The notes under the pieces were generated by a model. The model had not been told where the DNA came from and did no database searches. It saw nothing but the letters and a program-made list of their open reading frames with translations. DNA of 64,000 bases, taken from NCBI GenBank assembly GCA_964472415.1, contig CAYYLC010000002.1, positions 96,470-160,469 of the forward strand. The letters run 5' to 3'. Below, piece by piece: positions 1-64,000 of this stretch; within the stretch, counting starts at the first letter, position 1, and every line of letters begins with the position of its first letter. Source of the stretch: an uncultured Gammaproteobacteria bacterium (GTDB lineage Bacteria > Patescibacteriota > Microgenomatia > Levybacterales > GWA1-39-11). The translations under genes and the position numbers were made by a program.

Positions 1-152
1 TTTTTTTGCTCGTTTTTCCCAAAACACAATTACATCATGTATCTGTGGAGCATGAAGCACATACGGAAGACTACTCGCCAAAACATTATCACCTGGAGAA
101 AATTTCGGCATCATGCTATGTCCAGAAATTCGAAAAACTTTTAGAAGCATTT

Positions 153-617
153 TTATTTGTGAGAAACAAGCTCCCCTTCTGTAGGAAACCCGGAAGAAAT
201 TCGGATAGGCTCAAATCCTTTTGTTTTATAAAAGATTTCAGAAATCACTAAGCATTTTTCTACTAATTCTTTCGCAAGATCCACATCAACTTTCTGTCTA
301 GTTTTTGCAGATAATCCCACCGCTTCTTGCAGTAGCTTTTCGAGTTGCGGGTTTGCTTCATAATGCTCTGGCTTAAAATAATCATTTTTTAACGTCATAA
401 GTTCTTTTTCAACTGTTGATCCGTGGTCTTCTTTTACCCGTATGACTCTTGCTACATCATGCATTTGTGTATGCTCACCGAGAAGCTGGCTCATGCGCAA
501 AACTGTATGTGCTGCAATCTGGAGAGGAGTAGGCTCATAAATCCCACAGGGAATATCGCAATGAGCATACGCCGTATCGTAAGGAAGTATTGAAGATATC
601 AAACTGAGGACTTTCAT
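153..617 (-). CDS. sodN: Nickel superoxide dismutase precursor (Ni-SOD)
   Basis: After an 18-aa propeptide the sequence is HCDIPCGIYEPTP, i.e. the Ni-hook motif His-Cys-x-x-Pro-Cys-Gly-x-Tyr of the mature N-terminus. Size ~150 aa fits SodN. Confidence 0.75.
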   Translation of the reverse strand: MKVLSLISSILPYDTAYAHCDIPCGIYEPTPLQIAAHTVLRMSQLLGEHTQMHDVARVIRVKEDHGSTVEKELMTLKNDYFKPEHYEANPQLEKLLQEAVGLSAKTRQKVDVDLAKELVEKCLVISEIFYKTKGFEPIRISSGFPTEGELVSHK

Positions 618-618
618 T

Positions 619-1176
619 GTGTATAATGTATATCATAGAATGAAATTGTCGTCAAACGAGCTGGCATTAGTTCAGAGCATTTTTACGTTTTGCCCAAACT
701 GCGCAACGAAATTCAATACCACAAATCTCTCCTCGAAAACTTGTCCTCATTGTGATCTCCACTTCTACATTAACCCTTCACCCACTACAGGAATAGTTTT
801 ACGAAATGAAAAAGGCGAAATACTTCTGGTTAAACGGAAAATTGATCCAGGAAAAGGATTGTGGGATATTCCCGGAGGATTTGTAGACTTAAATGAGGAT
901 CTGGAAACATCTCTTGCAAGAGAATTAAAAGAGGAGCTCGGAATAGACATGCATAATTTTACCTATTTAAAATCTAAAATAGATATTTATCAATATGGTA
1001 ATCGATACCAGCAAACAATCGGGGTAATTTTTGAGGGGACTATATCTTCATCTGAAAAACTTTCCGCATCAGATGACATATCTGACTTTAAATTTTTTAC
1101 AAAAGAAAATTTTCCAATTGATAAAATTGCATTTAAAAGTCTTGAAGAATTCTTTAGAGAATATTTAAATTTATAA
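619..1176 (+). CDS. NUDIX hydrolase with N-terminal zinc ribbon
   Basis: CPNC...CPHC zinc ribbon, then Nudix box GGFVDLNEDLETSLARELKEELGI (GX5EX7REUXEEXGU). Confidence 0.7.
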   Translation: MYNVYHRMKLSSNELALVQSIFTFCPNCATKFNTTNLSSKTCPHCDLHFYINPSPTTGIVLRNEKGEILLVKRKIDPGKGLWDIPGGFVDLNEDLETSLARELKEELGIDMHNFTYLKSKIDIYQYGNRYQQTIGVIFEGTISSSEKLSASDDISDFKFFTKENFPIDKIAFKSLEEFFREYLNL

Positions 1177-1180
1177 ACGT

Positions 1181-2251
1181 ATGCTACAGAAACCATTTTA
1201 TGATCCTCAGAAAAGCTATGAAGAAAATTATGAAAACGGACCGTTCGGTGTATTCCAAAATAAAAAATTATACAAAAATTCTTCCCCTCCCAAATACAAC
1301 TTTCATGGATATAGGGTAAATCTTCCGTTTGGAATTCCAGCAGGACCACTCTTAAATAGCAAGTTTGTAAAAGGAGCATTTGAAAAAGGCTTTGATATCG
1401 CAGTATATAAAACTATTCGTACAAGATTTTTCCCGTGTCATCCGTTCCCAAATATTTTAAGCTTAAGCCTTACTGAAAATCTTACTCTCAAACGAGCAAA
1501 AACGCCACTTATCGCAACGAGCGATTACGGAGAGCCACTCTCAATCACAAATTCATTTGGTGTCCCTTCTAAGGATCCTTCTCTGTGGCAAGAAGATGTA
1601 GAAAAGGCAGTTTCCTATGCACAAGAAGGGCAGATTTTAGTACTCAGCTTTATGGGAACTATAAAAAAGGATCAAACACCAAAAGAATTCTTAGAAGACT
1701 TTAGTCTTGCCGCCAAACTTTCAAATGAAACAAACGCAAAAATCCTTGAAGCAAATCTCTCCTGCCCAAATATCGGGAATGAGGGACTGGTATGCTATGA
1801 CCTAAACATGACTCGAAAAATTACCGAAAAAATCCGCCGAAAAATTGGGAACAAACCGCTTATTCTAAAGGTAGGATACTACCAAAATAATTCTGACCTG
1901 GAAGAACTTGCGAGAATTGCCCATGATTACAGTGTATCAATCGCGTCTATCAATACTATTCCTGGGATAATTGTAAATAAAAACGGCAGTCAGGCACTTC
2001 CCGGGAATGTAGCACGACTCAGATCAGGTGTATGCGGAAGCGCTATTAAATGGGCAGGGATTGATCAAGTAAAAAGGCTGAAAACTATCCGAGAAAAAAA
2101 TGACTACAAGTTTTTTATCGAAGGAGTTGGTGGAGTTATGAACCCAGATGACTATCATGCATACAAAAATACTGGCGCTGATAGTGTTATGAGCGCAACG
2201 GGCAGCATGTGGAATCCGCTTCTCGCACAGGAAATAAAAGAAACTCTTTAA
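1181..2251 (+). CDS. Dihydroorotate dehydrogenase-family (class 1-like) flavoenzyme
   Basis: NLSCPN active-site motif and C-terminal IEGVGGV glycine motif typical of the DHOD/DHPD TIM-barrel family. Confidence 0.5.
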   Translation: MLQKPFYDPQKSYEENYENGPFGVFQNKKLYKNSSPPKYNFHGYRVNLPFGIPAGPLLNSKFVKGAFEKGFDIAVYKTIRTRFFPCHPFPNILSLSLTENLTLKRAKTPLIATSDYGEPLSITNSFGVPSKDPSLWQEDVEKAVSYAQEGQILVLSFMGTIKKDQTPKEFLEDFSLAAKLSNETNAKILEANLSCPNIGNEGLVCYDLNMTRKITEKIRRKIGNKPLILKVGYYQNNSDLEELARIAHDYSVSIASINTIPGIIVNKNGSQALPGNVARLRSGVCGSAIKWAGIDQVKRLKTIREKNDYKFFIEGVGGVMNPDDYHAYKNTGADSVMSATGSMWNPLLAQEIKETL

Positions 2252-3111
2252 GACTTTTGTGGAAGGGGGCAAATCATCTCAGCATCCTGCTTTGCTCGTT
2301 CCAGGTTTTCTTTATTGATTAACACATCTTGAAATGCTTCATCCTTCTTCTCCAACAAATCTCTGCATAGCACAATATCTTTTTCAATAAGTCGCTTCTT
2401 TTCAGTTTCTGATAATGAATTTAGGATCGTCACCGGATACATCTGAGGATCTTCGACTAAATCATGAAGGTTCCCCTCACCTGGGTAATTCCACGCAATT
2501 GCCGGAACTCCCTTACACTGCGTATATGCAGTTGCATCTTGTGAAAGTTTTGTATTCGTAATTAACCAAACATTATCAATATCATTTTTCTGTTTTACAT
2601 CCAAAAATCGAGCATAAGTATAGAGTGCAGTTTGGACATCACTTTTTGTACTATGTGAGTTATGAAACTTTGCCTCAACAATTTGCCGAGTATTATTTTT
2701 CATAAGCAATAAATCTATCTCGTGACTCACGCAGTCTCCCCGCATTGTAATCCCCACCTCAACACTATACCCTTGATCTCTAAAAATCCGAGCAAGATAC
2801 TGTTCGAAGGGAAACCCTGTAGGACCTAATTCAAAAATTGCCTGGCGAAGATTAAATCGAAGAGAAGACTTTCTATCTCTTGGCTCGAGAAAATTTACAA
2901 TTCTCTGATAAATTTCATCAGTTGTGATTTCTCCCTGCAGATCTTTCTTTATTTCCTGCATTACCTCATGCCGTAAATTATCCGGCACCCCAACACGACT
3001 CATAGAACGAAAGACTTTTTTTTCAGAGAACGGTTCTCGCTCTCCACTTCTTTTAACAACTACAATTTCGGGCATATGATCATCATAACAATAAAAGGAT
3101 TTAGAGAACAA
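2248..3111 (-). CDS. ATP-cone domain protein fused to restriction-endonuclease-like (Mrr-like) domain
   Basis: N-terminal ATP-cone pattern (VVKRSGEREPFSEKKVFRSM...), C-terminal PD-(D/E)xK-like region (HEIDLLL...EAKF). Confidence 0.45.
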   Translation of the reverse strand: MFSKSFYCYDDHMPEIVVVKRSGEREPFSEKKVFRSMSRVGVPDNLRHEVMQEIKKDLQGEITTDEIYQRIVNFLEPRDRKSSLRFNLRQAIFELGPTGFPFEQYLARIFRDQGYSVEVGITMRGDCVSHEIDLLLMKNNTRQIVEAKFHNSHSTKSDVQTALYTYARFLDVKQKNDIDNVWLITNTKLSQDATAYTQCKGVPAIAWNYPGEGNLHDLVEDPQMYPVTILNSLSETEKKRLIEKDIVLCRDLLEKKDEAFQDVLINKENLERAKQDAEMICPLPQKS

Positions 3112-3122
3112 GGAGTGTGAGG

Positions 3123-4922
3123 TTAAATATTTTTAAGAAGAAAATTTATTCTTCTTATCAAATATTCGTGTGCCGAATTCGAGACCTCTTTATTCCTCGT
3201 AAGGCTTTTTACACTGTTTTTTAAATCATGGAGATACCTTTTTTCTAGGGTATTATTCTTTTGTGCCCTCTGTGCCAATTTTGCTTTTGTAGAAATTTCA
3301 ATGTATGCTCCTAGCTTCAACTCTTTATCCTTATATAAAACTTTTATGTTTTTTATAAGTGTTGGATATGCAACAGTCTCCAACACATAACTATCTGAGC
3401 TCGTGTTTTTACTAAAATCTATATAATAAATATCTGTCTCTTTATTAACCTTTTCATTAAATGAGAATTGATTCACATTACCTCCCTCATCATAAAAATA
3501 CGTATCTAAATTATAGCTTGTTTTCTCACTTGCAGAAATCTCGATTCTATATTCTCCACTAGACGGCTTAGAAAGATATACGATCTTTAATGGCTTCGCA
3601 TTTGATACCGCCTCTCCTACAGGATCAGAAATGGGCTCTTCAATTACCAAGTCCCCCACTTCATTACCATCTCCATCAAACATCTTAATGTCTACATTTT
3701 CATCCACAACAAGCATTATGTATGAGAGGTCAGTATTTGAGGGAGCAAACTGTGAGATATTTTGAAACGAATTCGCATATAACGCAAGACTACCTCTATC
3801 ATAATAGGGATCATTTATAAGAATATCATCATCAACATATCCTTTTCCCACGACAAAGTGCCCAGGAACGCTCAATATCGATGGAATATTACCATCAATC
3901 CCATCTTTAACATACTGATGATTCGATGAGTTGATCCGAGAGTATTCAAGTGCATCAAAGCTTACGGCATTACGGTTTGCAATCTGCTTAGAAAGCCGGG
4001 ACAACGCGAGCCAATTAACAAGCCCACCTCGAACATATCCATCAGGCTGAGATCTGAGCCAAGTATTCATACTCCCCGGATCAAGCTGTACACCGCCCAA
4101 CATTGTGTCAAGTCCATAGAATTGAAAAACCATCGCAGCAGAAGTTACCGCACACCCCCACGTCGCCATATCCGTTCCACCCACCGCCCATAAATTTGCA
4201 GTATCATACAGGTCATCATTCCATGGAGAAGATGTTTGCTTGAGAGCTGGAACGGGAAGGGAGACACCATCAACATGATCAAGAGTAGTAACCCTTACAT
4301 TATCAAACCATGTCTCAGAATTGGGATTAGCGCCAGTTCCTATTCTCAAAGCAACTTTCCCTGCTGGCATATATACCGACAGCTGTGCTTCTCTCACCAG
4401 CTTATCATCTATATATGCTTTTAAATTTAATCCATCTACAACAACTTTTATGTGATACTGTCTACCTGCCTGATATCTTTCAACACTTGAATAAACAAGC
4501 TCTCCACCCCGCGGATATGTGAATTCGAATCCTCCCGGAATTTGAAAATGCAACTCATACAACTGTCCTACTGACGGCAGCATTCTATACACTAAATTAT
4601 GGTCAACGCCCACACCGAACCTCACATCTGCTTCAAAAATATAATCGCTAATTGGTGTAGGCCACACACTATCATTTGGCATGATATTGCTCAAACACGA
4701 ACCTCTATTCGTAATTCGAGAATAAGCTTCTCCATTTTGCACAACCCAATCAATAGGACAATTTTCTAAAACCTCAACCCATCGAGAAGGGAATGAGCCA
4801 TTCAGATACAAATCAAAATTATCTTCAAAAATTACTTCTGCACGTACACTTAATGGGAAAAGAAACAAAAGGATAAGCGGAAACAATAAGGATAATAGAA
4901 TATAATAAAATTTTCTTATCAC
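3123..4922 (-). CDS. Secreted protein, concanavalin/LamG-like domain plus putative C39-like cysteine peptidase domain
   Basis: N-terminal signal/TM (LLSLLFPLILLFLFPLSVRA). WGCAVTSAAMVFQFYG resembles a papain/C39-like catalytic Cys region. Confidence 0.4.
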   Translation of the reverse strand: MIRKFYYILLSLLFPLILLFLFPLSVRAEVIFEDNFDLYLNGSFPSRWVEVLENCPIDWVVQNGEAYSRITNRGSCLSNIMPNDSVWPTPISDYIFEADVRFGVGVDHNLVYRMLPSVGQLYELHFQIPGGFEFTYPRGGELVYSSVERYQAGRQYHIKVVVDGLNLKAYIDDKLVREAQLSVYMPAGKVALRIGTGANPNSETWFDNVRVTTLDHVDGVSLPVPALKQTSSPWNDDLYDTANLWAVGGTDMATWGCAVTSAAMVFQFYGLDTMLGGVQLDPGSMNTWLRSQPDGYVRGGLVNWLALSRLSKQIANRNAVSFDALEYSRINSSNHQYVKDGIDGNIPSILSVPGHFVVGKGYVDDDILINDPYYDRGSLALYANSFQNISQFAPSNTDLSYIMLVVDENVDIKMFDGDGNEVGDLVIEEPISDPVGEAVSNAKPLKIVYLSKPSSGEYRIEISASEKTSYNLDTYFYDEGGNVNQFSFNEKVNKETDIYYIDFSKNTSSDSYVLETVAYPTLIKNIKVLYKDKELKLGAYIEISTKAKLAQRAQKNNTLEKRYLHDLKNSVKSLTRNKEVSNSAHEYLIRRINFLLKNI

Positions 4923-4952
4923 TAAAATTAGTGTAGAATTATAAAATCTAAG

Positions 4953-5741
4953 ATGTCAATACGTAAAAACATATCAAACCTATCACCATATGACATAGAG
5001 CTTCTTCGCAACAAATTTGCAGAAAATAACCAGTATAAAAAATTCAAAGAGTTATATAAAAAAGGTGTCCCTGAAATTAAAAACAGAAATACCAATAACC
5101 TATGGAGTAAAAAATTTACAAAAATCGAAACAATTAACGAGAAAGATATGATGACAAAAGAAAAAATATCATATATCGCTAGCTTTCTGAAATCGCAGAA
5201 CGAAAAGTTTAAATTACTTGATATAGGAATTGGACAAGCATATCTGGAACAAGAGTTAACAAATAGGGGCATTAAGCTTCAGCTGTCTGCTGTAGATATC
5301 TCTGAATTAAGTATAGAACGAGTTAAGAAAAAATATAAAGGTGAGGCACATACTGCAGATGCTCTAACTATAAAGAAGCTATTTAAACCAAAATCGTTTG
5401 ATGTGATAGTAGCAATTGAAGTTATTGAGCACATTCCACCTCATCAGATCTTTTCACTTTACAAACAGGCTTACCAACTTTTAAAACCTGGAGGATTATT
5501 TATAATTTCAACTCCAACTAATGAAAATCTCTCAGAAATGAAAACTAATCCAAATGCCCATGTACGAGAATATACGATACCCATCCTAAAGACAGAATTT
5601 GAATTAAATAGATTCGAGATTCTAAATATCAAAACTCATGTAGCTTTTCAAACTCTTTATCGCTTTAAGAAAATACTCATGCACATCTTTCCTAATCGTT
5701 GGAAGCCAAACAACATCATAGTCATTGCTAAAAAAGTATAA
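4953..5741 (+). CDS. Class I SAM-dependent methyltransferase
   Basis: Motif I LLDIGIGQAYL and post-I LKPGGLFIISTP. Confidence 0.6.
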   Translation: MSIRKNISNLSPYDIELLRNKFAENNQYKKFKELYKKGVPEIKNRNTNNLWSKKFTKIETINEKDMMTKEKISYIASFLKSQNEKFKLLDIGIGQAYLEQELTNRGIKLQLSAVDISELSIERVKKKYKGEAHTADALTIKKLFKPKSFDVIVAIEVIEHIPPHQIFSLYKQAYQLLKPGGLFIISTPTNENLSEMKTNPNAHVREYTIPILKTEFELNRFEILNIKTHVAFQTLYRFKKILMHIFPNRWKPNNIIVIAKKV

Positions 5742-5841
5742 TAATTATTTCAAATAGTTTTATCGCATTCCCCTTTACAGAATAGGCTCAAACTTCAAAT
5801 GAACCCCTTAACAACTCACTAAAAAAGTGTAAACTATATAT

Positions 5842-6372
5842 ATGAAACTTATTCTTGTGATGGTAACCTCTCTGGATGGGAGATCCACGAAAGGCACTGT
5901 TTCAGACACGCATGTCTGGACATCTCCTGAAGATCAGAAACACTTTCTTACCATCCGCGACAACGCGTCACTTCTCATTATGGGAAGCAAGACTTATGAG
6001 GCAGTAAAGAAATCCATGACACACGCTCCAGAAAAATTGAGGGTAGTTATCACGAGAAATCCTGAGAAATACGCGAGTGAAAAAATCCCTGGCAAGCTTG
6101 AATTTTCAAGTGAAGATCCTCGTGATTTGATAGAGCGACTGGAAAAAAAGGGCTACATAGAAGGATATCTCGTGGGAGGCGCTCATACCAATACTGAATT
6201 TATTAAGCAGGGACTTGTAACCGAACTATGGCAAACACTAGAGCCAAAAATATTAGGGGTAGGGAATGGCATTATCGGAGAAGAACTATCTGAATCTTCA
6301 TGGAAACTGTTAAGTTACGAAAAACTCAATGAGACGGGAACGCTTCTTTTGAAGAATAAATTTTTAGAGTAA
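5842..6372 (+). CDS. Dihydrofolate reductase-family protein (RibD C-terminal domain-like)
   Basis: MKLILVMVTSLDGRS...LIMGSKTYEAV...YLVGGAHTNTEFIKQGLV pattern of the DHFR/RibD_C fold. Confidence 0.5.
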   Translation: MKLILVMVTSLDGRSTKGTVSDTHVWTSPEDQKHFLTIRDNASLLIMGSKTYEAVKKSMTHAPEKLRVVITRNPEKYASEKIPGKLEFSSEDPRDLIERLEKKGYIEGYLVGGAHTNTEFIKQGLVTELWQTLEPKILGVGNGIIGEELSESSWKLLSYEKLNETGTLLLKNKFLE

Positions 6373-7782
6373 TATTTGCTGACTATTTTTCTCCTCTAAA
6401 TTTTCTAGCGACACAATCTTTTTATAATTCTTTTCATCTTTCAGAAATGATCTCAGAATCTTATACACATCAAAATCTGTGAGTACGAGATCGGTATTTT
6501 TCTCACCATTCATAACCTCTTCATATTTTCCCAAATAACACCAATTATTAAAAACCAATCCTTCTGTTGATTCTCCATATTGTTCTCTTATCATAATAGG
6601 CCCGTTAAACGGCCAGGCGGTAAGCTTTGTTTTGGAAAACGCCATAACAAATCGAGCATTATAAATGGCAGGATTTTCTTTTCCTACACATGCTCCTTTA
6701 CACCAACCCAAATGGTAGGAAAAACAAGGACCGGAATTATTACTCATCCCGAGCATTTTCTCGCACAATGTGTAGTCTTTTAAAAGCGTTCGCAGGAGAG
6801 CAGTTGACTGCTTTTGGGATTTGGTTATCGCGAGAACATTTTCGATATTATCCACCTCTATTTCATTCGTAGTTTTTGTGAGAACAGAAAAATATCCATT
6901 CTTTTCAATTTGCTCCATATACGTAAGTCGCCTCGCGTATCTGAGCTTCCTATTATATATAGGCTGCAGTTTTTTAATCAGCTCTGACTCCAAAAGCAGG
7001 GCTCCTAATTCTCCTGATGTTTTAATTGACTCGATCCGTTTTATTTGCTGCGTTATCTCAAGTTCTCGAGAAGACTCGGTGTCGTTACTAAAGTGTGAGA
7101 GGACGCGTTCTTTTATATTCACACTCTTTCCGATATATAACGGGATCTCTCCATCTCCAAAAAACAAATACACTCCAGGCCCTTCAGGAAGTTTTTCAAT
7201 TTCTCCTACTAATAAATGTGGGGGAAGCGAGGGATTTTTGAGAATTTCAGCATATGCATTCTGGATTTTTTCCTCGGATACACTTTCTGGTATTTTTTGC
7301 AGAAAATCCCACACAACTTTTGCGTCATCAAGCGCTCGATGACGCCGTGCACATTCGATTCCAAATCGCTCAATAATATTATCCAGCGAATGTTTTCTAT
7401 ATGTGGGGAAAAGTGTACGAGAAAGTTTTACTGTACATAACTGCTTTGCACGAAACTCTCTATCATGACGTTTAAATTCACTCTTAACAAATGCGTAATC
7501 AAATCGAGAATTATGCGCTACAAATATTGCATCAGACAACATCTCTAAAAGCTCATCTTCAATATCTGAAAATGTAGGCATTGACACTAACTGTCCCGAA
7601 GAAATTCCAGTAAGATTTTCTATAAATGGAGAAATTGCTCCGCCAGGATTCAGAAGTGTTTCAAATGTTTTAACGACACTCCCTTTTTCGATTCGCAATA
7701 CGCCAATTTCAATAATTCGATCAAACGAACTACTTCCACCAGTAGTCTCTATGTCTACAACGGCAAGGTTATTGAGTCGCAT
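6364..7782 (-). CDS. DnaQ-like 3'-5' exonuclease fused to GIY-YIG nuclease domain (Cho/UvrC-homolog-like)
   Basis: Exo motifs VVDIETTG and HNSRFDYAF...ALDDAK, followed by GIY-YIG region GVYLFFGDGEIPLYIGKSVNIKERVLSHF. Confidence 0.7.
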   Translation of the reverse strand: MRLNNLAVVDIETTGGSSSFDRIIEIGVLRIEKGSVVKTFETLLNPGGAISPFIENLTGISSGQLVSMPTFSDIEDELLEMLSDAIFVAHNSRFDYAFVKSEFKRHDREFRAKQLCTVKLSRTLFPTYRKHSLDNIIERFGIECARRHRALDDAKVVWDFLQKIPESVSEEKIQNAYAEILKNPSLPPHLLVGEIEKLPEGPGVYLFFGDGEIPLYIGKSVNIKERVLSHFSNDTESSRELEITQQIKRIESIKTSGELGALLLESELIKKLQPIYNRKLRYARRLTYMEQIEKNGYFSVLTKTTNEIEVDNIENVLAITKSQKQSTALLRTLLKDYTLCEKMLGMSNNSGPCFSYHLGWCKGACVGKENPAIYNARFVMAFSKTKLTAWPFNGPIMIREQYGESTEGLVFNNWCYLGKYEEVMNGEKNTDLVLTDFDVYKILRSFLKDEKNYKKIVSLENLEEKNSQQILL

Positions 7783-7851
7783 AAAAGGCTTCTCAGAATA
7801 AATGATTTCAGATAAATTTGCAACAAAAATACTCCCTACAGAAAGTGCAGA

Positions 7852-8802
7852 CTAATGAATCAATATCTCTACAAAAACAAATAATAAATACAGCATCAAT
7901 AGCAAAAATCCTTCCAGTCGTGACACCGAATTATTGGTTCTTGAGAAATAGTAAAATACAATAAGCCCTACAATAAGAAAAAGCAAGCTTACTAAATAGC
8001 TATTAGATAAGTAAACGGGTTTTCCATGTAAAAAAGTAAGGAGTCCGAATATAAATGTATTAAATGCTGCTGAACCTACATAATCTCCAAAGGCTACTTG
8101 ATTACTTTTCATAAACATCGATCGAACAACTAACGTCAATTCTGGAATATTTGTTCCTATCCCAATTATTAATAAGCTAATTAAGAATGGAGAAACGTGG
8201 AGTAGTTCTGAAAAGAAAATTGTCTGATCAACAACAAACCTACTTGCAATAAATATTATAACTACTCCTAAGAGGATTTTTAAAAATTCACGGCCGGTTT
8301 TAATTGATGAAAGTTTTTTTAAACCATCATTCGCATTAAATAGTCCTCTTTTTGTTTGAATAATAATTACAAGTATGACGAATAGCGCCATTGCGACGAT
8401 GCCATCTGACTGACTGACTTCTCCGTCAATAGAAAGAAGTACGGGCATAGCAATCGTGACAAGTGACAGCACTAATGAAACGCCTCCAAATTCTTTTGTT
8501 ATTTTGATTTTACTTCCCGTTATAGCAAGCAACGGAACAATCATCATAAAAATTACAATTGTTGCACCGATAAGATTTCCTACATATATTTCTGGATCAT
8601 TTACAGTAAGTGCATTTACTCCCACGGAAAACTCGCTTAACGAGGTGAAAAATCCCAGAATTATAAACGAGAGTGCAAACGAAGAAAGCTTGAGGTTTTT
8701 TGAAAGCCTCTCAACAGAACTAATAGCAAGCCCGGCACCTACCCAAACACCTACAAAAGAAAGCAGGTAGATGAGAAGATTTGATAGAACCATACTAATC
8801 AA
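7852..8802 (-). CDS. Ca2+/Na+ antiporter family (CaCA, YrbG-like) membrane protein
   Basis: Multi-TM protein with two alpha-repeat-like motifs (GNLIGATIVI, GIGTNIPEL). Confidence 0.55.
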   Translation of the reverse strand: MISMVLSNLLIYLLSFVGVWVGAGLAISSVERLSKNLKLSSFALSFIILGFFTSLSEFSVGVNALTVNDPEIYVGNLIGATIVIFMMIVPLLAITGSKIKITKEFGGVSLVLSLVTIAMPVLLSIDGEVSQSDGIVAMALFVILVIIIQTKRGLFNANDGLKKLSSIKTGREFLKILLGVVIIFIASRFVVDQTIFFSELLHVSPFLISLLIIGIGTNIPELTLVVRSMFMKSNQVAFGDYVGSAAFNTFIFGLLTFLHGKPVYLSNSYLVSLLFLIVGLIVFYYFSRTNNSVSRLEGFLLLMLYLLFVFVEILIH

Positions 8803-8983
8803 TCATAACAGGTTTAAAAAAAAAGTGAAAATATCTCTGTTCAATAATATGCTGAATATATACATGTTTTTACAGGTTTTATAAAAAAACACATCGCTCC
8901 TATTGCTTGTTGGAGAAAGCTTCATCAGATATAATATGGGGACGGAATTAGAAGCTGAATATTTTTTAGTAAAATTCTTTTGT

Positions 8984-9073
8984 GGAGGAGTCGCATAGTT
9001 GGCCCATTGCGGGGGATTGCTAATCCCCTGAGTAGCAATACTCGCGCAGGTTCGAATCCTGTCTCCTCCGCCA
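8984..9073 (+). tRNA. tRNA-Ser (anticodon GCU), CCA encoded
   Basis: Cloverleaf by eye: acceptor GGAGGAG/CTCCTCC, 3-bp D stem with long D loop, anticodon stem GGGGA/TCCCC, loop TTGCTAA, long variable arm, T loop TTCGAAT. Confidence 0.8.
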
Positions 9074-9074
9074 C

Positions 9075-9157
9075 GGAGAGGTCGCATAGTGGACTAGTGC
9101 AGCGGTCTTGAAAACCGCCAACCGAAAGGTTCGGGGGTTCGAATCCCCCCCTCTCCG
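9075..9157 (+). tRNA. tRNA-Ser (anticodon UGA)
   Basis: Acceptor GGAGAGG/CCTCTCC, anticodon stem GCGGT/ACCGC, loop CTTGAAA, long variable arm, T arm GGGGG-TTCGAAT-CCCCC. Begins 1 nt after the previous tRNA. Confidence 0.8.
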
Positions 9158-9216
9158 CATATTCTCATAACCTACTTCTCTATTCATCGGTTGCCTGCTG
9201 TGCTATCATTATATAT

Positions 9217-9489
9217 ATGTACCAGCCTAAAAAACTTACTCCACATATCCAATATTCTAATACTTCAGCACTTCTTGAAATCGATGATGAACTAAATCCA
9301 TTTATCACGATACATCACGAAACATTAGACACCCATAACCTTCTTGAGTCACTCAATGATCTAAAAATCAGGCACTGCGGAGAACAGGTTCTTCTTACTC
9401 CTGATCTCACGATTCACGAAAACCAATTTGAACTATCCACAGACATTCCACCTCGACCTAAAAACTCTTTTCTGAGAAAAATATTTTAG
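9217..9489 (+). CDS. Hypothetical small protein upstream of VirD4-like gene
   Basis: 90-aa ORF ending 8 nt before the next CDS. No recognisable motif. Confidence 0.3.
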   Translation: MYQPKKLTPHIQYSNTSALLEIDDELNPFITIHHETLDTHNLLESLNDLKIRHCGEQVLLTPDLTIHENQFELSTDIPPRPKNSFLRKIF

Positions 9490-9496
9490 ACTGTCT

Positions 9497-11884
9497 ATGG
9501 AACCAATATCTACTGCAGAACTTCTGCAAATCATGACAACACTATTTGTAGGAATTTTTATTGCTGCACTTATCATTGGCGGAGGAGTGCTCTCTGTTTT
9601 TATTGCAGGCGTATGGTTTCGAGCCCGAGATAGACATAATAGATCTCTCAATTCTGTTCTCATCGAGGTAAAAATTCCTCGAGATAATGAGATAAAGATT
9701 GATGCCGCTGAACAACTCTTCTCAAGTTTTGCATCTATTGATGGTGTCGATGGAATTTTAGGGTTTTCCAAAGTCCCCGATAGTATTACTTTCGAGATTG
9801 TTGCGAAATCAGGAGATATTAGGTTTTATGTCGGCGTTCCCCGAAAACTCCAAGATATGGTAGAAAAACAAATTAATGGCGCATACCCAGACGCACACAT
9901 CCAAGAAGTCGAAGACTATAATATATTTGAGGCAGAGCAAGGAAAAGTCGCATTCACGGGGCTCAAACTAAAAAAATCTGATTACTTACCTATAAAAATG
10001 TACAAAGACCTGCCAGTTGACCCACTTGCAACGATCGTCAGCACTCTGGGGAAAATGCAAGAAGGAGAAGCTGCTGCTGTTCAATTCCTTATTAGCCCTG
10101 CCACCTCCAAGTGGAGTAAGGCAGGACGCTCCCATATATCAAGTGAAAAAAAGTCTGAAGCAGATCCGGAAACAGCAAGTTACTCATTAGACCAAAAAGA
10201 GCTCGAGGCAATAGAAAATAAAATCTCAAAGCCAGGATTTAATACATACATTAGAATCGTTACTGTCTCATCTACCAAAGAGGCTGCCAAAGCACACCTC
10301 TCAAATATCGTAGGTGCATTTACTCAATTTTCCTCTTTTAACGCATTCACAAAACAGAAACAGAGGCTGATGCAGAGCACGATGATGGTCGACTTTATTT
10401 ATCGTCATGTTCCACTCCTTACAAAAGGTTCAGTACTGAATGCGGAAGAACTCGCAACACTCTTCCATTTCCCAAATAAAAGCATTGAGAACCCACACAT
10501 CAATTGGCTTGCATCACGCACAGCTCCTGCTCCAGGAAAGATCCCGACCAGTGGGCTATACCTGGGAAAAAGTATTTATCGAAGCCAAGAGAGGAAAATC
10601 TATATCGGAAAAGATGACAGAAGGCGTCACATGTATATCATCGGAAAAACTGGTGTGGGGAAATCAGAATTTCTAAAAGACATGGTTCTTCAAGATATCA
10701 GGAATGGCGAAGGAGTCGCGGTAATCGATCCTCATGGAGATTTGATTGAGGATATTTTAAAGCTCATTCCCCCAAATCGTGCAGAGGACGTAATTTTATT
10801 TGATCCCTCTGACACAGAGCGCCCTATGGGGCTCAATATGCTTGAAGCTGATACTGAAGACCAAAAACATTTTGTGACTTCATCAATTATTAATCTAATG
10901 TACAAACTCTACGATCCACAAAAAACTGGCATTATCGGACCACGATTTGAACATGCTGTGAGGAATGCAATGCTTACTGTCATGGCTGAGAAGGGGAGCA
11001 CATTTGTTGAATTAGTGCGCGCACTTACTGATCAAAATTATGTACAGCGTCTACTCCCAAAAGTTGATGATCCTATTGTGAGACGCTATTGGACTGATCA
11101 AATCGCACAAACTTCTGACTTTCATAAATCAGAAACATTAGACTATATCGTCTCAAAGTTTGGCCGCTTTGTAACGAATAAAATGATCAGAAATATTATT
11201 GGACAATCAGAAAGTGCATTTAATTTTCGAACAGTTATGGATGAGCAAAAAATTCTTCTTGTGTCTTTAAATAAAGGGAGAATTGGAGAAGAGAATTCAA
11301 GCTTTTTAGGACTTATTTTAGTTCCTAAAATCTTAGTTGCTGCCATGAGTAGGCAAGACATTCCTCAAGATCAACGGAAAGATTTCTTCCTCTACGTCGA
11401 TGAGTTCCAAAACTTTGCAACACCTGATTTCGCACAAATTCTATCTGAAGCGCGAAAATATCGTCTCAACCTGACTGTCGCTAATCAATTTATTGGCCAA
11501 ATTGACGAGGAAGTGAAAAATGCAATTTTTGGAAATGTGGGAACAATTGCATCATTCCGTGTAGGAGTTAATGATGCAAACTATCTCCAGCATGAATTCC
11601 AACCCACTTTTTCAGAAGCTGACCTTATCAATGTCGAACGATTCCACGCATATGTAAAAACGTTGGTAGATGGAGAACCAACAACACCATTTTCTATGGA
11701 CTTAACGAGAAACATTGAGGAAGAAAAGGGGCTCGAGAATCCTCGTGTTGCAGAATTAGTAAAAGAATTATCACGCTTGAAATTTGGAAGGGCACGAGAT
11801 GTTGTGGAACGAGAAATAGAGGGTAGGTCTGATTTGGCGCTTCCCCAACCGCCCGGTGGTGGCCCTTCACCCTCTCGAAGATGA
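9497..11884 (+). CDS. Type IV secretion coupling-protein-like ATPase (VirD4/TraG/TraD family)
   Basis: N-terminal TM helix. Walker A IIGKTGVGKSEF followed by VAVIDPHGDL, and Walker B FLYVDEFQNF, as in TraG/VirD4 coupling proteins. Confidence 0.7.
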   Translation: MEPISTAELLQIMTTLFVGIFIAALIIGGGVLSVFIAGVWFRARDRHNRSLNSVLIEVKIPRDNEIKIDAAEQLFSSFASIDGVDGILGFSKVPDSITFEIVAKSGDIRFYVGVPRKLQDMVEKQINGAYPDAHIQEVEDYNIFEAEQGKVAFTGLKLKKSDYLPIKMYKDLPVDPLATIVSTLGKMQEGEAAAVQFLISPATSKWSKAGRSHISSEKKSEADPETASYSLDQKELEAIENKISKPGFNTYIRIVTVSSTKEAAKAHLSNIVGAFTQFSSFNAFTKQKQRLMQSTMMVDFIYRHVPLLTKGSVLNAEELATLFHFPNKSIENPHINWLASRTAPAPGKIPTSGLYLGKSIYRSQERKIYIGKDDRRRHMYIIGKTGVGKSEFLKDMVLQDIRNGEGVAVIDPHGDLIEDILKLIPPNRAEDVILFDPSDTERPMGLNMLEADTEDQKHFVTSSIINLMYKLYDPQKTGIIGPRFEHAVRNAMLTVMAEKGSTFVELVRALTDQNYVQRLLPKVDDPIVRRYWTDQIAQTSDFHKSETLDYIVSKFGRFVTNKMIRNIIGQSESAFNFRTVMDEQKILLVSLNKGRIGEENSSFLGLILVPKILVAAMSRQDIPQDQRKDFFLYVDEFQNFATPDFAQILSEARKYRLNLTVANQFIGQIDEEVKNAIFGNVGTIASFRVGVNDANYLQHEFQPTFSEADLINVERFHAYVKTLVDGEPTTPFSMDLTRNIEEEKGLENPRVAELVKELSRLKFGRARDVVEREIEGRSDLALPQPPGGGPSPSRR

Positions 11885-11980
11885 GAAAAACTTTGCTATA
11901 ATAACGACTATTGATGACCTTATAGCTCAGGGGGGGCCTGGCTTACAAAGCACGCTATTTTTTACCTCTGATTGCTGAAT

Positions 11981-12052
11981 GCGTCTGTAGCTCAGGGGTA
12001 GAGCGCCATTCTTATAAAATGGATGTCCTTGGTTCGAATCCAAGCAGACGCA
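11981..12052 (+). tRNA. tRNA-Ile (anticodon UAU)
   Basis: Acceptor GCGTCTG/CAGACGC, D arm TAGCTCAGGGGTAGAGC, anticodon stem CCATT/AATGG with loop CTTATAA (34-36 = TAT), T arm CTTGG-TTCGAAT-CCAAG. Confidence 0.7.
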
Positions 12053-12137
12053 CTTGTGAAACTTGGATACAGTAGGCTTCGAGGGTGACAGATTCAAAGG
12101 TCCACTCTGTTTTTATTCACCTGATATAATCAAGACT

Positions 12138-13829
12138 ATGAAAAAAATCCTTCTTCTTTCCTGCATGATAACACTATCAGTTTTTATGTTCTTCTATAAT
12201 CTTCACCCTGTTTTTTCAGACGAACTAGATGCACTAACAAAAGAAATTGCAGAACTCCAAGAAGCACTTGAAGCATCTCAAAAAGCCACCCGACCCCTCG
12301 AATCACAATTGAAAAATCTTGAATCTCGCTTAATAGGTATCGATGCACGAGTAACTGCAATAGAAACAGATATTATAGAAAAGCGAGAATATATTACAAA
12401 TGGCTATAAAGAACTCGAAGAACAAGAAGGGACTTTTAATGCAATCGTTAAAAACTCATATATAAAAACGTACTCGCTCTCGCCGCTCCTGCTATTTTTC
12501 TCAAGTGAAGATCCATCTGCTTTCATAAAATTTCTTACATACCAAAAACAAGACGCAGAGCGAGATAAAAAAGAAATTACTAATATCACAATGCTGCTCG
12601 TAGATTTAGAACGAAAAAAACTACAGCTTGAGGAAGAAGAGAAAACGCTTGCAAATGCGAAAGCGATTTTAGATAGAGAGCGCGCTGAGGTTGAAAGAGT
12701 AGTGCTGGGTGCAAAAGATTATCAATCAGAACTAACTGGTAAAATTGCAGACCTATCTGCCAAACAAACTGAAATTATTAACGCCCGATCAGGAGGATTC
12801 ACCTTTACCATTGGAAGTGGGGAGCTCGCTGATGAGTACCTATCTTCTATTAAAGGATTCAGAGAATCCGCACCTTCTGGTTCTTTTGCAATATTCTCAT
12901 TCGGTGCAAATACGCATAGAAAAGGCATGAGTCAGTACGGTGCACGAGGTCGTGCCCAGAGTGGACAAAACGTAAATCAAATTCTTAAAGCATACTATGG
13001 AAAGGAGCCGGTGCAGAAAGATACTAGCGGAACAATAAAGGTCTCCGGACATGGCGAGATGGATTTTGAAGGGAGATACCTCCTTGGAATTGCAGAAATG
13101 CCTTCATCATGGCATCCTGAAGCATTAAAGGCCCAGGCAATTGCTGCCAGAACCTACGCATATCGATATAAAATACAAAATAGCGAGATCTGCACTACAG
13201 AAGCATGCCAAGTATTCAACGCGGGAAAAGCAGACAATGCACCTGATTCGTGGAAAAAAGCAGTAGAAGATACAGAGGGAATGATCTTAGAAGATGTTGT
13301 AACATATTACGCATCAACGCATGGAGGTTTTGCAGATCCTATCGGATGGGACACCACTGATGGATCTGGCGGAGGAAACTTTATCGATAAAGCATACGAT
13401 AAAATTGGCGGGTCTCCTTGGCTCTATAAAGCATGGTGGAGACAGGGATACAGCAATAGCGGCGCCACATGTGGAAGATCAAATCCCTGGCTCTCTCCCA
13501 CGGAAATGGCAGATATTGTAAATGCAGCAATCGCTTTGAAAGATAGCAGTGGAATAGACACTGGGCGGATTACCCCAACAACCACTGAGTGCTGGGGTGG
13601 AAATCCATACAGCATAGATGAATTACGAAATCTTACTGCAGGAAAAGGTGGAATCTCTGCTGCAACAAGTGTCACTGTCACTCAAGGAAACGGAAACACC
13701 AACACAGTGACCATAAATGGTGTGTCATTAAGTGGCTCAGAGTTTAAAAAGGCTTTTAATTTACGTGCTCCAGGATATCTCTCTATCCCTCAAAGCTCAT
13801 TCGCATTCTTTAATGTCGAGAAAAAATAA
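12138..13829 (+). CDS. SpoIID/LytB-domain protein with N-terminal signal peptide and coiled coil
   Basis: MKKILLLSCMITLSVFMFF signal, then ~200 aa of heptad-rich sequence, then EALKAQAIAARTYAYRY (SpoIID/LytB signature). Start moved to the internal Met at 12138 because the track start overlaps the tRNA flank. Confidence 0.7.
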   Translation: MKKILLLSCMITLSVFMFFYNLHPVFSDELDALTKEIAELQEALEASQKATRPLESQLKNLESRLIGIDARVTAIETDIIEKREYITNGYKELEEQEGTFNAIVKNSYIKTYSLSPLLLFFSSEDPSAFIKFLTYQKQDAERDKKEITNITMLLVDLERKKLQLEEEEKTLANAKAILDRERAEVERVVLGAKDYQSELTGKIADLSAKQTEIINARSGGFTFTIGSGELADEYLSSIKGFRESAPSGSFAIFSFGANTHRKGMSQYGARGRAQSGQNVNQILKAYYGKEPVQKDTSGTIKVSGHGEMDFEGRYLLGIAEMPSSWHPEALKAQAIAARTYAYRYKIQNSEICTTEACQVFNAGKADNAPDSWKKAVEDTEGMILEDVVTYYASTHGGFADPIGWDTTDGSGGGNFIDKAYDKIGGSPWLYKAWWRQGYSNSGATCGRSNPWLSPTEMADIVNAAIALKDSSGIDTGRITPTTTECWGGNPYSIDELRNLTAGKGGISAATSVTVTQGNGNTNTVTINGVSLSGSEFKKAFNLRAPGYLSIPQSSFAFFNVEKK

Positions 13830-13864
13830 TATTCTCAAAGATTTCTAAAAACTTCTGATATAAT

Positions 13865-14557
13865 TTGCTTATGCCTGAAAAAATACTTTCTGGAGAATTT
13901 GAACTCGGAGGAAAATCTTCTTCTCAAAATACAGTAAATCCTTCTGAAAATAAAGACAAAACTATAATACAAACCTCTCAATCAAAAACTATTTCTCCTA
14001 AAAAACATGCAAAGTCTACTTCGCACTTCTTTTCTTCATTCGGATATTATCCAAAAAACATACGCTTCCAAAATCAAGAGAAAGAAGAAGAGATAATTCT
14101 CCTCATTAGAAGAAGGTTTATCGTTAACCTTCCCTGGATTGCCATTTCATTGCTCCTTGCGATTATCGGACCGTTTATTGTCTTTCTGAGCATAGCCTCC
14201 CTCCCCATAAACCCCATTACCCCCGTACAAAATTTTTCCATTATAGCATTTTATTATTTACTTATTTTAGGGTTTGTGATTATGAAATTTACTCTCTGGT
14301 ATTTCCATGTCGGACTTGTTACTAATAAACGCATTAAGGATATTGATATTCATGGAGTATTGTTTAAAGATGTCGCAGAAGCACGCATTGATCAAATACA
14401 AGATGTTTCTTTTACCCAAATCGGATTTATCCCATCACTTTTTAACTATGGTGATATTTTTGTCCAAACAGCAGGAGCAAATCCAAACATTGAATTTGAT
14501 AGAGCACCGGAGCCAACACGAATTGCTCAAATTATTAACGATTTACTCAAACAATAA
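13865..14557 (+). CDS. Membrane protein with bacterial PH (bPH_2/YdbS-like) domain
   Basis: Two TM helices followed by HVGLVTNKRIKDIDIHGVLFKDVAEARIDQIQDV...GDIFVQTAG. Confidence 0.4.
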   Translation: MLMPEKILSGEFELGGKSSSQNTVNPSENKDKTIIQTSQSKTISPKKHAKSTSHFFSSFGYYPKNIRFQNQEKEEEIILLIRRRFIVNLPWIAISLLLAIIGPFIVFLSIASLPINPITPVQNFSIIAFYYLLILGFVIMKFTLWYFHVGLVTNKRIKDIDIHGVLFKDVAEARIDQIQDVSFTQIGFIPSLFNYGDIFVQTAGANPNIEFDRAPEPTRIAQIINDLLKQ

Positions 14558-14562
14558 ATCAT

Positions 14563-14793
14563 ATGGAATTACTAGATATAATACAAGCATTTGGTCAAGA
14601 TCGATTTATATCATTTGTATTGCTCGTTTTTTTGATTGTATACGGATTTTTTGCAGTTGTCCTCTCTATTCAGATCAACTCCTATAATAGAATTCTGACA
14701 CAGTACGGCTTTGCAACGGTATTTAGTATTGTTGGATATATAAATGTAATTATCTCAATTGCACTCATTATTATCACACTGCTTACGTTATGA
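14563..14793 (+). CDS. Small two-TM membrane protein
   Basis: 76 aa, hydrophobic. ATGA overlap with the following CDS. Confidence 0.35.
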   Translation: MELLDIIQAFGQDRFISFVLLVFLIVYGFFAVVLSIQINSYNRILTQYGFATVFSIVGYINVIISIALIIITLLTL

Positions 14794-16577
14794 ATGATAT
14801 TTCTGTCTCGAAGATCGTCGGCTCACCAAATGAATTCGCGTGGTCACAAGCAAGCTCTACTGGGAGATTATATATTGCACTCAGTATCTTTACGGATAAT
14901 GCATCCTCTGAAATCATAAAAATTGGAAAAGAAACACTCGAACAGATCCAACGAGAATTTTTTGCACTTGATGAAAAAAAACTTTCTGATATAAAAATTG
15001 CTGTTGAAAAAGTTTTTTCAAGCCTTCGTCAAGACATTCAGTATTCAGGAGTAATTGCAAGCATCCATGATGACGCGCTCTACATAATAACTGCATCGGA
15101 AGGATTTGCATATATTGACCGAAACAATAATCTTGCAGAAATTGCGAGGGGAGAGGTGGGGAAGATTATTGGATTTTCTGGAAAAATTTTAAATGACGAC
15201 ATTATCACTATCGAAACAGGTGGATTCCAGAAACGAATTTCTCATAAGCTCCTTGCTGAATATACCAATCTCAGAAACAGCGAAAAAATTGCAGAAAATG
15301 TAGCACCATTCATCCTTGAAGATTCTCGCGGCCAAGAAGCAGCAGTTATTATCCATTATCAAAACTCTCCGAAAGCTCACCGAGAACAGCATGATAACTA
15401 TTCAACTCTTCCGGAAGCCCCTTCACGCAAAGAACCTCCTGCAAAGCGCTCAAAATTCTCCATATTGCTTCCTCAATTATCAAATTTCTGGAAAAATAAG
15501 CTCTCTCAAATCTCTACAAAACAAAAGCTGATCGCACTTATTGCAATTATAGTTATCGCGATTTTTATCGGAAGCCTCATTCTAGAGCGGATAAATGAAG
15601 CAAATAAAATAAAATCCCAAGAGTTTACAGCACTTTACGAAGAATCATCTGAAAAATTAGCAGGTGCAAAAAGTCTTATAAGTATAAATCGAGGACGCGC
15701 GCTCGAAGAAGCAACCTCCGCAATTCAGAGGATTGAGTCAAATCTTACAAAGTTCAACAATAACTCCTCCCAATATGAAAAACTTTCATCTCTCCTCTCA
15801 GAGCTAAAATCGACTCAGGATACACTTAGTGAAGGCGTCGACATCTCAGGAACCGTAATTTTTGAAACCAACTCATCAGAAATACTATCTAAAATTGACT
15901 CACTTTCAATCACCAATAATAATATTATTATAGTAGAGGAAAATGGCTATATAGTCCTGAATGAAAACGGCAAAGTTCAAAATGAAGAGAGAACTCATAT
16001 CGCATCTGTTCAAGACACTACTAGCAACAAAGACAAACTCTACGTTCTCACGAATAATTCCGTTGAACAAGTAACCATATCAAATGGCAGAGCTTCTCAG
16101 ATTATTGACAATAGTAGGGGAGCGACAGATATTGCACTCTTTGGTTCAAGCATATATCTTCTGGAAAATAGGGGAGTAGTGGGGAAATACAGCGGGAGCT
16201 CATTTGGAAGATCAAATTATTTTACCGATGACGTATCCCCTCCACAAGATGCAATATCGTTTGCAATCGAAGGATCTATCTACATAGCAAGCAAAAACAC
16301 ACTCAAAAAATTTACGCGTGGCGTTCCTGACACTGATTTTAAGACTGAAGACACACTCAATATTTCTCAGAATTCGATTCTGTACTCCCAAGAAGGATTT
16401 AACCATCTTTATATTCTTGATAAAGCAAGTGGTGCGCTCGCTCAACTCAATACTTCTGGTACCGTGATAAAACAATACACAACAAATATTGTAAGTATTC
16501 AATCATTTATAATTAACGATTCTGAAACAAAGGCATTTATTGCGACGCCTTCACAGGTTTATTCTTTTGACCTATAA
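14790..16577 (+). CDS. Hypothetical membrane-anchored protein
   Basis: Long ORF with a central TM (LIALIAIIVIAIFIGSLIL). C-terminal half has repeated beta-strand-like segments. Confidence 0.5.
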   Translation: MNDISVSKIVGSPNEFAWSQASSTGRLYIALSIFTDNASSEIIKIGKETLEQIQREFFALDEKKLSDIKIAVEKVFSSLRQDIQYSGVIASIHDDALYIITASEGFAYIDRNNNLAEIARGEVGKIIGFSGKILNDDIITIETGGFQKRISHKLLAEYTNLRNSEKIAENVAPFILEDSRGQEAAVIIHYQNSPKAHREQHDNYSTLPEAPSRKEPPAKRSKFSILLPQLSNFWKNKLSQISTKQKLIALIAIIVIAIFIGSLILERINEANKIKSQEFTALYEESSEKLAGAKSLISINRGRALEEATSAIQRIESNLTKFNNNSSQYEKLSSLLSELKSTQDTLSEGVDISGTVIFETNSSEILSKIDSLSITNNNIIIVEENGYIVLNENGKVQNEERTHIASVQDTTSNKDKLYVLTNNSVEQVTISNGRASQIIDNSRGATDIALFGSSIYLLENRGVVGKYSGSSFGRSNYFTDDVSPPQDAISFAIEGSIYIASKNTLKKFTRGVPDTDFKTEDTLNISQNSILYSQEGFNHLYILDKASGALAQLNTSGTVIKQYTTNIVSIQSFIINDSETKAFIATPSQVYSFDL

Positions 16578-16715
16578 TTATTTACCGTGAAAACTTATCC
16601 ACATTTTCGTGAAATATTATGTATAGTTTGATATAGTCTATAGTAATCACAGCCTCGTATTAGCAGCTACTACTCCCCTCTGCTCTTGTCCTATGCAGTA
16701 TAATATCTATCAGAC

Positions 16716-17168
16716 ATGCAAGAATTTAAAAAAATATATAACAAAACGGCACCTAAAAACTTCACTATAGAAGAAAAACTAATGGCAGGAATTGTTCTCG
16801 TGGGATCCGAAGTTAAAGCTATTCGCCTAGGACATATTGACCTCAATTCTTCCTATGTAAAAATTATAGGACGAGAAGCATTCCTCATTAATGCAAAGAT
16901 TTTTCCCTATAAATTTTCGAGAACTGAGAACTACCAAGAAGACAGATCCCGAAAGCTTCTTCTTCACAAAAAAGAGATCCAGGCTCTTAAAAGTAAGCTT
17001 GAGACTGGTAACTATACCCTCATTCCAATAAGCATCTTCCTCAGCAAAGGAAATTTTAAAATAGAAATTGCACTCTCTAAAGGGAAGAAAGTTTATGAAA
17101 AAAGACGCGATAGTAAACGAGCTGCGCTTGAGCGTGTCGCAGAACGTGAACTCAAAAATACGTATTAA
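16716..17168 (+). CDS. smpB: SsrA-binding protein SmpB
   Basis: GIVLVGSEVKAIR...LLLHKKEIQALKSKLETGNYTLIPISIFLSKGNFKIEIALSKGKK. Confidence 0.9.
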   Translation: MQEFKKIYNKTAPKNFTIEEKLMAGIVLVGSEVKAIRLGHIDLNSSYVKIIGREAFLINAKIFPYKFSRTENYQEDRSRKLLLHKKEIQALKSKLETGNYTLIPISIFLSKGNFKIEIALSKGKKVYEKRRDSKRAALERVAERELKNTY

Positions 17169-17308
17169 CTTGATTCTATAGGATAATTTTTATATAATAC
17201 TCTCACCCTTCACTCAAGGCTATTTATAGTTTTGATTAGGAGGAAATTGATATATAAATCACGCACTTTAAGCGAAATAAAAAGTTATATAATCAAGTTT
17301 CAACATAA

Positions 17309-17694
17309 GGGGATGCATTGATTCGACAGAATTTGTACTTTAAAAACTGCAAGCCGACAATGATTACATGTCGTTAAAATTGATCAAAAATACATGCTAA
17401 ATCTCAATTTAGCGGCGTAAAGCGATTTTTTGCTGATCGCATGCCAGCATCTCATGTTGGCTTTGCACCAGCATTCGCATAAAAGCCTGTTCGTTTTCAT
17501 CCGCTTCTCGCACGAGAAAACGAGCATAAACCTGCGAGAAAAACTTAACGGGGCTGGTCAGACCGTTTCGTATAAGACCTTTGCTTAATTTTTCCCGTCA
17601 GTAGGAACAAAATTAAGTGAGCTGAAATACTGACTAAGCTTGTAGATGTTTCAAGGGCAATTTTTGGACGCCGAGTCACTCTCGGCCATCTCCA
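17309..17694 (+). ncRNA. ssrA: tmRNA (SsrA)
   Basis: 5' GGGGATGCATTGATTCGACAG (tRNA-Ala-like, G3 opposite U). 3' GGACGCCGAGTCACTCTCGGCCATCTCCACA, i.e. T arm plus acceptor CATCTCC pairing with GGGGATG. Internal ORF ending ...FAPAFA-TAA at 17480-17482. Sits directly downstream of smpB. Confidence 0.8.
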
Positions 17695-17696
17695 CA

Positions 17697-18407
17697 TCAT
17701 CTTTCCATTGCAAACGCAAGGCCAAAAACTTGCGTTGCTCCCGCTTCCTTCAAAATCTTCCCACATTCACGCAGCGTTGCACCGCTTGTAAATACATCGT
17801 CCACAATGAAAATCGCTTTACCTTTTATTTTATCCCTATATCGTTTCTTCAACTCAAATGCCCCTTGAATATTCTTCTCTCTTTCTTCTTTCTTGAGTTC
17901 AAATTGAGGTCGGGTATCTCGAGATCTTCTCATAAATACAAAATTTGCTCGCATACCTAAACCCTGTGCAATGCCTCTTCCTAATAGTTCTCCCTGATTA
18001 TATCCTCTTACATTTAGCCGAAGCGGATGGAGTGGCACACAAGTTATCCACATATTATCGGACGCGCCTATTACTTTTTGCAGTACTTCATTTTGAATGT
18101 AAGATTCAAACATAAGCCTCACCAATGTATTACTCAAATTATAAATATAGGGCTCGTATTTAAAACTGTGAATTGCCTTTTTAATTACCGATGTGTACTC
18201 TACTGCCACAAATATTCCATCTAAACTATTTCGTGTTCTGCATTTTTTATGCGTTAAGCCACTTATACACGGCCTCATACATTCCGGACACTTTGCAGAT
18301 TCAAGGAAATGAATGTGTGTAAAACAATTATCACAGATATACTTTCCAAACTCTCCACACCCTACGCATCGCTTCGGAAAAAACAACGACATAATAAGAT
18401 CCTTCAT
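17697..18407 (-). CDS. comF: ComF-family protein (phosphoribosyltransferase domain with N-terminal zinc finger)
   Basis: CVGCGEFGKYICDNC...CPEC zinc finger. PRTase motif IFIVDDVFTSGATL. Confidence 0.75.
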   Translation of the reverse strand: MKDLIMSLFFPKRCVGCGEFGKYICDNCFTHIHFLESAKCPECMRPCISGLTHKKCRTRNSLDGIFVAVEYTSVIKKAIHSFKYEPYIYNLSNTLVRLMFESYIQNEVLQKVIGASDNMWITCVPLHPLRLNVRGYNQGELLGRGIAQGLGMRANFVFMRRSRDTRPQFELKKEEREKNIQGAFELKKRYRDKIKGKAIFIVDDVFTSGATLRECGKILKEAGATQVFGLAFAMER

Positions 18408-18527
18408 TAGGATTATTATAAATAAGAGAGCCTGAAAAAACAGTAACCTTTTGAGGTGAAACTATGAGCCTGCTATATAAAGTTGTCTGCATGTTATCCA
18501 CAAATGTGTATTTATACTATAAGACAT

Positions 18528-18689
18528 CTATACCGTTTTAGCTTCATTTCTCACGTTTTCTCCCGGCTTCCACTCACACATAGGACACGCTCTCATAACT
18601 CCTTGTTGAATTTTTATAACATCAGACTCTGATGCTTCCCACTGGCAACTTTTGCAAATTATTTTGTAGCACACTTTACAACCATTCAT
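18528..18689 (-). CDS. Putative small zinc-ribbon protein
   Basis: MNGCKVCYKIICKSCQW...ACPMCEW has four CxxC pairs. Start 5 nt after the upstream CDS stop. The long track ORF 18528..18812 overlaps the upstream gene. Confidence 0.3.
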   Translation of the reverse strand: MNGCKVCYKIICKSCQWEASESDVIKIQQGVMRACPMCEWKPGENVRNEAKTV

Positions 18690-18693
18690 AGCT

Positions 18694-19836
18694 TTAACAC
18701 GCAACTTTTGTACTCTTGCAATACTGACAACGATCAAGCAATTTATTATATGGCCTTTTGTTTTCTTTCCTACAAGAGGGACACTTGAAGTTTCTTTCAC
18801 CGTACTTATCACTTCCTACCCCAAATTCAATAACACTAAATGGAGAACTGCTCGCCTCTCTAGAGACATTATACCCACCAGACAGCCCACATCCCGCACT
18901 TACCACCTTCACTTCCTGATATCCATAATATTCAATATCTTGCTGCTCATCATAATCGTCATAAAAATTTATTGATGCTCTAAAATTTTCTAAACCATCC
19001 CCTTGAATACCTCTGGCTATCACATCTGCTTTGTTGAGCACTGCGTTATACAAAATCCGATGCTCTTGAGTAAAATCAGGCCGTTCCACGACAGCTTCTG
19101 CATATCTCTCTATTAAACAAGAAACGTTTTCTTTAATAAGAGTAAACGTCTCCTCATCCATGTGTTCATGTTCTTTATATAAATAAAATTTCAAATCGTC
19201 TGGAGTCAAGGTGTTTTCTATCGCAATAGGATTTTCTAAAAAATATGCACCAGGATCATCAAAGTCTATTGCAATCTCTGCAAATGCAGAAATTTTTTCT
19301 CCATATTCTTCAATAGAGAGACCTGAACTAACCCTCTGACTCTCTACGTACACTTCGCCACTCTCCTGTATTTTTTTTGTATGAATATCAATAAAATTAT
19401 GGCTATACGTAGAGCCTTCTAGCCCCGGAGGAGAAACGGAAAGCATCATAGTACCTATTGGCGTATCCTCATCTGTCATTACGTCCTGGATCTTTTTAAA
19501 TCCAATAACCTCTGCATCCTCTCTTCGATAATCGATGCTACTCCCATACTCTCTCCTATAGTCTCTGCCGCGCTTCAGAGATTGCATAAATGGCTCACCC
19601 ATATCTTTCCCCCACAATTCCCCATCTCGCACATCATAACTATAAGTACTCAAAATCACGTTATACCGCTCAGAAAGATTCGTCACCATCTGGTCTTTGT
19701 TATAAGAAACTAATTCATTTTTTTTCCGCTGATAATCTTCAAGCGAAGCAGCCTCTGCAAGGCCCTCTTGAGCTCTTTTTACATCAAGGGCTACATCATA
19801 GTTTCGTAATACTTCTACCATTATCGTTTCTTCCAA
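18694..19836 (-). CDS. Hypothetical protein with C-terminal zinc ribbon
   Basis: 380 aa. C-terminus FKCPSCRKENKRPYNKLLDRCQYCKSTKVAC. Confidence 0.5.
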   Translation of the reverse strand: MEETIMVEVLRNYDVALDVKRAQEGLAEAASLEDYQRKKNELVSYNKDQMVTNLSERYNVILSTYSYDVRDGELWGKDMGEPFMQSLKRGRDYRREYGSSIDYRREDAEVIGFKKIQDVMTDEDTPIGTMMLSVSPPGLEGSTYSHNFIDIHTKKIQESGEVYVESQRVSSGLSIEEYGEKISAFAEIAIDFDDPGAYFLENPIAIENTLTPDDLKFYLYKEHEHMDEETFTLIKENVSCLIERYAEAVVERPDFTQEHRILYNAVLNKADVIARGIQGDGLENFRASINFYDDYDEQQDIEYYGYQEVKVVSAGCGLSGGYNVSREASSSPFSVIEFGVGSDKYGERNFKCPSCRKENKRPYNKLLDRCQYCKSTKVAC

Positions 19837-20375
19837 ATAGTCTCTGCCTTATCTTCTCCATGATTGACATATCTACTCATCGTAAAAAACAAATCAGACA
19901 ATCGGTTTACATATTGCACCACGTCACCGTCTACTCTCTCTTTTTTAATAAGTGCTACAAGCTTTCTTTCTGCCCTTCTACTAACTGCACGTGCAAGCTG
20001 TAGATGTGCACCAACAAGCGATCCGCCCGGGAGAATAAAATTCTCTAACACAGGAAGCTTTTCTGTCATTTCATCAATTTGGGCCTCTAAATCTATCGTG
20101 TGCTCTGATAAATGCAGCACTAATTCTTTATTTGCTGGATTTGCAAGATATGATCCGATACAAAATAAATCATTTTGGATTATTATTATAATCTCCAGAA
20201 AATGCCGCGCGTATTTTCTATTCACCAAACCAAGCTCTGCCGCAATCACTCCTAGTAACGCATTTAATTCATCAATCGTTCCATAACTTTCCACCCGCCT
20301 ACTGTCCTTCCAAATTCGAACGCCGCTCCCCAACGAAGTCCGGCCTTTGTCCCCCTTTTTTGTATAAATTGCCAT
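19821..20375 (-). CDS. PduO-type ATP:cob(I)alamin adenosyltransferase
   Basis: MAIYTKKGDKGRTSL...ESYGTIDELNALLG N-terminal signature of PduO/MMAB. Start trimmed to the Met preceded by a GGGGAGG RBS. Confidence 0.75.
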   Translation of the reverse strand: MAIYTKKGDKGRTSLGSGVRIWKDSRRVESYGTIDELNALLGVIAAELGLVNRKYARHFLEIIIIIQNDLFCIGSYLANPANKELVLHLSEHTIDLEAQIDEMTEKLPVLENFILPGGSLVGAHLQLARAVSRRAERKLVALIKKERVDGDVVQYVNRLSDLFFTMSRYVNHGEDKAETIWKKR

Positions 20376-20533
20376 AAAAAAAACCTCCCCATTACTCGAG
20401 AAGGTCACAAAAATTTGTGCTTGCTCGAGCAAAAATAGTTAATTAGTTTTCCGTCTGTACGGTAGCGGCACTGAGAGGGAATTTTCGCTTCATTGTAAAA
20501 CGCGAGTCACCCTACTTACCTAAATTAACTAAA
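20376..20533 (-). promoter_or_regulatory. Structured intergenic leader/terminator region with nested palindromes
   Basis: Perfect 12-nt palindrome TTGCTCGAGCAA (20421-20432), a second CTCGAG at 20395-20400, and an inner CACAAA/TTTGTG inverted repeat. On the minus strand the stem is followed by a GGGGAGG RBS and a U-run. Confidence 0.3.
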
Positions 20534-22918
20534 CTAACATTCAGCATGACCACATGCATAGCATTTGGCACAGCCTTCTTCATGTACAAAACTTGCAGAT
20601 CCACACTCCGGACAAATATCTCCGTGAGCAACTTCTTCAGAAATTGGTGAAATCATCTGTGCTGTAGATTGCATGCCTCCTGATTCTCCAAGTGGCATAT
20701 CTACTGGGTTTGAAGATTGTTTTTTTAATGCACCATTTCCATTCCCACTTGCCTGTTTTCCATCTGGATATTTATCTTCAATTCTTCCATTCACCTTGAA
20801 TTCATACACTTCAGCAAGAGTTTTTGCGACTGCGTCTGGAAGAGACCTCACTCTATTTTCTCCAAACCCTACACTTCGCTGCCCACCTATTCCGATAAGC
20901 TGCGCAACAATTTGCCGCATACGTTCACGATGCTCGATAGGGCTCTGCATCCGGAGAACGAGAGAGATTACGCGTCCTAAAGCCTCCGCCATCGCCGACA
21001 CATCAGATCCTGATTTTCCCATTGTCATAAAAAGCTCAAATGGATTCCCATTTTCATCCTGATTTATTGTTACAAAAGTATTCCCGAGTGGTGTTTTCTT
21101 CTCTACAGTAAACCCCTGCAACATCGATGGTCGTTTCAGAATCGGCTGCTTTTTTACCTCTTCTTCTTGCTTTTTCTCATCAACACGCTCCAGGACTCCT
21201 TGGCGAGATCCATCTCGCATATAGGTAATTCCTTTCAGTCCCATATCATAAGCAAGCATGTAGAGTGTTTTTACATCTTCAATAGTATGGGCATTCGGCG
21301 CATTTACAGTTTTTGAGATTGATGAATCGATATATTTTTGCGCGACAGCCTGCACCTTTGCATGTTCAATTGGCGTTAGGTCATTTGCAGAAACGAAGTA
21401 CTCAGGAATCTCTCTTTCTGGATTTGCCTTTTTCCACTCCTCAAATAATGGATGATATATTGTCTCTTCTCCACCGCGCCATCTCCTTTTGAAAACGAAT
21501 TCATATACTGGTTCAATGCCTGACGACACTCCAGAAACAAGGCTCGTAGTGCCAGTTGGCGCAATAGTAAGCAATACTGCATTACGGATTCCTTGTGCTT
21601 CAATTTTTTCTCTAATTTTCTTCGGGAGTGCTTTTATATGATATCCTTGGAGGTATTTATCTTTCTCAAATTTTGGGAACGAGCCCTTTTCTTTTGCAAT
21701 ATCACTTGACGCTTCATACGCACTATCTCTCAATGTTTTAAATATCTTTTCAATCTCCCCCTGCGCCTCTTCGCTCCCATACCGAAGCTCAAGCTTAATT
21801 AGTGTATCTGCAAGACCCATGATCCCCAATCCGGTTCTCCTAATTTCCTTCGCACATTTCTCGTTCTCTTTGAAAAAATAATACGTATCATCAATAACAT
21901 TATCCAAAAGCCTCATAGCAACTTTTACGTCTTGTGAAAAGCTTTCGTAATCAAACTTTCGATCTTTTACGTATTGTGACAAATTCATCGCACCCAAATT
22001 ACACACTGCCCATCCTGATAACGGCTGCTCTCCACACGGATTTGTTGCAATAAGCTTTTCAAAATACCATGTGTTTGACTGCTTGTTTGAGCGCTCGAGA
22101 AAGTGGAGTCCAGGTTCGGCACTCTTCCACGCTGCTGTACAAATTTTGTCCCACAACTCACGAGCTTTTACTGTTTTATATACTTTTACTTCTTTTCCCA
22201 ACTCTCTCCATGAACTCAAGTCTCCATCCCACTTCTCATCATAATCCGGATCAGTAAGATCTGGATACAGCAAATCCCAATCACCATCTTCTTTCACCGC
22301 TTTCATAAATCCATCTGATACACAAACCGATAAATTTGCACCATTTATCTTTGTAAGATCCTCTTTTACTGTAATAAACTCTTCTACATCTGGATGCCAA
22401 TCCCACAACATAAGCATCGTTGCACCACGACGAGTCCCCCCTTGTTGCACCACGTCATGCGTTGCATAAGAGAACAGCCCCGCCCAGGTGACAGGGCCAG
22501 ACGAGGTGCCATTCACTTTCTTAACCCGGGCGCCTCTGGGACGCAAAGACGAAAGATTAAGTCCAACTCCACCAGACCTACTCTGAATTTCAACTAATTG
22601 CTTCAGGCTGTCAATAATACCTTCTCGGGAATCTTTCGGGGATGGAATAACAAAACAATTAAAATAAGTTACTTCGTACTCAGTTCCTGCACCAGAGAGG
22701 ATGCGCCCTCCAGGGACAAATTTAAAATCGGCAAGGACATCATAAAACTTTACCTCCCATCGCTCTCTATCTTTTGCCTTCTCTTGACTGGCAATACCTC
22801 GAGCAACGCGTCGCCACATCTGTTCAGGAGTAGTCTCGAGCAAGCTTCCATCCTTATCTTTAAGGGCGTATCTATCTAAAAATACTTTTTTTCGAATTCC
22901 GTCTAGCTGTGTATCCAT
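20534..22918 (-). CDS. nrdJ: Adenosylcobalamin-dependent ribonucleotide reductase, class II
   Basis: 794 aa. NPCGEQPL active-site region. C-terminal zinc-ribbon tail CPECGSASFVHEEGCAKCYACGHAEC. Immediately downstream of nrdR. Confidence 0.7.
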   Translation of the reverse strand: MDTQLDGIRKKVFLDRYALKDKDGSLLETTPEQMWRRVARGIASQEKAKDRERWEVKFYDVLADFKFVPGGRILSGAGTEYEVTYFNCFVIPSPKDSREGIIDSLKQLVEIQSRSGGVGLNLSSLRPRGARVKKVNGTSSGPVTWAGLFSYATHDVVQQGGTRRGATMLMLWDWHPDVEEFITVKEDLTKINGANLSVCVSDGFMKAVKEDGDWDLLYPDLTDPDYDEKWDGDLSSWRELGKEVKVYKTVKARELWDKICTAAWKSAEPGLHFLERSNKQSNTWYFEKLIATNPCGEQPLSGWAVCNLGAMNLSQYVKDRKFDYESFSQDVKVAMRLLDNVIDDTYYFFKENEKCAKEIRRTGLGIMGLADTLIKLELRYGSEEAQGEIEKIFKTLRDSAYEASSDIAKEKGSFPKFEKDKYLQGYHIKALPKKIREKIEAQGIRNAVLLTIAPTGTTSLVSGVSSGIEPVYEFVFKRRWRGGEETIYHPLFEEWKKANPEREIPEYFVSANDLTPIEHAKVQAVAQKYIDSSISKTVNAPNAHTIEDVKTLYMLAYDMGLKGITYMRDGSRQGVLERVDEKKQEEEVKKQPILKRPSMLQGFTVEKKTPLGNTFVTINQDENGNPFELFMTMGKSGSDVSAMAEALGRVISLVLRMQSPIEHRERMRQIVAQLIGIGGQRSVGFGENRVRSLPDAVAKTLAEVYEFKVNGRIEDKYPDGKQASGNGNGALKKQSSNPVDMPLGESGGMQSTAQMISPISEEVAHGDICPECGSASFVHEEGCAKCYACGHAEC

Positions 22919-22919
22919 A

Positions 22920-23372
22920 TTATTTTTTGATTAATTTTTTAACTTCTTTCTCAAAATCTTCAACATCCACAAAATGCTTAAAAACGCTGGCAAATCGAAT
23001 GTAGGCAACCTTATCAAGTTTTTTGAGCCTCTGTGCAACGGCCTGCCCAATTTTTGAACTTTCTATCTCGACTGACTCTCTCCCGCGTAAATCTCGTTCT
23101 ACCGCATCTACTATATCTTCTACGTGCTCTGGGGTTACGGTGGTCTTTTCTACAGACTTTAAAATCCCTCCTTTTAGCTTTTCACGATTAAATTGTTCAG
23201 CCTTACTGCCTTTCTTCCTCACAATCAACGTCACATTCTCCACGCGCTCATAGGTCGTAAAACGCTTCCGACACGAACAACAAAGTCTTCGTCTTCGGAT
23301 ATTGTTTCGTTCATCAGAAACTCGAGTCTCGACTACTTCGGTTTGATCGCTGTTACAGTATGGACAATGCAT
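22920..23372 (-). CDS. nrdR: Transcriptional repressor NrdR
   Basis: MHCPYCNSDQTEVVETRVSDERNNIRRRRLCCSCRKRFTTYERVE zinc ribbon plus ATP cone. Confidence 0.85.
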   Translation of the reverse strand: MHCPYCNSDQTEVVETRVSDERNNIRRRRLCCSCRKRFTTYERVENVTLIVRKKGSKAEQFNREKLKGGILKSVEKTTVTPEHVEDIVDAVERDLRGRESVEIESSKIGQAVAQRLKKLDKVAYIRFASVFKHFVDVEDFEKEVKKLIKK

Positions 23373-23469
23373 ATTAAAAATTAAAAAGGGTTGTAATTGC
23401 AGCAGAAATATTATAAAAGTCTAGCAATTCCTTCTGCCACTTTCTTACTCACCGCAACTTGTAAAAGAA

Positions 23470-23508
23470 CTGTATTTAGTGTCGCAATCCATCGTAGTAC
23501 ACTAAATC
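23470..23508. promoter_or_regulatory. 9-bp perfect inverted repeat ATTTAGTGT-N16-ACACTAAAT upstream of nrdR (NrdR-box-like)
   Basis: Seen directly, ~100-135 nt upstream of the nrdR start. Each half resembles the acaCwAtATaTwGtgt NrdR-box half-site. Confidence 0.3.
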
Positions 23509-23649
23509 GGCTCCGTCAACTATTATTTTCTATATCAAAACTGAGCAAAGTATTATTTGAACGTGGGCAATTTTATAAAAAAATTTTCTGCTTAACCTTG
23601 TACTTTTTCTGTACAAAACAAACGGATCTCCTTGTCTCTATAGCTTAAT

Positions 23650-24210
23650 TTAATTTACCAATTTCTCAAACTCTTCGAGGCGCTCCGACTCAAGATCCAC
23701 TCTATTCTCCAAACTTTCTGAGATGTGAGGGACAAGTTGTCGTGAAACAACCTGTTGATGCTTTTTCACAGAAGTATGGAGAGATCCTTGCATTGAATGA
23801 ATATCTCTGCCTTTTTCTTTTGCACGATCAAGCGCTAAGATCGCCTCGTGAAAATAATTATTACTTTTTGAAAGTGTATCCACTGCCAATTCTTCTTTCC
23901 CTTTTTCTACTAAAAGTACTGCTGCATAGATTCGCTTGTCAGAAGTGAGGAGGTTAAATTCGGCGCGTTTAATCGGGTCAGTTATTAAAAAACTTACAAC
24001 CCTATCTCTTATAGTTTTTAAAAAGTAAAGCGGATTATCTGGAAGCATGCCCGGATAAGGCAACTCATACTGTACAAATATCTCAGCAGAATCTGAGGCA
24101 CTTTCGGGCTCTGAATGATCGTGTCCTGGATGCGAAAACACAAAACCAACTGAAAAGGAGAAAAATAATAGCGTAAGAAACGAAATAAAACTAGCCCTAA
24201 CCATGTTCAC
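23650..24210 (-). CDS. Secreted hypothetical protein
   Basis: N-terminal signal peptide MNMVRASFISFLTLLFFSFSVGFVFS. Acidic helical remainder. Confidence 0.45.
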   Translation of the reverse strand: MNMVRASFISFLTLLFFSFSVGFVFSHPGHDHSEPESASDSAEIFVQYELPYPGMLPDNPLYFLKTIRDRVVSFLITDPIKRAEFNLLTSDKRIYAAVLLVEKGKEELAVDTLSKSNNYFHEAILALDRAKEKGRDIHSMQGSLHTSVKKHQQVVSRQLVPHISESLENRVDLESERLEEFEKLVN

Positions 24211-24306
24211 TTATAGTACTCTCACCTTCAAATAATGTCAAGAAAATTATGTACTGAAAACTTGATTTTCGTACTCATAAATTGTCATACTGAAATATAG
24301 GCTTAT

Positions 24307-26442
24307 ATGAAAAAGGCGGTTATACTATTCGCGCTTTTTATCAGCGCACTCTTTTATCTTACGAGGGGAAATATCTCCTTTGCCCAATCATATGCTGATC
24401 AAGTTGCGACAGCATCCTCCAACACTGGTAGCCCGCAAACGCTTCCTCTGAACACGAACCCTGATGTGCCTCAAAATCTCTCAACGTATACACAAAGTGT
24501 TTTTATCGAGCTACTGGGCACTGCATCGTGTTTTTTGGGCGGGAAAAATATTATATATGGAGACACGAAATGCCTCGGAATAGATCCTGAGACAAAAAAA
24601 CTTACCTATGTAGAGGATTCCGGAGGTCTCACCGGCATGATGGGAGACATGATCGCCTATACATTTTCTATCCCAGCGTCTTCGTCTGACTATGTGAGAT
24701 ATATTGCGGGTAATTTCGGAATCGCACAAGACACAACCGCCCAGGAAGCTGAAGGGGAAGTAGGCCTCACAAAAGGAGCCGGATTTGACCAGCTCAGACC
24801 GATCCTGCCACTCTGGACCACCATGAGAAACCTCACCTACCTTATGTTTGTGATTGTATTTATCATCCTCGGACTGGGAATCATGTTCCGCCTTCAAATA
24901 GACCCGCGGGCGGTTATGACTATCCAAAGCCAGATCCCGAAAATTGTTATCGCACTCGTTCTAATCACGTTCTCGTATGCCATCGCTGGATTTTTTGTCG
25001 ACATGATGTACCTCTCGCTCTACCTTATTATTGATATCTTTAGCGCTCATGGCATTGAAAAAACCGCATCACTTGCTGGAAATCCACTGGAAGCAGTAGG
25101 CGGAGTTGGCGGCATCGGTGGAATTTCGTGGGACGCCTCAAAAGGAGTCGCAGGAGTTATGAGCAACCTTTTTGATGGAAATACTTTCGCAGAAGTGATT
25201 CGATTTATTATTAATTCAGTCGCCGGAACGCTTTTGGGTGGTGCCATCGGCATGGTCGGGGGTCCCGTAGGAATGATCGTAGGAGGATTGATAGGCGGCA
25301 TTGGAGGAAATCTTCTAGGATTTATTCCTGGCTTAGGAGATCCGTTCACGCTTATTATTGGAGGGGTTGCCTGGCTTATTATCGTCATCGCGATGCTTAC
25401 CGCGCTCTTTCGACTCTGGTTTATCCTGATAAAAACATACATATTTATTCTTGTAAATATTATATTTGCGCCATTTTATATTTTATTTGGGCTCTTCCCC
25501 GGAAGCTCGCTCTCATTTGGCGGATGGGTCCGCTCATTAGTATCAAATTTAGCGGCATTTCCAGTTGTGCTGATGCTTTTTACGCTCGGGAAGGCGCTGC
25601 AGGATGGATTTATTGAGAGTCCTGGCGGATTCACTCCACCCTATGTCGGAGACCCAGGAGACATGAAGATATTTGCAGGACTCATCGGTCTGGGGATTAT
25701 TTTACTCGCACCAGAGGCAGTAAATATGACCAAGTCTATCTTTAAGGCTCCAGACTTCAAGTTTGGCGGTGCGATCGGACAGCCGCTCGGAACAGGACAA
25801 AAGATTGTCGGTAAGACACTGAGCGGAACCAAGAATGCCCTCTGGCATACAAATCCGTACACGAATGAGCCAAGCAGATTTAAGGCCGCAGTAAAAGAAC
25901 AATTCGGCGCAGGAACTGACAAGATTCCCGGCGTACGCAAGGTAAAGGATAAGTTTAATCAAAGATTTCCTTCATATAAAGCTCGACAGCAAGCAAGGGC
26001 AGATACAGCAGCAAAAAGAACCCAGGCAATAGAAAGAGAGTCTGAAAGGCTGAAAACAGAACATCCAGACTGGGGTACAGATCAAATAAGAGAAGATGCT
26101 GAGCGAAGAGTTAGTGAGAATGAGAAAAAAGAACAAGCAGAACAAAAAAACAAAAGCCTCGTGAGAAGAACTCTCCGAAAGGTCATAAGAAGAGGAGAAG
26201 GCGCTCAGCAAGGCGAAGACGAGACAACAACGGCTCCACCCCCATCAGGGCATCAACCTTCCGCCTCACCACATGCATGGAATAAGGAAGATCTTGATCG
26301 ATCAGTTGAAGAAGAATTTAAAAAACGGACAGCTGGTCAACCATACCTTAGCGCCACCGATAAAACACAGCTCCGCATAAATATCCGGGAAGAATTAATA
26401 AAGCGTGGACCAGACACTGACGACACTAGTGGAACCTCCTAA
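24307..26442 (+). CDS. VirB6/TrbL-like polytopic membrane protein (putative T4SS channel component)
   Basis: Signal peptide, ~170-aa exodomain, at least 6 TM helices with glycine-zipper runs (GGAIGMVGGPVGMIVGGLIGGIGGNLLG), and a long charged C-terminal tail, as in ConG/TcpH/TrbL. Confidence 0.45.
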   Translation: MKKAVILFALFISALFYLTRGNISFAQSYADQVATASSNTGSPQTLPLNTNPDVPQNLSTYTQSVFIELLGTASCFLGGKNIIYGDTKCLGIDPETKKLTYVEDSGGLTGMMGDMIAYTFSIPASSSDYVRYIAGNFGIAQDTTAQEAEGEVGLTKGAGFDQLRPILPLWTTMRNLTYLMFVIVFIILGLGIMFRLQIDPRAVMTIQSQIPKIVIALVLITFSYAIAGFFVDMMYLSLYLIIDIFSAHGIEKTASLAGNPLEAVGGVGGIGGISWDASKGVAGVMSNLFDGNTFAEVIRFIINSVAGTLLGGAIGMVGGPVGMIVGGLIGGIGGNLLGFIPGLGDPFTLIIGGVAWLIIVIAMLTALFRLWFILIKTYIFILVNIIFAPFYILFGLFPGSSLSFGGWVRSLVSNLAAFPVVLMLFTLGKALQDGFIESPGGFTPPYVGDPGDMKIFAGLIGLGIILLAPEAVNMTKSIFKAPDFKFGGAIGQPLGTGQKIVGKTLSGTKNALWHTNPYTNEPSRFKAAVKEQFGAGTDKIPGVRKVKDKFNQRFPSYKARQQARADTAAKRTQAIERESERLKTEHPDWGTDQIREDAERRVSENEKKEQAEQKNKSLVRRTLRKVIRRGEGAQQGEDETTTAPPPSGHQPSASPHAWNKEDLDRSVEEEFKKRTAGQPYLSATDKTQLRINIREELIKRGPDTDDTSGTS

Positions 26443-26516
26443 AGAAAGAGGATCAGGTGCCTAGTGACCAAACAGAAAACGCGGAAAATCGATTTGGCGG
26501 AGGGTTCAATACTTTT

Positions 26517-29500
26517 TTAGTCGAACAGGTCATCAAACACATCATCGATAAATATCATAAATGCCGCAGGAAGAACCTCTACTGCTATGTCACCCATGCT
26601 ATGAAGCGCATCCTCCCGGAATAAGTGCCACCGCGTAGTATTTGAGTGCTTCCTGATCCACTCAATATCTTCTTCAGAGAAAAACTGAGAATTTGGGATT
26701 TCAATCTCTTTTCCAGTTGCTGGATCCTCTATATATTGTGGCATAGACCGAAGCGCCTGATAAAATTTTCTTATCGTATGCGCATCCCACCGATCATCAA
26801 CGCTCGCCCTATTCCGGTGCGCCTTGAGCTGCGCTGCAAGCCCGGCCCGGCAGACATTTTTTAAAATTCTTGTTCGCGCATCCTGAGAGTTAAGATATCC
26901 TGCAAACGTTCCATGTTTTTCTTTTGGATTATACTCACCATCCCCTGTCCAAGCCCTTTTTTCTTTTTCATTTCCATCTTCATCTGCTGCCTTATACTTT
27001 AGTTTCCCTGCATACCAATCACGTCGAATAGAACCGATCACTACATCTCCGAACATCGCTTCTGCAAGATACATATCTTTATACTCATATTTTTCGCTTC
27101 CGTCTTTTACCGTACCGTCTTTATTAAATTCCACCGCAGTTCGCACTCTCATGCGCGTTAAAGCTCCATAATTTATCGCGTTGTTTGAAGAAAACGCATA
27201 TCGTCTTTTTTTAATAAATGTATCTTTTACGATTTCCTCAAATTTTGCCCTATCAAATTTCAAAACGCCCCAGTCATTTCGCTTTATGATTTCGTTAAAT
27301 TTGATGTCCTCTGTATCTAACACATCATGCCACACTTCTGACTGACGCTTAATACCGTTTGCTGCCCAGTCAGACTGTGTAAATCGAGGAAATCGCAGTA
27401 CATCGTATAACGCATCTTTCTGCTGCACGAGCCGCTCCTTCAAAGCTTTTTGTTCATCAGTTAAATTTTCATCCTTCGGCAAGCTATAGAGCTGAATATT
27501 TACCTTGTGAATATTGTCAAATACTTCCTGCACTGACTCGCCTGACTCTGTTCGTATCGCAAGCCACATATCAGGAGATAGCATTCGAAATATCTGCATA
27601 TCCTCAGGATTTCCGATAGGACCCGATGTTCTGGAGCCAGATTGACGCTCTCGATAGTACTGCATATACATTTTCGTCCATGCGTCATATCCTCGATAGT
27701 TCGTATCATTTCGCGCAGCAACTCCACTCCACCGTTGCTCCGACCAGGAGTTAATTTCTGCCCATTCCAAATTAATTCGTGACAGTTTTCGGTATTCCTC
27801 CACTGATAAATCTTGCCCATGCCTCTTTTTAAACTTTTCATATTGAGCCTTATCAGATCCTGTATGAAAACCCACAATTTTTGCAGCGGTTTGTTTTACA
27901 ATTTCTCGTACCAACACCTCACTCGTCTCTTCAGGGTTTGCCGATGGGAAAAAATTCAAATATTTTATAAGCGCTTTATCACTCGTTAATTTCCCATTTT
28001 CATCAAAAATAACTGTCCTGATTTTTGTTTGGGGGTCTATGTGATAAATCTTTTCACCTTCAAACCGATAATTTCCGTATTCGGTAAGCTCTTCGTCAAA
28101 ATCCATCCCCTTTATTGCCCGCACTGCATCACGAAAACCTTTTGCTGTATACAAAAGCGCATCAGGGGGCAATATGTTTCGTAAATTTTTCTCGTCTGAT
28201 AAATTTCTATATATTTGATTCATTATAAGAAGCGAGTCTCCTACTCTATTGTCTGCCTTTCCATCAGTATCCCTACTATACTCATCTGCCATCCGCAACA
28301 TATTTGCAAGCGTAGAACCAGATGTGTGATCATTCCTCGAATTTATTTCAACCAGCCTGTCAAACAAGTTAGAGTCGCTTGTCATCACCTGCTTATACGC
28401 CAAATCATTATTGCGCCGCACACCAAATAACCACGCCTCATTAATAACCTCGTTATACAAATGCTCTAATACCTGACCAGTATTTGGATCGCTGAAATAT
28501 CGCTGCTTGTTGTATTTCATTTCTACCAAATTAACTGGCCGAAAGAGTGTCTGAATAGCCACTTTGTCTAACGGACTCATGGGGTCATTCGGATTATCAT
28601 AATGAAGCTCAAGCATTTTATTTCTTACCCATTTCAAAAAGTTTTCTTCCTGAAAAATCACTTTTTTAACCTCCATTTTTTCTCGCCTTCCAGTTTCAGG
28701 ATTTATCTTCTCGACCTCTTCTGTTTCATCTTCAGAGCGAGTAAAAAGCGGATACGGCCCATTCGGAGACCAAATTTTCGCATCATCAGTCGCAATAATC
28801 CACAGTGCAAGCTCGCGGATATTTCCCGGCTCGCGCCCAAATATACTTTCATCAGCAAAATCTATATCCTCGTCAAAACTAAAATTCATCCCTCTTCTGT
28901 TTATCTTCTCTCCTCGCGCTAACCTTTTTGCGGCATCTTTCTCTTCTACACTTAGCTGCCTCTCCATCTGCTCTGTTGCTCTATTAAACAATCTAGACAT
29001 AAATTCACTCACATTCTGCTTGTAGCTATACACATTGTCATCATCATTGAGGCCTTCCCACCTTGTTAACTCCTCCTGAATATCTAGTGGATTCTGCCCG
29101 TAAGCTAAATTCGCCAAGTATCGGACATAGTCATCTTTAACATATGCAGCTTTAAAACGCTTAAACGCATCTTCATCATCCTCTGGAATATTTTGAATAC
29201 CCTCTAAAAATTCCTCATAACGCTTTTTTTCCATATTTGGATCTCCATCTGCTCCGCCCTCTATTGGAGGACTCCCTCGCTCAGCAAGGCTTCGAATTGC
29301 CTCTATCTCGTCTTCTGTGAGGTTCCTTTTCTTTTTTATTTCCTCAACCACCTTTTCCCATGCCCTTTTCGCGGCCTTAACACGATCAGGATCTGGAATT
29401 TTCGGAGCATCTTCTTTTTCTTTTCGCTCGATATCTCGCACTAATGCGGATAATCCTTTTTTCACATTGAGAGCCTCCCCGCTCGTAATTTTTCTCAATC

Positions 29501-30347
29501 GTTCAGAATATTCATCTCTATCTGGAATATCTCCTAATAACAGCGAAAGCATCAACTCCCCAGCTTTTCCACTCATTACCTGTCTTAAAGATTCCGCATC
29601 GATTTTTTCTGTTGAAGTGAGAAACGCATCGAATCGCTTTGGTTCATTTACGATTTTTTCAATCATCTGTATCTGACTCTCAAATCGCTTTGCACTTTCC
29701 GTAGTGCTTGAAAGATTTTCGCCCCGCATTGCTCTACCAAATTCCTGTTCAGTAAGTTTTCGACCAAATGCGTGCTCAAAAACAACCCGTGACGCCTGTG
29801 CCTCCTCAGCTGATAATCCTCTCTTTTTTCGCAGTGCCACAATCGCAGAAACGTCCTGCAATAATTCTTTGTCTTCAGATCTTGCCTCACCGAGCCGCTC
29901 TTCGACGACAACCTCATTTAAATACGCTGAAAAATTTCTGGCCCAGTTATCCGAAACCATCCCAAACTGCACACCTTTAGTAAGATCACCCTGGACACCT
30001 TCTAGAAATTTGTCGTCAATCTTATTTTGCCTCCCCGCAATTTGGACTTTCTTTGCTAATTCTTCTAAATAGGAGTTGTCTTTGAATCTATTTATGTCAA
30101 ATCTTGCAAACCCTCCTGCGGGCGCATCATTACCCATAAATCCAGGCTCTCTTTCGTCCCCTTTTTGCCGTTGAGATTCAACGCGTGATCTTGTTTCTCC
30201 CGCTTTATCCTGATGCTTTCCCCTCCTCTGTACAATTTCGGCGATTCTCGCTTCAGGATTTTTACTAACTGATCGTTCTGATTCTGCTTCCATAATGCTC
30301 CTACTTACAGGATATGTCAGCTCGGATGTATGTGTCAATCGCTCCAT
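26517..30347 (-). CDS. Giant hypothetical protein (1276 aa)
   Basis: Uninterrupted 3.8-kb ORF, highly charged, no TM or recognisable catalytic motif. Confidence 0.6.
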   Translation of the reverse strand: MERLTHTSELTYPVSRSIMEAESERSVSKNPEARIAEIVQRRGKHQDKAGETRSRVESQRQKGDEREPGFMGNDAPAGGFARFDINRFKDNSYLEELAKKVQIAGRQNKIDDKFLEGVQGDLTKGVQFGMVSDNWARNFSAYLNEVVVEERLGEARSEDKELLQDVSAIVALRKKRGLSAEEAQASRVVFEHAFGRKLTEQEFGRAMRGENLSSTTESAKRFESQIQMIEKIVNEPKRFDAFLTSTEKIDAESLRQVMSGKAGELMLSLLLGDIPDRDEYSERLRKITSGEALNVKKGLSALVRDIERKEKEDAPKIPDPDRVKAAKRAWEKVVEEIKKKRNLTEDEIEAIRSLAERGSPPIEGGADGDPNMEKKRYEEFLEGIQNIPEDDEDAFKRFKAAYVKDDYVRYLANLAYGQNPLDIQEELTRWEGLNDDDNVYSYKQNVSEFMSRLFNRATEQMERQLSVEEKDAAKRLARGEKINRRGMNFSFDEDIDFADESIFGREPGNIRELALWIIATDDAKIWSPNGPYPLFTRSEDETEEVEKINPETGRREKMEVKKVIFQEENFLKWVRNKMLELHYDNPNDPMSPLDKVAIQTLFRPVNLVEMKYNKQRYFSDPNTGQVLEHLYNEVINEAWLFGVRRNNDLAYKQVMTSDSNLFDRLVEINSRNDHTSGSTLANMLRMADEYSRDTDGKADNRVGDSLLIMNQIYRNLSDEKNLRNILPPDALLYTAKGFRDAVRAIKGMDFDEELTEYGNYRFEGEKIYHIDPQTKIRTVIFDENGKLTSDKALIKYLNFFPSANPEETSEVLVREIVKQTAAKIVGFHTGSDKAQYEKFKKRHGQDLSVEEYRKLSRINLEWAEINSWSEQRWSGVAARNDTNYRGYDAWTKMYMQYYRERQSGSRTSGPIGNPEDMQIFRMLSPDMWLAIRTESGESVQEVFDNIHKVNIQLYSLPKDENLTDEQKALKERLVQQKDALYDVLRFPRFTQSDWAANGIKRQSEVWHDVLDTEDIKFNEIIKRNDWGVLKFDRAKFEEIVKDTFIKKRRYAFSSNNAINYGALTRMRVRTAVEFNKDGTVKDGSEKYEYKDMYLAEAMFGDVVIGSIRRDWYAGKLKYKAADEDGNEKEKRAWTGDGEYNPKEKHGTFAGYLNSQDARTRILKNVCRAGLAAQLKAHRNRASVDDRWDAHTIRKFYQALRSMPQYIEDPATGKEIEIPNSQFFSEEDIEWIRKHSNTTRWHLFREDALHSMGDIAVEVLPAAFMIFIDDVFDDLFD

Positions 30348-30438
30348 AATGCCACCACTATACCGCGTTGTCCTGCGTTATGCCTGACAGCAATGTAACA
30401 CTTGCTTTACAGCAACTTTTCAGTGGTAATATATATAC

Positions 30439-31758
30439 ATGTCGCTTACTCCATTAAAATATTTTGAGTCGTTGTATCCTGAAAACACTCGAGAAAAAGA
30501 AATCCGAGAATATCTCGATTTTTTAAAAAAAGGGCTCTCAGTACAGGTTATCGGACTTCCCGGAATAGGAAAAAATAATTTACTTCGCCTGCTTGCATAC
30601 AATATCGATGCCAGGCGATATCACCTAAAAGAATATGAAAAATTTATGCATTTTGTGTACATCGACTCTGCTGAGGCGAAAAACAGGCCACAGATAGACC
30701 TTATTAAATTGATTCTTTCATCAATCGCATTTTCTCTAGGCGAGAGGAGTATGCTTGATGAATCACTAAAAATAAACACCCTCCTCCAAGAAGGTGTCAG
30801 CCTGAATGACGAATTTCTTATATTCCAGTATCTAAAAAAAGCGATAGATTACCTTACAATAGAAAAAAAGCTTTCCGTAGTTCTACTATTTGATAGATTT
30901 GATACGATCGCACCAAATCTTACTGAGGATTTCTTCTCAAACCTAAAAACGCTTCGCAATAACTCAAAATATCGATTTGGCGTTGTGTTTTCTCTCAAAA
31001 GACCGCTTGAAGAAACTGTTGATCCGCGCCTCATTTCAGATTTTTCCGATATCATTGCAAAGAACGAAATTTATGCATCGCTCTCTGACCCCATTGCGCT
31101 CAAATTCCGCACAGAATATATAGAAAAAGCTGCCAGAAATGCGCTCTCAAAAGATCTCCGCGAGAAAATCATTACGCTCACCGGCGGTCATGCAAAACTC
31201 ACCAAGCTCGCCTTTGAAAAAATCGTTTCTGAAAATAAACCCATAGATGATCTAAAGAAATACCTATTCAACCAACCTACTATAATAAGTGCACTTAATG
31301 AGCTCTGGGAGAGCTTGCTACCGAGCGAAAAATCTGCACTAAAAACCAGCTCAGCTCCCGATGACTCATATCTCGTAAAATCAGGCTTAGTTAAAAAAGG
31401 AAAAATTGTAATCCCACTCTTCTCAGAATTTATCGAAGGAAAAGATATCGAGACAAGCGAAAAAATAACATATGACAGCATAAAAAATGAAATAATAAAA
31501 GGAGACACTTCTATTTCGCATCTACTCTCTTCTTCTGAATTTAAACTCTTGAAATTTTTTATTGAGCACAACGAAAAAATTCTTACCAAAGATGAAATTA
31601 TCTCTATTATCTGGTCTGATCAAAGAACGCAAGAAGGAGTTACTGACCAAGCGCTTGACCAAGTCCTCTATAGGCTTCGGAAAAAAATTGAAAGAAACCC
31701 TAGTAATCCTCAATTTATCCATACTATAAAAGGCACGGGATATAAATTTACGAGTTAA
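30439..31758 (+). CDS. P-loop ATPase fused to C-terminal OmpR/PhoB-type winged-helix DNA-binding domain
   Basis: Walker A VIGLPGIGKNNLLRLL and Walker B-like VVLLFDRFD. C-terminus LTKDEIISIIW...ALDQVLYRLRKKIE...IHTIKGTGYKF matches trans_reg_C. Confidence 0.6.
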   Translation: MSLTPLKYFESLYPENTREKEIREYLDFLKKGLSVQVIGLPGIGKNNLLRLLAYNIDARRYHLKEYEKFMHFVYIDSAEAKNRPQIDLIKLILSSIAFSLGERSMLDESLKINTLLQEGVSLNDEFLIFQYLKKAIDYLTIEKKLSVVLLFDRFDTIAPNLTEDFFSNLKTLRNNSKYRFGVVFSLKRPLEETVDPRLISDFSDIIAKNEIYASLSDPIALKFRTEYIEKAARNALSKDLREKIITLTGGHAKLTKLAFEKIVSENKPIDDLKKYLFNQPTIISALNELWESLLPSEKSALKTSSAPDDSYLVKSGLVKKGKIVIPLFSEFIEGKDIETSEKITYDSIKNEIIKGDTSISHLLSSSEFKLLKFFIEHNEKILTKDEIISIIWSDQRTQEGVTDQALDQVLYRLRKKIERNPSNPQFIHTIKGTGYKFTS

Positions 31759-31798
31759 TTTCTTGACTTTATAGCAACTCCCCTCATATCATAAATAT

Positions 31799-33268
31799 AT
31801 GAAACGATTCCTCGCACTACTGGGTGGATTTTTATTTTCCTTTACACTCTGTGTCGCATTTCTTCCTCCTCAAAGCTCCGAAGCGCAACAAGAACCAATC
31901 TCCCCAGAGACGTCAGAAAATACTGAGACATCAGAAGACACACCTACCACAAACTGTGGTGGTGAAAACTGGACTATTGACCCCTGCCCACTAGAAATTG
32001 ACGGAAATACAGAGAAAGTTACGATCAAATTTTTTGGTCTTGATGAAGACGTAGACTGGCGCACCTGCTCTATCCGAAAAGGGTGCGATTTGGCACGAGA
32101 CAAAGCAAAAGAAATAGGGGCATTTGAAAATGGAGTTTTGACCATTGTAGTCTGTGGCGCAAACGAAGGAAAACTAAAAGAAGTAGGGGATGAGGGATGT
32201 GGCGATGATGACTACTTTCACGAAGGACGCGTGTATCAGATGGCGCTCTTTGAAGATGAAGAGCAAGAGATAAAAGGACCCATTGCTTCATTTTTTGTAA
32301 ATCACTATTACCCCAAAATAGCCGTTAACAACGGCGCAAGTAGCAATGGCATCCTAGAAGGAGCAAATAGTTTTCTCGAGGTAAAAGTGTTTGGAGACTT
32401 ACGCCGAGGCGGCGGCAATCGCAATAACTATCAAATAGTCGTTGAAGGAAAGGATAACTATGGAAACACCTACAAGCAAGATGAATGCATAGAGGTTAAA
32501 AGTACAGAGGGCAATTCAGCATTTTTTTCCAGGAATCAAGATAAGGAGGGCGAAACTGGAAGATCCCTCAATAAAGGAAAATACGTTATAAAAGTAAATG
32601 AACAGGTCAATGAAGGCACACTCGGCAAGCTCAAGACACTGGCAGACAAGTGTAACGGTGGCTTCACCTACTGGCATATCAACATCGAAATTGATGAAGT
32701 CGGAAATATCATCGGCACCCCCCCCTTCTGCTCCCCAAGCGAAACCACTGGTATATCAATTGATAATGATGTATGCATTCAAGATCCAAATATAAGCGAC
32801 GTTGGAAAATATAAAGATTTTATCGATTCGCTCTTTGAAGGCAGTGAAGTTCCGCTTCCGTGCGCTGACACTCCAGAGAATGTAGCAGGCAAGGGATTTT
32901 GTGGCATGGTAGATACCGCAATCGGCACCATCCCCACAAATTTCCAGGGCTTTGTAAATAGACTCTTTACGATCGTTCTTTCTGTCGCAGGCGTATCAGC
33001 ACTTGGCCTCATCATCTATGGCGGGTATACTTATATGACCTCTCGAGGCGACACTGAAAAAATCAAACATGGGCGAGAAATCATCACAGCTGCCATTATC
33101 GGACTCTTGTTTATCATATTTTCTTTTGTAATACTACAAGTAATAACCGGAGAGATTTTACGAATTCCAGGATTTAACAATCCAGAATATAGCCCAGAGA
33201 CTGGAGTGGATAGGGTTGATGATGGAACGGTGCCAGGAAGCGAACTGCCACCAGAACTATTTCAATAA
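31799..33268 (+). CDS. VirB2/TrbC-like pilin-domain protein with ~400-aa N-terminal extracellular extension
   Basis: Signal peptide, Cys-containing exodomain, then C-terminal two-TM module LIIYGGYTYMTSRGDTEKIKHGREIITAAIIGLLFIIF that shares the signature of the three downstream pilin-like ORFs. Confidence 0.5.
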   Translation: MKRFLALLGGFLFSFTLCVAFLPPQSSEAQQEPISPETSENTETSEDTPTTNCGGENWTIDPCPLEIDGNTEKVTIKFFGLDEDVDWRTCSIRKGCDLARDKAKEIGAFENGVLTIVVCGANEGKLKEVGDEGCGDDDYFHEGRVYQMALFEDEEQEIKGPIASFFVNHYYPKIAVNNGASSNGILEGANSFLEVKVFGDLRRGGGNRNNYQIVVEGKDNYGNTYKQDECIEVKSTEGNSAFFSRNQDKEGETGRSLNKGKYVIKVNEQVNEGTLGKLKTLADKCNGGFTYWHINIEIDEVGNIIGTPPFCSPSETTGISIDNDVCIQDPNISDVGKYKDFIDSLFEGSEVPLPCADTPENVAGKGFCGMVDTAIGTIPTNFQGFVNRLFTIVLSVAGVSALGLIIYGGYTYMTSRGDTEKIKHGREIITAAIIGLLFIIFSFVILQVITGEILRIPGFNNPEYSPETGVDRVDDGTVPGSELPPELFQ

Positions 33269-33270
33269 TT

Positions 33271-33603
33271 ATGCAAGAATATATAGCACAACTGAGAGTT
33301 CCGGGAGCCAACGGAACTCCAATCGAGATACGACCACCAGAAAATGTCCCTCAAGGAGGAGAAGGAATGTTAGAAAAGATTCTCTCACTCGGTATCCAGG
33401 TCTTTCTCATAGTGGTAATCATCGCAGCACTCTTCTATCTCGTATGGGCCGGCATCAGATGGGCGCAGTCAGGAGGAGATTCTTCAAAGCTTCAGGCAGC
33501 ACGGCAACAAATCGTATTTGCAATTATCGGAATCGTTGTTGCATTTCTTGGATTTGCCATCATAACATTCATGGGTGGAATTTTCGGCGTAAGCCTTCTA
33601 TAA
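33271..33603 (+). CDS. T4SS pilin-like protein (VirB2/TrbC-like family)
   Basis: TM1 - WAGIRWAQSGGDSSKLQAARQQIVFAIIGIVVAFLGF - TM2. Paralogous motif x-[ST]-[SQ]-GGD-x-x-K-x-x-x-A[RK]-x-x-I-x-x-A-I-[IV]-G. Confidence 0.55.
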   Translation: MQEYIAQLRVPGANGTPIEIRPPENVPQGGEGMLEKILSLGIQVFLIVVIIAALFYLVWAGIRWAQSGGDSSKLQAARQQIVFAIIGIVVAFLGFAIITFMGGIFGVSLL

Positions 33604-33612
33604 AACTCCTTA

Positions 33613-34131
33613 TTGACAAGAATTATGAAAGCTGTAACAATAGTTAAAAGCATTATGAAAAGACTAGTTGCCCTTCTCGCTGCACCGCTTACACTTATTG
33701 CCCCTCAACTTGTCTATGCGCAAGAAAGTGATCTGGATCTTTGTCCTGAAACTCAATTTAACATCCTTTGCAAAATCGAAACAGGAGATTTTGGTGGAAT
33801 CCTCGGAACCGCAATTGTAATTATGTTTATCGTTGCAATCATCATCGCGCTCCTCTGGCTTATATTAGGAGGCATTAAGTGGATCACTTCTGGAGGAGAC
33901 TCTAGTAAAGTAGAAGGCGCACGAAATCAGATCATCGCAGCAGTTATCGGGCTCGTCGTTGTGTTTCTTTCGTACTTTATCCTGAATTTCGTGTTAACAC
34001 TCTTTGGGATCCCTGGGGTAGGCGGCTTAAAAATCCCAACAATTAAGCCGATTGTTGAGGGAAGTAGCGCAGGAGGTTCAGTTAATGATGGCATTGATAC
34101 TATAAGAGATCGAGTTGAAAATCAACGGTAA
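33613..34131 (+). CDS. T4SS pilin-like protein (VirB2/TrbC-like family), paralog
   Basis: Signal peptide, then ILGGIKWITSGGDSSKVEGARNQIIAAVIGLVVVFL. Confidence 0.55.
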   Translation: MTRIMKAVTIVKSIMKRLVALLAAPLTLIAPQLVYAQESDLDLCPETQFNILCKIETGDFGGILGTAIVIMFIVAIIIALLWLILGGIKWITSGGDSSKVEGARNQIIAAVIGLVVVFLSYFILNFVLTLFGIPGVGGLKIPTIKPIVEGSSAGGSVNDGIDTIRDRVENQR

Positions 34132-34152
34132 TAAAACCATCTCCTCAAAATT

Positions 34153-34455
34153 ATGCCTTGGGACTCATGTATAGATCCATCCACCGGAATAGCGACTCTT
34201 CGCTGCATTCCAGTTGTTATAAAAAACCTCGTAAACTGGGCGCTCATTTTTGCGGGAGTTGTCGCACTCTTTCTCATCGTCTACGCAGGATTTAAATTCG
34301 TAACCAGTCAAGGAGACTCCACACAGGTAGACAGTGCAAAAAAAACGCTTACCTATGCAATCGTCGGACTACTTCTGATCCTACTCTCTTTCGCAATTCT
34401 AAACCTAATAGCAGGCCTTACTGGAGTGGATCAAATCACAAACCCTGCATTCTAA
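34153..34455 (+). CDS. T4SS pilin-like protein (VirB2/TrbC-like family), paralog
   Basis: YAGFKFVTSQGDSTQVDSAKKTLTYAIVGLLLILL. Confidence 0.55.
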   Translation: MPWDSCIDPSTGIATLRCIPVVIKNLVNWALIFAGVVALFLIVYAGFKFVTSQGDSTQVDSAKKTLTYAIVGLLLILLSFAILNLIAGLTGVDQITNPAF

Positions 34456-34498
34456 ACTCATTGACAAAATAACATCTTCTAGTATATTCTCTTATAGT

Positions 34499-34807
34499 AT
34501 GGATACGACAGCTCAAATCCCTGAACAGGAAAAAAATGCGCTTTATAAAAAAATCGCTGATATCATGCTCACAGAATTAAAGACTGGTTCACTCTCCTCT
34601 GAAGATGTAGAGGACATTTCCTTCTTTACGCTTGAAAACCTAGATAACGCCACAAATTCGAGCTATCTTGAGGCATTCACCGAAGAACTGGCCAAGCGTT
34701 GGCCCAGCTTTACCCCACTCGCACACCCTATTAAACAGCAGGAATCGATTCAAAAAGATCAAAAAAATATCGAGGCAATAACTAGCGAAATAAAAAACTT
34801 ATCATAA
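34499..34807 (+). CDS. Small acidic hypothetical protein
   Basis: 102-aa ORF, stop 1 nt before the next CDS (coupled). Confidence 0.4.
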   Translation: MDTTAQIPEQEKNALYKKIADIMLTELKTGSLSSEDVEDISFFTLENLDNATNSSYLEAFTEELAKRWPSFTPLAHPIKQQESIQKDQKNIEAITSEIKNLS

Positions 34808-34808
34808 C

Positions 34809-36851
34809 ATGCCGGACGCACCAGCAGAAATACAACCAACAGACATACTTCTTGACAGAGAACATGATGCAACACTCAGTATTCAGATGGGAGGCAACAA
34901 CGCACAAAGGGAAATGGAGGCTGCAAACGCTAGATCAACTCGAATTAATGAAATTGTCCAGAATAACCCCGACAACCTCCGCGCAGTATTTGTATCAGAA
35001 TCCAGTCCGCCGGATTATACGGAAGCGGATTTCGACGCTACCATTGGAAAGCTTAAATCCACCGAAGGAAACGCTAACACTGATTCCCGCATCAAAACAT
35101 TAGAAGAGGACATAGAACCACTCGCCGCCTATCTTGAGGCAGTACGGAAATCAAAACTTGAAGGAATTACCCTCGATAAGGCTCTAGGCTCTGATGCAGA
35201 AACTACAAAAAGCAAGGTGGCAGCAACGCTTATACACCGCGGGAGGCTCTTGGAAAAATTTCCAGAGATCGCTGAGGCATACCGCAATGAAGTTGATCGG
35301 CTCAAGTTTGTCGAGCAGCTTATCGCACGAGACCCTCGCTTTGTGAGTGAAATGGCACGAGAGCTTTCAGAAATCCGGGACGAAGCGAAGGAACTAGACG
35401 AAACTACATCTGATCCCAAAAGGCTTTCAGAGCAAAAAACTACGCTCGACGAACTTCAAACGTCTCTGGTAACACAAATTCAGAAAACACTCGAGGATCA
35501 CGGGCTCGATCAAGCCGGACAAGAAGAAATCAAGAATCTAATTGAAATGGGCATGGACCCTCAATCGATTATCGAAATGGCAAAAGTTAACTTAAAACTT
35601 GATCCGACCTTTGAAAGGTATAGCGATCTTAAGGAAGCTTATGACGTGCAGAGAATTGAAAAAGAAACCTATGAGAAGTTAATTGCGGATGAAAAGGCAA
35701 ATACTGACTCAAAGGGCAAGCCAAAAAGGCCTGATGAGATTAAAAGACTTCAGGATCTTCTAATACAGGCAAACGGTCGCATGGAAACAGTACGCAATCA
35801 CATGATGGCTGAGCAGAATGCCTATACATTAAGAACAGAAACTACCAAAGAGGACTTTGAAGGCAAATACCAAAAGCACTTAATAAAAGCCTCCCTCTTA
35901 AGAGAAAATGGCCCTCTTGCAAAACTTATAGAAGCTTCCACAAAAAATCAGTCCAAAATAACAGAACTGGGGTCTCAAATTGAACAAGCTAAATCTAACC
36001 CTGAGAAAGAAGACGCAGAAAAAAAGAAGGCGGAACTTATTAGGCGCCTAGAAGCATCTGTTGACAAAGCCATGGCACAATTTCTCACAAAAAAATACGA
36101 CGACTACCTCTCTCGTCAAAATATCATGGTAGATGCGGCCATAAAAGAGGCTGAGAAAGACAATGAACCCAACATGGCAAACATGACAAGACGACTGCAG
36201 GAAAGTATGGATATATGGAGTCATTTTGATACAGGGACGAGAAAGATAGTCCGCAACCGCACACAGCTTGGCACAGACATAAAAAACCTTGTCACATATG
36301 CCTCCGAAGGACCAGACGGCATACGACGTATGATCGCGGAAAAGGTTGAATTCAAAGAAGACAAAGGCGAACTAAACGATCATCTCGCTGGAGAGTTTGG
36401 CGGAGAGGGCGCCACATACGACTCGCTTTCAGCGTTTGACAAAGCGAAAGTAGATTCTCTAGCTGTTCAGAGGCGAAACGAGTTTGATAGACTCGTTACT
36501 GAACAAGGGGACGCATTTACAAAACGTTTGCTTGCAGAATATGCAGCAAACAGAGGTGTTATAGACAAGCTGACTGAAGTGGGATATCTCTCATTAAATA
36601 ATGACGAAATCAATATACTTAATTCTCAATTCGGACCTCTCATGGACCAAGAACTCTCCCGTACGGGCATTCTTGCAATGCTCAAAGAAAAAGGCATTAA
36701 CATGGGCCCTAAAACAAGACTAACCCTATTCCTCCTCATACTTCTCGGCGGAGCTGCGGCAATTAGCGCGATCGGGGTCGCACCGGCAGCTGTTATGGCT
36801 GGACAAGCAGCAAAAGAAGTAGGAACTGCAACCTGGAAAGGCTGGGCATAA
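34809..36851 (+). CDS. Coiled-coil protein with C-terminal membrane anchor
   Basis: 680 aa, highly charged heptad-rich sequence, single C-terminal TM LTLFLLILLGGAAAISAIGVAPAAV. Confidence 0.5.
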   Translation: MPDAPAEIQPTDILLDREHDATLSIQMGGNNAQREMEAANARSTRINEIVQNNPDNLRAVFVSESSPPDYTEADFDATIGKLKSTEGNANTDSRIKTLEEDIEPLAAYLEAVRKSKLEGITLDKALGSDAETTKSKVAATLIHRGRLLEKFPEIAEAYRNEVDRLKFVEQLIARDPRFVSEMARELSEIRDEAKELDETTSDPKRLSEQKTTLDELQTSLVTQIQKTLEDHGLDQAGQEEIKNLIEMGMDPQSIIEMAKVNLKLDPTFERYSDLKEAYDVQRIEKETYEKLIADEKANTDSKGKPKRPDEIKRLQDLLIQANGRMETVRNHMMAEQNAYTLRTETTKEDFEGKYQKHLIKASLLRENGPLAKLIEASTKNQSKITELGSQIEQAKSNPEKEDAEKKKAELIRRLEASVDKAMAQFLTKKYDDYLSRQNIMVDAAIKEAEKDNEPNMANMTRRLQESMDIWSHFDTGTRKIVRNRTQLGTDIKNLVTYASEGPDGIRRMIAEKVEFKEDKGELNDHLAGEFGGEGATYDSLSAFDKAKVDSLAVQRRNEFDRLVTEQGDAFTKRLLAEYAANRGVIDKLTEVGYLSLNNDEINILNSQFGPLMDQELSRTGILAMLKEKGINMGPKTRLTLFLLILLGGAAAISAIGVAPAAVMAGQAAKEVGTATWKGWA

Positions 36852-36979
36852 ATTATTCTCCTTGCCCCTTTTCACACTACCCTCAAATTATCACATAGTT
36901 TGCACTACTCTGATACGCTTGATTTGAAAATTTTCACGGGATAAGCTGTGTAGGTACGCCAAAGGCGTTATCATTTGTT

Positions 36980-38098
36980 ATGGAAAATCATCCAATACCG
37001 CAAGATGTTACAGGGTTCAAGTTCCGACTCATAGGGTCTGTCACCATCAAACAATTTCTCTATATTCTGGGTGCAGGAGCCTTTTGTGGCATAATATTTA
37101 TCTTGCCTATCTCCTTTTTAATCAAACTCCCACTCATCACTTTTATTGCAGGGATAGGAGCAGGTCTTGCATTTCTCCCTATTGAAGGGCGCCCTATGGA
37201 CGTTATGCTGATGAATTTTCTGAAAGCACTCCCTGCTGAGAATCGATATATTTTCCGCAAACAAGGAACGCAGACACTCTTGCACAAATACTTCACCCTC
37301 CAGGAGCCCAAGACTGTGGTAAAAAAGGAAGGACCTACTCAAAAGGATAATCGTCGCGAACTCCTTATAAATCGACTTGTACGTAAAAGCGCACCATATA
37401 GAGCTGACGACTCCGAACGCAAGCAAATTACCAACATTCAGGGAATTTTTGATAATGCTGACACGCCGGTTACTGGACTGCCCGGAGTAAATACAAGCCC
37501 TCTTGCCCAACGCGCGTATAGTACGGTCGTCAAACCACCAAGCTCTCCTGCGCAAAAGGACGCCACTAAGCCCATTGCAACAATCCAACCTGCCCAAAAA
37601 ACGCCGCCGCATCCTATTGTCCAACCAGAACCACCACACGCACCCATAGATACACTTCCTAAGCCAAATCATGTGCAGTCACCACAAAAAATACACACCC
37701 CCATTTCTTCAACGAGTGCAAAGACTGTTGCACCAGAAAATCAGATCGCAAGTGGCTTTCCCCACATCCCCGACACGCCGAATGTAGTGCTCGGTATTGT
37801 AAAAGATCCACGGGGAAAAGTGCTTCCCAATATCATTGTTGAGGTGGTTGACGAAAACAAGAATCCTGTTCGTGCATTTAAAACAAATGCACTCGGACAA
37901 TTCGCCTCAGCAACACCTCTTTCTGCAGGAAAATACTTTATGATGCTTGAAGACACACGACACATCCATGAATTTAGCCCGATTGAGATTCAGATGAAAA
38001 ATGAAATCTTCCAGCCACTTGAGATAATTTCTACTGACCAACGAGAAAAACTGCGACAAGAGCTCTTTGGCAGTGCGCACCCAGCAACCCAACAATAA
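36980..38098 (+). CDS. PrgI/VirB3-like membrane protein with Pro-rich linker and C-terminal beta-sandwich-like domain
   Basis: N-terminal ~100 aa (FKFRLIGSVTIKQFLYILGAGAFCGIIF...IAGIGAGLAFLPIEGRPMD) resembles the two-TM VirB3/PrgI module that precedes VirB4 in Gram-positive T4SS. Then a PxxP-rich region and a VVLGIVKDPRGKVLPNIIVEVVDENKNPV...GQF carboxypeptidase-regulatory-like motif. Confidence 0.45.
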   Translation: MENHPIPQDVTGFKFRLIGSVTIKQFLYILGAGAFCGIIFILPISFLIKLPLITFIAGIGAGLAFLPIEGRPMDVMLMNFLKALPAENRYIFRKQGTQTLLHKYFTLQEPKTVVKKEGPTQKDNRRELLINRLVRKSAPYRADDSERKQITNIQGIFDNADTPVTGLPGVNTSPLAQRAYSTVVKPPSSPAQKDATKPIATIQPAQKTPPHPIVQPEPPHAPIDTLPKPNHVQSPQKIHTPISSTSAKTVAPENQIASGFPHIPDTPNVVLGIVKDPRGKVLPNIIVEVVDENKNPVRAFKTNALGQFASATPLSAGKYFMMLEDTRHIHEFSPIEIQMKNEIFQPLEIISTDQREKLRQELFGSAHPATQQ

Positions 38099-38104
38099 CA
38101 ACCT

Positions 38105-38737
38105 ATGGCAAAGAAGCAAATAAAATCAACAACACAAGGCTTTACTGAGATTGTCGATATCGTAGAAGATGTCGTGCTTTTAAAAAACAAGCGCGCGTGT
38201 ATGCTTATAGAGGTGTCTTCTGTAAACTTTTTTCTGCTTGCAGCAGACGAACAAAATGCGCGCGTGTATGGCTACATGTCCCTCATAAACTCTCTCTCTT
38301 TTGCAATCCAGATCTTAATCGTTTCAAGGAAAGTGGACATGGATACATACATTGAGACGATTGATAAGAAAATATCCACTGTTCAACACCAGCAAACAAA
38401 GGAGCATTTGATGTATTACAAAGAATTTATTCTAGAATTAGTAAAAGAAGAAGGGCTTTTAGATAAAAAAGTATACCTTGTTATCCCCTACTCATACCTT
38501 GAGGGGAACTCGGGCGCTGCGCAAAAAAACAAAACAGGGACAGTTAGCTTTGGCGACCAAGCAAAAGCAGCGCTGCTTTCTAAATCTCAGCTAATAATGT
38601 CTCAGGTGCAACGCATGGGACTAACTGCAAGACGCCTTGGCCACGAAGAACTTATTAAGGTGTTTTATGAAGTCCTCAATGACGACCAAATAAACCTGGA
38701 TTTTGAATCGAATGATATAAAAAATATAATTCTATAA
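38105..38737 (+). CDS. Hypothetical protein resembling the VirB4 N-terminal domain
   Basis: IVDIVEDVVLLKNKRACMLIEVSSVNFFLLAADEQNARVYGYMSLINSLSFAIQILIVSRKVD resembles the conserved start of TraC/VirB4 N-domains. Lies between the VirB3-like and VirB4 genes. Confidence 0.4.
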   Translation: MAKKQIKSTTQGFTEIVDIVEDVVLLKNKRACMLIEVSSVNFFLLAADEQNARVYGYMSLINSLSFAIQILIVSRKVDMDTYIETIDKKISTVQHQQTKEHLMYYKEFILELVKEEGLLDKKVYLVIPYSYLEGNSGAAQKNKTGTVSFGDQAKAALLSKSQLIMSQVQRMGLTARRLGHEELIKVFYEVLNDDQINLDFESNDIKNIIL

Positions 38738-38740
38738 TTT

Positions 38741-40999
38741 ATGTTTGGACTCGGCAAAAAAACACAACAACAAACACAACAGGTACCCCCGACTAATACC
38801 CCTGTGCAACAAAATCCGCAACAACAAGGACAGACTCCTACTACCCCAAACCCGCAACCCCCTCACCAGACACCTCCTCCGCCACAAGTACCCCAAAAAG
38901 GGCGAAAGCCTTCTCCGAACGCACATATGGAAGAACTCAAGAATGGATCTGTTTCCATTGTGGACATCATTGCCCCATCTTCAGTGGAAGTAGATTTCCG
39001 GCACATTCGCGTCGGAGACAAATTCTATCGTACCTTTTTTGTGGTTGACTATCCTCGCCAAGTTTCTCCGAACTGGCTGTCTATCCTTATCGATCACAAA
39101 GAGACAATGAACATTTCTATGTACCTATATCCGGTAGAAAGCAAAGATGTGCTATCAAATCTACGACGAAAGATCGCTGAAATGGAGGCAACACTCCAGT
39201 CAGATGCCCAAAACGGTGTCATCCCGGACCCAAAAATCCAAGCCTCTCTTGAAGACGCGATCTCGCTCCGTGAAGAACTTGCCCGAGGACTTGAGCGGTT
39301 TTTCCAGTTCGGGCTCTATGTCACAATTTCCGCAGAGAACATTGAAGCACTCAATATGAAGTCAAAAGAACTTATCTCACTACTTGCCTCAAACCTACTC
39401 GTCGTAAAGCCCGCAACACTCCAAATGGAAGAAGGCTTTAAAACCACCCTGCCTCAAGGAAATGATAAGCTTCTCATCACTCGCAACATGGACACAACCT
39501 CTGTTGCATCCACATTTCCATTCACCGGCTATGAAATCTCTCATCCCAATGGGATACTATACGGAATAAACACGCTTAATAACTCACTGGTTATCGTAGA
39601 CAGATTTTCTCTTGAGAATGCAAACGAAGTTGTGTTTGGAAAATCTGGATCTGGAAAGTCTTTCCTCATAAAGCTCGAACTCATGCGTCAATATATGTTT
39701 GATGCAGAAATCATCATCATCGATCCAGAGGACGAATACAAGACGCTCTGTCAATCACTCGGCGGGGAATATATTACATTCTCTAAAGATTCGGAGGTAA
39801 AAATAAACCCATTCGCGCTTCTTCTTGACGACACCTCTGAAAACCAACTGAGCTTAAAGATTCTTGCAGTCCATGGCCTATTAAAGTCCATGCTTGGCGA
39901 AATGACGGCAACCCAAGAAGCGATTCTCGACCGTGCAGTAGTTCTTGCCTACAAACAAAAAGGCATTACACCAAATCCGTCAACCTATAAAAATGAGCCG
40001 CCAATTTTAGAAGATTTATATAAAACCCTCCTCAACATGGAGGAGGCAGAGGCAAAGGAGCTTGCATTCCGTCTCGAAAAATATGTAAAGGGAGGCTTTT
40101 CAGGCCTTTTCAACCACCAAACAAACTATGATGTCCACAATAAAATGACCGTATTCTCTCTCAGGCAGCTTGAGGATGTGCTGAGGCCAATTGCCATGCA
40201 TGTTATTTTAGATTTTATATGGTCGCGTGTCAGGACGAAACTCAAAAAAAGAATTCTCGTCGTTGATGAGGCCTGGTATATGATGCGCTACCCAGACTCT
40301 GCCGCATTTCTTCAAGGAATCGCGAAGCGCGCACGAAAATACTATCTAGGCGTGACCACGCTCACACAAGACATCCAAGACTTTCTATCGAGTGATTATG
40401 GACGTGCAATTCTCTCCAACTCTTCAATTCAAATCCTTCTCAAACAAGGCTCTTCAGAAGTGGAAACGCTCGCCAAAACACTAAACCTATCAGGCGGAGA
40501 GAAACAATACCTACTAACCGCACAGGTCGGAGAAGGGCTACTCTTTGCGGGACAGAATCATGTAACCGCACAGTTTATTTCTTCTCAATTCGAGTATGAT
40601 CTTATCACCTCCAAACCTCAAGACATATTGAATCAGCAATCCGAAGATACTCCGCCTCCGCCACCACTAGAACCAGAACCACTTACCCCTTCACAGGGTG
40701 ATACCTTCGCTGTGCCTGGCCAATCAAGCACACCGCAACAACCTTTCCCGCAAACACCAAGCGCTCCTCCTCTACCATCCACCACTCCAGAAGTGGGGCT
40801 AAATGCAAATGTCATGCCAGACCAACTTCAACCACAAACAACTGGGATCAATACCACAAATCCACAGAGCACCCCGCCCATACCTCAAAGAGGCTTTACA
40901 GCGCCCACACAAAACGTGCTAGAAGGCTCGCAAGTTCCCGCCCAACCGCAACAATCGATAACAAACAACTCTGCCACAGATCAACCCACTCGTTCATAA
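38741..40999 (+). CDS. virB4: VirB4/TrbE/CagE-family T4SS ATPase
   Basis: Walker A VVFGKSGSGKSFLIK, IIIIDPEDEY, Walker B RILVVDEAWYMM, GVTTLTQDIQDF. N- and C-termini are Gln/Pro-rich low complexity. Confidence 0.85.
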   Translation: MFGLGKKTQQQTQQVPPTNTPVQQNPQQQGQTPTTPNPQPPHQTPPPPQVPQKGRKPSPNAHMEELKNGSVSIVDIIAPSSVEVDFRHIRVGDKFYRTFFVVDYPRQVSPNWLSILIDHKETMNISMYLYPVESKDVLSNLRRKIAEMEATLQSDAQNGVIPDPKIQASLEDAISLREELARGLERFFQFGLYVTISAENIEALNMKSKELISLLASNLLVVKPATLQMEEGFKTTLPQGNDKLLITRNMDTTSVASTFPFTGYEISHPNGILYGINTLNNSLVIVDRFSLENANEVVFGKSGSGKSFLIKLELMRQYMFDAEIIIIDPEDEYKTLCQSLGGEYITFSKDSEVKINPFALLLDDTSENQLSLKILAVHGLLKSMLGEMTATQEAILDRAVVLAYKQKGITPNPSTYKNEPPILEDLYKTLLNMEEAEAKELAFRLEKYVKGGFSGLFNHQTNYDVHNKMTVFSLRQLEDVLRPIAMHVILDFIWSRVRTKLKKRILVVDEAWYMMRYPDSAAFLQGIAKRARKYYLGVTTLTQDIQDFLSSDYGRAILSNSSIQILLKQGSSEVETLAKTLNLSGGEKQYLLTAQVGEGLLFAGQNHVTAQFISSQFEYDLITSKPQDILNQQSEDTPPPPPLEPEPLTPSQGDTFAVPGQSSTPQQPFPQTPSAPPLPSTTPEVGLNANVMPDQLQPQTTGINTTNPQSTPPIPQRGFTAPTQNVLEGSQVPAQPQQSITNNSATDQPTRS

Positions 41000-41002
41000 C
41001 GC

Positions 41003-42343
41003 ATGACTAACATAACTTCTGACATGATGCCCCCGGGAGCAAATATGGGTGATGACCCGCCCGAAGAGAAAGACGCGCAAAAGAAAAAACGTGGCGACAA
41101 CATCGCAGAGCGGTATGTTAAGAAAAAGATTCGAAAAACTGCCACAAAAACCGCAAAGGGGATTGGGAGGCGAATTACTACCCGCATGGCCACTCAAGCA
41201 GCAGTAAGCGTAGTACGAGGAGCAGCAACAGCAGTCGTAAGCTCTCCGGTGGGATGGATTATCGCAGCAATTATTATTGTAATTATTATTCTCATGTTTT
41301 TCTTTTTTAACATGAGCGGATCAAACAATAACCCGGATGAGTCTGAGACAACTCCGGGCATTGGCCAAACCACACCACCTATCCCTGGATTTACGCTTCG
41401 TCTAGAGGGTCCAGAGGGTGTTGAAAATGGCACCCTCATTCGATACATCATAACCTACACCTATAACGAATCAGGCACTGTCCCGCTTGACAGTATTACG
41501 ATTTACAATGACATCCCCTCCACCGTCTCGTTTGTGAACGCAACGGGAAACTATTCCAGGTCGGGAAACACTATTTCATGGCCACTCGAAGGACTGTCCA
41601 ATTCAGGTTCTTTTGAGATAACGTTTCGGCCCTCAGGTGATGATGTCTTCGTAATTAACAAAGCATACGCCCGAACTACGGTATCCGTAATTGGTGGAGG
41701 AAATCTAGGCAACCTCCTCCCGGCAATATCTGGCGCATCAACAACCGCAGACGAGCAACAACAAGCGATTGCAAATATCATAAAATCAAACCCAGAACTA
41801 CTCAACGCATACCAAACAGGTGAGGCTGCAACAGGCGTTCCCTGGCAAATTCTTGCAGCACTTCACTATCGTGAAGGGAGCCTCGACCCCAATGTTTCGC
41901 TTGCAAGTGGAAGGAGGATCGGCGAAAACGAGCCAGACATTATTCGCGGGGGAGGATGTAGCGCGACATATACCCCAGGAGAACCAGTTGCGTCTGGCGG
42001 AGGATGCATCTTTAGATCATTTGCCGACAGTGTTATTTGGGCAGCAAATCACTTCAAGGGAAAGGTCGGAGGACAAATGCCCACCACCTACCAAGGGCTC
42101 TCAAAAGCGCTTGCTTGCTACAACGGCTGTCCAGGAAATGCGAATTGTCCCAATGGAACTCCTTATAACGCTTGCCCTGCACGATTTGTTGGAGATGACA
42201 ATCCTTACGTAATGAATTATTACGACCAAATGCACGCATCGATGTATATTATTTATTGCGCTGACTTAACTCGCTGCAACCCTCCAGCTCGAGACCAAAG
42301 ACCAGGAACACTCTCTGTTATACTGGGATTAACGCGATTTTAA
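41003..42343 (+). CDS. Membrane-anchored protein with putative cell-wall hydrolase-like C-terminal domain
   Basis: Basic N-terminus, one TM (IIAAIIIVIIILMFFFF), a beta-rich middle, and a C-terminal Cys-rich domain (QILAALHYREGSL...GGGCSATYTPGEP...GGGCIF). Confidence 0.4.
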   Translation: MTNITSDMMPPGANMGDDPPEEKDAQKKKRGDNIAERYVKKKIRKTATKTAKGIGRRITTRMATQAAVSVVRGAATAVVSSPVGWIIAAIIIVIIILMFFFFNMSGSNNNPDESETTPGIGQTTPPIPGFTLRLEGPEGVENGTLIRYIITYTYNESGTVPLDSITIYNDIPSTVSFVNATGNYSRSGNTISWPLEGLSNSGSFEITFRPSGDDVFVINKAYARTTVSVIGGGNLGNLLPAISGASTTADEQQQAIANIIKSNPELLNAYQTGEAATGVPWQILAALHYREGSLDPNVSLASGRRIGENEPDIIRGGGCSATYTPGEPVASGGGCIFRSFADSVIWAANHFKGKVGGQMPTTYQGLSKALACYNGCPGNANCPNGTPYNACPARFVGDDNPYVMNYYDQMHASMYIIYCADLTRCNPPARDQRPGTLSVILGLTRF

Positions 42344-42352
42344 ACCATCATC

Positions 42353-42919
42353 ATGAATAAAAAATACATTCTTATCACCCTTCTCCTCGGCACTCTTTTG
42401 CTGCTTATCTTTTTAACCATTTTTTTCTTATCACGGGTCGTTCAACCTACCACCCCGCATGATATACACCCAACGCCAACACTAATCCAAACTATTTCTA
42501 TCACAGGAAAGCCGGACAGTACGCTTGAGGTCCCAACAAATTCTCCCGAGGAAGGCGGAGGAGTCGATTTGGAAGCTGACAGGACGCAACAATCAATTCA
42601 GGAAATCGAAAAAATTAGGCCATATCTTCCGTATTATGAAACGCTCTCACTCTCAACAGGAATAGATGTAGACGTATCTATCCCAAATAATCTCGTAGAC
42701 GCACGGCCATGGATACTTACTGTCTATATAAATGGCATTGATTTCCAGATTCCTGAAAATCTTCCTGCATACGATCTCTACAGAACATCATTTCGAGAAG
42801 CAGCCGGCAAAACCCTCACATTCTTACAAGAAAATGGTGTGAACACTTCCCTCGTCTTTATCAACTGGGGAAATGAATCGTATGTCCAAGAGCGCGCTGA
42901 ACAATGGCTAACAGAATAA
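42353..42919 (+). CDS. Bitopic membrane protein (VirB8-like topology)
   Basis: N-terminal TM then ~150-aa exodomain. Size and topology fit VirB8-like T4SS components. No sequence motif. Confidence 0.35.
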   Translation: MNKKYILITLLLGTLLLLIFLTIFFLSRVVQPTTPHDIHPTPTLIQTISITGKPDSTLEVPTNSPEEGGGVDLEADRTQQSIQEIEKIRPYLPYYETLSLSTGIDVDVSIPNNLVDARPWILTVYINGIDFQIPENLPAYDLYRTSFREAAGKTLTFLQENGVNTSLVFINWGNESYVQERAEQWLTE

Positions 42920-44133
42920 TAACTATCAACTCTTTATCCTTTTTTGTTTTTATGCTGTTTTTTTTGTGCACTCTCTTTTTTATACAAATTCCGAAAGCAC
43001 TATCTCAGACAAACTCTATTACCATTATCGGTGATTCTCTTACTGTTGGGGCGAGAAGTGCACTCCAGGAGGCATATCCTAACGCTACCATAGATGCAGA
43101 GGTCGGTCGCCAGTGGGCTACTGGCATATCAGTCCTGAGAAATCTTAATTCGCAGGGATCAGTTGGAAATACCATTATTTTTCCCCTTGGATCAAATGGG
43201 CCTGTTACCAAAGGGGATATTGACACCCTAGTAGGCCTAGCTAATGGAAAAGCCATAGTTCTTATCACACTCTTTACGACAGATCAAAGCCTTGCCTGGA
43301 TTCAGCCTAACAACACAATTATCAGAAATGCCGCACAGGAGTATTCAAATATAAAAATTGCAGACTGGGCGAGTATCGCCTCCAACAACCCATCTCTTAT
43401 TAGCTCTGATGGTATCCATCCAACCCTTGAAGGTTACACCCGACTTGCCCAGACCATCATAACCACTACTGGGCAAGGATCATCAAATTCAAAGGGCTCG
43501 AACAATACAGGATCACCTTCTCTTTCGTACCGAAGCGACAGCAATGAAATACGAACACGGGTCGGTAATCCGAAAATAGCAGCTCCAGGCGCAGACAGCC
43601 TCGTGGGAGTAGGTCTTACCATAAAACAAGCGTATGACACTTGCTCTGGAGGAGATTCACATCAACCTCCTGCCTCACTCTCTTGTCTTCAAAACCAATT
43701 AAGAGATTCTGGGTTTTCTGAAACGCAAATCAACGCTTTCTCACAGACATATCCGACAAGACTCGTAGGTTCCCCAATTGGACGAAGCGCGAGCTGTATT
43801 CAATGTCTCGGATTTGCTGGGCTCGTTCTTTCCACATACACAAACGATGGAGGCACTCTTCGGTACGCGAGCCCTAGTCAGATGACTGGACTGCAATCGT
43901 TTTCAGCCGGAGGAATTGTCTTTCAAAGACTTCCCTCAGGAACGAAGCCACAACCTGGAGATGTCGGCGTTCACGGTGGGGGAACCTTCGGACATATTGT
44001 ATTTGTGATCGAGAGTGTTGGAAACGTCCGATTTAAAGCATTAGAATCAAATGGAAATGCAGATTGCCGGATAACCGACAATCGGGATATACTGATAGAT
44101 AACTATGGATACACATTTTTCAGACAACAATAA
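42904..44133 (+). CDS. Secreted bifunctional hydrolase: SGNH/GDSL domain + CHAP domain
   Basis: TIIGDSLTVGA (GDSL block I) ... DGIHPT (block V). C-terminal CHAP-like catalytic Cys (SCIQCLGFAGLV) and His (FGHIVFVIES). Confidence 0.6.
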   Translation: MANRIITINSLSFFVFMLFFLCTLFFIQIPKALSQTNSITIIGDSLTVGARSALQEAYPNATIDAEVGRQWATGISVLRNLNSQGSVGNTIIFPLGSNGPVTKGDIDTLVGLANGKAIVLITLFTTDQSLAWIQPNNTIIRNAAQEYSNIKIADWASIASNNPSLISSDGIHPTLEGYTRLAQTIITTTGQGSSNSKGSNNTGSPSLSYRSDSNEIRTRVGNPKIAAPGADSLVGVGLTIKQAYDTCSGGDSHQPPASLSCLQNQLRDSGFSETQINAFSQTYPTRLVGSPIGRSASCIQCLGFAGLVLSTYTNDGGTLRYASPSQMTGLQSFSAGGIVFQRLPSGTKPQPGDVGVHGGGTFGHIVFVIESVGNVRFKALESNGNADCRITDNRDILIDNYGYTFFRQQ

Positions 44134-44851
44134 TTACAACACAAACGAAAGTCCGAGTTTTATCCGAAGGAATCTTCCTTTTATTTTAGTTGGAGCGCTG
44201 TTGTTACTTATCGCCACTGTCTTTCTTGTCTTAACGTTTTTTGCAAAAAATACTACAGACCCTCACCCTCACACACCTGATAATATTAATACTACTCCTA
44301 CTGCAGTGCAGCCCATAAACTTCTCTATAACTAACACGTCACCAGCAGACAACGAATCAGATGTTTATCCGGGAGAAATATCCATAACATTTACCACAAA
44401 CACTCCCCTTCTCTCTCAAGAAGATTACTTATTTCGCATGACTCCATCCCCAGAAGAAACCCCTATTATTCAAAACGAATTCCCCTCGCAAGAGATATCC
44501 TATGGAATTGTGGGAAATCTTTCCCCCGACACAACATATACCGTAGGTATTTATAATACTTCAAGCCTTCTGGTCCACTCCTGGTCATTTACCACATCAA
44601 GTGAGACGCCAGAGTCATCCTCTCGCGCAGTAAAGCTTGAACAAGAGAACGCAATAAGAAATTTTTATCCACTATTCTATGACCTTCCCTACGAAACAGA
44701 TACATTTAAAATCGACTATACTGACAGGCTTACATTAGAGGTTATTATGTATTCTGGAAACCAAACAAACACAGCACCTGCAATAGAATCCTGGATACAA
44801 GACCGCGGCGTAGATCCTGCAACCCACACGATAAACTATATTCAAAACTAA
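44105..44851 (+). CDS. Bitopic membrane hypothetical protein
   Basis: One N-terminal TM (LPFILVGALLLLIATVFLVLTFF), Thr/Pro-rich exodomain. Confidence 0.4.
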   Translation: MDTHFSDNNNYNTNESPSFIRRNLPFILVGALLLLIATVFLVLTFFAKNTTDPHPHTPDNINTTPTAVQPINFSITNTSPADNESDVYPGEISITFTTNTPLLSQEDYLFRMTPSPEETPIIQNEFPSQEISYGIVGNLSPDTTYTVGIYNTSSLLVHSWSFTTSSETPESSSRAVKLEQENAIRNFYPLFYDLPYETDTFKIDYTDRLTLEVIMYSGNQTNTAPAIESWIQDRGVDPATHTINYIQN

Positions 44852-45942
44852 TCCGTTCGGATTGGCATGATTACATGCTGAAATGAAGACGTATTATCTG
44901 AAAAGAGTGCTGGCTGCATCGGACTTTTTAACCTCATCGTTACTCGATCACCTTCAAAATTCCGCAACACATCCATTAAATACCGAATATTAAATGCGAT
45001 AGCATTATCCTCTCCCTCTTTTTCACAATCTAATAAAAACTCTCCTTCTCCAACCCCAGAAGCTTTCGAAACCAGCTTCATCTCGGAGCCGGAAACAGTA
45101 ATATTCACAATATTTGATTGATCTTTTGCAAACACACTTGCAAGCTTCACTTCTTGAATAAATGCCTCCTTATCAACTACTACTGATGTTATCGTGTCTT
45201 GTGGAACAACTTTCTCATACGGTGGAAATCTCCCCTCGATAATCCTCCCCACTAAAATAACATCACCACCTTCAAATAACACTTGATTTTCCTCGTCATT
45301 CACATACATATCGATCGTGTCTGACTTAATATTCATTGCTTCAGTAATAACCTGAATCGAGATAATGATTGGTTCCGTTATTTTTGCCACAGCAGAATCG
45401 GCAATTGTCTTTATCGTAAGTCTATATCCATCAGTTGTAACCAGATCCACACCACTCTCTTTTTTCACTACGTATACGCCCGTTAAATGGGGCCTCACGT
45501 CGTCTGATGACGCAGAGAAGGATAGATGATCAAAGAGACTATCAAACTCCTCCTTTTTTAAAGAAATTATCTTCTCACCCTTTGACTTCATAAGCTCAGG
45601 GAACTCTAAAGCACTAAGCGTCTGGAACGACATCTTGCTTCCCCGAATCGAAAACCTGAGCGTTTGTTTGTCTTCAAAAATACGCAGCTTGTCTTTTGGG
45701 AGACTATTCACTACTTCTATAAATTGCTTTCCAGGAATGCTCACACTTCCCTCTTTATCTATCTTTGCTGGGATTTTAAAAATTACCCCCATTTCAAGAT
45801 CTGTTGCTTTTATAAAAAATCCATTGTTATTTGCAACAAATAAAACGTTATTTAGTATTGGCACCTGAGAATTAGTTGGGAGAATTCTAGAAAGAATTGG
45901 TAAATAGCGTTCTATATTTTCTGTTAAAAGTTCTACTTCCAT
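44848..45942 (-). CDS. dnaN: DNA polymerase III beta sliding clamp
   Basis: 364 aa, three-domain beta-clamp pattern. Immediately downstream of dnaA. Confidence 0.85.
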   Translation of the reverse strand: MEVELLTENIERYLPILSRILPTNSQVPILNNVLFVANNNGFFIKATDLEMGVIFKIPAKIDKEGSVSIPGKQFIEVVNSLPKDKLRIFEDKQTLRFSIRGSKMSFQTLSALEFPELMKSKGEKIISLKKEEFDSLFDHLSFSASSDDVRPHLTGVYVVKKESGVDLVTTDGYRLTIKTIADSAVAKITEPIIISIQVITEAMNIKSDTIDMYVNDEENQVLFEGGDVILVGRIIEGRFPPYEKVVPQDTITSVVVDKEAFIQEVKLASVFAKDQSNIVNITVSGSEMKLVSKASGVGEGEFLLDCEKEGEDNAIAFNIRYLMDVLRNFEGDRVTMRLKSPMQPALFSDNTSSFQHVIMPIRTD

Positions 45943-46072
45943 ATATATTTATTAGTATTAGTAGTAGTATAGGTGGACAAGTGGATATACGCAAGAACGC
46001 GTGCGTGAAAACATGTTGAAAAGCTGTGTAAAAAATTGTGTAAAGAATGTTGATATGAAAAGTACGTCATTT
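45943..46072. promoter_or_regulatory. Putative oriC segment (dnaA-dnaN intergenic) with DnaA-box-like sites and AT-rich stretch
   Basis: GGTGGACAA and GTGGATATA (45972-45989) approximate TGTGGATAA. AT-rich ATATATTTATTAGTATTAGTAGTAGTAT at 45943-45970. Confidence 0.45.
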
Positions 46073-47413
46073 TTATTGTGAAAAACCTTCCTGAAGTTGC
46101 TTTTTTATAAACACGATTTCCTCATTGACTGCGTTTCCGTTTGAACTCAATGTTCTAATCTTATCCACACCATGCATGACGGTTGTGTGATCTCTTCCTC
46201 CTAAAATATTCCCAATATCTACATAGGTAAGCCCTAGCTCTTCTTTGAGCAAGAACATGCAAATCTGACGGGAATAAACAAGACTTGCAGTGCGCCGTGT
46301 TCCTTTTAGTTGTGTAGGACGAATATCAAAATAATCACAAATTATATCTATTACGTCATCGGGGTGGACGCGCTTGCGCTCGAGTTGTTTTTCACCGATT
46401 GCGCGGTTTACGATTTCTTCGGTTATCTCACTTGTGCCATTTGCTGCCAGAAGACCAGTAAGTTTTAGTATGATTCCTTCAAGCCCTCGTGTGTCTTTAA
46501 TCTTTTCAGCAATTTTCTTTGCAAGCTCAATAGGGATCTCAATCCCCCGCTTTTCACTTTTTAGAAGAATGATTGCAGTTCTGAGCTCGTCATCCGGTGG
46601 TTGGATGTCAATATTTAATCCTCCTTCAAGGCGGGACGTTATTCTCGGTTCTAGTTTTTTTATTTCATCTGGTGCACGATCTGAAGAAAAGACAACCTGC
46701 TTATTTTTTTCGATGAGTGTATTGAATGTGTGAAATAATTCTTCTTGGACCTTTTCTTTTCCAGAGAGAAACTGAATGTCGTCAAGAAGCAGGAGGTCTA
46801 CATTTCTGAACTTTTTTCGCATCTGGACCGTTTGTTTGTTCTGGATAGACTCGACGATTTCGTTGGTAAATTCTTCAGTGGTGAGATATAAGATTTTTGA
46901 ACGGGGATTTTTTTCGAACAGGTCGTTTGCGATAGCATTCATAAGATGCGTTTTTCCCACCCCCACAGTGCCATAGAGATAGAGCGGGTTGTATTTGGTT
47001 CCTGGTTCAAGTGCTACTGCAGACGCTGCAGTATAGGCAAGTTGATTACTTTCCGACACGGCAAGGTCGTCAAATGTAAAGTCTGCCTTGATTCGAGGGG
47101 GGCGATTGTGTGTGGTTGGTGTTTGTGGTGCTTGAACAAAAAGTGGTCCTACTTCTGGGGTGGCCCCTGCGGCTGTTCTTCTTATCACAAACACAAGACT
47201 CGTGTTTTTTTTAGTTTTTTTATCAAGCGACTGTTTAATAAGTGCGTGATAACGCTTTTCGAGGTAGTCAGATGTCATGGTGGTGGGAGACGCGATCGTT
47301 GCGACAGAATCTTCAAGCGATACCAATGATGCACCTTTAAAAAAGGTGATGTATTGTGGCCTACTAACTTGTACTTCAATCTCAGCAAGTACTGCTTTCC
47401 AAAGTTCGTCCAT
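46073..47413 (-). CDS. dnaA: Chromosomal replication initiator DnaA
   Basis: Walker A LYGTVGVGKTHL, box VII/sensor motifs, C-terminal DNA-binding signature DIGNILGGRDHTTVMHGVDKI. Confidence 0.9.
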   Translation of the reverse strand: MDELWKAVLAEIEVQVSRPQYITFFKGASLVSLEDSVATIASPTTMTSDYLEKRYHALIKQSLDKKTKKNTSLVFVIRRTAAGATPEVGPLFVQAPQTPTTHNRPPRIKADFTFDDLAVSESNQLAYTAASAVALEPGTKYNPLYLYGTVGVGKTHLMNAIANDLFEKNPRSKILYLTTEEFTNEIVESIQNKQTVQMRKKFRNVDLLLLDDIQFLSGKEKVQEELFHTFNTLIEKNKQVVFSSDRAPDEIKKLEPRITSRLEGGLNIDIQPPDDELRTAIILLKSEKRGIEIPIELAKKIAEKIKDTRGLEGIILKLTGLLAANGTSEITEEIVNRAIGEKQLERKRVHPDDVIDIICDYFDIRPTQLKGTRRTASLVYSRQICMFLLKEELGLTYVDIGNILGGRDHTTVMHGVDKIRTLSSNGNAVNEEIVFIKKQLQEGFSQ

Positions 47414-47461
47414 AAATATATGAGCAGGTGATACACAAAGAGTCGTACGACAGTATATGAA

Positions 47462-47470
47462 TGTGGATAA
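47462..47470 (-). promoter_or_regulatory. Consensus DnaA box (TTATCCACA) upstream of dnaA
   Basis: TGTGGATAA on the plus strand is the reverse complement of TTATCCACA, ~50 nt upstream of the dnaA start. Confidence 0.5.
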
Positions 47471-47498
47471 CTTTTTGTCAAGGGGTGAGACTGCCCTT

Positions 47499-48485
47499 TT
47501 AGTTTGTGCTACGTATGTTTTTATAAACTACAACAAGCAGTGATATAAATGGAATTGAAAGAAGTGCTCCCGCAATGCCAAAAAATTGCCCTCCGATTGT
47601 AATTCCAAGAATTACCACAATCGGACTCAGCCCAACAGCTCTTTGCATAATACGGGGGACAAGAATGTTGTTTTCAAGAATCTGAATTCCTGCGTAAATA
47701 AGGATGAGCATTACGGCAAGCGTTGGTGAAATGCTCAGTCCGATGATTACTGCAGGAATAGCTGCTAGAATGGGTCCAACAGTCGGTACTATTTCTAAAA
47801 CCCCCGCAAGCACTGCTAAAGGAAGTGCATATTGACCCAATTGCAGCGCGGTGAGAACAAGCCAGGTGATTGATCCGATGAAAAGAGACAGAATGATCTG
47901 TCCACGCGCCCATGCACCGAGCTTGTCTTCAGCCTGATTTACTATGGACTCCACTTTCTCTCTTCGACTTCTCGGAAAAAATCCTACAAATCCACCCCGT
48001 ATTGACTTGTAATCAACAGAGAGATAAATACTAATCACAAATGCGGCAATTACAGAAAATACGCCTCCAAACACTCCGCCCGCGAATGCAAAGACATTTT
48101 GCCCAATATCCTCAGTGCGAAATGCTCGGGCTACGCTTTGTTGGTCAACATCTAGTCCAAACGCCTCTCCTGCGCTGTTTATGTATGTTGGGAAGTTAAC
48201 GTAGAGATTGTTTACTTGTCCTGCAAAAAATGGGACGAGCGGAAAGATGAGGAGGATAAGAAACAGCAATACTGAAACATACGAGATGGCAATTGCGGCA
48301 ATGCGGGGGATTTTGCGAGACTGCATCCACAGGGTGATTGGTTTGAGCGCTGCCATAATAACATATGAAGCGAACAGGACAATCACAATTTCAATAACCT
48401 GAAAAAAGAGCCATACAATCGCAAGAAATAAAATCCCTGCGACAAACTGGTTCTTAACTAGGTATTTTACAAACTCACTGATCAC
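47499..48485 (-). CDS. AI-2E family transporter (UPF0118/PerM-like)
   Basis: 328 aa, ~8 TM helices with the characteristic central loop of the family. Confidence 0.55.
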   Translation of the reverse strand: MISEFVKYLVKNQFVAGILFLAIVWLFFQVIEIVIVLFASYVIMAALKPITLWMQSRKIPRIAAIAISYVSVLLFLILLIFPLVPFFAGQVNNLYVNFPTYINSAGEAFGLDVDQQSVARAFRTEDIGQNVFAFAGGVFGGVFSVIAAFVISIYLSVDYKSIRGGFVGFFPRSRREKVESIVNQAEDKLGAWARGQIILSLFIGSITWLVLTALQLGQYALPLAVLAGVLEIVPTVGPILAAIPAVIIGLSISPTLAVMLILIYAGIQILENNILVPRIMQRAVGLSPIVVILGITIGGQFFGIAGALLSIPFISLLVVVYKNIRSTN

Positions 48486-48486
48486 T

Positions 48487-49287
48487 TTGCTTATTATAAC
48501 GGCTGCCTCTTTAAATGTATATGTTACAATTCCGGGGATGATTATCCTTTACAAGCCGCGTGGTGTCACTCCCTATCAGGCAATTATGCTTTTGAAAGAA
48601 AAAGAGCCAGGGCTTTTAAGAGAAACAGTTTCATATGCAGGACGACTTGACCCAATGGCAGAAGGATTATTACTCCTTCTTGTGGGAGACGAGAATAAAG
48701 AAAGAAGACAATATGAGAAGCTGGAGAAGGTCTACGAGTTCGAAGCTGTTTTGGGAGTCTCTTCAGATAGTTATGACCTTTTGGGGGTCGCAAAACTTCA
48801 CGAAGCAGCCTCTTATTCAGCGAGACAAGTACAGTCATTTATAGAAAGTCGCAAGGGGAAAATTGTCCAAACGTACCCCCCTTATTCTTCGGTGAAAATT
48901 CAAGGTAGGCCGCTGTATTGGTGGACGAGAAATAAAAAGCGCGTTACCTTACCTAAGAAAGAAGTGGAGATCCTAGAGTTCGAATTTCTGAAAGAACAAG
49001 AAATTAGCAAGGGGCAGCTGGGAAAATTAGTGTCAGACACAATCCCAAATATTGTGGGGGATTTTCGTCAGAAGGAAATTATAGATACCTGGGAAAGCTT
49101 GCTCCACAAGCTCCCTGAAAAGAAATCCTTTTCAGTGCTTTCATTTCGAATGAAATGCTCTGCGGGCGCGTATGTGCGAAGCATGGTACAAGAGTTTGGA
49201 GAATATTTAGGATGTGGTGCGATTACGCTTTCCATAAAACGGACTCAGATTGGAGAGTATGCGCTTATAGATGCAGTGCGCATATGA
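48487..49287 (+). CDS. truB: tRNA pseudouridine(55) synthase TruB
   Basis: ILYKPRGVTPY ... YAGRLDPMAEGLLLLLVG (catalytic Asp motif). Confidence 0.8.
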   Translation: MLIITAASLNVYVTIPGMIILYKPRGVTPYQAIMLLKEKEPGLLRETVSYAGRLDPMAEGLLLLLVGDENKERRQYEKLEKVYEFEAVLGVSSDSYDLLGVAKLHEAASYSARQVQSFIESRKGKIVQTYPPYSSVKIQGRPLYWWTRNKKRVTLPKKEVEILEFEFLKEQEISKGQLGKLVSDTIPNIVGDFRQKEIIDTWESLLHKLPEKKSFSVLSFRMKCSAGAYVRSMVQEFGEYLGCGAITLSIKRTQIGEYALIDAVRI

Positions 49288-49361
49288 TTTACATGATTCT
49301 TACATCTCTCCCACTGCTTCTTTATAAAATTACCCGATAATATAGGTGATAAAGGTAAAAT

Positions 49362-49682
49362 ATGGGAATTTCTCGAGTTATCTACTTTTTGATAAATTTA
49401 TTATTTGCAATTATTGGCTTCTTATTAGGGCTGCGTATTTTACTGCGGTTTTTCGGGGCAAATTCAGAGACACCATTTGTTGCTTGGGTGTATGAATCAT
49501 CCGACTCCCTTCTTGCGCCGTTTGCTGGTATTTTCCCCATTACGAGAATTGAGGGCGGGTTTGTCATTGACTTCCCTGCAATATTTGCGCTGGTAGTGTA
49601 CGTATTTATCGGGTATTTAATCCTAGAGGCCGTTTCCATTGTTGCTGCACGATCTGAAGAACGATTAGAGAAACGGAAATAA
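49362..49682 (+). CDS. YggT-family membrane protein
   Basis: 106 aa, two hydrophobic halves with the LRILLRFF...P...AP YggT pattern. Confidence 0.55.
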   Translation: MGISRVIYFLINLLFAIIGFLLGLRILLRFFGANSETPFVAWVYESSDSLLAPFAGIFPITRIEGGFVIDFPAIFALVVYVFIGYLILEAVSIVAARSEERLEKRK

Positions 49683-49838
49683 AAGGACCCTTTCAGAGGA
49701 AAATATGTAGCCTGCGTCACCCCATCTGAGTATTTAAAAATGTAGTTGTTTTTCTATCTGGCATTTTTTATAAAACAAAAGCACTCTAACGCGAGCATGC
49801 AGAAGCAGCAAATCTTTTGGTATCATGGATGTTGTCGT

Positions 49839-50972
49839 ATGAATATAAATTGGAAGACTGGTTTTCAAAAGATAGCGCTTTTTCCCTATGCACTCCTTTT
49901 TGTTGCCTTTTTTACTACTCTTCTTGAGCTATTTCTTTATCGTGGAGCTCTTGTAAACAATATTGGGGTTTCTTTACAAATGGTTTTATGGGCAGTATTT
50001 GCAAGTCTTGTTGTGGGACGGCTATTTTTGAAGATAAGCGTATCAGAGAGATTTTTTATTTGGTACGCTTTTTTGTTTACGCCCCTGGTTGCAATCCTTG
50101 CTGTCGGTGCAAATTTAGCAAATGCTTTTTTCTATCCCAATTTTATCTATAGTACATTCCACATAGACACAAGCGTGCTCATTGATAGTGCATTTTTTAT
50201 GGCTCTGTTTACTGTTCCCCTACTTCAGCTCCGTGTTGTAGGAGCGTATTGGCGACAGGCAATTTTTGTGTCAGGTGTTGTGGTGTTTTTTCTGTATGTC
50301 TTGATGAAGTGGAGGTTTCCAGACGTATTCTATGCTCTTGATCAGGAGGATGGTTTTCTTGAATATGCGCAGAGCATTTTCTTTTTGAGTGCGGCAGTTT
50401 TCTCTGCGCTTTCTTTTTATCATGTGATGCGTCTTCGCATAAAAAAACATCTTCAAGTGGTATGGCTTGTTTTGTTTGGTCTGAGCGCTGTTATGCTTTT
50501 TATAATTGCAGGGGAAGAAGTTTCTTGGGGACAGAGAATATTCAACATAGAAACGCCAGAAAGATTGTCAGAGATAAATCAGCAGAATGAGACGACGCTT
50601 CATAATGTGAGTTTTGTTTTTCGTTACGTATACGATGCATATTTACTAATGGGTGTATGGGGGCTGGTTTCATGGATAGCCTTTTATATTCGTGGAAAAG
50701 TCTTTAATGTTCCGATTTATGATTATGTGCGCCCCGTGCTTTCTCGTTGGTACCTTGCCCCCTTTTTTCTGGTAATAATTGGATACGTGGTATGGCGATA
50801 TGCACTAACGAGCTTCTATGAGATTACTGCAGGATATTTTGGCCAAGGGCTGGTCGATAATTCATTTGATGTATGGGAAGAGGCGGCAGAGACTTTTCCG
50901 GCCATCGCGATTTGTATTATTTTTTTACGCGGATTTCTGTTTGTGAAAAGCTATGCTGCAAAAAAGCACTAA
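49839..50972 (+). CDS. Polytopic membrane hypothetical protein
   Basis: About 10 predicted TM helices. Start set at the internal Met (MNINWKTGF). The upstream track extension is possible. Confidence 0.45.
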   Translation: MNINWKTGFQKIALFPYALLFVAFFTTLLELFLYRGALVNNIGVSLQMVLWAVFASLVVGRLFLKISVSERFFIWYAFLFTPLVAILAVGANLANAFFYPNFIYSTFHIDTSVLIDSAFFMALFTVPLLQLRVVGAYWRQAIFVSGVVVFFLYVLMKWRFPDVFYALDQEDGFLEYAQSIFFLSAAVFSALSFYHVMRLRIKKHLQVVWLVLFGLSAVMLFIIAGEEVSWGQRIFNIETPERLSEINQQNETTLHNVSFVFRYVYDAYLLMGVWGLVSWIAFYIRGKVFNVPIYDYVRPVLSRWYLAPFFLVIIGYVVWRYALTSFYEITAGYFGQGLVDNSFDVWEEAAETFPAIAICIIFLRGFLFVKSYAAKKH

Positions 50973-51391
50973 CTACAATCCAGGAGACTAAGCCCTGTCT
51001 CGTTATCGTGCTTGCGGTGTATGTCAGTATCCAGTTTTGTAAGATACACCTCGCATGTCACGCCAATTACTGCATCTTTAACGTGTCCGCCTTTGCACAC
51101 GAGATTTTCGTCAGAAAAAATGCCGTGGGCGTGAATGAACGGAGTGTTTTTTACGAGAGAGATGTTTCCAGAAAGGCTTACTATTTCGTGAGGCGTTGTG
51201 AGAGTGTGGCTTTGATACTCTTTCCTTTCAAGATCATAAAAGCTTAGTGTGGCATGTTCGGTTGCGCCGATTCCGGTAAAAAATCCTGCTGTGATATCCT
51301 CCCCTTCACAAAGTTTGGCGAGTGAATCTATGAGTTCTTCACCCTTCATGAGGCGGATTACAAAAACGTTCTCAGATGAGATGTGCTGCAT
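50969..51391 (-). CDS. PPC/DUF296-domain protein
   Basis: VFVIRLMKGEELIDSLAKLCEGEDITAGFFTGIGA...HAHGIF pattern. Start trimmed to MQHISSENV. Confidence 0.5.
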   Translation of the reverse strand: MQHISSENVFVIRLMKGEELIDSLAKLCEGEDITAGFFTGIGATEHATLSFYDLERKEYQSHTLTTPHEIVSLSGNISLVKNTPFIHAHGIFSDENLVCKGGHVKDAVIGVTCEVYLTKLDTDIHRKHDNETGLSLLDCS

Positions 51392-51451
51392 AGATTTATT
51401 ATAGCAAATGAAAAACTTGTGAGTTTTGAAAGAATAAAATAAAATGAGATC

Positions 51452-51922
51452 ATGGAGCCACAGGAAAGTGTTGAGCAGGATGAAGTTGCGGATAGAATGC
51501 AAGAAGAGTTTAAGGTGAGCCTGCCGGGTCAGAACCTCCCTACGCCGATGCGCTTCATTGCATTTTTTACCCTCATTGGCGGATTTAGTATTATTGGGAG
51601 TTTATTTGTAGATATTGTACGTCCCATGGGGGAAGATTTGTCATCTTTTATCCTAAGAATCACAGCAGGTATAATCGCGATCGCAACTGCGTATGGAATT
51701 ATTGAACACAGGCGGTGGTCGATTTGGCTGTATGGGATGTTTGCGTTGCTGGCAATACTCACTAATCCTCTCCTTTCCATAATTCCGCTTGCCGTCGTCG
51801 TATATCTTTGTGTTCAGCGGAAATACTTGAAGCCATCATTTTTGGATGTCGTGCTTGCGCGGATAGTTTGGAATATAAAAAACCGACTTGGATTTAAAAA
51901 TAGTGATGAGATGCTCTCTTAA
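51452..51922 (+). CDS. Membrane hypothetical protein
   Basis: Four hydrophobic segments. No motif. Confidence 0.4.
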   Translation: MEPQESVEQDEVADRMQEEFKVSLPGQNLPTPMRFIAFFTLIGGFSIIGSLFVDIVRPMGEDLSSFILRITAGIIAIATAYGIIEHRRWSIWLYGMFALLAILTNPLLSIIPLAVVVYLCVQRKYLKPSFLDVVLARIVWNIKNRLGFKNSDEMLS

Positions 51923-52072
51923 GCCTACTTCTAAGAGATTTATTTTTTAGGAGCGTTTAGAAGAAAGGTGCATCAATAAAAAGCAAAACAATCGAAGATT
52001 GGACAGTAGAAATAGCCAAGATAATTTATAACATACACGGTGTGCTTATTTGAAAAAAGTGCGATGGGTGGA

Positions 52073-52570
52073 TTACTCCAGAGCTTTTTCAAGCTTATCT
52101 AGGCTCGTCATCCAGCCTTCTTTCATGCCGGATTTGAGCATTGCGTCCATTTGTTCTTGCGTCTTAGGCCTTGGATAGATGATTGAAAGCTTTGTTCTTT
52201 TACCTCCCAAATCTTCAAATAGCACGGTTACCGTAGTTACTTCTGGAAAATTTTTATCTTGACCCTCTTGAGAAGGTTTAATCATATTTCCTTCGGAATC
52301 TGAAAAATAGTCAGTTACTACGAGTTTTTCGTTTGGGACAATTTCTTTATATTCTCCTGCGGAATACATATTATGGTCCCACTCGCTCCCTTCTGGCCCA
52401 TGCATTGCAAAGATATATCTCCCTCCTTCGCGAAGATCAACTTTTATAGATGGTGCAGTAAACCCTTCTGGTCCCCACCACTTTTTAAGAAGCTCAGGTT
52501 CAGTCCATGCTTTCCACACTGCCTCTCGTGGCGCATTTAGTATTTGTTCAATTACAACTCCTTTGTCCAT
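52073..52570 (-). CDS. SRPBCC-superfamily protein (AHSA1/activator-of-Hsp90-ATPase-like)
   Basis: EAVWKAWTEPELLKKWWGPEGFT...DLREGGRYIF. Confidence 0.6.
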   Translation of the reverse strand: MDKGVVIEQILNAPREAVWKAWTEPELLKKWWGPEGFTAPSIKVDLREGGRYIFAMHGPEGSEWDHNMYSAGEYKEIVPNEKLVVTDYFSDSEGNMIKPSQEGQDKNFPEVTTVTVLFEDLGGKRTKLSIIYPRPKTQEQMDAMLKSGMKEGWMTSLDKLEKALE

Positions 52571-52737
52571 TATTTTGTTATCACCTCCTTTGCTCTACCT
52601 AGTTTATTAAATCGATTATCCAAAGCCTTTTTATTCTCTTTGTCTCCACATGAATCCATGCACTTATAATAAATAATGCGTTTAATTAAGTAAATAGTTA
52701 AATATGGAAGGTATTTGTAGCGTGTTATAATAATTCT

Positions 52738-53346
52738 ATGCTCAGAAAAATCAATCCAAGCGTGCTCCTTGTTGTAGGAATAGCGGGAGTTTTTATTGTT
52801 GGATTGCTTTTATGGAGAAGTCCATTGGGAATGCCCAATATTTTTACTGATACTTCTAGGGCAAGTGTTGTGAAAGAGATTCAGGGTCTAAATCGTCTAG
52901 AGACTGCGTCCTACACAGTTGAGAAAATTGTAGAGGCAGGCCAGGAAGGAAACGTGTTTCAGGATTTACTTTATGGTGATAGATTGCTTTTGATTGCGCA
53001 TGGAAAGGTGACTGCTGGGATAGACTTATCACAAATTACTGAGGAGGATATTTCTGTGAATGGTGATAAGCTTATTGTTCACACGCCTGCGCCGATGATT
53101 TTTAGCAGTAGTCTAGATAACTCCCAGACTAGTGTGTATGACAGGAGTCAGGGGATTTTAAGTAGCGGTAATAAGGATTTGGAATCGGAAGCAAGGCGTG
53201 CTGCAGAAAGATCTATTTGGCAGGCGGCGTGTGATGCAGGAATATTGGATGAGGCGCGCAGGAATGCTCAGGAACGTCTTGCGCAACTATTTCAGTTCGC
53301 AGGATTTATTGAAGTTGTTATTACAGTGCCGGAAGGAAGCTGTTAA
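52738..53346 (+). CDS. DUF4230-like membrane-anchored protein
   Basis: N-terminal TM then LLLIAHGKVTAGIDLSQI...LIVHTPAP. Confidence 0.4.
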   Translation: MLRKINPSVLLVVGIAGVFIVGLLLWRSPLGMPNIFTDTSRASVVKEIQGLNRLETASYTVEKIVEAGQEGNVFQDLLYGDRLLLIAHGKVTAGIDLSQITEEDISVNGDKLIVHTPAPMIFSSSLDNSQTSVYDRSQGILSSGNKDLESEARRAAERSIWQAACDAGILDEARRNAQERLAQLFQFAGFIEVVITVPEGSC

Positions 53347-53492
53347 GAGAGTTTCTTGATATATTTTTCACCCAAGTCCTACGTTGTTATTAAGAAGGTG
53401 GTAATGTAGATTGTCATAGTTAGGATGTAATGCGAAAATATCTCCGCGAGATTAAAATTATCCTGAGAAAAAGTAACTAGGTTGGCAGGGTT

Positions 53493-53936
53493 TTACTGGA
53501 AGACTCTCTGTTCCTTTAAAATTTTAATTATTTTTCCTCGTGTTCCGATTGTTCTGCCGATCATAACTCCAGCAACAAGAGACATGCTAAACCCACCGAT
53601 AGCAGGCCCGTGGATAAAATATCCCACAATTCTCCCTCGAAAAATACTGAATAATATATATAGTGCAAGTATCGCTATTCCAAAGACATCGAGTTGTGAT
53701 GCAACTTGTTTCGCATCATGATTCCATGAAATGCGAAACATGCGAGCAACTATAACTCCCAGCACTGCACCGAGTATTATTGCTACAAAAGCAAGTGGAA
53801 TGGTGACGGCGTGGGTAATTATTTCAAAGATCACAACCCCCAGCATCGCAAATGATATAAGAAAATATATCTTCAGCCTGAAGCGAAGCTTTTTATCTGT
53901 ATGTTTTTCTGCTAATTTCCGCTGTTCTTTTTTCAT
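53493..53936 (-). CDS. Membrane hypothetical protein
   Basis: Four TM helices. No motif. Confidence 0.4.
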   Translation of the reverse strand: MKKEQRKLAEKHTDKKLRFRLKIYFLISFAMLGVVIFEIITHAVTIPLAFVAIILGAVLGVIVARMFRISWNHDAKQVASQLDVFGIAILALYILFSIFRGRIVGYFIHGPAIGGFSMSLVAGVMIGRTIGTRGKIIKILKEQRVFQ

Positions 53937-54135
53937 TGTTTATCGGTTTGCGTATATGCAATTTGTGATGGTGACAATGATTCCATAACAAATAGCCAGG
54001 AATAAATCCTAGGAGGTTTCCTCAAGTTTGCAACCAGGATGCCACAGGGTGAAGAGAATAAAAATGATTGTGATAAATGCGACGTTGTGAGTGCCTTTCT
54101 GGACATTAAGAAATTATATCAAGACAGAGGTGTTG

Positions 54136-54264
54136 TTATTTCTTCTTGCCACCACGCTTTTTTGCCTTTTCAGCAAGCATCTCTGCTTTAATTGCAAGAC
54201 GTTTTGCAGTTTTTGGAGAGCGGATTTTTTTTCGTTTTCCGACCCCTGTTGGTCTTTTTGCCAT
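54136..54264 (-). CDS. Putative small very basic protein (42 aa)
   Basis: Minus-strand translation MAKRPTGVGKRKKIRSPKTAKRLAIKAEMLAEKAKKRGGKKK. Not in the ORF track because it is under 60 aa. Confidence 0.25.
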   Translation of the reverse strand: MAKRPTGVGKRKKIRSPKTAKRLAIKAEMLAEKAKKRGGKKK

Positions 54265-54307
54265 GTGGAGGTATTATATACTATTTTCTTATTTTGTGCC
54301 CGGGTTT

Positions 54308-55849
54308 TTAAAATGTAATATTTTTGAGGTCTTTTGGGGTTTTTATCACAAAGTCTGGATTATTTTTCATTAAGCCCTTTTCGGAGTTAAATCCCCACGT
54401 GACGCTTGCAATTTTTATATGAGCCTCGCGTGCAGCGTCTATGTCTCGCACTTCGTCTCCAATGTAGAGTACGTTATTCTTTGGATAGTTATATTTTTTT
54501 AATAATTTTTTAATAATTTTTCCTTTTCCGAATAGACTTCCATCAGAATAAACAAAATCAAAATGATCCATGTTATGGGTAATCAAAAACTCTTTCACGG
54601 TAGTAGGATCATTTGATGTGACGATCCCGAGAGTATACTGCTTAGAGAGCTGCGGAAGGATCGATGCAAGCTCAGGGAACGGCTTAATGTCTGCGATATG
54701 TTTTATAAATTCTTTTTTCCCCTCCATAAAGAGTATCGGTAGCTTGTACTTTGCGATAGGAAGTTTTCCTATAACTTCGCGAGCGCTTAGTCCGCGCATC
54801 TGCTCAATACTTTCTGGAGTAGCTGGTGCAAATTTATGTTTTTTAGAAAGCTTTTTATAAATGGAAACCATCATCTGAAAAGAATCAGCAAGGGTCCCGT
54901 CGAAATCAAATAGTAATACTTTTTTCTCTTTTTGGGGCTTTGTAATAATTTCGGGGCTAGTTAGGATGGTAACTGCCTTTGGGATAATCTCCACAGAAAG
55001 AGAGTTTGTCGGTGGGAAATATTCGCCATCGCACTGGTATGCTCGTTTTTCGTGGAGGAGGGTTATTTTTATTTTTTTTGCGATATATTTGTCATAGTAT
55101 GTGCTTTTATCTGCTTGCTTGAATATAGTGTTTGTGATAACGCTTATCCAGGATGCGAGAGAGCGCGTTTTTATTATGCCTATTGTTAATACTCCGCTTT
55201 GTGGGTCTGCTTCGGGAACTATTTCAACTCCTTTTATTAGTGCTCCAATGTTTGAGACAAGGACTGCCTTTGCCCTCACGGTAAATGGCTTTTTATTATC
55301 AAGTGCTACTTTAAATAGTGAGGATTTATTGTTGAGATTTTTCAATGCAGATAATATGTATGCAAATATGCTCAGCTTGTTTTTATCTTCTCTTGTTGTA
55401 GATTGCATCATGTCTCCCATAAGGCCAATTCCGGCAAGTATACTAAAGTAATGATTGTTTACTTTCCCAATATCTATCTGCTTAGGATTTCCGAGGAGTG
55501 CAGTTTTTAGCGCCTCTTTTAGGCTTAACGGAAGGGAGAGGCTCCTTGCAAGAATGTTTGCAGTACCGAGTGGAACAATGCCAAGTGTAACATTTTTATT
55601 AATAATCATGCTTATTGCCTCCATGGCAGTCCCATCTTCACCACATACAACAATATGTTTTACACCCCTTTTTATTTCCTCTTTGACAAGTGTTTGTGTC
55701 GATTCTTTTTCTGTAGTTTCGCAATAACGCCCTATCCATCCTAGACTTTTTGCGGTTGTTTGCAATTGTTCACGACGTTTATCCGGATTGCCTTGTCCGC
55801 TTGCTGGATTTGCAATAAGACTTGCTGTAAGAAGTTCCTTCATTTCCAT
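54308..55849 (-). CDS. Fusion protein: diacylglycerol/lipid kinase catalytic domain + HAD-superfamily phosphatase
   Basis: N-terminal half: HIVVCGEDGTAMEA and GIVPLGTANILARSL (DAGK_cat). C-terminal half: HAD motifs I LLFDFDGTLADS, II GIVTSND, III/IV K...YIGDEVRDIDAA. Confidence 0.7.
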   Translation of the reverse strand: MEMKELLTASLIANPASGQGNPDKRREQLQTTAKSLGWIGRYCETTEKESTQTLVKEEIKRGVKHIVVCGEDGTAMEAISMIINKNVTLGIVPLGTANILARSLSLPLSLKEALKTALLGNPKQIDIGKVNNHYFSILAGIGLMGDMMQSTTREDKNKLSIFAYILSALKNLNNKSSLFKVALDNKKPFTVRAKAVLVSNIGALIKGVEIVPEADPQSGVLTIGIIKTRSLASWISVITNTIFKQADKSTYYDKYIAKKIKITLLHEKRAYQCDGEYFPPTNSLSVEIIPKAVTILTSPEIITKPQKEKKVLLFDFDGTLADSFQMMVSIYKKLSKKHKFAPATPESIEQMRGLSAREVIGKLPIAKYKLPILFMEGKKEFIKHIADIKPFPELASILPQLSKQYTLGIVTSNDPTTVKEFLITHNMDHFDFVYSDGSLFGKGKIIKKLLKKYNYPKNNVLYIGDEVRDIDAAREAHIKIASVTWGFNSEKGLMKNNPDFVIKTPKDLKNITF

Positions 55850-55883
55850 GGATTTAGTATAGCAGGCGGAAGATATGCGCGGG

Positions 55884-56279
55884 TTATTGAGACGAGAATT
55901 GTTGCTTTTTGCCCTTTGCCTTATTTTCGTTTAATGTTATTTGTGCCCTGACAAGCCTTTTTATTATCAAAGCGGGGATGGCCTGGTCATATCTAATTTG
56001 AAAGGTGACGCTTCCGGTCTTATAGCCCTTTTTTTCAAGTTCTTTCCGATCTTTATCAGGTAGCCCATCCCAGACCTCAAAGCCAATATGATTCTTGTAC
56101 GCATCAAATCCTGCAATCCAACCATGGTATTTGTAGTACGGTTTGCCATAGCCCACCCTTTCTTCAGCTTGCGGTATGGCAGACTCCACTACGGTTCTTA
56201 TTTCTTTCAGGTGGGAACGAGCCCTTTTCGGTGCGGCTGAGATGTACTCGTCAACATTTTTAGCTGAGTAGTTTGTCAT
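55884..56279 (-). CDS. DUF1801 (YdhG-like) domain protein
   Basis: VDEYISAAPKRARSHLKEIRTVVESAIPQAEERVGYGKPYY. Confidence 0.5.
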   Translation of the reverse strand: MTNYSAKNVDEYISAAPKRARSHLKEIRTVVESAIPQAEERVGYGKPYYKYHGWIAGFDAYKNHIGFEVWDGLPDKDRKELEKKGYKTGSVTFQIRYDQAIPALIIKRLVRAQITLNENKAKGKKQQFSSQ

Positions 56280-56408
56280 GGTCTTATTTTAACAAACTAT
56301 CGCAAGTATTCTCGCGTAGTGATGCATTGGGTGCGTAGATATCTAGTTTGCCCTGAGGGCTGCATCATATTAGAACTTATAAACAAATACCTCTCTATAA
56401 TACTAGCT

Positions 56409-56909
56409 TTATTCCCCGGCTTTTCGGATTGCTTCAAGATCAAGCTTTTTCATTGGCATAAAGGCAGCGGTTACTGCTTCGGTTTTTTCAGGATCGCGCA
56501 TATACTCATCCAAAATTCTTGGTACTACTTGCCACGTGACGCCAAATTTATCTGTGCACCATCCGCACTGCTCCGCTTCAGGAACTGCAGAGAGCTTCTC
56601 CCAGAAGTAGTCAATTTCTTCTTGTGTTTCACATTCAATAATGTAGGATGTTGCGCCATTAAGCTTGAATTGATCAACAGGGCCTCCGTTAAGAGCCATG
56701 AAGCTTATTCCATCGAGTTCGTATTCAGCTGTCAGAATGGACCCCTCAGGTCTGCCAGAAATTTCCTCAGATGCCTTAGGTGATTTTGTTATGTCGCCTA
56801 TTTTTGCGGTGTGATCACCCGGTGCGGAATTGAAAGTATCTATGTAGTAATTTGCTGCTTCTTCACCATCATTGTTTTCAAACCAGATGCAGGTAATTAG
56901 TCTGTTCAT
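56409..56909 (-). CDS. VOC-family protein (PhnB/3-demethylubiquinone-9 3-methyltransferase-like fold)
   Basis: ITCIWFENNDGEEAANYYIDTF...FMALNGGP...GWCTDKFGVTWQV. Confidence 0.55.
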   Translation of the reverse strand: MNRLITCIWFENNDGEEAANYYIDTFNSAPGDHTAKIGDITKSPKASEEISGRPEGSILTAEYELDGISFMALNGGPVDQFKLNGATSYIIECETQEEIDYFWEKLSAVPEAEQCGWCTDKFGVTWQVVPRILDEYMRDPEKTEAVTAAFMPMKKLDLEAIRKAGE

Positions 56910-57080
56910 GTTTTGTTTATTCTAGCACGCCGCAAGATTCTTTTTTGTATTAGTTTTGCAAGAATATTGATAATGGATATTTGCCGTATTTGGTTTGAGT
57001 CCGATTTGCCAGAAGTTCTGTAGCCTGTTCCAGGCTTGTATTGCTTGAGGATCGTGATAGCATAGCCAGCAACGGCTATA

Positions 57081-57440
57081 TTATGAGTTCATTTTGCGAT
57101 GCTCTCTAACTCTAGTCCTGATAACTTTCACAATAATTGACATCGGTAAAAGTTCGCCTAGTGGGAACTGGAGTGTTCCCTTTCCCGATTTATATTTACC
57201 AATTTGTTTTACCGCATCTTCTACTGCTTGAGTAACAGGATAGAGACTAACATGACTTTTATACCCAGCAAAATATACTAAGTATTTTCCATTTAATGTT
57301 GTAGTTGGTATTCCATAGCTAATTTTCTCTTCAACCTCCGGTGCCTCATCTTTAATAGCGTGTCTAATTTCTTTTAGTTTATCCTGAACTTCCTTAGGAA
57401 AACTAGCAATGTATTCATCTACGCTTTTATAAGACTTCAT
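57081..57440 (-). CDS. DUF1801 (YdhG-like) domain protein, second copy
   Basis: VDEYIASFPKEVQDKLKEIRHAIKDEAPEVEEKISYGIPT. Confidence 0.5.
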   Translation of the reverse strand: MKSYKSVDEYIASFPKEVQDKLKEIRHAIKDEAPEVEEKISYGIPTTTLNGKYLVYFAGYKSHVSLYPVTQAVEDAVKQIGKYKSGKGTLQFPLGELLPMSIIVKVIRTRVREHRKMNS

Positions 57441-57646
57441 AGTAATAAGTTGAGTATACCAAGTCGAAATATAGAATGACCAATATTGAAGATTAAGGGA
57501 TATGAGTTGCTATATTAGGTATTGCTCGACTTTGATAAAATCAATTCTACCTTATTTTGCTCCCCCTGATTGATATGTTCAGGAACAGAGAAATAGAGTT
57601 TGGCTTTACTCTGCAAAGCATACAAACGGTCTTTGAAGAACTAAAA

Positions 57647-58423
57647 TTACCCTCCTTGGAATGCGCTTCGTAGTGTTTCTCTATAAGTATCATACTCTGC
57701 CTCAACCTCTTCGTATTCCTTTTGCCATTCTCTGGAGAGATACTTCTTGAATACTTCTCTAAATACAGATAGAAACTTTAAGTAAGCATGAATATAGTAG
57801 TTAATACACCTTTTGAGATTAAGTTCATCTTCAAAATCGCAATAAGTAAAGACAACCTGATTATCAGTTTGCATTCTACCGAACCCGCTAAAAAAGATTG
57901 AACTTTTGAAGCTAGGATGTCTTCCGTATTCGGACATAAGCTCATAGATATTAAAAATGTCTGGGTATACGAGTCTGTCTTCTTCTGGGAACAGTTTTCC
58001 AAGAATACGCCTAAAAGGTTGCGATGTATCTTTCTCAGCCTTTATCCATTCTTCAATCTTTTCTGGGTTAACTGACATTTTACGAGCAGAAGCCACTGCT
58101 TCTGCAGACCTGCTTATAATAGCTGAAGCTTCTGGAATATGGGCTTGGAATATGAGTTGTCCACTTATTAGATAACCTCTAAGACAAGCCCAATACATTT
58201 GAAGTATAGGTGTTAATTCTCTTGGGTATGTATTTAGGTTGTTTGCAAGGTTCTGATACAAGTATAAAATCTTATCTGCATATTTCATTTCTTCAGGATG
58301 GCGGTTTGCTGTAGCTCTAAAGTTATTTATCTCTTCTTCTGAAACAGTTGCGAATTTTTTTGACTTAGGGTTTTTCATAAGGTGTGAATATTCTACCAAA
58401 AATTGATAAAATACGATAAACAA
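57647..58423 (-). CDS. Hypothetical protein
   Basis: 258-aa ORF. No motif. Confidence 0.45.
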   Translation of the reverse strand: MFIVFYQFLVEYSHLMKNPKSKKFATVSEEEINNFRATANRHPEEMKYADKILYLYQNLANNLNTYPRELTPILQMYWACLRGYLISGQLIFQAHIPEASAIISRSAEAVASARKMSVNPEKIEEWIKAEKDTSQPFRRILGKLFPEEDRLVYPDIFNIYELMSEYGRHPSFKSSIFFSGFGRMQTDNQVVFTYCDFEDELNLKRCINYYIHAYLKFLSVFREVFKKYLSREWQKEYEEVEAEYDTYRETLRSAFQGG

Positions 58424-58443
58424 ACATAAGTATTGAAGATGTT

Positions 58444-59523
58444 ATGACATACGAAGAAAAACTTGAACTTATACTGCAGGCATTAAGTGAAGCTCAGAAA
58501 TTCACACGCAAGGGCTATTTCACAAAGCTCTACTTTACTCGTGACAATGGCTTAAAAGATATAAACCTAAATGAAATTCACGATATTCTCTTGAAAATTC
58601 AGGACGAAGAAAAAGTAATAACGGTAAAAGAAATTCCAAGCAAAATTAAGTCTAATCTGGAATTTGATATAGATAAGGTAGAATATTTTTTGATTGATAC
58701 TCCTGAAGAATTTTCCCTTTGGTATGAGGCGCACATTTTTGAAAATATGCACAAAATTGAAAATATGGACTGGATAAACTTGCTTAAAATTTATGATGTT
58801 GCCTTAGATATAAACCAACAGCTTCAAATAGCAGGCTCTAACACAGTTTTTATTCCTTCTTTGCCTCATATGGTCAGGTTTCCTCTCTTGTTTCCTCAGG
58901 ATAGTATCGGAACAAGACGGACTTACCAAGACTATCGTATGGAAGGTGCAGACTTTTTGAGTAAAAGAGGCGGAGTTTTAGAATACAAATACATAGACAG
59001 TATGGACTTTGGGTATGGGGAAGTTAAAATTGTCGTTGACCTAATCAATTTCAGAGATTTTTTATTAAGAATTGGAAACGAGTATAAGAGGAGAAACGAA
59101 AAATACGAGAAGACACAAAAAGAGCCTAAAGTTGAAAAGCCTGTAAAGAAAATGGCAGATAAGCCACCCGAAGAAGAAAAAAAGATAGACACTGTATATG
59201 AGATTTTTTACTCTAAGCAGAGGCAGGTTCTATTAAATAATATAGAAATCGCAAGACCAGATTTTGACAGTGAGAACGAGCTTGTATTCTCTTTTTTAAT
59301 GGATAATTCCAATAAAAAGCATACAAAAGCCGAAATTGAAAAAGCTGTTGGTAAGCCGCTTACCAAAACGCTTCACAAAATCGTTGAAAACCTTGGCTTT
59401 AAGGGCGAAATAAGACAGGCATTTTTTGATGTAAGTAAGGACAGCATATGTTTTAGGAACCCAATAAGAAAAGAAGACTTGGACAAACTAGGAATTACAA
59501 AGCTAAAACTTCCCAAACAATAA
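58444..59523 (+). CDS. Hypothetical protein
   Basis: 359-aa ORF, Lys/Glu-rich linker. No motif. Confidence 0.45.
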   Translation: MTYEEKLELILQALSEAQKFTRKGYFTKLYFTRDNGLKDINLNEIHDILLKIQDEEKVITVKEIPSKIKSNLEFDIDKVEYFLIDTPEEFSLWYEAHIFENMHKIENMDWINLLKIYDVALDINQQLQIAGSNTVFIPSLPHMVRFPLLFPQDSIGTRRTYQDYRMEGADFLSKRGGVLEYKYIDSMDFGYGEVKIVVDLINFRDFLLRIGNEYKRRNEKYEKTQKEPKVEKPVKKMADKPPEEEKKIDTVYEIFYSKQRQVLLNNIEIARPDFDSENELVFSFLMDNSNKKHTKAEIEKAVGKPLTKTLHKIVENLGFKGEIRQAFFDVSKDSICFRNPIRKEDLDKLGITKLKLPKQ

Positions 59524-59604
59524 GTTTATAGGTCTGCGTTCCCTTTTATACCCAACTTATCCTACCACAACGACAGCCTTTTATTGCCGTGCTAACTTTT
59601 TGAC

Positions 59605-59757
59605 ATGGCAAGTAATGAAAAGCTAAAGTCGTTCTTAGAGCAGATGTATGGACACCCCATAAGCGATGACGAATTATCTGAATACAAAGAAAAGATAGTT
59701 AGGATATTTTCCCTACTTATAGAAGTTGATAAGAGAAATAAGAAGAAAAGTAAATGA
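59605..59757 (+). CDS. Putative small protein (51 aa) coupled to SpoVG-like gene
   Basis: ATGGCAAGTAATGAAAAG... ORF whose TGA overlaps the SpoVG-like ATG (ATGA). Under 60 aa so absent from the track. Confidence 0.3.
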   Translation: MASNEKLKSFLEQMYGHPISDDELSEYKEKIVRIFSLLIEVDKRNKKKSK

Positions 59758-60044
59758 AAATATCTGAAGTCCAAATTATTCCTGTTAAACCTCAAGATGG
59801 CTTGGTCGCTTTCGTCAGCTTTGTTCTTGATGAAAGTATTTATCTAGGTTCTATTGCAATTCTCACAAGACGAGAAGGCGGTTATAGGCTCGTATATCCT
59901 ACTAAAAAAGTTGGGTTCAGGAGCATGAATATCTTTCACCCAATAAAGAAAGAATTTGCAAACCTTATTGAAAAGGAGGTCATCAGTAAATTTGAAGATG
60001 TAATGAAAAAATATGATAGATACGATGAAGCTGACGCTAGATAA
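59754..60044 (+). CDS. SpoVG-family protein
   Basis: MKISEVQIIPVKPQDGLVAFVSFVLDESIYLGSIAILTRREGGYRLVYPTKK matches the SpoVG pattern. Confidence 0.6.
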   Translation: MKISEVQIIPVKPQDGLVAFVSFVLDESIYLGSIAILTRREGGYRLVYPTKKVGFRSMNIFHPIKKEFANLIEKEVISKFEDVMKKYDRYDEADAR

Positions 60045-61149
60045 AAATATGTTTTGGATAAAGGACATAGACCGTTTTCAAAAAGAAAGGCAAAATGCCA
60101 CAAGAGGCTATTTTACTTTGGTGCAAAATCCAACTAAATCTGAGCTCAAGAGTGGAATTTATAAGCCACGACTAACCATTACAAAAAGGTTTAATGTTTC
60201 TGGTAGATTTGAGCAAACCTTATCAATTGAGCTCTCGCTTCCCAAACTGCTTTACGGGAATAACTTTGATGAACTCCAAGACAGCGATTTGTCCTTGATT
60301 GTTGATAAACTTAGAGAGGTATTAAAGGAAATGGGCGTAAGGGTTTTTAAAACCATACTTAAATCTGCTCCTATTTCTACGGTTCACTATTCAAAAAATG
60401 TCCCACTTACTAATGGGCTTACCCCGCATTTTCTTATAGGTAAAATCAAAGAGGCAAATATCCCACTTTCCCTTGATATTAACCAGACAGACTACCGTAA
60501 TGACGGACACAGCTATAAATGGCACAGCAATTCCTATGAAGTTGCTTTCTATGACAAAATTAAAGACCTTGAGATGGCTGTGAAAAGTGATAAAAGAGCT
60601 ATTGAGAAAGACAACAGCCCACAGCTTCATCTCTTTCAGGAGCTTAGAATGAGGAAAAAGGAAGTTTTACGCATGGAAGTAAGACTTAATAATAGGCAAA
60701 AGATGAAACAACTTTTTAACAACCTCAAGCTACAAAATGAGTTTACTCTTGAGGGTTTATTTAAGACGGAAATAGCAAAGTGCATACTCCTGCACTATTT
60801 AGACGAGTTAGAAAATCAGCGACCCAAAATGCTTGATTATATTTCAAAAAATCCAAAGTCCCTTTTGGCTGAAATAATTGTGAGTAATCCCAACTTAGGA
60901 ACACTAAAGACAATTCAGGCATTTGGATTAAAACTTGCTCTTGATGCTCTCACGCCCCGTGAATTAAGAGCAATGTTTGGAAAATATCACAAAAGAAGTT
61001 GGTATAGATTATTTGCAGAAGCAAAAACTGTTCAACTCCCAAGTATAAAAAATCCTTTTGAAGTTATGAGGAAAAACCTGATAGACTTTGTGCCACTTAA
61101 ACTAGTTGACTACAATACTAAAATGATAAATAATGATAAATATAATTAG
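60013..61149 (+). CDS. Hypothetical protein, possible replication-initiation/relaxase-like (Rep-like)
   Basis: 378-aa ORF in the mobile-element context. No firm motif. Alternative start at 60025. Confidence 0.35.
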   Translation: MIDTMKLTLDKNMFWIKDIDRFQKERQNATRGYFTLVQNPTKSELKSGIYKPRLTITKRFNVSGRFEQTLSIELSLPKLLYGNNFDELQDSDLSLIVDKLREVLKEMGVRVFKTILKSAPISTVHYSKNVPLTNGLTPHFLIGKIKEANIPLSLDINQTDYRNDGHSYKWHSNSYEVAFYDKIKDLEMAVKSDKRAIEKDNSPQLHLFQELRMRKKEVLRMEVRLNNRQKMKQLFNNLKLQNEFTLEGLFKTEIAKCILLHYLDELENQRPKMLDYISKNPKSLLAEIIVSNPNLGTLKTIQAFGLKLALDALTPRELRAMFGKYHKRSWYRLFAEAKTVQLPSIKNPFEVMRKNLIDFVPLKLVDYNTKMINNDKYN

Positions 61150-61150
61150 T

Positions 61151-61327
61151 ATGTCAGGAGAGCAATATTACTCTATTGAAGAAGTTGCAGAAACCCTAAA
61201 GGTCGCATATTTAACTGTTTATCGCTGGGTTCAATCAGATAAGTTAATTTCTCATAAGGCAGGAAAGCAATATAGAATTAAAAAATCGGATTTAGACAGT
61301 TTTTTAACAGTTTATAAACGAAAATAG
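61151..61327 (+). CDS. Small helix-turn-helix DNA-binding protein (excisionase/Xis-like)
   Basis: YSIEEVAETLKVAYLTVYRWVQSDKLISHKAGKQYRIKKSDL, a MerR/Xis-type HTH. Start set at the Met just after the upstream stop. Confidence 0.5.
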   Translation: MSGEQYYSIEEVAETLKVAYLTVYRWVQSDKLISHKAGKQYRIKKSDLDSFLTVYKRK

Positions 61328-61328
61328 C

Positions 61329-62129
61329 ATGGATAACGATTTAAAAATACCAGTTGAGCAAAAAGATTACGATGAGTGCTCTACTCTTGTAAGAAGAGAG
61401 ATAAGCGAAATTATTAAAACATGTATAGATAAAGGAGAAAACAAAATCTTCATTCATACAAACTTAAAAAGAGGGCTACCGCTTGAAAATATCAATAAGG
61501 TAGCAGGTCCTTTCGTAGAAGCATGGGCTGTAGAAAAGTTTGAAGCAATTGCAGATGACCCGAATAACAAATATAAATTAATTAATGTAGAGCCAGGCGT
61601 AAGACTTGCTCCATATGATATTATCTTGCAATTCAAAAAGAAAAGAGATGGTGCTTCTGATATTGCAACTGCCAATGTGGATGTAAAAGCAACATCTGAT
61701 GATATACCTACTTCAGGTCGTAGTCCAAATATTACATCATACGGAAGAATAAGGACAGAGTATGTTAATGACCCCGATTATATATTTATAATTCTTTCTC
61801 TAAAGCATAAGGTTTATGGCGAAAGAGATGAAAAAACCGCCATGACAAACGGAATAATGGAGGTTACTTCGTATTCTGTTTATGACCTGAAATATGTAGG
61901 AGAAAGGGATATAAGCTACAATCCAGCACTAGGAACTGGTCAGTTGCAGATTAGAGATATTCACTATGTTACTGAAATAAAACGAACAACATGGGAATTT
62001 TGCCAAATGCTTGATAAAAAATATATTAATTCAAAAGGACAAGAGCCTTGGAAGAGGCTGGCAGTGTTACATGGTTGGTTGAAAGGAACAGAGCCAAAAA
62101 TTGAAGTTGCAGCAGAAGAAGTAGTATGA
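61329..62129 (+). CDS. Putative type II restriction endonuclease (PD-(D/E)xK)
   Basis: APYDIIL ... ANVDVKAT fits PD-x(n)-(D/E)xK. Overlaps the downstream methyltransferase by 4 nt. Confidence 0.45.
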   Translation: MDNDLKIPVEQKDYDECSTLVRREISEIIKTCIDKGENKIFIHTNLKRGLPLENINKVAGPFVEAWAVEKFEAIADDPNNKYKLINVEPGVRLAPYDIILQFKKKRDGASDIATANVDVKATSDDIPTSGRSPNITSYGRIRTEYVNDPDYIFIILSLKHKVYGERDEKTAMTNGIMEVTSYSVYDLKYVGERDISYNPALGTGQLQIRDIHYVTEIKRTTWEFCQMLDKKYINSKGQEPWKRLAVLHGWLKGTEPKIEVAAEEVV

Positions 62130-62926
62130 AAACAAACATATTCATATGTGAAGATGCATTAGCGCAAATGAGAAAGTTGCCAAGTGAGTCAGTAGATTTG
62201 GTAGCTACCGACCCACCTTATAACTTAGGCAAAGACTATGGGAACTCCATTGACTATAAAGAATGGCATGATTATCAGTTATTTACAGAACAGTGGCTAA
62301 CAGAAGCTATTAGGTTATTGAAGCCTAATGGAAGCATTTATATTTTCATGGGTGTTAGGTTTATCTCTAAGCTATTTACTTTACTTGAAGAAAAAGGGCT
62401 ACTCTTTAATGGTTGGATTACATGGCATTACACGCAAGGAATGGGAAGAAAAAAAGGATTTTCTCCTAGGCATGAAGATGTTCTATATTTTACGAAATCT
62501 TCCAATTTTACTTTTAATCTAGATAATGTAAGAGTTCCTCAAAAATATTTTAGGAAAAGAAACAATATGGCTGGAGCTAATCCAGGCGATGTATGGCAAT
62601 TCTCCCATGTGCATTATTCAAATCCTGAAAGGCAACCACATCCAACTCAAAAGCCACTTGCTGTAATGGAAAGGATTATTAAGGCTAGCTCAAATGAAAA
62701 TGATGTTGTGCTTGACCCATTTGTTGGGAGTGGAACGACTTGCGTAGCTGCAAATGCTCTGAAAAGAAAGTGGATAGGTATTGATACTAACCCAGATTAC
62801 ATTAAGATGTCAGAAAAAAGAGTAAAGGCTAAATATGAACTAGACTCATTTGACCCAAGAGAAGCAAGAGTGCCTAAAGATATAAAGGGGTTGGAAAAGC
62901 AAGTAAATTCTCTTCTTGAATTATGA
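62126..62926 (+). CDS. DNA N6-adenine/N4-cytosine methyltransferase (beta class, DPPY)
   Basis: Motif IV LVATDPPYNLG near the N-terminus, motif I VVLDPFVGSGTT near the C-terminus. Confidence 0.8.
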   Translation: MKTNIFICEDALAQMRKLPSESVDLVATDPPYNLGKDYGNSIDYKEWHDYQLFTEQWLTEAIRLLKPNGSIYIFMGVRFISKLFTLLEEKGLLFNGWITWHYTQGMGRKKGFSPRHEDVLYFTKSSNFTFNLDNVRVPQKYFRKRNNMAGANPGDVWQFSHVHYSNPERQPHPTQKPLAVMERIIKASSNENDVVLDPFVGSGTTCVAANALKRKWIGIDTNPDYIKMSEKRVKAKYELDSFDPREARVPKDIKGLEKQVNSLLEL

Positions 62927-64000
62927 AGACGATAGTAATCGCTAGGGTAAGCACGGAAGAACAAAAAGAAGCGGGAAACTCGCTACCCGCTCAAATAGCC
63001 CGTCTCAAAAAATATTCTCAAAATAACGGTTTTGAAATCATTAAAGAAGTGAGTTTTGATGAAAGTGCATATAAAACAAAGAGAAACGATTTTGACAATA
63101 TTCTTGATTTTATTCTTGGACAAAAGGAAAAAATAGCGGTCTGTTTTGACAAGGTAGATAGGTTATCACGCAACATCTTTGATAAAAGAATAGCTGACCT
63201 CTATGATATGGCTTTGAAAGATGAAATTGAATTGCATTTTGTATCAGATGGTCAGGTTATAAATAGTCATTTGTCAGCAGTAGAAAAATTTAACTTCAGC
63301 ATAAGTCTTGGGCTTGCAAAATACTATTCAGATGCAATAAGCGACAATGTGAAGCGAGCTCAGGAGCAAATGCTAAGAAGCGGAATATATCCCACTAAGC
63401 CTTCATTTGGCTACAAAAGAGTTCCTGTAAGTAAAGATAAAACTGAAATAGTTGTAGATGAATATGCTTCTCGCATTATTCAAAAGGCTTATGAGTTATA
63501 CGCAACAGGTAGTTTTTCAATGGATTTACTGCGAAAGAAATTCAAAGAAGACTATGGCGTTAATTGGTCACATGGCTGGACAGATAAAATCCTCAAAGAC
63601 CATTTCTATTATGGTGTTATGACTTGGAATAAAAAACAATATCCGCATAAATACGAGCCTATTATTTCAAAGGCACTCTTTGACCAAGTTCAACAAATAA
63701 AGGCGGGTTTTAATAAGAAAAGGTTCAAATATGCGGGCTTACCCTACATATACCGTGGGTTGCTAAGGTGTGGGCAATGCGGCCTCTCTATAACGCCAGA
63801 AAAGCAAAAGGGGCATGTGTATTACCACTGCACTCAATATAAGGGTAAACACGGTGCGGAATGGCTACGAGAGGAAGAAATTACTAACCAGATAGGAAAT
63901 GTTTTTAAGAACCTACAGCTTCCTGAAGAAGTCCTAGGGCAAATCGTTGAAGCATTAAGCACCACTCATCAGAGCAAGATGGAATTTCAAAATAAGCAGT
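62923..64000 (+). CDS. Large serine recombinase (partial, continues beyond window)
   Basis: IVIARVSTEEQ catalytic Ser region, resolvase domain, recombinase domain, zinc ribbon CGQCG...C. Confidence 0.8.
   Translation, partial: MKTIVIARVSTEEQKEAGNSLPAQIARLKKYSQNNGFEIIKEVSFDESAYKTKRNDFDNILDFILGQKEKIAVCFDKVDRLSRNIFDKRIADLYDMALKDEIELHFVSDGQVINSHLSAVEKFNFSISLGLAKYYSDAISDNVKRAQEQMLRSGIYPTKPSFGYKRVPVSKDKTEIVVDEYASRIIQKAYELYATGSFSMDLLRKKFKEDYGVNWSHGWTDKILKDHFYYGVMTWNKKQYPHKYEPIISKALFDQVQQIKAGFNKKRFKYAGLPYIYRGLLRCGQCGLSITPEKQKGHVYYHCTQYKGKHGAEWLREEEITNQIGNVFKNLQLPEEVLGQIVEALSTTHQSKMEFQNKQ

Follow-up and report, generated by a model that had tools for sequence, protein, structure and literature searches.

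The 64-kb window (the whole stretch of DNA that was analysed) contains a genuine origin-adjacent T4SS of an ultrasmall, Microgenomatia/Levyibacteria-like bacterium of the candidate phyla radiation, with pilin genes and without a relaxase. It illustrates a known kind of system clearly and is no discovery: such systems have been in the literature since 2023-2025, and Wang et al. 2023 (PMC10633639) and Quinonero-Coronel et al. 2025 (PMC12102498) had in essence already reached the interpretation given in an earlier note on this DNA. As a whole, including an ancestry in monoderm (MPF-FATA-type) conjugation and the loss of membership in a mobile element, we consider this the best explanation, with a probability of about 0.8. 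In the membrane translocon, the VirB4 ATPase is accompanied by PrgI/VirB3, by a TrsD-like protein that copies the VirB4 N-terminal domain as a separate gene product and, tentatively, by a polytopic protein resembling VirB6. Two enzymes make up a wall-breaching module, one membrane-anchored with a lytic transglycosylase/lysozyme fold and the other of the SGNH+CHAP type; several small bitopic proteins and an AAA/winged-helix regulator are also encoded, and a VirD4-type coupling protein (T4CP) is encoded elsewhere. All the ORFs named in the earlier note were found at their coordinates. The parts of the system, some of them not named there, are:

9497..11884, +, VirD4-like coupling protein
24307..26442, +, candidate VirB6 (tentative), 711 aa; signal peptide, then a polytopic helical core, charged tail at the C-terminus
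26517..30347, -, soluble, highly charged protein, 1276 aa; conserved neighbour, divergent from the regulator gene
30439..31758, +, putative cluster regulator, 439 aa, with an AAA-like NTPase N-terminal region and a C-terminal OmpR/PhoB-type winged helix
31799..33268, +, N-terminally extended pilin, 489 aa, with a signal peptide, a Cys-containing extracellular domain of ~350 aa and a C-terminal VirB2-like hairpin
33271..33603, +, VirB2-like pilin paralogue, 110 aa, two-TM hairpin
33613..34131, +, VirB2-like pilin paralogue, 172 aa, signal peptide
34153..34455, +, VirB2-like pilin paralogue, 100 aa
34499..34807, +, soluble protein, 102 aa
34809..36851, +, tail-anchored, largely charged protein, 680 aa, with a single C-terminal TM segment (640-658)
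36980..38098, +, PrgI/VirB3-like membrane protein; Pro-rich linker, Ig-like domain at the C-terminus
38105..38737, +, TrsD-like protein, a VirB4 N-terminal domain homologue encoded on its own (weak NCBIfam match)
38741..40999, +, VirB4 ATPase
41003..42343, +, membrane-anchored wall hydrolase, VirB1 analogue, with a TM segment, a DUF11-like beta-sandwich and a Cys-rich lysozyme-like/lytic transglycosylase domain
42353..42919, +, bitopic membrane protein, 188 aa, with TM 6-24 and a recurrent C-terminal domain of ~80-100 aa
42904..44133, +, SGNH+CHAP wall-modifying enzyme, secreted or anchored, 409 aa, with an OatA-C-like SGNH and a CHAP/NlpC-P60-like peptidase domain
44105..44851, +, bitopic protein, 248 aa, with TM 26-44, a Big_5 Ig-like domain and the recurrent C-terminal domain
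44848..47413, -, dnaN and dnaA, the chromosomal anchor (Pfam DNA_pol3_beta domains, Bac_DnaA)

The chromosomal nature of the cluster is seen in its relatives. VirB4 has 337 of them, the best 83% identical and the top ones from Levyibacteriota, Microgenomates and Patescibacteria MAGs. In a sample of 80 species-level loci, with VirB4 identities of 50-83%, the order PrgI-TrsD-VirB4 ... dnaN-dnaA is kept in 58; dnaN and dnaA are each found in 58 and are without exception convergent with virB4, and of the 54 loci in which virB4 and dnaN were both located, 53 have a plus-strand ORF block of 1.9-6.2 kb between the two genes. This recurrence identifies the cluster as core chromosome and not as an ICE or a plasmid, as had been proposed from its end at dnaN/dnaA. 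Both of these genes are unambiguous by Pfam (dnaN 44848-45942, dnaA 46073-47413); the AT-rich spacer between them (45943-46072) has DnaA-box-like motifs and is a putative oriC, and the GC skew changes sign near 46 kb. The absence of relaxase and integrase claimed for the cluster extends to the entire window: profile searches (Pfam, NCBIfam) of every ORF of 100 aa or longer gave no hit to a relaxase, integrase or Rep family, and none of the ORFs showed an HUH, Rep_trans, MOB or tyrosine/serine recombinase signal at E <= 0.01. No att-like direct repeats were found flanking the cluster.

The VirB4 and PrgI/VirB3 assignments both hold. VirB4 matches Pfam P-loop_TraG at 126 bits, AAA_10 at 47 and DUF87 at 41, and its ATPase domain is nearest in the PDB to the Firmicute VirB4 4ag5 (E 3.4e-47), as in MPF-FATA systems, and distant from the Gram-negative TrwK of the diderm MPF-T type (E 2.3e-6). 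These matches, the origin of the VirB4 relatives, the dnaN/dnaA synteny and the lack of relaxase, integrase and att sites together support the earlier note's overall reading: a minimal T4SS of Gram-positive type, chromosomal and relaxase-less, which a small-genome episymbiont has turned to a purpose other than classical conjugation. The PrgI-like protein, found in 76 of the 80 loci and mostly at full length, matches PF12666 at 28.7 bits (cut-off 27) and CarboxypepD_reg at 23.2 bits, under the cut-off. Its neighbour, the TrsD-like protein, is found in 77 of the 80; its NCBIfam matches, at E 1.1e-9 to VirB4_plasma (profile positions 100-288) and at E 1.1e-5 to TrsD, fall well short of the curated cut-offs, and its precomputed Pfam annotation is a weak TraC-like one.

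The VirB6/TrbL-like assignment of the 711-aa protein failed at the HMM threshold, as the protein itself has no match in Pfam or NCBIfam, and its support is indirect. Besides the signal peptide and the polytopic core that follows it, one of 42 aligned homologues (459 in all) matches TrbL PF04610 (E 2.2e-6), and a Foldseek search of the PDB with the AF2 model (pLDDT 71) places R388 TrwI/VirB6 chains on top with non-significant E-values of 0.17-0.8. In 24 of the 80 loci, a homologue of this protein is encoded 5-10 kb upstream of virB4. The VirD4-like ATPase, which the earlier note had placed about 12 kb away, was confirmed: 12.4 kb separate it from the start of the cluster and 27 kb from virB4, and tRNA genes (8984-9158 and 11981-12053) bracket it; it passes the Pfam cut-offs for TrwB_AAD_bind (34.9 bits) and TraG-D_C (24.3 bits) and matches TrwB 1e9r at E 2.4e-5. 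A full-length VirD4 homologue is found within the cluster in at least 12 distant Microgenomatia loci. That sister lineages hold both the VirD4 and the VirB6-like gene inside the cluster is a small addition of this study, and it supports a functional link of the two genes to the cluster.

Of the four VirB2-like pilins proposed earlier, three exceed the T4SS_pilin cut-off (PF18895, 26.6 bits), with 28.5 bits for the extended protein (residues 382-449, TM segments 389-407 and 428-446), 29.5 for 33613..34131 and 38.5 for 34153..34455. The product of 33271..33603 stays slightly under it at 23.5 bits, yet aligns as a paralogue: the four domains are clearly paralogous, with 25-38% identity in the alignment. 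The whole architecture of the extended pilin, which has no sequence match in the PDB, is kept in loci L001, L003, L004, L014 and L016.

Downstream of virB4, the membrane-anchored hydrolase has a TM segment and a Cys-rich lysozyme-like domain in which Glu291 is invariant. Among relatives this position is always occupied by a membrane-anchored protein, whose C-terminal domain varies between SLT_3/SLT, Peptidase_M23 and the Cys-rich lysozyme-like type. This swapping of the hydrolase domain, a second small addition, is in keeping with a function in breaching the wall that is under diversifying pressure. As for the SGNH+CHAP hydrolase, the SGNH half (residues 38-189) matches the OatA C-terminal domains 6vjp and 5ufy, and also 6wn9 and 5ug1, at E 6e-15 to 1e-11, but the CHAP half (residues 299-377) matches the endolysin 8h1i only weakly (E 0.03), and the Pfam Lipase_GDSL_2 and CHAP matches are both under cut-off; a homologue of the protein is found in one of the 80 loci only. 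The third small addition is a domain of ~80 aa common to the small membrane proteins preceding dnaN. It occupies residues 171-247 of the 248-aa protein, of whose seven homologues five carry PF13205, and the 188-aa protein, with no family match in Pfam or NCBIfam, joined the family through a TM-free iterative hmmsearch.

With the T4SS of Patescibacteria, including SEML1_0006-0019 of Southlakia epibionticum (PMC10633639, PMC12102498), the cluster shares TrsD and PrgI/VirB3 directly upstream of VirB4, a divergent array of VirB2-like pilins, wall hydrolases right downstream of virB4, a T4CP gene apart from virB4 and a chromosomal place beside dnaA/dnaN, explicit for Microgenomatia in the phylum-wide survey, whose gene set, pilin arrays, dnaA proximity and lack of a relaxase all agree with those seen here (PMC12102498). 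It differs in lineage-specific details only: a set of four pilin genes that includes one for a protein with a head domain of 350 aa, the pairing of a Cys-rich lysozyme-fold protein with an SGNH+CHAP protein, and the presence of the 1276-aa protein and the AAA/winged-helix regulator inside the cluster. VirB6 and VirB1 homologues are scarce in Microgenomatia according to the survey (PMC12102498), whereas here candidates for both emerge from structure and synteny and not from HMMs.

The MPF-FATA conjugative T4SS (pCF10 Prg/Pcf, pIP501 Tra, pGO1 Trs, Tn916/ICEBs1) likewise have VirB4, PrgI/VirB3, a VirB6-type protein and a VirD4-type T4CP; pGO1 has TrsD within its minimal inner-membrane set, and, as in PrgK, TraG and CwlT, the peptidoglycan hydrolases of the cluster are multi-domain proteins that unite glycosidase and CHAP/NlpC-P60 peptidase. 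Unlike them, the cluster is not mobile and lacks relaxase, oriT and integrase; it has VirB2-like pilins, absent from monoderm conjugative systems, and no PrgB-type adhesin or VirB8-like component (PrgL/TraM) was recognised in it. The Agrobacterium VirB/VirD4 system and other diderm MPF-T systems share two-helix VirB2-type pilins, VirB3, VirB4, a VirB6-like protein, VirD4 and a VirB1-type lytic transglycosylase, but the outer-membrane core (VirB7/9/10), VirB5 and VirB11 are absent from the cluster, whose cell is presumably monoderm. The Helicobacter pylori ComB and crenarchaeal Ced systems are also chromosomal, relaxase-less T4SS relatives with functions other than conjugation, and possible precedents for import. 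However, ComB lacks VirD4 and depends on ComEC, Ced is built on unrelated CedA proteins, and neither has a pilin array or comparable dedicated wall hydrolases.

How might such a machine work? We infer a four-step mechanism, which taken jointly we give somewhat less than an even chance. VirB4, TrsD, VirB3 and VirB6 would pull pilins from the membrane and polymerise them into a VirB2-type pilus or tube; the hydrolases would open peptidoglycan, the cell's own or the host's; the tube would then bridge physically to the host cell that the episymbiont needs, a step for which VirD4 would not be required. In Agrobacterium, VirB2 pilus biogenesis is independent of VirD4. Once engaged, VirD4 would load cytoplasmic substrates into the channel, proteins being likelier than DNA. 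The host-facing parts that determine specificity may then be the fast-diverging pilins, the hydrolase domains swapped between relatives and the small proteins at the surface. In Southlakia, epibiotic growth depends on the homologous relaxase-less cluster SEML1_0006-0019, pilins included (PMC10633639), and the distal t4cp is not essential (PMC12102498). In a cultured patescibacterium, tubular structures, possibly T4SS pili, pierce the host envelope (preprint 10.64898/2026.06.21.733656).

The same parts could serve an uptake conduit run in reverse, like ComB or Ced, in which a pilus or tube taps the host and imports DNA, RNA or other macromolecules that the episymbiont cannot make. The lack of a relaxase in the window suits this, as does a T4CP 27 kb from virB4 that is dispensable in Southlakia when the remaining cluster is essential (PMC12102498). 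Southlakia also does without ComEC-dependent competence (PMC11665869; PMC12857230), and nucleotides must therefore come by another route; the 2026 preprint describes host RNA uptake together with envelope-penetrating tubes (10.64898/2026.06.21.733656), and a wall-hydrolase module would serve import equally well. We nevertheless judge import unlikely, since VirD4-type coupling proteins are known solely as receptors of exported substrates and the VirD4 homologue is conserved, within the cluster in sister lineages; Pfam and NCBIfam reveal no nuclease, nucleic-acid-binding or ComEC-like channel gene in the cluster, and RNA import has been shown for no T4SS with VirB2 pili.

Transfer of DNA, by a conjugation-like process or chromosomal exchange, would call for an unrecognised relaxase, possibly an unannotated protein such as the 1276-aa product, or for a relaxase-independent mode. 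The ancestry in conjugation machines (the 4ag5 match; PMC12102498), a T4CP matching a DNA-binding-domain family, several large cluster proteins of no detectable family and, speculatively, a proximity to the origin suited to origin-first chromosomal transfer speak for it. We hold it to be very improbable: the relaxase and recombinase searches gave no signal in the window, the survey counted only 109 relaxases, in 103 of the Patescibacteria genomes that it covered and seldom near virB4 (PMC12102498), and the need of Southlakia growth for the system is unexpected of a conjugation apparatus (PMC10633639). As for the decaying remains of an integrated conjugative element or plasmid, lying beside the origin by chance, they could account for T4SS genes of conjugative ancestry, for a GC content slightly higher than in the flanks (0.43-0.48 vs 0.35-0.41) and for the tRNA genes on both sides of the VirD4 gene. 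But the shared gene order and dnaN/dnaA junction in 58 of 80 species-level genomes, at VirB4 identities of 50-83%, effectively refute this reading; moreover, the cluster ORFs are all intact and tightly packed, and neither integrase nor att repeats were found.

The putative cluster regulator matches Trans_reg_C at 69.7 bits, with weak AAA_16 and AAA_35 matches; its NCBIfam matches are confined to the DNA-binding domains of PhoB/VirG/CadC/HilA-type regulators, and its gene adjoins the pilin array in 19 loci. The 1276-aa protein, with no predicted TM segment and no match in Pfam, NCBIfam or PDB sequences, has seven close homologues (49-100% identity) and weaker relatives at the same position in loci L001, L003, L007, L008, L017 and L040. 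Neither the 102-aa nor the 680-aa protein has a family match in Pfam or NCBIfam; the former has a same-strand homologue in L007 only, and the latter has homologues at the same position in L007, L008 and L014.

The gene cluster at 24307-44851 encodes, with a probability of about 0.9, a T4SS of the Patescibacteria type. It is chromosomal, of Gram-positive type and devoid of a relaxase, as the earlier note had proposed, and its component set, its synteny and its lack of mobility genes support this interpretation. The ORF coordinates of that note also agree exactly with our ORF map, in which 14 closely spaced or overlapping plus-strand ORFs occupy 30439-44851. The principal features are:

9497-11884, VirD4-like gene (Pfam: TrwB_AAD_bind 34.9 bits, TraG-D_C 24.3 bits, both above cut-off)
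24307-26442 (+), polytopic 711-aa protein, upstream of the 14-ORF block
26517-30347 (-), 1276-aa ORF, upstream of the 14-ORF block
30439-31758 (+), regulator containing an OmpR-type winged helix (Pfam)
36980-38098 (+), PrgI/VirB3 (Pfam: 28.7 bits, cut-off 27)
38741-40999 (+), VirB4 ATPase (Pfam: P-loop_TraG 126 bits, AAA_10 47 bits)
44848-45942 (-), dnaN, its 3′ end overlapped by the last cluster ORF
46073-47413 (-), dnaA, beyond dnaN

The VirB4 ATPase probably belongs to the MPF-FATA-related lineage, taking its Pfam matches and closest solved structure as a proxy: its nearest solved relative is the Firmicute VirB4 4ag5 (E 3.4e-47), whereas TrwK is matched only at E 2.3e-6. The 210-aa gene directly before virB4 is TrsD-like, a separate gene homologous to the N-terminal domain of VirB4, with NCBIfam matches to that domain (E 1e-9) and to TrsD (E 1e-5) that are both under the curated cut-offs. 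PrgI/VirB3 and this putative TrsD thus appear to adjoin virB4 as they do in the Patescibacteria clade, and the order PrgI-TrsD-VirB4 is kept in 76-77 of the 80 species-level virB4 loci that we compared (handles beginning with L below). The four VirB2-like pilin paralogs noticed earlier are borne out by T4SS_pilin (PF18895) matches in four successive genes (28.5, 23.5, 29.5 and 38.5 bits), three of them above the Pfam cut-off of 26.6 and the remaining one at 23.5 bits. When aligned, their domains are two-helix hairpins that have a conserved S-x-G-D loop in common, at 25-38% identity. This fits the pilin arrays of Patescibacteria, which comprise 2-11 genes, are abundant in Microgenomatia and have, according to a phylum survey, a mean identity of ~25% (PMC12102498); the four genes near virB4 form an array of divergent VirB2-like pilins of the same kind. 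The first pilin (489 aa, 31799-33268) bears an extracellular head domain of ~350 aa, an architecture kept in close relatives; a PDB sequence search with this protein gave nothing meaningful. The 102-aa protein (34499-34807), the tail-anchored 680-aa protein (34809-36851) and the 1276-aa protein are without detectable relatives of known function.

A system of this kind is already known. In Southlakia epibionticum, SEML1_0006-0019 form an essential T4SS cluster with Gram-positive-like subunits and essential pilin genes, inside which there is no recognisable relaxase or coupling protein (Wang et al. 2023, PMC10633639). According to the survey (Quinonero-Coronel et al. 2025, PMC12102498), patescibacterial VirB4 proteins form a monophyletic clade related to MPF-FATA; TrsD, PrgI/VirB3, VirB6 and VirB2-like genes are widespread in the phylum; T4CP genes are mostly distant from virB4, and relaxases almost absent; dnaA and dnaN are enriched near virB4 in Microgenomatia and Paceibacteria; and the T4CP is not essential in Southlakia. 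A 2025 review of T4SS nomenclature restates these points (PMC12857230). Since the features of the window coincide with those of the two studies, both the finding and the interpretation of the earlier note are published knowledge; our additions are incremental and leave the current picture unchanged. They are a structure-supported VirB1 analogue with domain swapping that HMMs had missed, a divergent VirB6 candidate, the in-cluster VirD4 of sister lineages as evidence that VirD4 belongs to the system, and a recurrent small domain, all of them useful as leads. Few machines have been shown to be essential for epibiotic life, and the patescibacterial T4SS is one of them, in a phylum that accounts for much of bacterial diversity; the window, as a clean and complete example from Microgenomatia, could guide experiments.

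The conservation of the locus was followed by a VirB4 scan with one genome per species, which gave 337 relatives; 80 loci were retrieved for tblastn with the window proteins. VirB4 was found in 80/80 loci, TrsD in 77/80, PrgI in 76/80, and dnaN and dnaA in 58/80 each; the 10-kb flank and divergence set a limit to the counts for the pilins (about 20/80), the regulator (19/80) and the VirB6-like protein (24/80). Wherever they are present, dnaN and dnaA face virB4 in convergent orientation, and in 53 of the 54 loci in which virB4 and dnaN were both located, the interval between them (1.9-6.2 kb) encodes a large protein and, after it, one to four small ones. As gene order and this interval are conserved among related loci, the cluster is a fixed part of the core chromosome, as had been claimed from the dnaN/dnaA junction, which is kept in 58/80 loci. 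The best VirB4 relatives, up to 83% identical, are titled Levyibacteriota, Microgenomates or Patescibacteria, and homologues of the 711-aa protein carry the names Levybacteria or Patescibacteria; these titles and names place the host organism, in all likelihood, in Patescibacteria. Many MAG records (L001, L003, L004 and others) whose T4SS loci are 70-83% identical to the window are titled 'uncultured Gammaproteobacteria bacterium'; these titles look like bulk mislabels, given that sister records are titled Levyibacteriota or Patescibacteria.

The statement that no relaxase or integrase is visible holds for the whole 64 kb: none of its ORFs of at least 100 aa gave a relaxase, Rep_trans, integrase or transposase match (Pfam, and also NCBIfam for unannotated ORFs; relaxase families at E <= 0.01 in either). 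Moreover, the search for att-like repeats found no exact flanking repeats of at least 18 nt, and imperfect pairs at chance level only. Neither a relaxase (MOB) with an oriT, nor an integrase or recombinase with att repeats and variable presence, as expected of an ICE or conjugative plasmid, thus appears to accompany the cluster, and a site near dnaA/dnaN with no relaxase within 64 kb is probably that of the Patescibacteria-clade T4SS. An ICE remnant is an unlikely origin and was rejected, because the synteny is fixed across species and neither an integrase nor att repeats were found in the 64 kb. Cryptic DNA transfer, for which a coupling protein is at hand and a relaxase is not found, is also unlikely.

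The two Pfam matches of the VirD4-like gene identify its product as a VirD4-type coupling protein, as in MPF-FATA systems. The gene and virB4 are 27 kb apart. A full-length homologue (34-38% identity to the window's) is encoded within the cluster in more distant Microgenomatia, on the - strand, ~4-5 kb upstream of virB4 (L039, L042, L044, L045, L053, L055, L057, L067, L074, L075, L077 and L079), which argues that VirD4 is part of the T4SS despite its separation here. In the window this slot is occupied by the 1276-aa gene. Its soluble, highly charged product keeps its position in close relatives; the homologue search returned 7 close relatives only, without annotation, and no family, domain or solved relative was found, including by PDB sequence search. 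The VirD4-like gene is bracketed by two tRNA-Ser genes (8984-9158, +) and a tRNA-Ile with anticodon TAT (UAU; 11981-12053, +). This anticodon is uncommon in bacteria, where AUA is usually decoded by a lysidine-modified CAU tRNA.

The VirB6/TrbL-like assignment of the 711-aa protein is tentative. Its polytopic topology and its recurring position upstream of virB4 (24/80 loci) make a VirB6 role plausible. The protein has no Pfam or NCBIfam match of its own, none of its 459 homologues is annotated, TrbL (PF04610) is matched by only 1 of 42 aligned homologues (E 2.2e-6), and a profile search of PDB sequences with the family gave nothing. Foldseek places R388 TrwI/VirB6 chains among the top matches of its AF2 model (pLDDT 71), with non-significant E-values (0.17-0.8) and TM-scores of 0.3-0.4.

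The first gene after virB4 always encodes a membrane-anchored protein, with a DUF11-like region kept in several relatives. What differs among relatives is the C-terminal wall-hydrolase domain, of which three kinds replace one another:

SLT_3/SLT: L014, L019, L040
Peptidase_M23: L005, L075
Cys-rich lysozyme-like: the window (41003-42343) and five loci (L001, L013, L017, L058, L061)

L069 has a partial, weak match to the Cys-rich lysozyme-like domain, with which a PDB sequence search gave nothing meaningful. A VirB1-type peptidoglycan hydrolase is encoded with the system, as in MPF-FATA. For the second enzyme (42904-44133), described earlier as an SGNH+CHAP wall hydrolase, both Pfam matches are under cut-off. 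In the SGNH part, residues 38-189 match 6vjp, 6wn9, 5ug1 and 5ufy at E 6e-15 to 1e-11, structures that we take to be those of the C-terminal SGNH domain of OatA, a peptidoglycan O-acetyltransferase; the CHAP-like part remains a weak match (E 0.03).

The two orphans that follow in the interval, of 188 aa (42353-42919) and 248 aa (44105-44851), are bitopic and were considered as VirB8-like candidates (NTF2-fold; PrgL/TraM/TcpC); they gave no sequence match to solved structures. A concatenated query of both gave 8 matches, all on the 248-aa part and none on the 188-aa protein. Iterative hmmsearch with the full-length small proteins drifted via TM helices, drew in unrelated proteins and was discarded. 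The family was therefore defined by repeating the search with TM-free domains: this iterative profile search linked the C-terminal ~80-100 residues of both orphans to 39 further domains, giving 41 small bitopic proteins in the virB4-dnaN interval of ~30 loci. The domain has the pattern LPY.T..Y.I.Y ... W(L/I)...G(V). Pfam matches neither copy in the window, and by sequence the domain has no relative among solved structures. A Big_5 Ig-like domain is present in the 248-aa protein as well.

What is observed is the component set, its fixation in the chromosome and the lack of genes for mobility; the mechanism is our inference. VirB4, TrsD, VirB3 and the VirB6-like protein would assemble the VirB2-type pilins into an extracellular tube. 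The lysozyme-fold and SGNH+CHAP enzymes would open the peptidoglycan; O-acetyl groups, by which muramidases are otherwise blocked, could be removed or transferred by the OatA-like SGNH domain. The host cell would be contacted or pierced by the tube, and VirD4 would add an export route for cytoplasmic substrates, probably proteins. In model systems, pilus formation does not depend on VirD4; this would account for the finding in Southlakia that the cluster is essential and the T4CP is not. We advance this pilus bridge with export tentatively, at somewhat under even odds.

Its main rival is the import of host nucleic acids through the T4SS. A 2026 preprint (10.64898/2026.06.21.733656) describes tubular structures, possibly T4SS pili, that penetrate the host envelope in a cultured patescibacterium that consumes host RNA; a 2024 perspective terms the function of these T4SSs 'completely unknown' (PMC11665869). 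The VirD4-like gene, to which the pilus bridge would assign export, is present here. One may also join the observations into a single reading, in which a VirB2-type 'feeding tube' pierces the host envelope, aided by the swappable module of wall hydrolases, and takes up nucleic acids from the host cytoplasm; host range would be determined by the fast-evolving pilins, the hydrolase domains and the surface proteins with the ~80-aa domain, the small-domain proteins would replace the missing VirB8, and the 1276-aa protein would be a system-specific cytoplasmic partner or cargo. As a whole this combination is rather unlikely. The rapidly diverging surface parts, a further lead, are natural candidates for host specificity.

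Regarding the chromosomal setting, the GC skew reverses its sign around 46 kb, and between dnaA and dnaN lies an AT-rich spacer with DnaA-box-like motifs. The DnaA-box count over the window is no better than chance (20 observed vs 17.3 expected), so the origin call is based on skew and spacer. By these, the operon ends ~1 kb away from the likely origin and is transcribed head-on against the leftward fork. Indeed, the whole 13-kb T4SS operon (31799-44851, +) converges on dnaN, head-on to the replication fork by GC skew. The published reason for the origin-near location is gene dosage, and the excerpted text of that account contains no discussion of head-on orientation. Scans for promoters and terminators gave no useful information. 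Three perfect DnaA boxes (TTATCCACA) lie within 2 kb at 16595, 18044 and 18494 (+), near smpB and ComFC-like genes and distant from dnaA. The genes at 153-617, 19821-23372 and 17697-18407 (all -) give a housekeeping context typical of a reduced genome, with a nickel superoxide dismutase, a class II ribonucleotide reductase with NrdR and a PduO-type cobalamin adenosyltransferase, and a ComFC-like competence protein. Finally, 2248-3111 (-) encodes an unusual fusion of an ATP-cone, an Mrr-type restriction endonuclease and an AF1548-like C-terminal domain.

Follow-up and report, generated by a model that had tools for sequence, protein, structure and literature searches.

The 64,000-nucleotide stretch of DNA analysed here (the window) raises the question of whether a giant protein encoded beside a type IV secretion system (T4SS) operon works with that system and, if so, whether as a component or as cargo. 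Patescibacteria/CPR, which account for a substantial part of bacterial diversity, are ultra-small and live attached to the cells of a host. Their T4SS clusters have been reported without relaxases, and the T4SS has been found to be essential in a Saccharibacterium, the one species tested (PMC12102498, PMC10633639, PMC11665869). The role of these systems has been described as completely unknown, with no substrate or dedicated coupling factor recognised (PMC10633639, PMC11665869, PMC12102498), and recognisable VirB6 and VirB8 are scarce in Microgenomatia (PMC12102498). The relevant genes of the window are arranged as follows:

24307 to 26442, plus strand: convergent membrane-protein gene (711 aa, polytopic, about 8–10 hydrophobic segments)
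26517 to 30347, minus strand: maximal ORF of the giant protein (1276 codons plus stop codon at 26517–26519)
30439 to 31758, plus strand: divergent regulator gene (439 aa; strong C-terminal Trans_reg_C winged helix, weak N-terminal AAA_16/AAA_35 matches)
31799 to 44851, plus strand: T4SS operon-like array downstream of the regulator gene
31799 to 34455, plus strand: VirB2-like pilins, within the array
36980 to 38098, plus strand: PrgI/VirB3-like, within the array
38105 to 38737, plus strand: TrsD/TraC-like, within the array
38741 to 40999, plus strand: VirB4, within the array
42904 to 44133, plus strand: CHAP hydrolase, within the array

The ORF scan of the window gave a single open frame of 1276 aa with an ATG start and no interruption, as the original prediction had described it, and the high charge noted there was borne out: the residues D, E, K and R make up 34% of the protein, which has a net charge of -29 and a pI of 5.45. 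The predicted absence of a TM segment, signal peptide or catalytic motif also held. A Kyte-Doolittle scan detected zero hydrophobic segments, and hence no TM segment or N-terminal membrane anchor, there is no signal peptide, and a motif search over the whole protein did not reveal Walker A, HUH (H-x-H), DEAD or CxxC motifs. By these predictions, the giant protein is cytoplasmic and acidic. Internal repeats were not found in it, nor were paralogs within the window.

We then consider what the protein resembles. Searches of Pfam, NCBIfam, PHROGs and PADLOC gave zero matches for the giant protein, five of its segments and 36 diverse relatives, and PDB searches with the sequence and with a profile gave nothing better than noise (E ≥ 0.055). 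Homology to housekeeping proteins, which the original prediction had named as speaking against a role in secretion, was looked for and not found, and the same holds for homology to mobile elements. The protein does not fit a type IV coupling protein (VirD4/TraG/TcpA), as it lacks a Walker A motif, an N-terminal anchor and a Pfam match; neither the giant protein nor the 36 relatives matched the coupling-protein families TrwB_AAD_bind, T4SS-DNA_transf and TraG-D_C. Nor does it fit an HUH relaxase (MOB F/P/Q/V/H), there being no H.H motif and no Pfam or NCBIfam relaxase match.

A word-indexed homolog search returned the same seven proteins, even when diverse alignments were used as the query. An exhaustive profile search yielded 254 cluster representatives carrying a C-terminal core of about 770 aa (E ≤ 1e-3). 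The protein had been called an orphan, which is correct with regard to curated libraries but not with regard to these relatives. In all of them the core lies at the extreme C-terminus and is preceded by a variable N-terminal extension of 100–800 aa, which accounts for the spread in total length from 850 to 1900 aa. In the window protein, these parts are:

26520 to 28835, minus strand: conserved C-terminal core (about residues 505–1276; multi-domain alpha/beta in the AF2 model)
28836 to 30293, minus strand: highly charged N-terminal extension, variable across the family (about residues 19–504; kept among close relatives only)

Nineteen positions of the core keep the same residue in 90% or more of 124 family members: N569, W573, R575, L630, R645, Y651, G703, Y713, D718, L722, N798, G875, Y898, G912, F986, R1049, Y1050, R1065 and H1177. 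Relatives on plasmids, phages and viral contigs were searched for and none were found, and an origin of the family from any of these was therefore rejected. As judged from these comparisons, the giant protein founds a previously unnamed, Patescibacteria-specific family. The source databases name its members "hypothetical protein", apart from one evidently spurious "phasin". Avd-like genes beside some family members raised the possibility that the gene is the target of a diversity-generating retroelement; this was also rejected, as neither a TR/VR repeat nor a called RT gene could be detected.

An AlphaFold (AF2) model of the core built from 73 sequences reached a pLDDT of 92.5 and a pTM of 0.90; it replaced a first model based on seven sequences, which was poor (pLDDT 59). 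Foldseek searches with the core model gave no significant match in PDB (best E 1.0, TM about 0.1) or in BFVD, and the modelled core has no recognisable fold by these two comparisons. The nuclease, relaxase (HUH) or helicase fold that the original prediction had proposed to look for was not found by motif, domain or Foldseek search.

In all 16 loci compared, the family gene has the Trans_reg_C regulator gene and the T4SS pilin array on one side and a convergent membrane-protein gene on the other, and this arrangement persists at protein identities down to about 18–22%. The adjoining regulator, described as a STAND-like ATPase/winged-helix protein, is present in 16 of the 16 loci, homologs of the 711-aa membrane protein are convergent to the family gene wherever contigs extend far enough, and VirB4, TraC-like and PrgI genes were found wherever the contig reaches them. 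The synteny also outlasts inversion of the regulator gene in some loci and, in two others (L009 and L018), rearrangement of the nrd side, with the regulator, pilin, family and membrane-protein genes still together. virB4 is the tenth gene from the giant-protein gene, which places the latter inside the virB4 neighbourhood used previously (within 20 coding sequences; PMC12102498). The regulator gene, the family gene and the convergent membrane-protein gene make up a three-gene module that borders the pilin-PrgI-TrsD-VirB4 operon. Judged by gene order, the family is a constant part of chromosomal T4SS loci of the Microgenomatia type.

The neighbours were for the most part as originally described. 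The divergent gene does encode an ATPase-wHTH protein, its AAA matches being weak and its Trans_reg_C match strong. Convergence with the other neighbour is real, but its VirB6 label has no sequence support from TrbL/VirB6 (PF04610) or PrgH-type profiles: TrbL was matched in one scan at E = 1 (9.5 bits), and none of nine orthologs matched at E ≤ 1. Only its position and its topology, with at least the five hydrophobic helices expected of VirB6/TrbL, make the 711-aa protein an analog of VirB6. No convincing terminator was detected between the two convergent genes. Avd-like/23S_rRNA_IVP genes flank the family members in L009, L015 and L018.

The giant-protein gene and the regulator/T4SS operon have a divergent control region of 91 bp in common. 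In and next to this region, the following elements were detected:

30383 to 30411, minus strand: three direct repeats with 11-bp phasing (TGTAAAG, TGTTACA, TGTCAGG)
30357 to 30362, minus strand: -10-like box P1, 9 nt ahead of the first ATG (TATAGT in the window, TAcAAT in relatives)
30309 to 30338, minus strand: promoter-like P2, sigma70-type (TTGACA at 30338–30333, 18-nt spacer, TATCCT at 30314–30309)
30298 to 30302, minus strand: Shine-Dalgarno-like AGGAG, 4 nt upstream of the M19 ATG
26520 to 30293, minus strand: probable main CDS from M19 (1258 aa; identical to JGI gene call P0001)

The repeats are kept as TTGTnAG, TGTnAG and TCAAG in 11 loci and are candidate binding sites for the OmpR/PhoB-type winged-helix regulator encoded next to them. 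In P1, the alignment columns T84, A85, A87 and T89 are invariant (11 loci). P2 occupies codons 4–13 of the 1276-codon ORF. Its TTGACA does not vary at the DNA level among 14 related loci; L017 has TTGACT and L013 has TTGACG. Because a promoter conserved at the DNA level lies inside the annotated 5' end and is followed by AGGAG, the main product probably starts at M19 (ATG at 30293–30291) rather than at M1, and has 1258 aa; an M-x-E-G motif after M19 is only loosely conserved across the family. A conserved N-terminal "ELT...Y" peptide that might have been taken as a protein-level signal was dropped in favour of the promoter constraint on the DNA.

Together, the occurrence in 16 of 16 loci and the shared, conserved control region strongly support the originally suspected link of the giant protein to the secretion system. 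The family's fixed place in the T4SS cluster therefore makes it a strong candidate for T4SS cargo or a T4SS component. With its confident model, its conserved regulator and control region and its firm tie to T4SS loci within a single major class, it offers a testable candidate for the cargo or component that is missing. The family also shows the published list of components of these T4SSs to be incomplete. In addition, the ATPase/winged-helix regulator and the phased repeats would form a regulatory module that could reveal when the T4SS is switched on.

The reading that we favour, tentatively, is that the giant protein would be a dedicated cytoplasmic partner of the T4SS, co-regulated with it and most likely its principal translocated substrate. 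The adjacent regulator would bind the phased repeats, so that the giant-protein gene would be co-regulated with the T4SS operon; the protein would then act with the T4SS, most likely as the main substrate delivered to the host bacterium, with the core rich in Arg, Tyr, His and Asn carrying the activity and the fast-evolving N-terminal region adapting to the host. The original suggestion of a substrate or effector is a plausible inference. For a substrate speak the synteny, the shared control region, the size variation of the N-terminal part and the divergence, which is the fastest of the T4SS locus: across loci, identities are 22–37% for the giant protein, 31–40% for the membrane protein, 42–48% for the regulator, 58–78% for VirB4 and 56–71% for NrdJ. 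Since neither a signal peptide nor a TM segment is present, the protein could be exported, if at all, only by a dedicated system. Against a substrate speaks the C-terminus, which is acidic and hydrophobic (...IFIDDVFDDLFD; ...DDVFDDLFD) and modelled with low confidence. The charge of this tail varies, close relatives ending in ...FKIFYKDIVS, and a T4SS signal like the Arg-rich one of VirB/D4 or the acidic Dot/Icm E-block with its hydrophobic residue at -3/-4 is accordingly hard to recognise in the family. To our knowledge, no T4SS translocation signal has been defined for Patescibacteria. In a bolder version, the family would be the first identifiable dedicated T4SS effector of Patescibacteria, a protein of novel fold that is injected into the host bacterium and whose variable N-terminal region tracks host range. 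This is possible, though less likely than not; if true, it would provide a direct molecular handle on host exploitation by these episymbionts.

The compact core of about 770 aa, the strict single copy and the fixed position fit a subunit of the machine equally well. Such a cytoplasmic subunit or adaptor, comparable to the lineage-specific coupling-complex proteins of other T4SSs, would dock on the cytoplasmic face of the membrane protein and/or on VirB4 or the distant VirD4-like ATPase and, itself not exported, would recruit substrates or gate their passage; this is possible, and nearly as likely as translocation of the protein itself. It agrees with the constant pairing of the single-copy gene with a polytopic membrane-protein gene, with a large core that co-evolves strongly enough to be modelled from just 73 sequences and has near-invariant residues family-wide, and with the presence of a VirD4-like coupling protein gene 15 kb off (9497–11884). 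Unrecognised components are moreover to be expected from the scarcity of VirB6 and VirB8 in Microgenomatia (PMC12102498). However, the giant protein diverges faster than all other cytoplasmic components of the cluster, family members vary two-fold in length, and the gene has its own promoter-like element outside the T4SS operon. We consider it improbable that the protein is instead a nucleic-acid-handling enzyme replacing the missing relaxase or DNA-processing functions, with the locus serving to transfer or take up DNA or nucleotides. Among polar residues, the core conserves chiefly Arg, Tyr, His and Asn (R575, R645, Y651, Y713, N798, Y898, R1049-Y1050, R1065 and H1177), a composition that may be typical of phosphate or nucleic-acid binding sites, and synteny links the locus to nrdR-nrdJ and to a ComFC-like gene (DZR_2 and phosphoribosyltransferase domains). 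Nevertheless, HUH, Walker A and DEAD motifs are absent, nuclease, relaxase, helicase and polymerase domains are absent from the 36 diverse members, Foldseek shows no similarity to solved nucleic-acid enzymes, and the net charge is acidic. A slight chance is also left to a lineage-specific cytoplasmic protein with no part in secretion, such as a chromosome or cell-cycle factor encoded near the origin, whose adjacency to the T4SS would reflect inherited gene order. The locus adjoins dnaA and dnaN, and the sampled loci all appear to come from related Patescibacteria, as suggested by NrdJ identities of 56–87%. Because nrdR and nrdJ are syntenic in most loci, as is the cobalamin adenosyltransferase gene, much of the synteny could be gene order inherited within one class. 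Yet the block of regulator, pilin, family and membrane-protein genes is intact in L009 and L018, the family gene shares its control region with the regulator/T4SS operon, and fast divergence is unlike a housekeeping protein.

Known systems provide parallels. Like the giant protein, CagA of the Helicobacter pylori cag T4SS island exceeds 1000 aa, lacks a signal peptide, is encoded in a chromosomal T4SS island, has its own fold and no relatives of known function, combines structured and variable parts and evolves fast. However, the two show no sequence or fold similarity (PDB sequence search, Foldseek), and CagA is variable at the C-terminus, the giant protein at the N-terminus. Translocation of CagA has been demonstrated, whereas the giant protein is known here from sequence and predicted structure, and its presumed target is a bacterial host. 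Coupling-complex or adaptor proteins such as DotM, DotN, IcmS-IcmW and LvgA, which act with DotL, are also T4SS-encoded cytoplasmic accessory proteins of one lineage that generic T4SS profiles miss; they are, however, small, without homology to the giant protein, and act with a neighbouring coupling ATPase, whereas family members have 850–1900 aa, their partner gene encodes a polytopic membrane protein, and the gene for the VirD4-like protein is distant. Conjugative relaxases (TraI, MOB families) are similarly large, cytoplasmic and T4SS-linked and have conserved Tyr and Arg residues, but the giant protein lacks an HUH motif as well as relaxase, helicase and primase domains, and its conserved module is C-terminal, that of relaxases N-terminal.

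The Patescibacteria T4SS cluster, as known from Saccharibacteria (SEML1_0006-0019) and from a phylum-wide survey, likewise has VirB4, TrsD-like and PrgI genes, an array of VirB2-like pilins, a cell-wall hydrolase, dnaA/dnaN adjacency and no relaxase (PMC10633639, PMC12102498). The module of regulator, giant protein and membrane protein is, in contrast, not described there. The well-studied Saccharibacteria cluster has no evident counterpart of the giant protein, which is therefore not universal to Patescibacteria T4SSs; its own large proteins comprise a peptidase (0007) and two VirB6-like membrane proteins of extended length (0011 and 0013).

The gene at 26517-30347 belongs to a large unnamed family, conserved and uncharacterised, that adds to the known make-up of the Patescibacteria T4SS locus. 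It is a single unbroken ORF with an ATG start (ORF listing and translation). The uninterrupted, highly charged 1276-aa product without TM segments that had been described was confirmed, with 34% charged residues, a net charge of -29, a pI of 5.45 and no hydrophobic segment in a Kyte-Doolittle scan. Neither internal repeats nor a paralog within the window were found. The gene map also agrees with the reported orientation of the neighbours:

24307-26442, + strand: membrane protein of 711 aa with about 8-10 hydrophobic segments, convergent with the gene
26517-30347, - strand: the gene itself
30439-31758, + strand: regulator of 439 aa with a strong Trans_reg_C winged-helix match and weak AAA_16/AAA_35 matches, divergent from the gene

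The label "orphan" in the original prediction, however, does not hold. A word-indexed search retrieved seven full-length relatives (~50% identity), all unnamed, and a reference-genome scan added seven loci at 40-47% identity, of which one is titled Candidatus Levyibacteriota and the rest carry apparently placeholder "uncultured Gammaproteobacteria" MAG titles. In alignments, conservation is weak over the N-terminal ~500 aa and very strong over the C-terminal ~770 aa, the core. When a profile of this core was used in an exhaustive HMMER search of 1.84 billion representatives, 254 proteins were obtained at E<=1e-3, of which 218 passed E<=1e-10. They range in length from 850 to 1900 aa, and the core is at the extreme C-terminus in every case, preceded by an extension of ~100-800 aa and followed by a tail of mostly 0-40 aa. 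None of 36 diverse members contains a Pfam, NCBIfam or PHROGs domain, and the source databases name them "hypothetical protein"; the name "phasin" on one member is evidently spurious. No relatives were found in 72,556 plasmids, 50,697 phage genomes or IMG/VR contigs.

In a 124-member alignment, the core positions that reach 90% conservation or more are mostly Arg, Tyr, Asn and His (N569, R575, R645, Y651, Y713, D718, N798, Y898, R1049, Y1050, R1065 and H1177), and the densest motif is GAAARNDT..GYDA.TK......YR.KQ....RGG..GNP. An AlphaFold model of the core from seven sequences was poor (pLDDT 59), but a 73-sequence family alignment gave a confident one (mean pLDDT 92.5, pTM 0.90; 650 of 781 residues at pLDDT >=90). 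The core is predicted to be a multi-domain alpha/beta structure ending in a long low-confidence helix, and Foldseek found no known fold for it.

The annotated N-termini of very divergent members appeared to share the peptide M-x-E...(E)LT...Y...M-[ED]. The "LT" codons are TTGACA in 14 loci, TTGACT in locus L017 and TTGACG in locus L013, and a TAnnnT box follows 17-18 nt past the hexamer, whatever the codon register. As controls in the same genes, 10 conserved Leu or Thr columns were checked, each of which uses more than one codon, and TTGACA encodes only 4 of 57 other LT dipeptides. The peptide was rejected as a protein-level motif; the conservation of TTGACA and TAnnnT is at the DNA level. 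The gene has a conserved dedicated control region, with these elements:

30338-30309, - strand: sigma70-like promoter TTGACA-18-TATCCT, conserved at the DNA level, inside codons 1-18 of the annotated ORF
30362-30357, - strand: second -10-like box, conserved as TAcAAT and reading TATAGT in the window, with the first ATG 6-9 nt later
30411-30383, - strand: three direct repeats with 11-bp phasing (TGTAAAG, TGTTACA, TGTCAGG), upstream of the -10-like box

No other site in the 4.3-kb region scanned resembles a sigma70 promoter as closely as this one, which matches at 10 of 12 positions and is followed by AGGAG, 4 nt ahead of the second ATG (M19). In L017 (TTGACT-18-TATAAT, 6 nt, ATG) and L013 (TTGACG-17-TATGAT, 9 nt, ATG), the protein starts at the Met equivalent to M19, as does the JGI call for the identical protein (P0001, 1258 aa). 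A loosely conserved M-x-E-G motif also begins at M19-type Met residues. The DNA-level promoter with its AGGAG and the starts in L017, L013 and P0001 therefore make M19 the most likely start of the main product; the reported 1276-aa ORF from the first ATG is real, but most likely does not represent that product.

The frame between the two ATGs is open in all loci having the first one, and in 15 of 16 loci the second ATG lies a whole number of codons from TTGACA (36-66 nt). Given these features and the -10-like box ahead of the first ATG, a longer isoform from a leaderless-type upstream transcript is possible. The organization of 30291-30362 (- strand) thus points to promoters in tandem and perhaps to two isoforms of the protein. 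The repeats fall within the 91 bp that separate the two divergent genes, and 11 loci keep them as TTGTnAG / TGTnAG / TCAAG. Repeat spacing of the 11-bp type is typical of OmpR/PhoB-family winged-helix binding sites, and we infer that the neighbouring Trans_reg_C regulator may bind the repeats. On the opposite strand the regulator has a promoter-like site of its own (TGgTAATAT, 6 nt ahead of the regulator ATG), and repeat 1 overlaps the -35-like TTTACA of this site.

On the + strand past the regulator lie genes for VirB2-like pilins, PrgI, a TrsD/TraC-like protein, VirB4 (CD1110 family) and a CHAP hydrolase. Seven closer loci share one gene order: VirB4, TrsD-like, PrgI, a variable segment, 4-5 pilins, regulator, family member and convergent membrane protein, with DUF5667, NrdR, NrdJ and cobalamin adenosyltransferase genes beyond. 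Nine distant members were examined as well, with full-length identities to the protein of 18-22%. All nine adjoin a Trans_reg_C regulator and a T4SS_pilin array; VirB4, TraC-like and PrgI genes were found wherever the contig reaches them, and a convergent gene of 549-794 aa lies downstream wherever the contig extends. In the loci tested by tblastn, L009-L015, this downstream gene is homologous to that of the 711-aa protein (31-40% identity). The module is intact despite nrd-side rearrangement in L009 and L018 and an inverted regulator gene in L013, L014, L017 and L018. Within the T4SS locus, the family is strictly linked to the genes for the regulator, the pilins and the membrane protein. It also diverges fast: in every comparison the family member has diverged further than any other gene, with a core identity of 22-37%. 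The regulator shows 42-48%, the membrane protein 31-40%, VirB4 58-78% and NrdJ 56-71%.

The window has two further features of note:

9497-11884, + strand: VirD4-like coupling protein of 795 aa (TrwB_AAD_bind, DUF87, TraG-D_C)
44848-47413, - strand: dnaN and dnaA, directly beyond the T4SS array's final gene

The VirD4-like gene is outside the T4SS operon, 15 kb from the gene under study and ~27 kb from virB4. The position of dnaN and dnaA means that the whole locus adjoins the replication origin, the same location as reported for Patescibacteria T4SSs (PMC12102498). That phylum-wide survey describes VirB4, TrsD, VirB3/PrgI and VirB2 arrays, with VirB6, VirB8 and VirB1 scarce, relaxases almost absent and extreme divergence in Microgenomatia; the present protein is not described in it (PMC12102498). 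The T4SS cluster of Southlakia epibionticum (SEML1_0006-0019) is essential and lacks recognisable coupling and relaxase proteins, and it may instead export protein (PMC10633639). Its large proteins, a peptidase and two extended VirB6-like membrane proteins, are no counterparts of this family. The role of the Patescibacteria T4SS has been termed "completely unknown" (PMC11665869).

The secretion-linked reading of the original prediction is partly supported, through the strict linkage to T4SS genes, and the protein probably works in functional partnership with the T4SS. We rank first, tentatively, that it is a translocated substrate, because it shows the fastest divergence in the locus, a hypervariable extension, no signal peptide and its own strong promoter outside the apparatus operon, beside a system without any known cargo. 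A cytoplasmic adaptor or subunit ranks a close second, with slightly less confidence. A motif search detected no Walker A, HUH, DEAD or CxxC motif in the protein, and a novel nucleic-acid-handling enzyme is improbable; synteny by descent with no T4SS link, set beside a module kept through rearrangements, is likewise improbable. The family offers a specific candidate for the missing cargo of the T4SS or for one of its unrecognised components.

As to the neighbouring genes, the name "VirB6-like" for 24307-26442 (+) has no sequence support, resting only on topology and position. Its product has a conserved non-membrane N-terminal region with invariant cysteines C75 and C89 ahead of the hydrophobic segments, a poorly conserved C-terminal region and no Pfam family. 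The conserved syntenic block at 17697-24210, beside the T4SS module, encodes a DUF5667 protein, NrdR, B12-dependent NrdJ, cobalamin adenosyltransferase, a 380-aa uncharacterised protein and a ComFC-like protein (double zinc ribbon plus phosphoribosyltransferase), and has a nucleotide/DNA-uptake flavour. Between the pilin array and PrgI, the loci carry a variable segment (34809-36851 (+) in the window; 1394-3281 in locus L001). The window's version encodes an acidic protein of 680 aa that has a hydrophobic segment at the C-terminal end. It shares only 23% identity with the protein at this place in L001, and no counterpart was detected in most other loci; the L001 segment also holds AbiEii/DUF6922 and 23S_rRNA_IVP genes. 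In distant loci, the family member repeatedly has small 23S_rRNA_IVP/Avd-like four-helix-bundle genes as immediate neighbours:

L009, 7302-7682: IVP/Avd-like gene
L015, 9518-9874 and 16953-17318: IVP/Avd-like genes
L018, 7516-7887: IVP/Avd-like gene

Neither DGR template/variable repeats nor a reverse transcriptase turned up. In L018, the regulator gene and the IVP gene next to it are bordered by AT-rich arrays of short AAAGTTA-like repeats (5972-6118 and 7462-7924).

What the first reader, a model, noticed from the sequence alone, without database searches (positions are those of the whole stretch)
30439..31758. P-loop ATPase with C-terminal OmpR/PhoB winged helix placed to regulate the pilin operon
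The domain order is ATPase first and trans_reg_C last, the reverse of AfsR/SARP-type regulators and with no receiver domain. The gene is immediately upstream of, and co-oriented with, the pilin array. It is plausibly an NTP-dependent transcriptional activator of the T4SS genes.
Basis: seen in the sequence. Interest (0 to 1): 0.55.

Follow-up and report, generated by a model that had tools for sequence, protein, structure and literature searches.

The report
Receiver-less ATPase-fold OmpR-type regulator beside pilins
This gene encodes a real but uncharacterised one-protein transcription regulator (an ORC/Cdc6- or STAND-like nucleotide-binding module followed by an OmpR/PhoB DNA-binding domain) that is conserved beside the type IV secretion pilin genes of Levybacteria; its most likely DNA target is a repeat array in its own upstream, divergent promoter region, not the pilin promoter.

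Summary
ORF 30439-31758 (+) encodes 439 aa. The C-terminal Trans_reg_C domain is strong (E=2e-19). The N-terminal 335 aa fold with high confidence as an AAA+ module (nucleotide-binding domain, lid, small winged helix) closest to Cdc6/ORC4 and PAB2304. No ATPase HMM reaches its threshold, and Walker A is non-canonical (GKN here; GR[ST] in about 30% of homologues).

The family is essentially Levybacteria-specific. In 45 of 47 loci the gene lies directly upstream of a co-oriented pilin array.

The conserved cis-element lies upstream of the gene, at 30383-30422: heptads nnTnACA at an 11-bp period (CTTGATA-N4-CCTyACA-N4-CCTyACA in relatives), which is the OmpR/PhoB/SARP site geometry. Heptad 1 lies exactly 20 bp from the -10 box of the divergent 1276-aa gene in 33 of 34 loci. 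Its distance to the regulator's ATG varies from 10 to 524 nt.

Best model: a receiver-less regulator that oligomerises on the heptads, activates the divergent gene and autoregulates, with read-through into the pilin genes. Nucleotide binding would act as a switch rather than as a motor.

This is a new variant of STAND-type regulators, of moderate interest. Binding was not tested, and a look-alike element occurs in unrelated plasmid-like contigs.

The parts
30439..31758 (+). Regulator gene (439 aa): nucleotide-binding oligomerisation-type module followed by an OmpR/PhoB winged helix
   Evidence: ORF. 324 full-length homologues. Structure models.
30553..30576 (+). P-loop / Walker A, GLPGIGKN (residues 39-46), with Asn in place of Ser/Thr
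   Evidence: Alignment A1. Motif census in 113 homologues with a recognisable motif: GKS 58, GR[ST] 33, GKN 20.
30880..30903 (+). Walker B-like strand LLFDRFD (residues 148-155). D152 is invariant and the next residue is Arg/Lys, so there is no adjacent catalytic acid
   Evidence: Strand beta3 in the models.
31183..31197 (+). GGHAK motif (residues 249-253) at the start of a lid helix. G250 and H251 are invariant. This is a candidate sensor-2 / GxP-like position
   Evidence: The functional assignment is inferred from position in the model only.
31456..31755 (+). OmpR/PhoB-type winged helix-turn-helix (residues 340-439). The recognition helix is TDQALDQVLYRLRKKIE
   Evidence: Pfam E=2.2e-19. Alignment to PhoB. 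Foldseek TM about 0.75 to the RstA, VicR, PhoB and OmpR DNA-binding domains.
30383..30422 (.). Array of four heptads at an 11-bp period: CCTGACA gcaa TGTAACA cttg CTTTACA gcaa CTTTTCA. This is the candidate operator
   Evidence: TNACA-N6-TNACA-N6-TNACA occurs once in the 64-kb window and in 0 of 100 shuffles. The homologous element CTTGATA-N4-CCTyACA-N4-CCTyACA was found 27 times in 690 kb of related loci, 25 of them upstream of the regulator; shuffles gave about 0.15.
30357..30362 (-). -10 box (TATAGT) of the divergent 1276-aa gene, 9 nt before its ATG and exactly 20 bp from heptad 1. No -35-like hexamer is present
   Evidence: Sequence. 33 of 34 loci have a TAnnnT hexamer exactly 20 bp from heptad 1.
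26517..30347 (-). Divergent gene for a 1276-aa soluble protein of unknown function. It is the likely primary target of the heptad array
   Evidence: No Pfam, NCBIfam or PDB sequence match. No TM segment. The gap from its ATG to heptad 1 is 32-36 nt in 39 loci.
30427..30432 (+). -10-like TAATAT 6 nt before the regulator's ATG, consistent with a leaderless mRNA. Heptad 3 (TTTACA) sits near the -35 position
   Evidence: Sequence. Homologous loci show the same -10-before-ATG layout. Inferred, not mapped.
31763..31792 (+). Sigma70-like promoter of the pilin array (TTGACT-18-TATCAT), ending 6 nt before the ATG at 31799. It contains no heptad repeat
   Evidence: The equivalent promoter is present in most loci.
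31799..34455 (+). Four co-oriented T4SS_pilin genes downstream. No terminator lies between the regulator gene and them, so read-through is possible
   Evidence: Pfam PF18895. No terminator-like site in 31700-31800.
36869..36947 (+). Conserved non-coding block upstream of PrgI/VirB4. It begins TTTCACA-N4-CCTCAAA, a heptad-like pair. It is a possible second target, but this is uncertain
   Evidence: In six loci of one subclade a heptad element lies in this region instead; it is complete (three heptads) in L012 and L044.

Best explanation
The gene encodes a receiver-less, one-component transcription regulator. Its N-terminal 335 residues form an ORC/Cdc6- or STAND-like module (P-loop domain, helical lid, small winged helix). 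Its C-terminal 100 residues form an OmpR/PhoB DNA-binding domain. The proposed mechanism has three steps, all inferred. First, several protomers bind head-to-tail to the heptad array (nnTnACA, 11-bp period) at 30383-30422, with the N-terminal module supplying oligomerisation. Second, from that position (about -33 to -61 relative to the divergent start) they activate the promoter of the divergent 1276-aa gene, which lacks a -35 box. Third, they also sit on or next to the regulator's own core promoter, so the gene autoregulates, and its transcript can read through into the pilin array 40 nt downstream. The pilin array also has its own promoter, which looks constitutive. Nucleotide binding probably acts as a conformational or oligomerisation switch, as in AfsR and MalT. 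Hydrolysis is unlikely in this protein because its catalytic motifs are degenerate. What is shown: the domain folds, the conservation and geometry of the repeat array, and the synteny. What is inferred: that this protein binds the array, the sign of regulation, and nucleotide binding.
For: - Domains: Trans_reg_C at E=2e-19. Confident models and Foldseek hits to Cdc6, ORC4, PAB2304 and MuB for the N-terminal part, and to PhoB, RstA and OmpR for the C-terminal part.
- DNA-contact residues: the equivalents of PhoB D196, R201 and R203 are invariant (D407, R412, R414). The alpha2-alpha3 loop, which in PhoB contacts sigma (own knowledge), is almost invariant: W392, G400, V401, D403.
- Element specificity: the strict pattern CTTGA[CT][AT]-N4-nnTnA[CT]A-N4-nnTnA[CT]A occurs 27 times in 690 kb. 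Of these, 25 lie within 650 nt upstream of the regulator gene on the same strand, and 2 lie upstream of PrgI/VirB4. Shuffles give about 0.15.
- Window copy: it is unique in 64 kb and absent from 100 shuffles.
- Middle heptad: it lies in a promoter spacer yet is as conserved as the flanking heptads.
- Fixed geometry: a -10 hexamer lies exactly 20 bp from heptad 1 in 33 of 34 loci, and the divergent ATG lies 32-36 nt away in 39 loci.
- Distant homologue: a 340-aa Shapirobacteria relative (23% identity) shares the recognition-helix motif ALDQIVYRL and has the same layout (divergent ORF, 32 nt, CTTGATA-N4-GATAACA). Distant homologues with other recognition helices have no such element.
- Synteny: a pilin array lies downstream in 45 of 47 loci.
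Against: - No binding data exist. The link between the protein and the array rests on adjacency and on site geometry.
- The array tracks the divergent gene rather than the regulator. Its distance to the regulator's ATG varies from 10 to 524 nt. A 23S_rRNA_IVP gene is inserted between them in at least L011, and similar small ORFs sit there in other loci. In L036 the regulator is 2.3 kb away and inverted.
- The heptads resemble the local extended -35 consensus (CTTGAyw), so part of the signal is ordinary promoter sequence.
- The same 29-nt pattern occurs in 21 plasmid-like metagenome contigs (VirD4, ParA, Replic_Relax, H-NS). No homologue of the regulator and no OmpR-type domain was found in the fragments held.
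- The whole region, including RNR and NrdR, is syntenic across the phylum, so adjacency alone is weak evidence of functional linkage.
- Walker A is degenerate: GKN here, GR[ST] in about 30% of homologues, and GIS in Roizmanbacteria relatives.
Confidence: 0.5

Rival explanations
1. One reading: an NTP-hydrolysing activator that binds just upstream of the pilin array (31759-31798) and/or upstream of 24307, and directly switches on the T4SS pilin operon.
For: The gene is immediately upstream of, and co-oriented with, the pilin array in 45 of 47 loci. The conserved alpha2-alpha3 loop is compatible with an activator.
Against: Region 31759-31798 contains only a 10/12 sigma70-like promoter with a good -35 box, and homologous loci show no conserved repeat there. 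The region upstream of 24307 is a plain promoter as well. The heptad PWM finds nothing in either region. The catalytic motifs are degenerate.
Confidence: 0.12
2. The heptad array is not this protein's site. It is simply the architecture of a compact bidirectional promoter, or the site of another factor. The regulator's true targets lie elsewhere in the genome.
For: Heptad 1 equals the local extended -35 consensus. In the short-gap loci, heptad 3 supplies a TACAAT -10 box 18 nt downstream. The array stays with the divergent gene when the regulator is displaced. The same pattern occurs in plasmid-like contigs without a regulator homologue.
Against: The middle heptad lies in the spacer, where sigma70 promoters are not conserved, yet it is as conserved as the others. 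The 11-bp direct-repeat geometry fits OmpR/PhoB-type domains. The element is almost confined to this locus across 690 kb. It co-occurs with a distant homologue that shares the recognition helix.
Confidence: 0.25
3. The N-terminal module is a pseudo-ATPase. It binds no nucleotide and serves only as a constitutive oligomerisation scaffold, so the protein would be a signal-independent DNA-binding factor.
For: Only 58 of the 113 homologues with a recognisable motif have a canonical GK[ST]. K-to-R occurs in 34, S-to-N in 21, and K-to-I in Roizmanbacteria relatives. No acidic residue follows the Walker B Asp. No ATPase HMM reaches threshold.
Against: The glycine pattern GxPGxG, D152, and several invariant Arg/His residues (R59, R173, R188, R224, H251) are retained under strong constraint. 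Non-CPR relatives and the Shapirobacteria homologue keep a canonical GKS.
Confidence: 0.25
4. The protein is a component of an NTP-dependent conflict (defence) system of the nSTAND1/TCAD9 kind, not a regulator of the T4SS locus.
For: Distant relatives of the N-terminal module give weak nSTAND1/AAA_35 hits. Some are fused to Ser/Thr kinase, TCAD9 or TIR domains, or lie next to TCAD9 genes.
Against: The Levybacteria family has none of these partners within the 8 kb on either side in about 50 loci. Its context is a conserved chromosomal T4SS region near dnaA/dnaN.
Confidence: 0.04

Closest known systems
AfsR and other large SARPs (Streptomyces): OmpR-type DNA-binding domain + BTAD + NB-ARC-type NOD + TPR
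   Same: Both combine an OmpR/PhoB-type winged helix with a STAND-class nucleotide-binding oligomerisation module. SARP sites are heptad direct repeats at an 11-bp period overlapping the -35 region (own knowledge; AfsR box overlapping the -35 element in PMC10936776). ATP binding, not phosphorylation of a receiver, modulates activity.
   Different: The domain order is reversed here, with the DNA-binding domain last. There is no BTAD and no TPR sensor. The NOD is of the AAA_16/AAA_22/AAA_35/nSTAND1-like kind, and NB-ARC gives no hit. The protein is about half the size. Walker A is degenerate.
MalT / LAL regulators (STAND NOD + sensor repeats + C-terminal LuxR-type HTH)
   Same: The nucleotide-binding module comes first and the DNA-binding domain last. 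These are ATP-dependent oligomeric activators acting on repeated sites. MalT appears among the fold matches (8bob_C).
   Different: The DNA-binding domain here is OmpR/PhoB-type, not LuxR-type. There is no sensor or arm domain. The protein is 439 aa against about 900.
Orc1/Cdc6, ORC4 and DnaA-type initiators, and the archaeal ATPase PAB2304
   Same: These are the best fold matches: AAA+ base, lid and winged helix, with a DNA-binding element at the C-terminal end. They assemble on arrays of repeated sites. DnaA also acts as a transcription factor (own knowledge).
   Different: Sequence similarity is not significant. An additional OmpR-type domain is present. The genome has its own dnaA (46073-47413) at the GC-skew minimum, 14 kb away, so this protein is not the replication initiator.
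PhoB/OmpR-family response regulators
   Same: The DNA-binding domain is homologous (E about 1e-10 to PhoB). The candidate site has the pho-box-like geometry of 7-bp direct repeats separated by 4 bp.
   Different: There is no receiver domain, no phospho-acceptor and no adjacent histidine kinase.
nSTAND1 / AAA_35 NTPases of ternary conflict systems (Kaur et al. 2020, PMC7159879)
   Same: Distant relatives of the N-terminal module give weak hits to these models and share the NOD plus Trans_reg_C layout.
   Different: The Levybacteria proteins have no TCAD, kinase or TIR partners and sit in a conserved chromosomal T4SS region.

Membership tests
OmpR/PhoB winged-helix DNA-binding domain (Trans_reg_C, PF00486) | Profile match above the curated threshold, and the fold: N-terminal beta-sheet, three helices, C-terminal beta-hairpin wing | tested here: met
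   69.7 bits against a cutoff of 26.2. The model shows strands at 343-354, helices at 365-376, 384-391 and 403-417, and a hairpin at 427-437. Foldseek TM about 0.75 to PhoB, RstA and VicR.
Two-component response regulator (OmpR subfamily) | N-terminal receiver (CheY-like) domain with a phospho-acceptor Asp | tested here: not met
   No Response_reg hit. NCBIfam response regulator models align only to residues 333-438 and score far below their cutoffs.
SARP (AfsR/DnrI/ActII-ORF4) | N-terminal OmpR-type DNA-binding domain followed by a BTAD domain | tested here: not met
   The DNA-binding domain is C-terminal, and no BTAD hit was found in the 37 family members scanned.
AAA+ / STAND P-loop NTPases | ASCE P-loop fold with a helical lid (and a winged helix in STAND and Orc/Cdc6 proteins) | tested here: met
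   N-terminal model pLDDT 91.8. Foldseek hits to Cdc6 (E=1e-6), ORC4, PAB2304 (TM 0.56), MuB, RFC and MalT.
AAA+ / STAND P-loop NTPases | Canonical Walker A GxxxxGK[ST], and a Walker B with an acidic pair | tested here: not met
   The window protein has GLPGIGKN, and Walker B is D-R. About half of the family keeps GKS.
AAA+ / STAND P-loop NTPases | Sequence-profile membership in a curated family (AAA_16, AAA_22, AAA_35, NB-ARC, NACHT, nSTAND) | tested here: inconclusive
   AAA_16 and AAA_22 hit 23 of 37 members. No ATPase model reaches its threshold for the window protein, and the best E-values across the 37 members are only about 2e-4 (bit scores were not listed per member). NB-ARC gives no hit.
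AAA+ / STAND P-loop NTPases | Nucleotide binding or hydrolysis | not testable with these tools
   Requires biochemistry.
LAL / MalT regulators | C-terminal LuxR-type (GerE) HTH and a sensor super-helical domain | tested here: not met
   No GerE or TPR hits.
Transcription factor with a defined operator | A conserved, specific cis-element near the gene with geometry appropriate to the DNA-binding domain | tested here: met
   Heptads at an 11-bp period: 25 of 27 strict matches lie upstream of the gene, and the window copy is unique.
Transcription factor with a defined operator | Physical binding of the protein to that element | not testable with these tools
A look-alike element exists without the regulator in plasmid-like contigs.

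The most novel reading that the evidence does not exclude
A phylum-wide minimal regulator consisting only of a NOD and a winged helix, with no sensor repeats and decaying ATPase motifs, assembles head-to-tail on an 11-bp heptad array. From a rigidly spaced position (20 bp from the -10 box) it switches on a giant, signal-peptide-less orphan protein encoded beside the T4SS (a candidate T4SS substrate), together with itself and the pilin array. This would be the first regulator and operator pair defined for the T4SS island of CPR/Patescibacteria. The broader family of more than 1000 NOD-plus-OmpR proteins would then be an unrecognised class of one-component regulators.
Probability: 0.3. Interest if true: 0.65.

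Novelty: new variant of a known kind. Interest (0 to 1): 0.5.

Why it matters
CPR/Patescibacteria depend on T4SS-like machinery and pilin arrays for their host-attached lifestyle. The recent survey of their T4SS loci reports no regulator (PMC12102498). A conserved regulator with a predicted operator and a rigid promoter geometry gives a directly testable entry point into how these uncultured bacteria control that island. It also flags the divergent 1276-aa orphan protein as a co-regulated partner. More generally, the result shows that the NOD-then-OmpR layout, the mirror image of AfsR, is a widespread and uncharacterised class. It offers natural variants, from canonical to degenerate Walker A, for asking whether such regulators need nucleotide at all.

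Tried and rejected
Only sigma70-like promoters were found, both in the window and in about 45 homologous loci.
- A two-heptad PWM scan of the window. It has no power: 17 hits against 9-22 in shuffles. Only the three-heptad pattern is specific.
- Helical phasing of the array relative to the regulator's ATG. The distances (10-49 nt) showed no clean 11-bp classes by inspection, so the idea was dropped.
- A replication-initiator reading of the ORC/Cdc6-like fold. It was rejected because dnaA and dnaN lie at the GC-skew minimum 14 kb away.
- Rfam on 23-43 kb: no RNA family.
- Identity of the 1276-aa and 711-aa neighbours: no Pfam, NCBIfam or PDB sequence match.
- A profile search of the N-terminal module against PDB sequences. 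It returned only P-loop-level matches to ABC transporters, which is uninformative.
- Literature searches for this architecture or for a Patescibacteria T4SS regulator found nothing specific.
- A link between the plasmid-like contigs carrying the look-alike element and Levybacteria. Their gene content (H-NS, IS66, and a Burkholderiales label on one relative) points to other hosts, so they were not counted as support.
Full report
**Observation**

The ORF 30439-31758 (+) is real and encodes 439 aa. Trans_reg_C matches residues 363-437 at E=2.2e-19, well above the Pfam cutoff. OmpR-family response-regulator models and solved PhoB, OmpR, RstA and ToxR DNA-binding domains align only to the last ~100 residues. 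No receiver domain is present.

ATPase profiles are weak. AAA_16 scores 17 bits and AAA_35 scores 16.9 bits, both below their cutoffs, and NB-ARC does not hit. Among 37 family members, AAA_22 and AAA_16 recur in 23 (best E-values about 2e-4).

Structure prediction settles the fold. The full-length model has pLDDT 87.7 and the N-terminal 335 residues alone reach 91.8. The model shows:
- a five-stranded P-loop domain, with beta1 at 35-38, the P-loop at 39-46, and the Walker B strand at 146-152;
- a helical lid at 218-265;
- a small winged-helix-like bundle at 270-335;
- the OmpR domain at 340-439.

Foldseek places the N-terminal part nearest archaeal Cdc6 (1fnn, E=1e-6), ORC4 and Orc1/Cdc6. PAB2304 gives the best TM-score (0.56). 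MuB and RFC also match, and MalT appears further down the list. The C-terminal part superposes on the PhoB, RstA, VicR and OmpR DNA-binding domains at TM about 0.75.

The downstream ORFs 31799-34455 are four T4SS_pilin genes. They are followed by PrgI and a VirB4 split into two ORFs. The description is therefore correct, with one caveat: the ATPase call is fold-level only and the catalytic motifs are not canonical.

**ATPase motifs**

Walker A in this protein is GLPGIGKN. Among the 113 homologues with a recognisable motif, the two residues after the last glycine are KS in 58, R[ST] in 33, KN in 20, RN in 1 and KG in 1. Walker B is hhhhD-[RK]-x-[DE], with an invariant D152 and no adjacent acidic residue.

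Roizmanbacteria relatives have GxxxxGIS. Non-CPR relatives and a Shapirobacteria homologue keep GKS. Many other positions are invariant: R59, H71, E102-R103, R173, R188, R224 and G250-H251. The module is therefore under strong constraint even though catalysis appears dispensable. I infer a nucleotide-binding or purely oligomerising switch rather than a motor. This was not tested.

**Family and context**

A search of 5.8 billion proteins found 324 full-length homologues of about 440 aa, each with PF00486 as its only precomputed Pfam domain. Those that carry names are labelled Levybacteria.

A scan of one genome per species returned 54 loci. Nearly all are Levybacteria or Patescibacteria MAGs, although many records carry a placeholder "Gammaproteobacteria" title. 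Gene order is conserved: RNR, NrdR, DUF5667, a 711-aa membrane protein, a large reverse-strand ORF, the regulator, the pilin array, then PrgI and VirB4. A pilin gene lies within 1.5 kb downstream on the same strand in 45 of 47 loci, and PrgI/VirB4 follows in 22 of 26. Because the whole region is syntenic, including unrelated housekeeping genes, adjacency alone is weak evidence of functional linkage.

The architecture is not rare. A profile of the N-terminal module against 1.84 billion cluster representatives gave 1207 hits at E<1e-3 and 627 at E<1e-10. Of ten sampled distant hits, seven carry Trans_reg_C and five of these are similar-sized (435-541 aa) proteins. One has a Ser/Thr kinase in front, one lies in a 1784-aa TCAD9/TIR protein, and some lack the winged helix. 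Weak nSTAND1 and AAA_35 hits occur among them. A Roizmanbacteria member sits among glycosyltransferase genes, and another lies next to TCAD9 genes.

**Where the cis-element is**

The 40-nt gap before the pilin array is TTGACT-18-TATCAT followed by 6 nt and the ATG. The equivalent gap in other loci is usually 26-60 nt and has the same layout, with no repeat. The region upstream of 24307 is a CTTGAyT/TTGACw-N17-18-CATACT promoter in all loci. Neither region looks activator-dependent.

Upstream of the regulator the picture is different. About 40 loci share CTTGATA-N4-CCTyACA-N4-CCTyACA. A strict degenerate pattern for it matches 27 times in 690 kb on both strands. Of these matches, 25 lie within 650 nt upstream of the regulator on its strand, and the other two lie upstream of PrgI/VirB4 in L012 and L044. 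Shuffles give about 0.15 matches.

The window's version consists of four heptads at an exact 11-bp period: CCTGACA, TGTAACA, CTTTACA and CTTTTCA (30383-30422). The core pattern TNACA-N6-TNACA-N6-TNACA occurs once in the window and in none of 100 shuffles. Positions T3, A5, C6 and A7 of the second and third heptads are 88-95% conserved, even though the second heptad lies in what would be a promoter spacer. Seven-bp direct repeats separated by 4 bp are the classic geometry of pho boxes and SARP sites (own knowledge; AfsR box overlapping the -35 element in PMC10936776).

**Geometry**

The array is positioned relative to the divergent large ORF, not relative to the regulator. The gap between that ORF's ATG and heptad 1 is 32-36 nt in all 39 loci examined. 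In contrast, the distance from heptad 3 to the regulator's ATG ranges from 10 to 524 nt.

In several loci (L011, L021, L023, L033-35, L041, L043) the array lies 286-524 nt upstream of the regulator. In L011 the intervening ORF is a 23S_rRNA_IVP gene on the same strand, and in L036 one follows the array; L033 holds a similar small ORF that was not scanned. In L036 the array remains 33 nt from the large ORF even though the regulator is 2.3 kb away and inverted.

A TAnnnT hexamer on the divergent strand lies exactly 20 bp from heptad 1 in 33 of 34 loci, and at 21 bp in the remaining one. No other offset scores. That hexamer lies 6-9 nt before the divergent ATG, which implies a leaderless mRNA. 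No TTGACA-like hexamer lies 17 bp upstream of it in the loci inspected by eye (WIN, L003, L040). The reverse complement of heptad 1 occupies roughly -33 to -39 instead. This is the signature of an activator-dependent promoter.

On the regulator's side the layout varies between loci:
- in the short-gap loci, heptad 1 serves as the -35 box and heptad 3 as a TACAAT -10 box of a leaderless promoter;
- in the others, including the window, a second -10-like box lies 6-7 nt before the ATG, and a heptad sits at or near its -35 position.

**Linking the protein to the array**

This link is inferred. Several observations support it:
- the DNA-binding domain is of the type that reads such repeats;
- the PhoB base- and phosphate-contact equivalents D407, R412 and R414 are invariant;
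- the recognition helix is virtually invariant across the family, in step with the conserved heptad core;
- the 340-aa Shapirobacteria homologue (23% identity) keeps the motif ALDQIVYRL and has the same layout (divergent ORF, 32 nt, CTTGATA-N4-GATAACA), although no T4SS genes are nearby;
- distant homologues with different recognition helices have no such element.

Other observations count against it. Heptad 1 equals the local extended -35 consensus. The array follows the divergent gene rather than the regulator. An exact-pattern scan of metagenomes returned 28 loci. Seven are Levybacteria-type. In six of these a regulator homologue starts 12-17 nt downstream (174 nt in the seventh), and where upstream flank was available a large ORF starts 33-35 nt upstream. 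The other 21 belong to one family of plasmid-like contigs that encode VirD4, ParA, SprT, Replic_Relax and H-NS. These carry no regulator homologue and no OmpR-type domain in the fragments held. Their hosts are probably not CPR. The resemblance even includes a -10 box 20 bp from heptad 1 (seen in L061), and it remains unexplained.

**A possible second target**

Upstream of PrgI/VirB4 lies a ~80-bp block conserved across the phylum (window 36869-36947). It begins TTTCACA-N4-CCTCAAA and ends with TTTTCACGTTATAC in most loci. In six loci of one subclade, matches to the heptad-element PWM of varying strength lie in this region; a complete three-heptad element is present in L012 and L044. The block's register differs from that of the main array, so I leave it as only a possible second target.

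**Model and verdict**

The most likely reading is a receiver-less one-component regulator. Its ORC/Cdc6- or STAND-like module drives head-to-tail assembly on the heptads. From there it activates the divergent 1276-aa gene, which encodes a soluble orphan protein with no TM segment. It also autoregulates, and read-through into the pilin genes is possible because no terminator intervenes. The pilin array also has its own promoter, which looks constitutive.

By analogy with AfsR, where ATP binding relieves inhibition by the NOD, nucleotide binding would gate activity. The degenerate motifs make hydrolysis unlikely here.

The published survey of Patescibacteria T4SS loci mentions no such regulator, and literature searches found no description of this architecture. 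I rate it a new variant of a known kind (STAND-type transcription regulators), with moderate interest.

Noticed in passing
window 30348-30438, 31759-31798 and 36948-36979; homologous loci L001-L053: Promoters in this lineage place a TAnnnT -10 box only 6-9 nt before the ATG of the regulator, the divergent large ORF, the first pilin gene and (in many loci) PrgI. This implies leaderless mRNAs. The -35 consensus is extended to CTTGAyw, with an 18-nt spacer.
   Followed up: partly
window 36869-36947 (plus a small hairpin ACGCC-aaa-GGCGT at 36956-36968): A roughly 80-bp non-coding block upstream of PrgI/VirB4 is conserved across loci whose regulators are only 40-67% identical. It contains TTTTCAC twice, about 62 nt apart, with TTTTGAC between them. 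Several loci add a 5' hairpin before the ATG. There is no Rfam match.
   Followed up: partly
window 44848-47413: dnaN (44848-45942, -) and dnaA (46073-47413, -) sit at the minimum of cumulative GC skew. The T4SS island therefore lies within about 15 kb of the replication origin, as reported for Patescibacteria in PMC12102498.
   Followed up: partly
window 38105-40999: VirB4 is split into two adjacent ORFs. The 210-aa ORF matches the N-terminal region of VirB4 models, and the 752-aa ORF carries the TraG P-loop domain. tblastn reports the two parts as separate hits a few nt apart in several homologous loci (e.g. L001, L012, L042), so the split is probably not a sequencing error; ORF structure there was not inspected.
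   Followed up: no
L011 7553-7930; L036 3890-4234; a similar small ORF in L033 7491-7919 (not scanned); L021, L023, L034, L035, L041, L043: A 23S rRNA-intervening-sequence protein gene (PF05635, a four-helix bundle) lies between the heptad array and the regulator gene in L011 and follows the array in L036. L033 holds a similar small ORF that was not scanned. In L021, L023, L034, L035, L041 and L043 the array also lies 286-480 nt upstream of the regulator, suggesting a comparable insertion; those gaps were not inspected.
   Followed up: partly
L060-L064, L066-L072, L074-L078, L080, L081, L083-L085, L087 4200-4228: A near-identical element (CTTGATATTAGCCTCACACAATCCTTACA) recurs in plasmid-like soil-metagenome contigs, sometimes twice per contig. 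It sits in front of varied small ORFs. These contigs encode two VirD4-type coupling proteins, ParA, SprT-like, Replic_Relax, H-NS and IS66. No homologue of the regulator is present. Whether this reflects shared ancestry with conjugative elements or convergence is unknown.
   Followed up: partly
window 26517-30347 (-) and 24307-26442 (+): Two large conserved orphan genes flank the regulator's upstream side. One encodes a soluble 1276-aa protein with a conserved E-L-T-P N-terminus and no known domain. The other encodes a 711-aa protein with a signal-like N-terminus and about 10 hydrophobic segments, which may be a VirB6-like channel component.
   Followed up: partly
L002 8001-9330; L045 8001-9309: In two loci the regulator homologue aligns in two overlapping pieces in different frames. 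This suggests a frameshift, caused either by pseudogenisation or by an assembly error.
   Followed up: no
Record titles of L001, L003, L005-L012 and others: Many MAG records that clearly carry the Levybacteria-type locus are titled 'uncultured Gammaproteobacteria bacterium' (one is titled Bacteriovorax). These appear to be placeholder or wrong taxon labels in the public records.
   Followed up: no
P0274, P0172 (Roizmanbacteria-type homologues): In these relatives the Walker A lysine is replaced by isoleucine (GMKRVGIS). This extends the trend of decaying ATPase motifs in CPR members of the wider family. One of them lies among glycosyltransferase genes rather than T4SS genes.
   Followed up: partly
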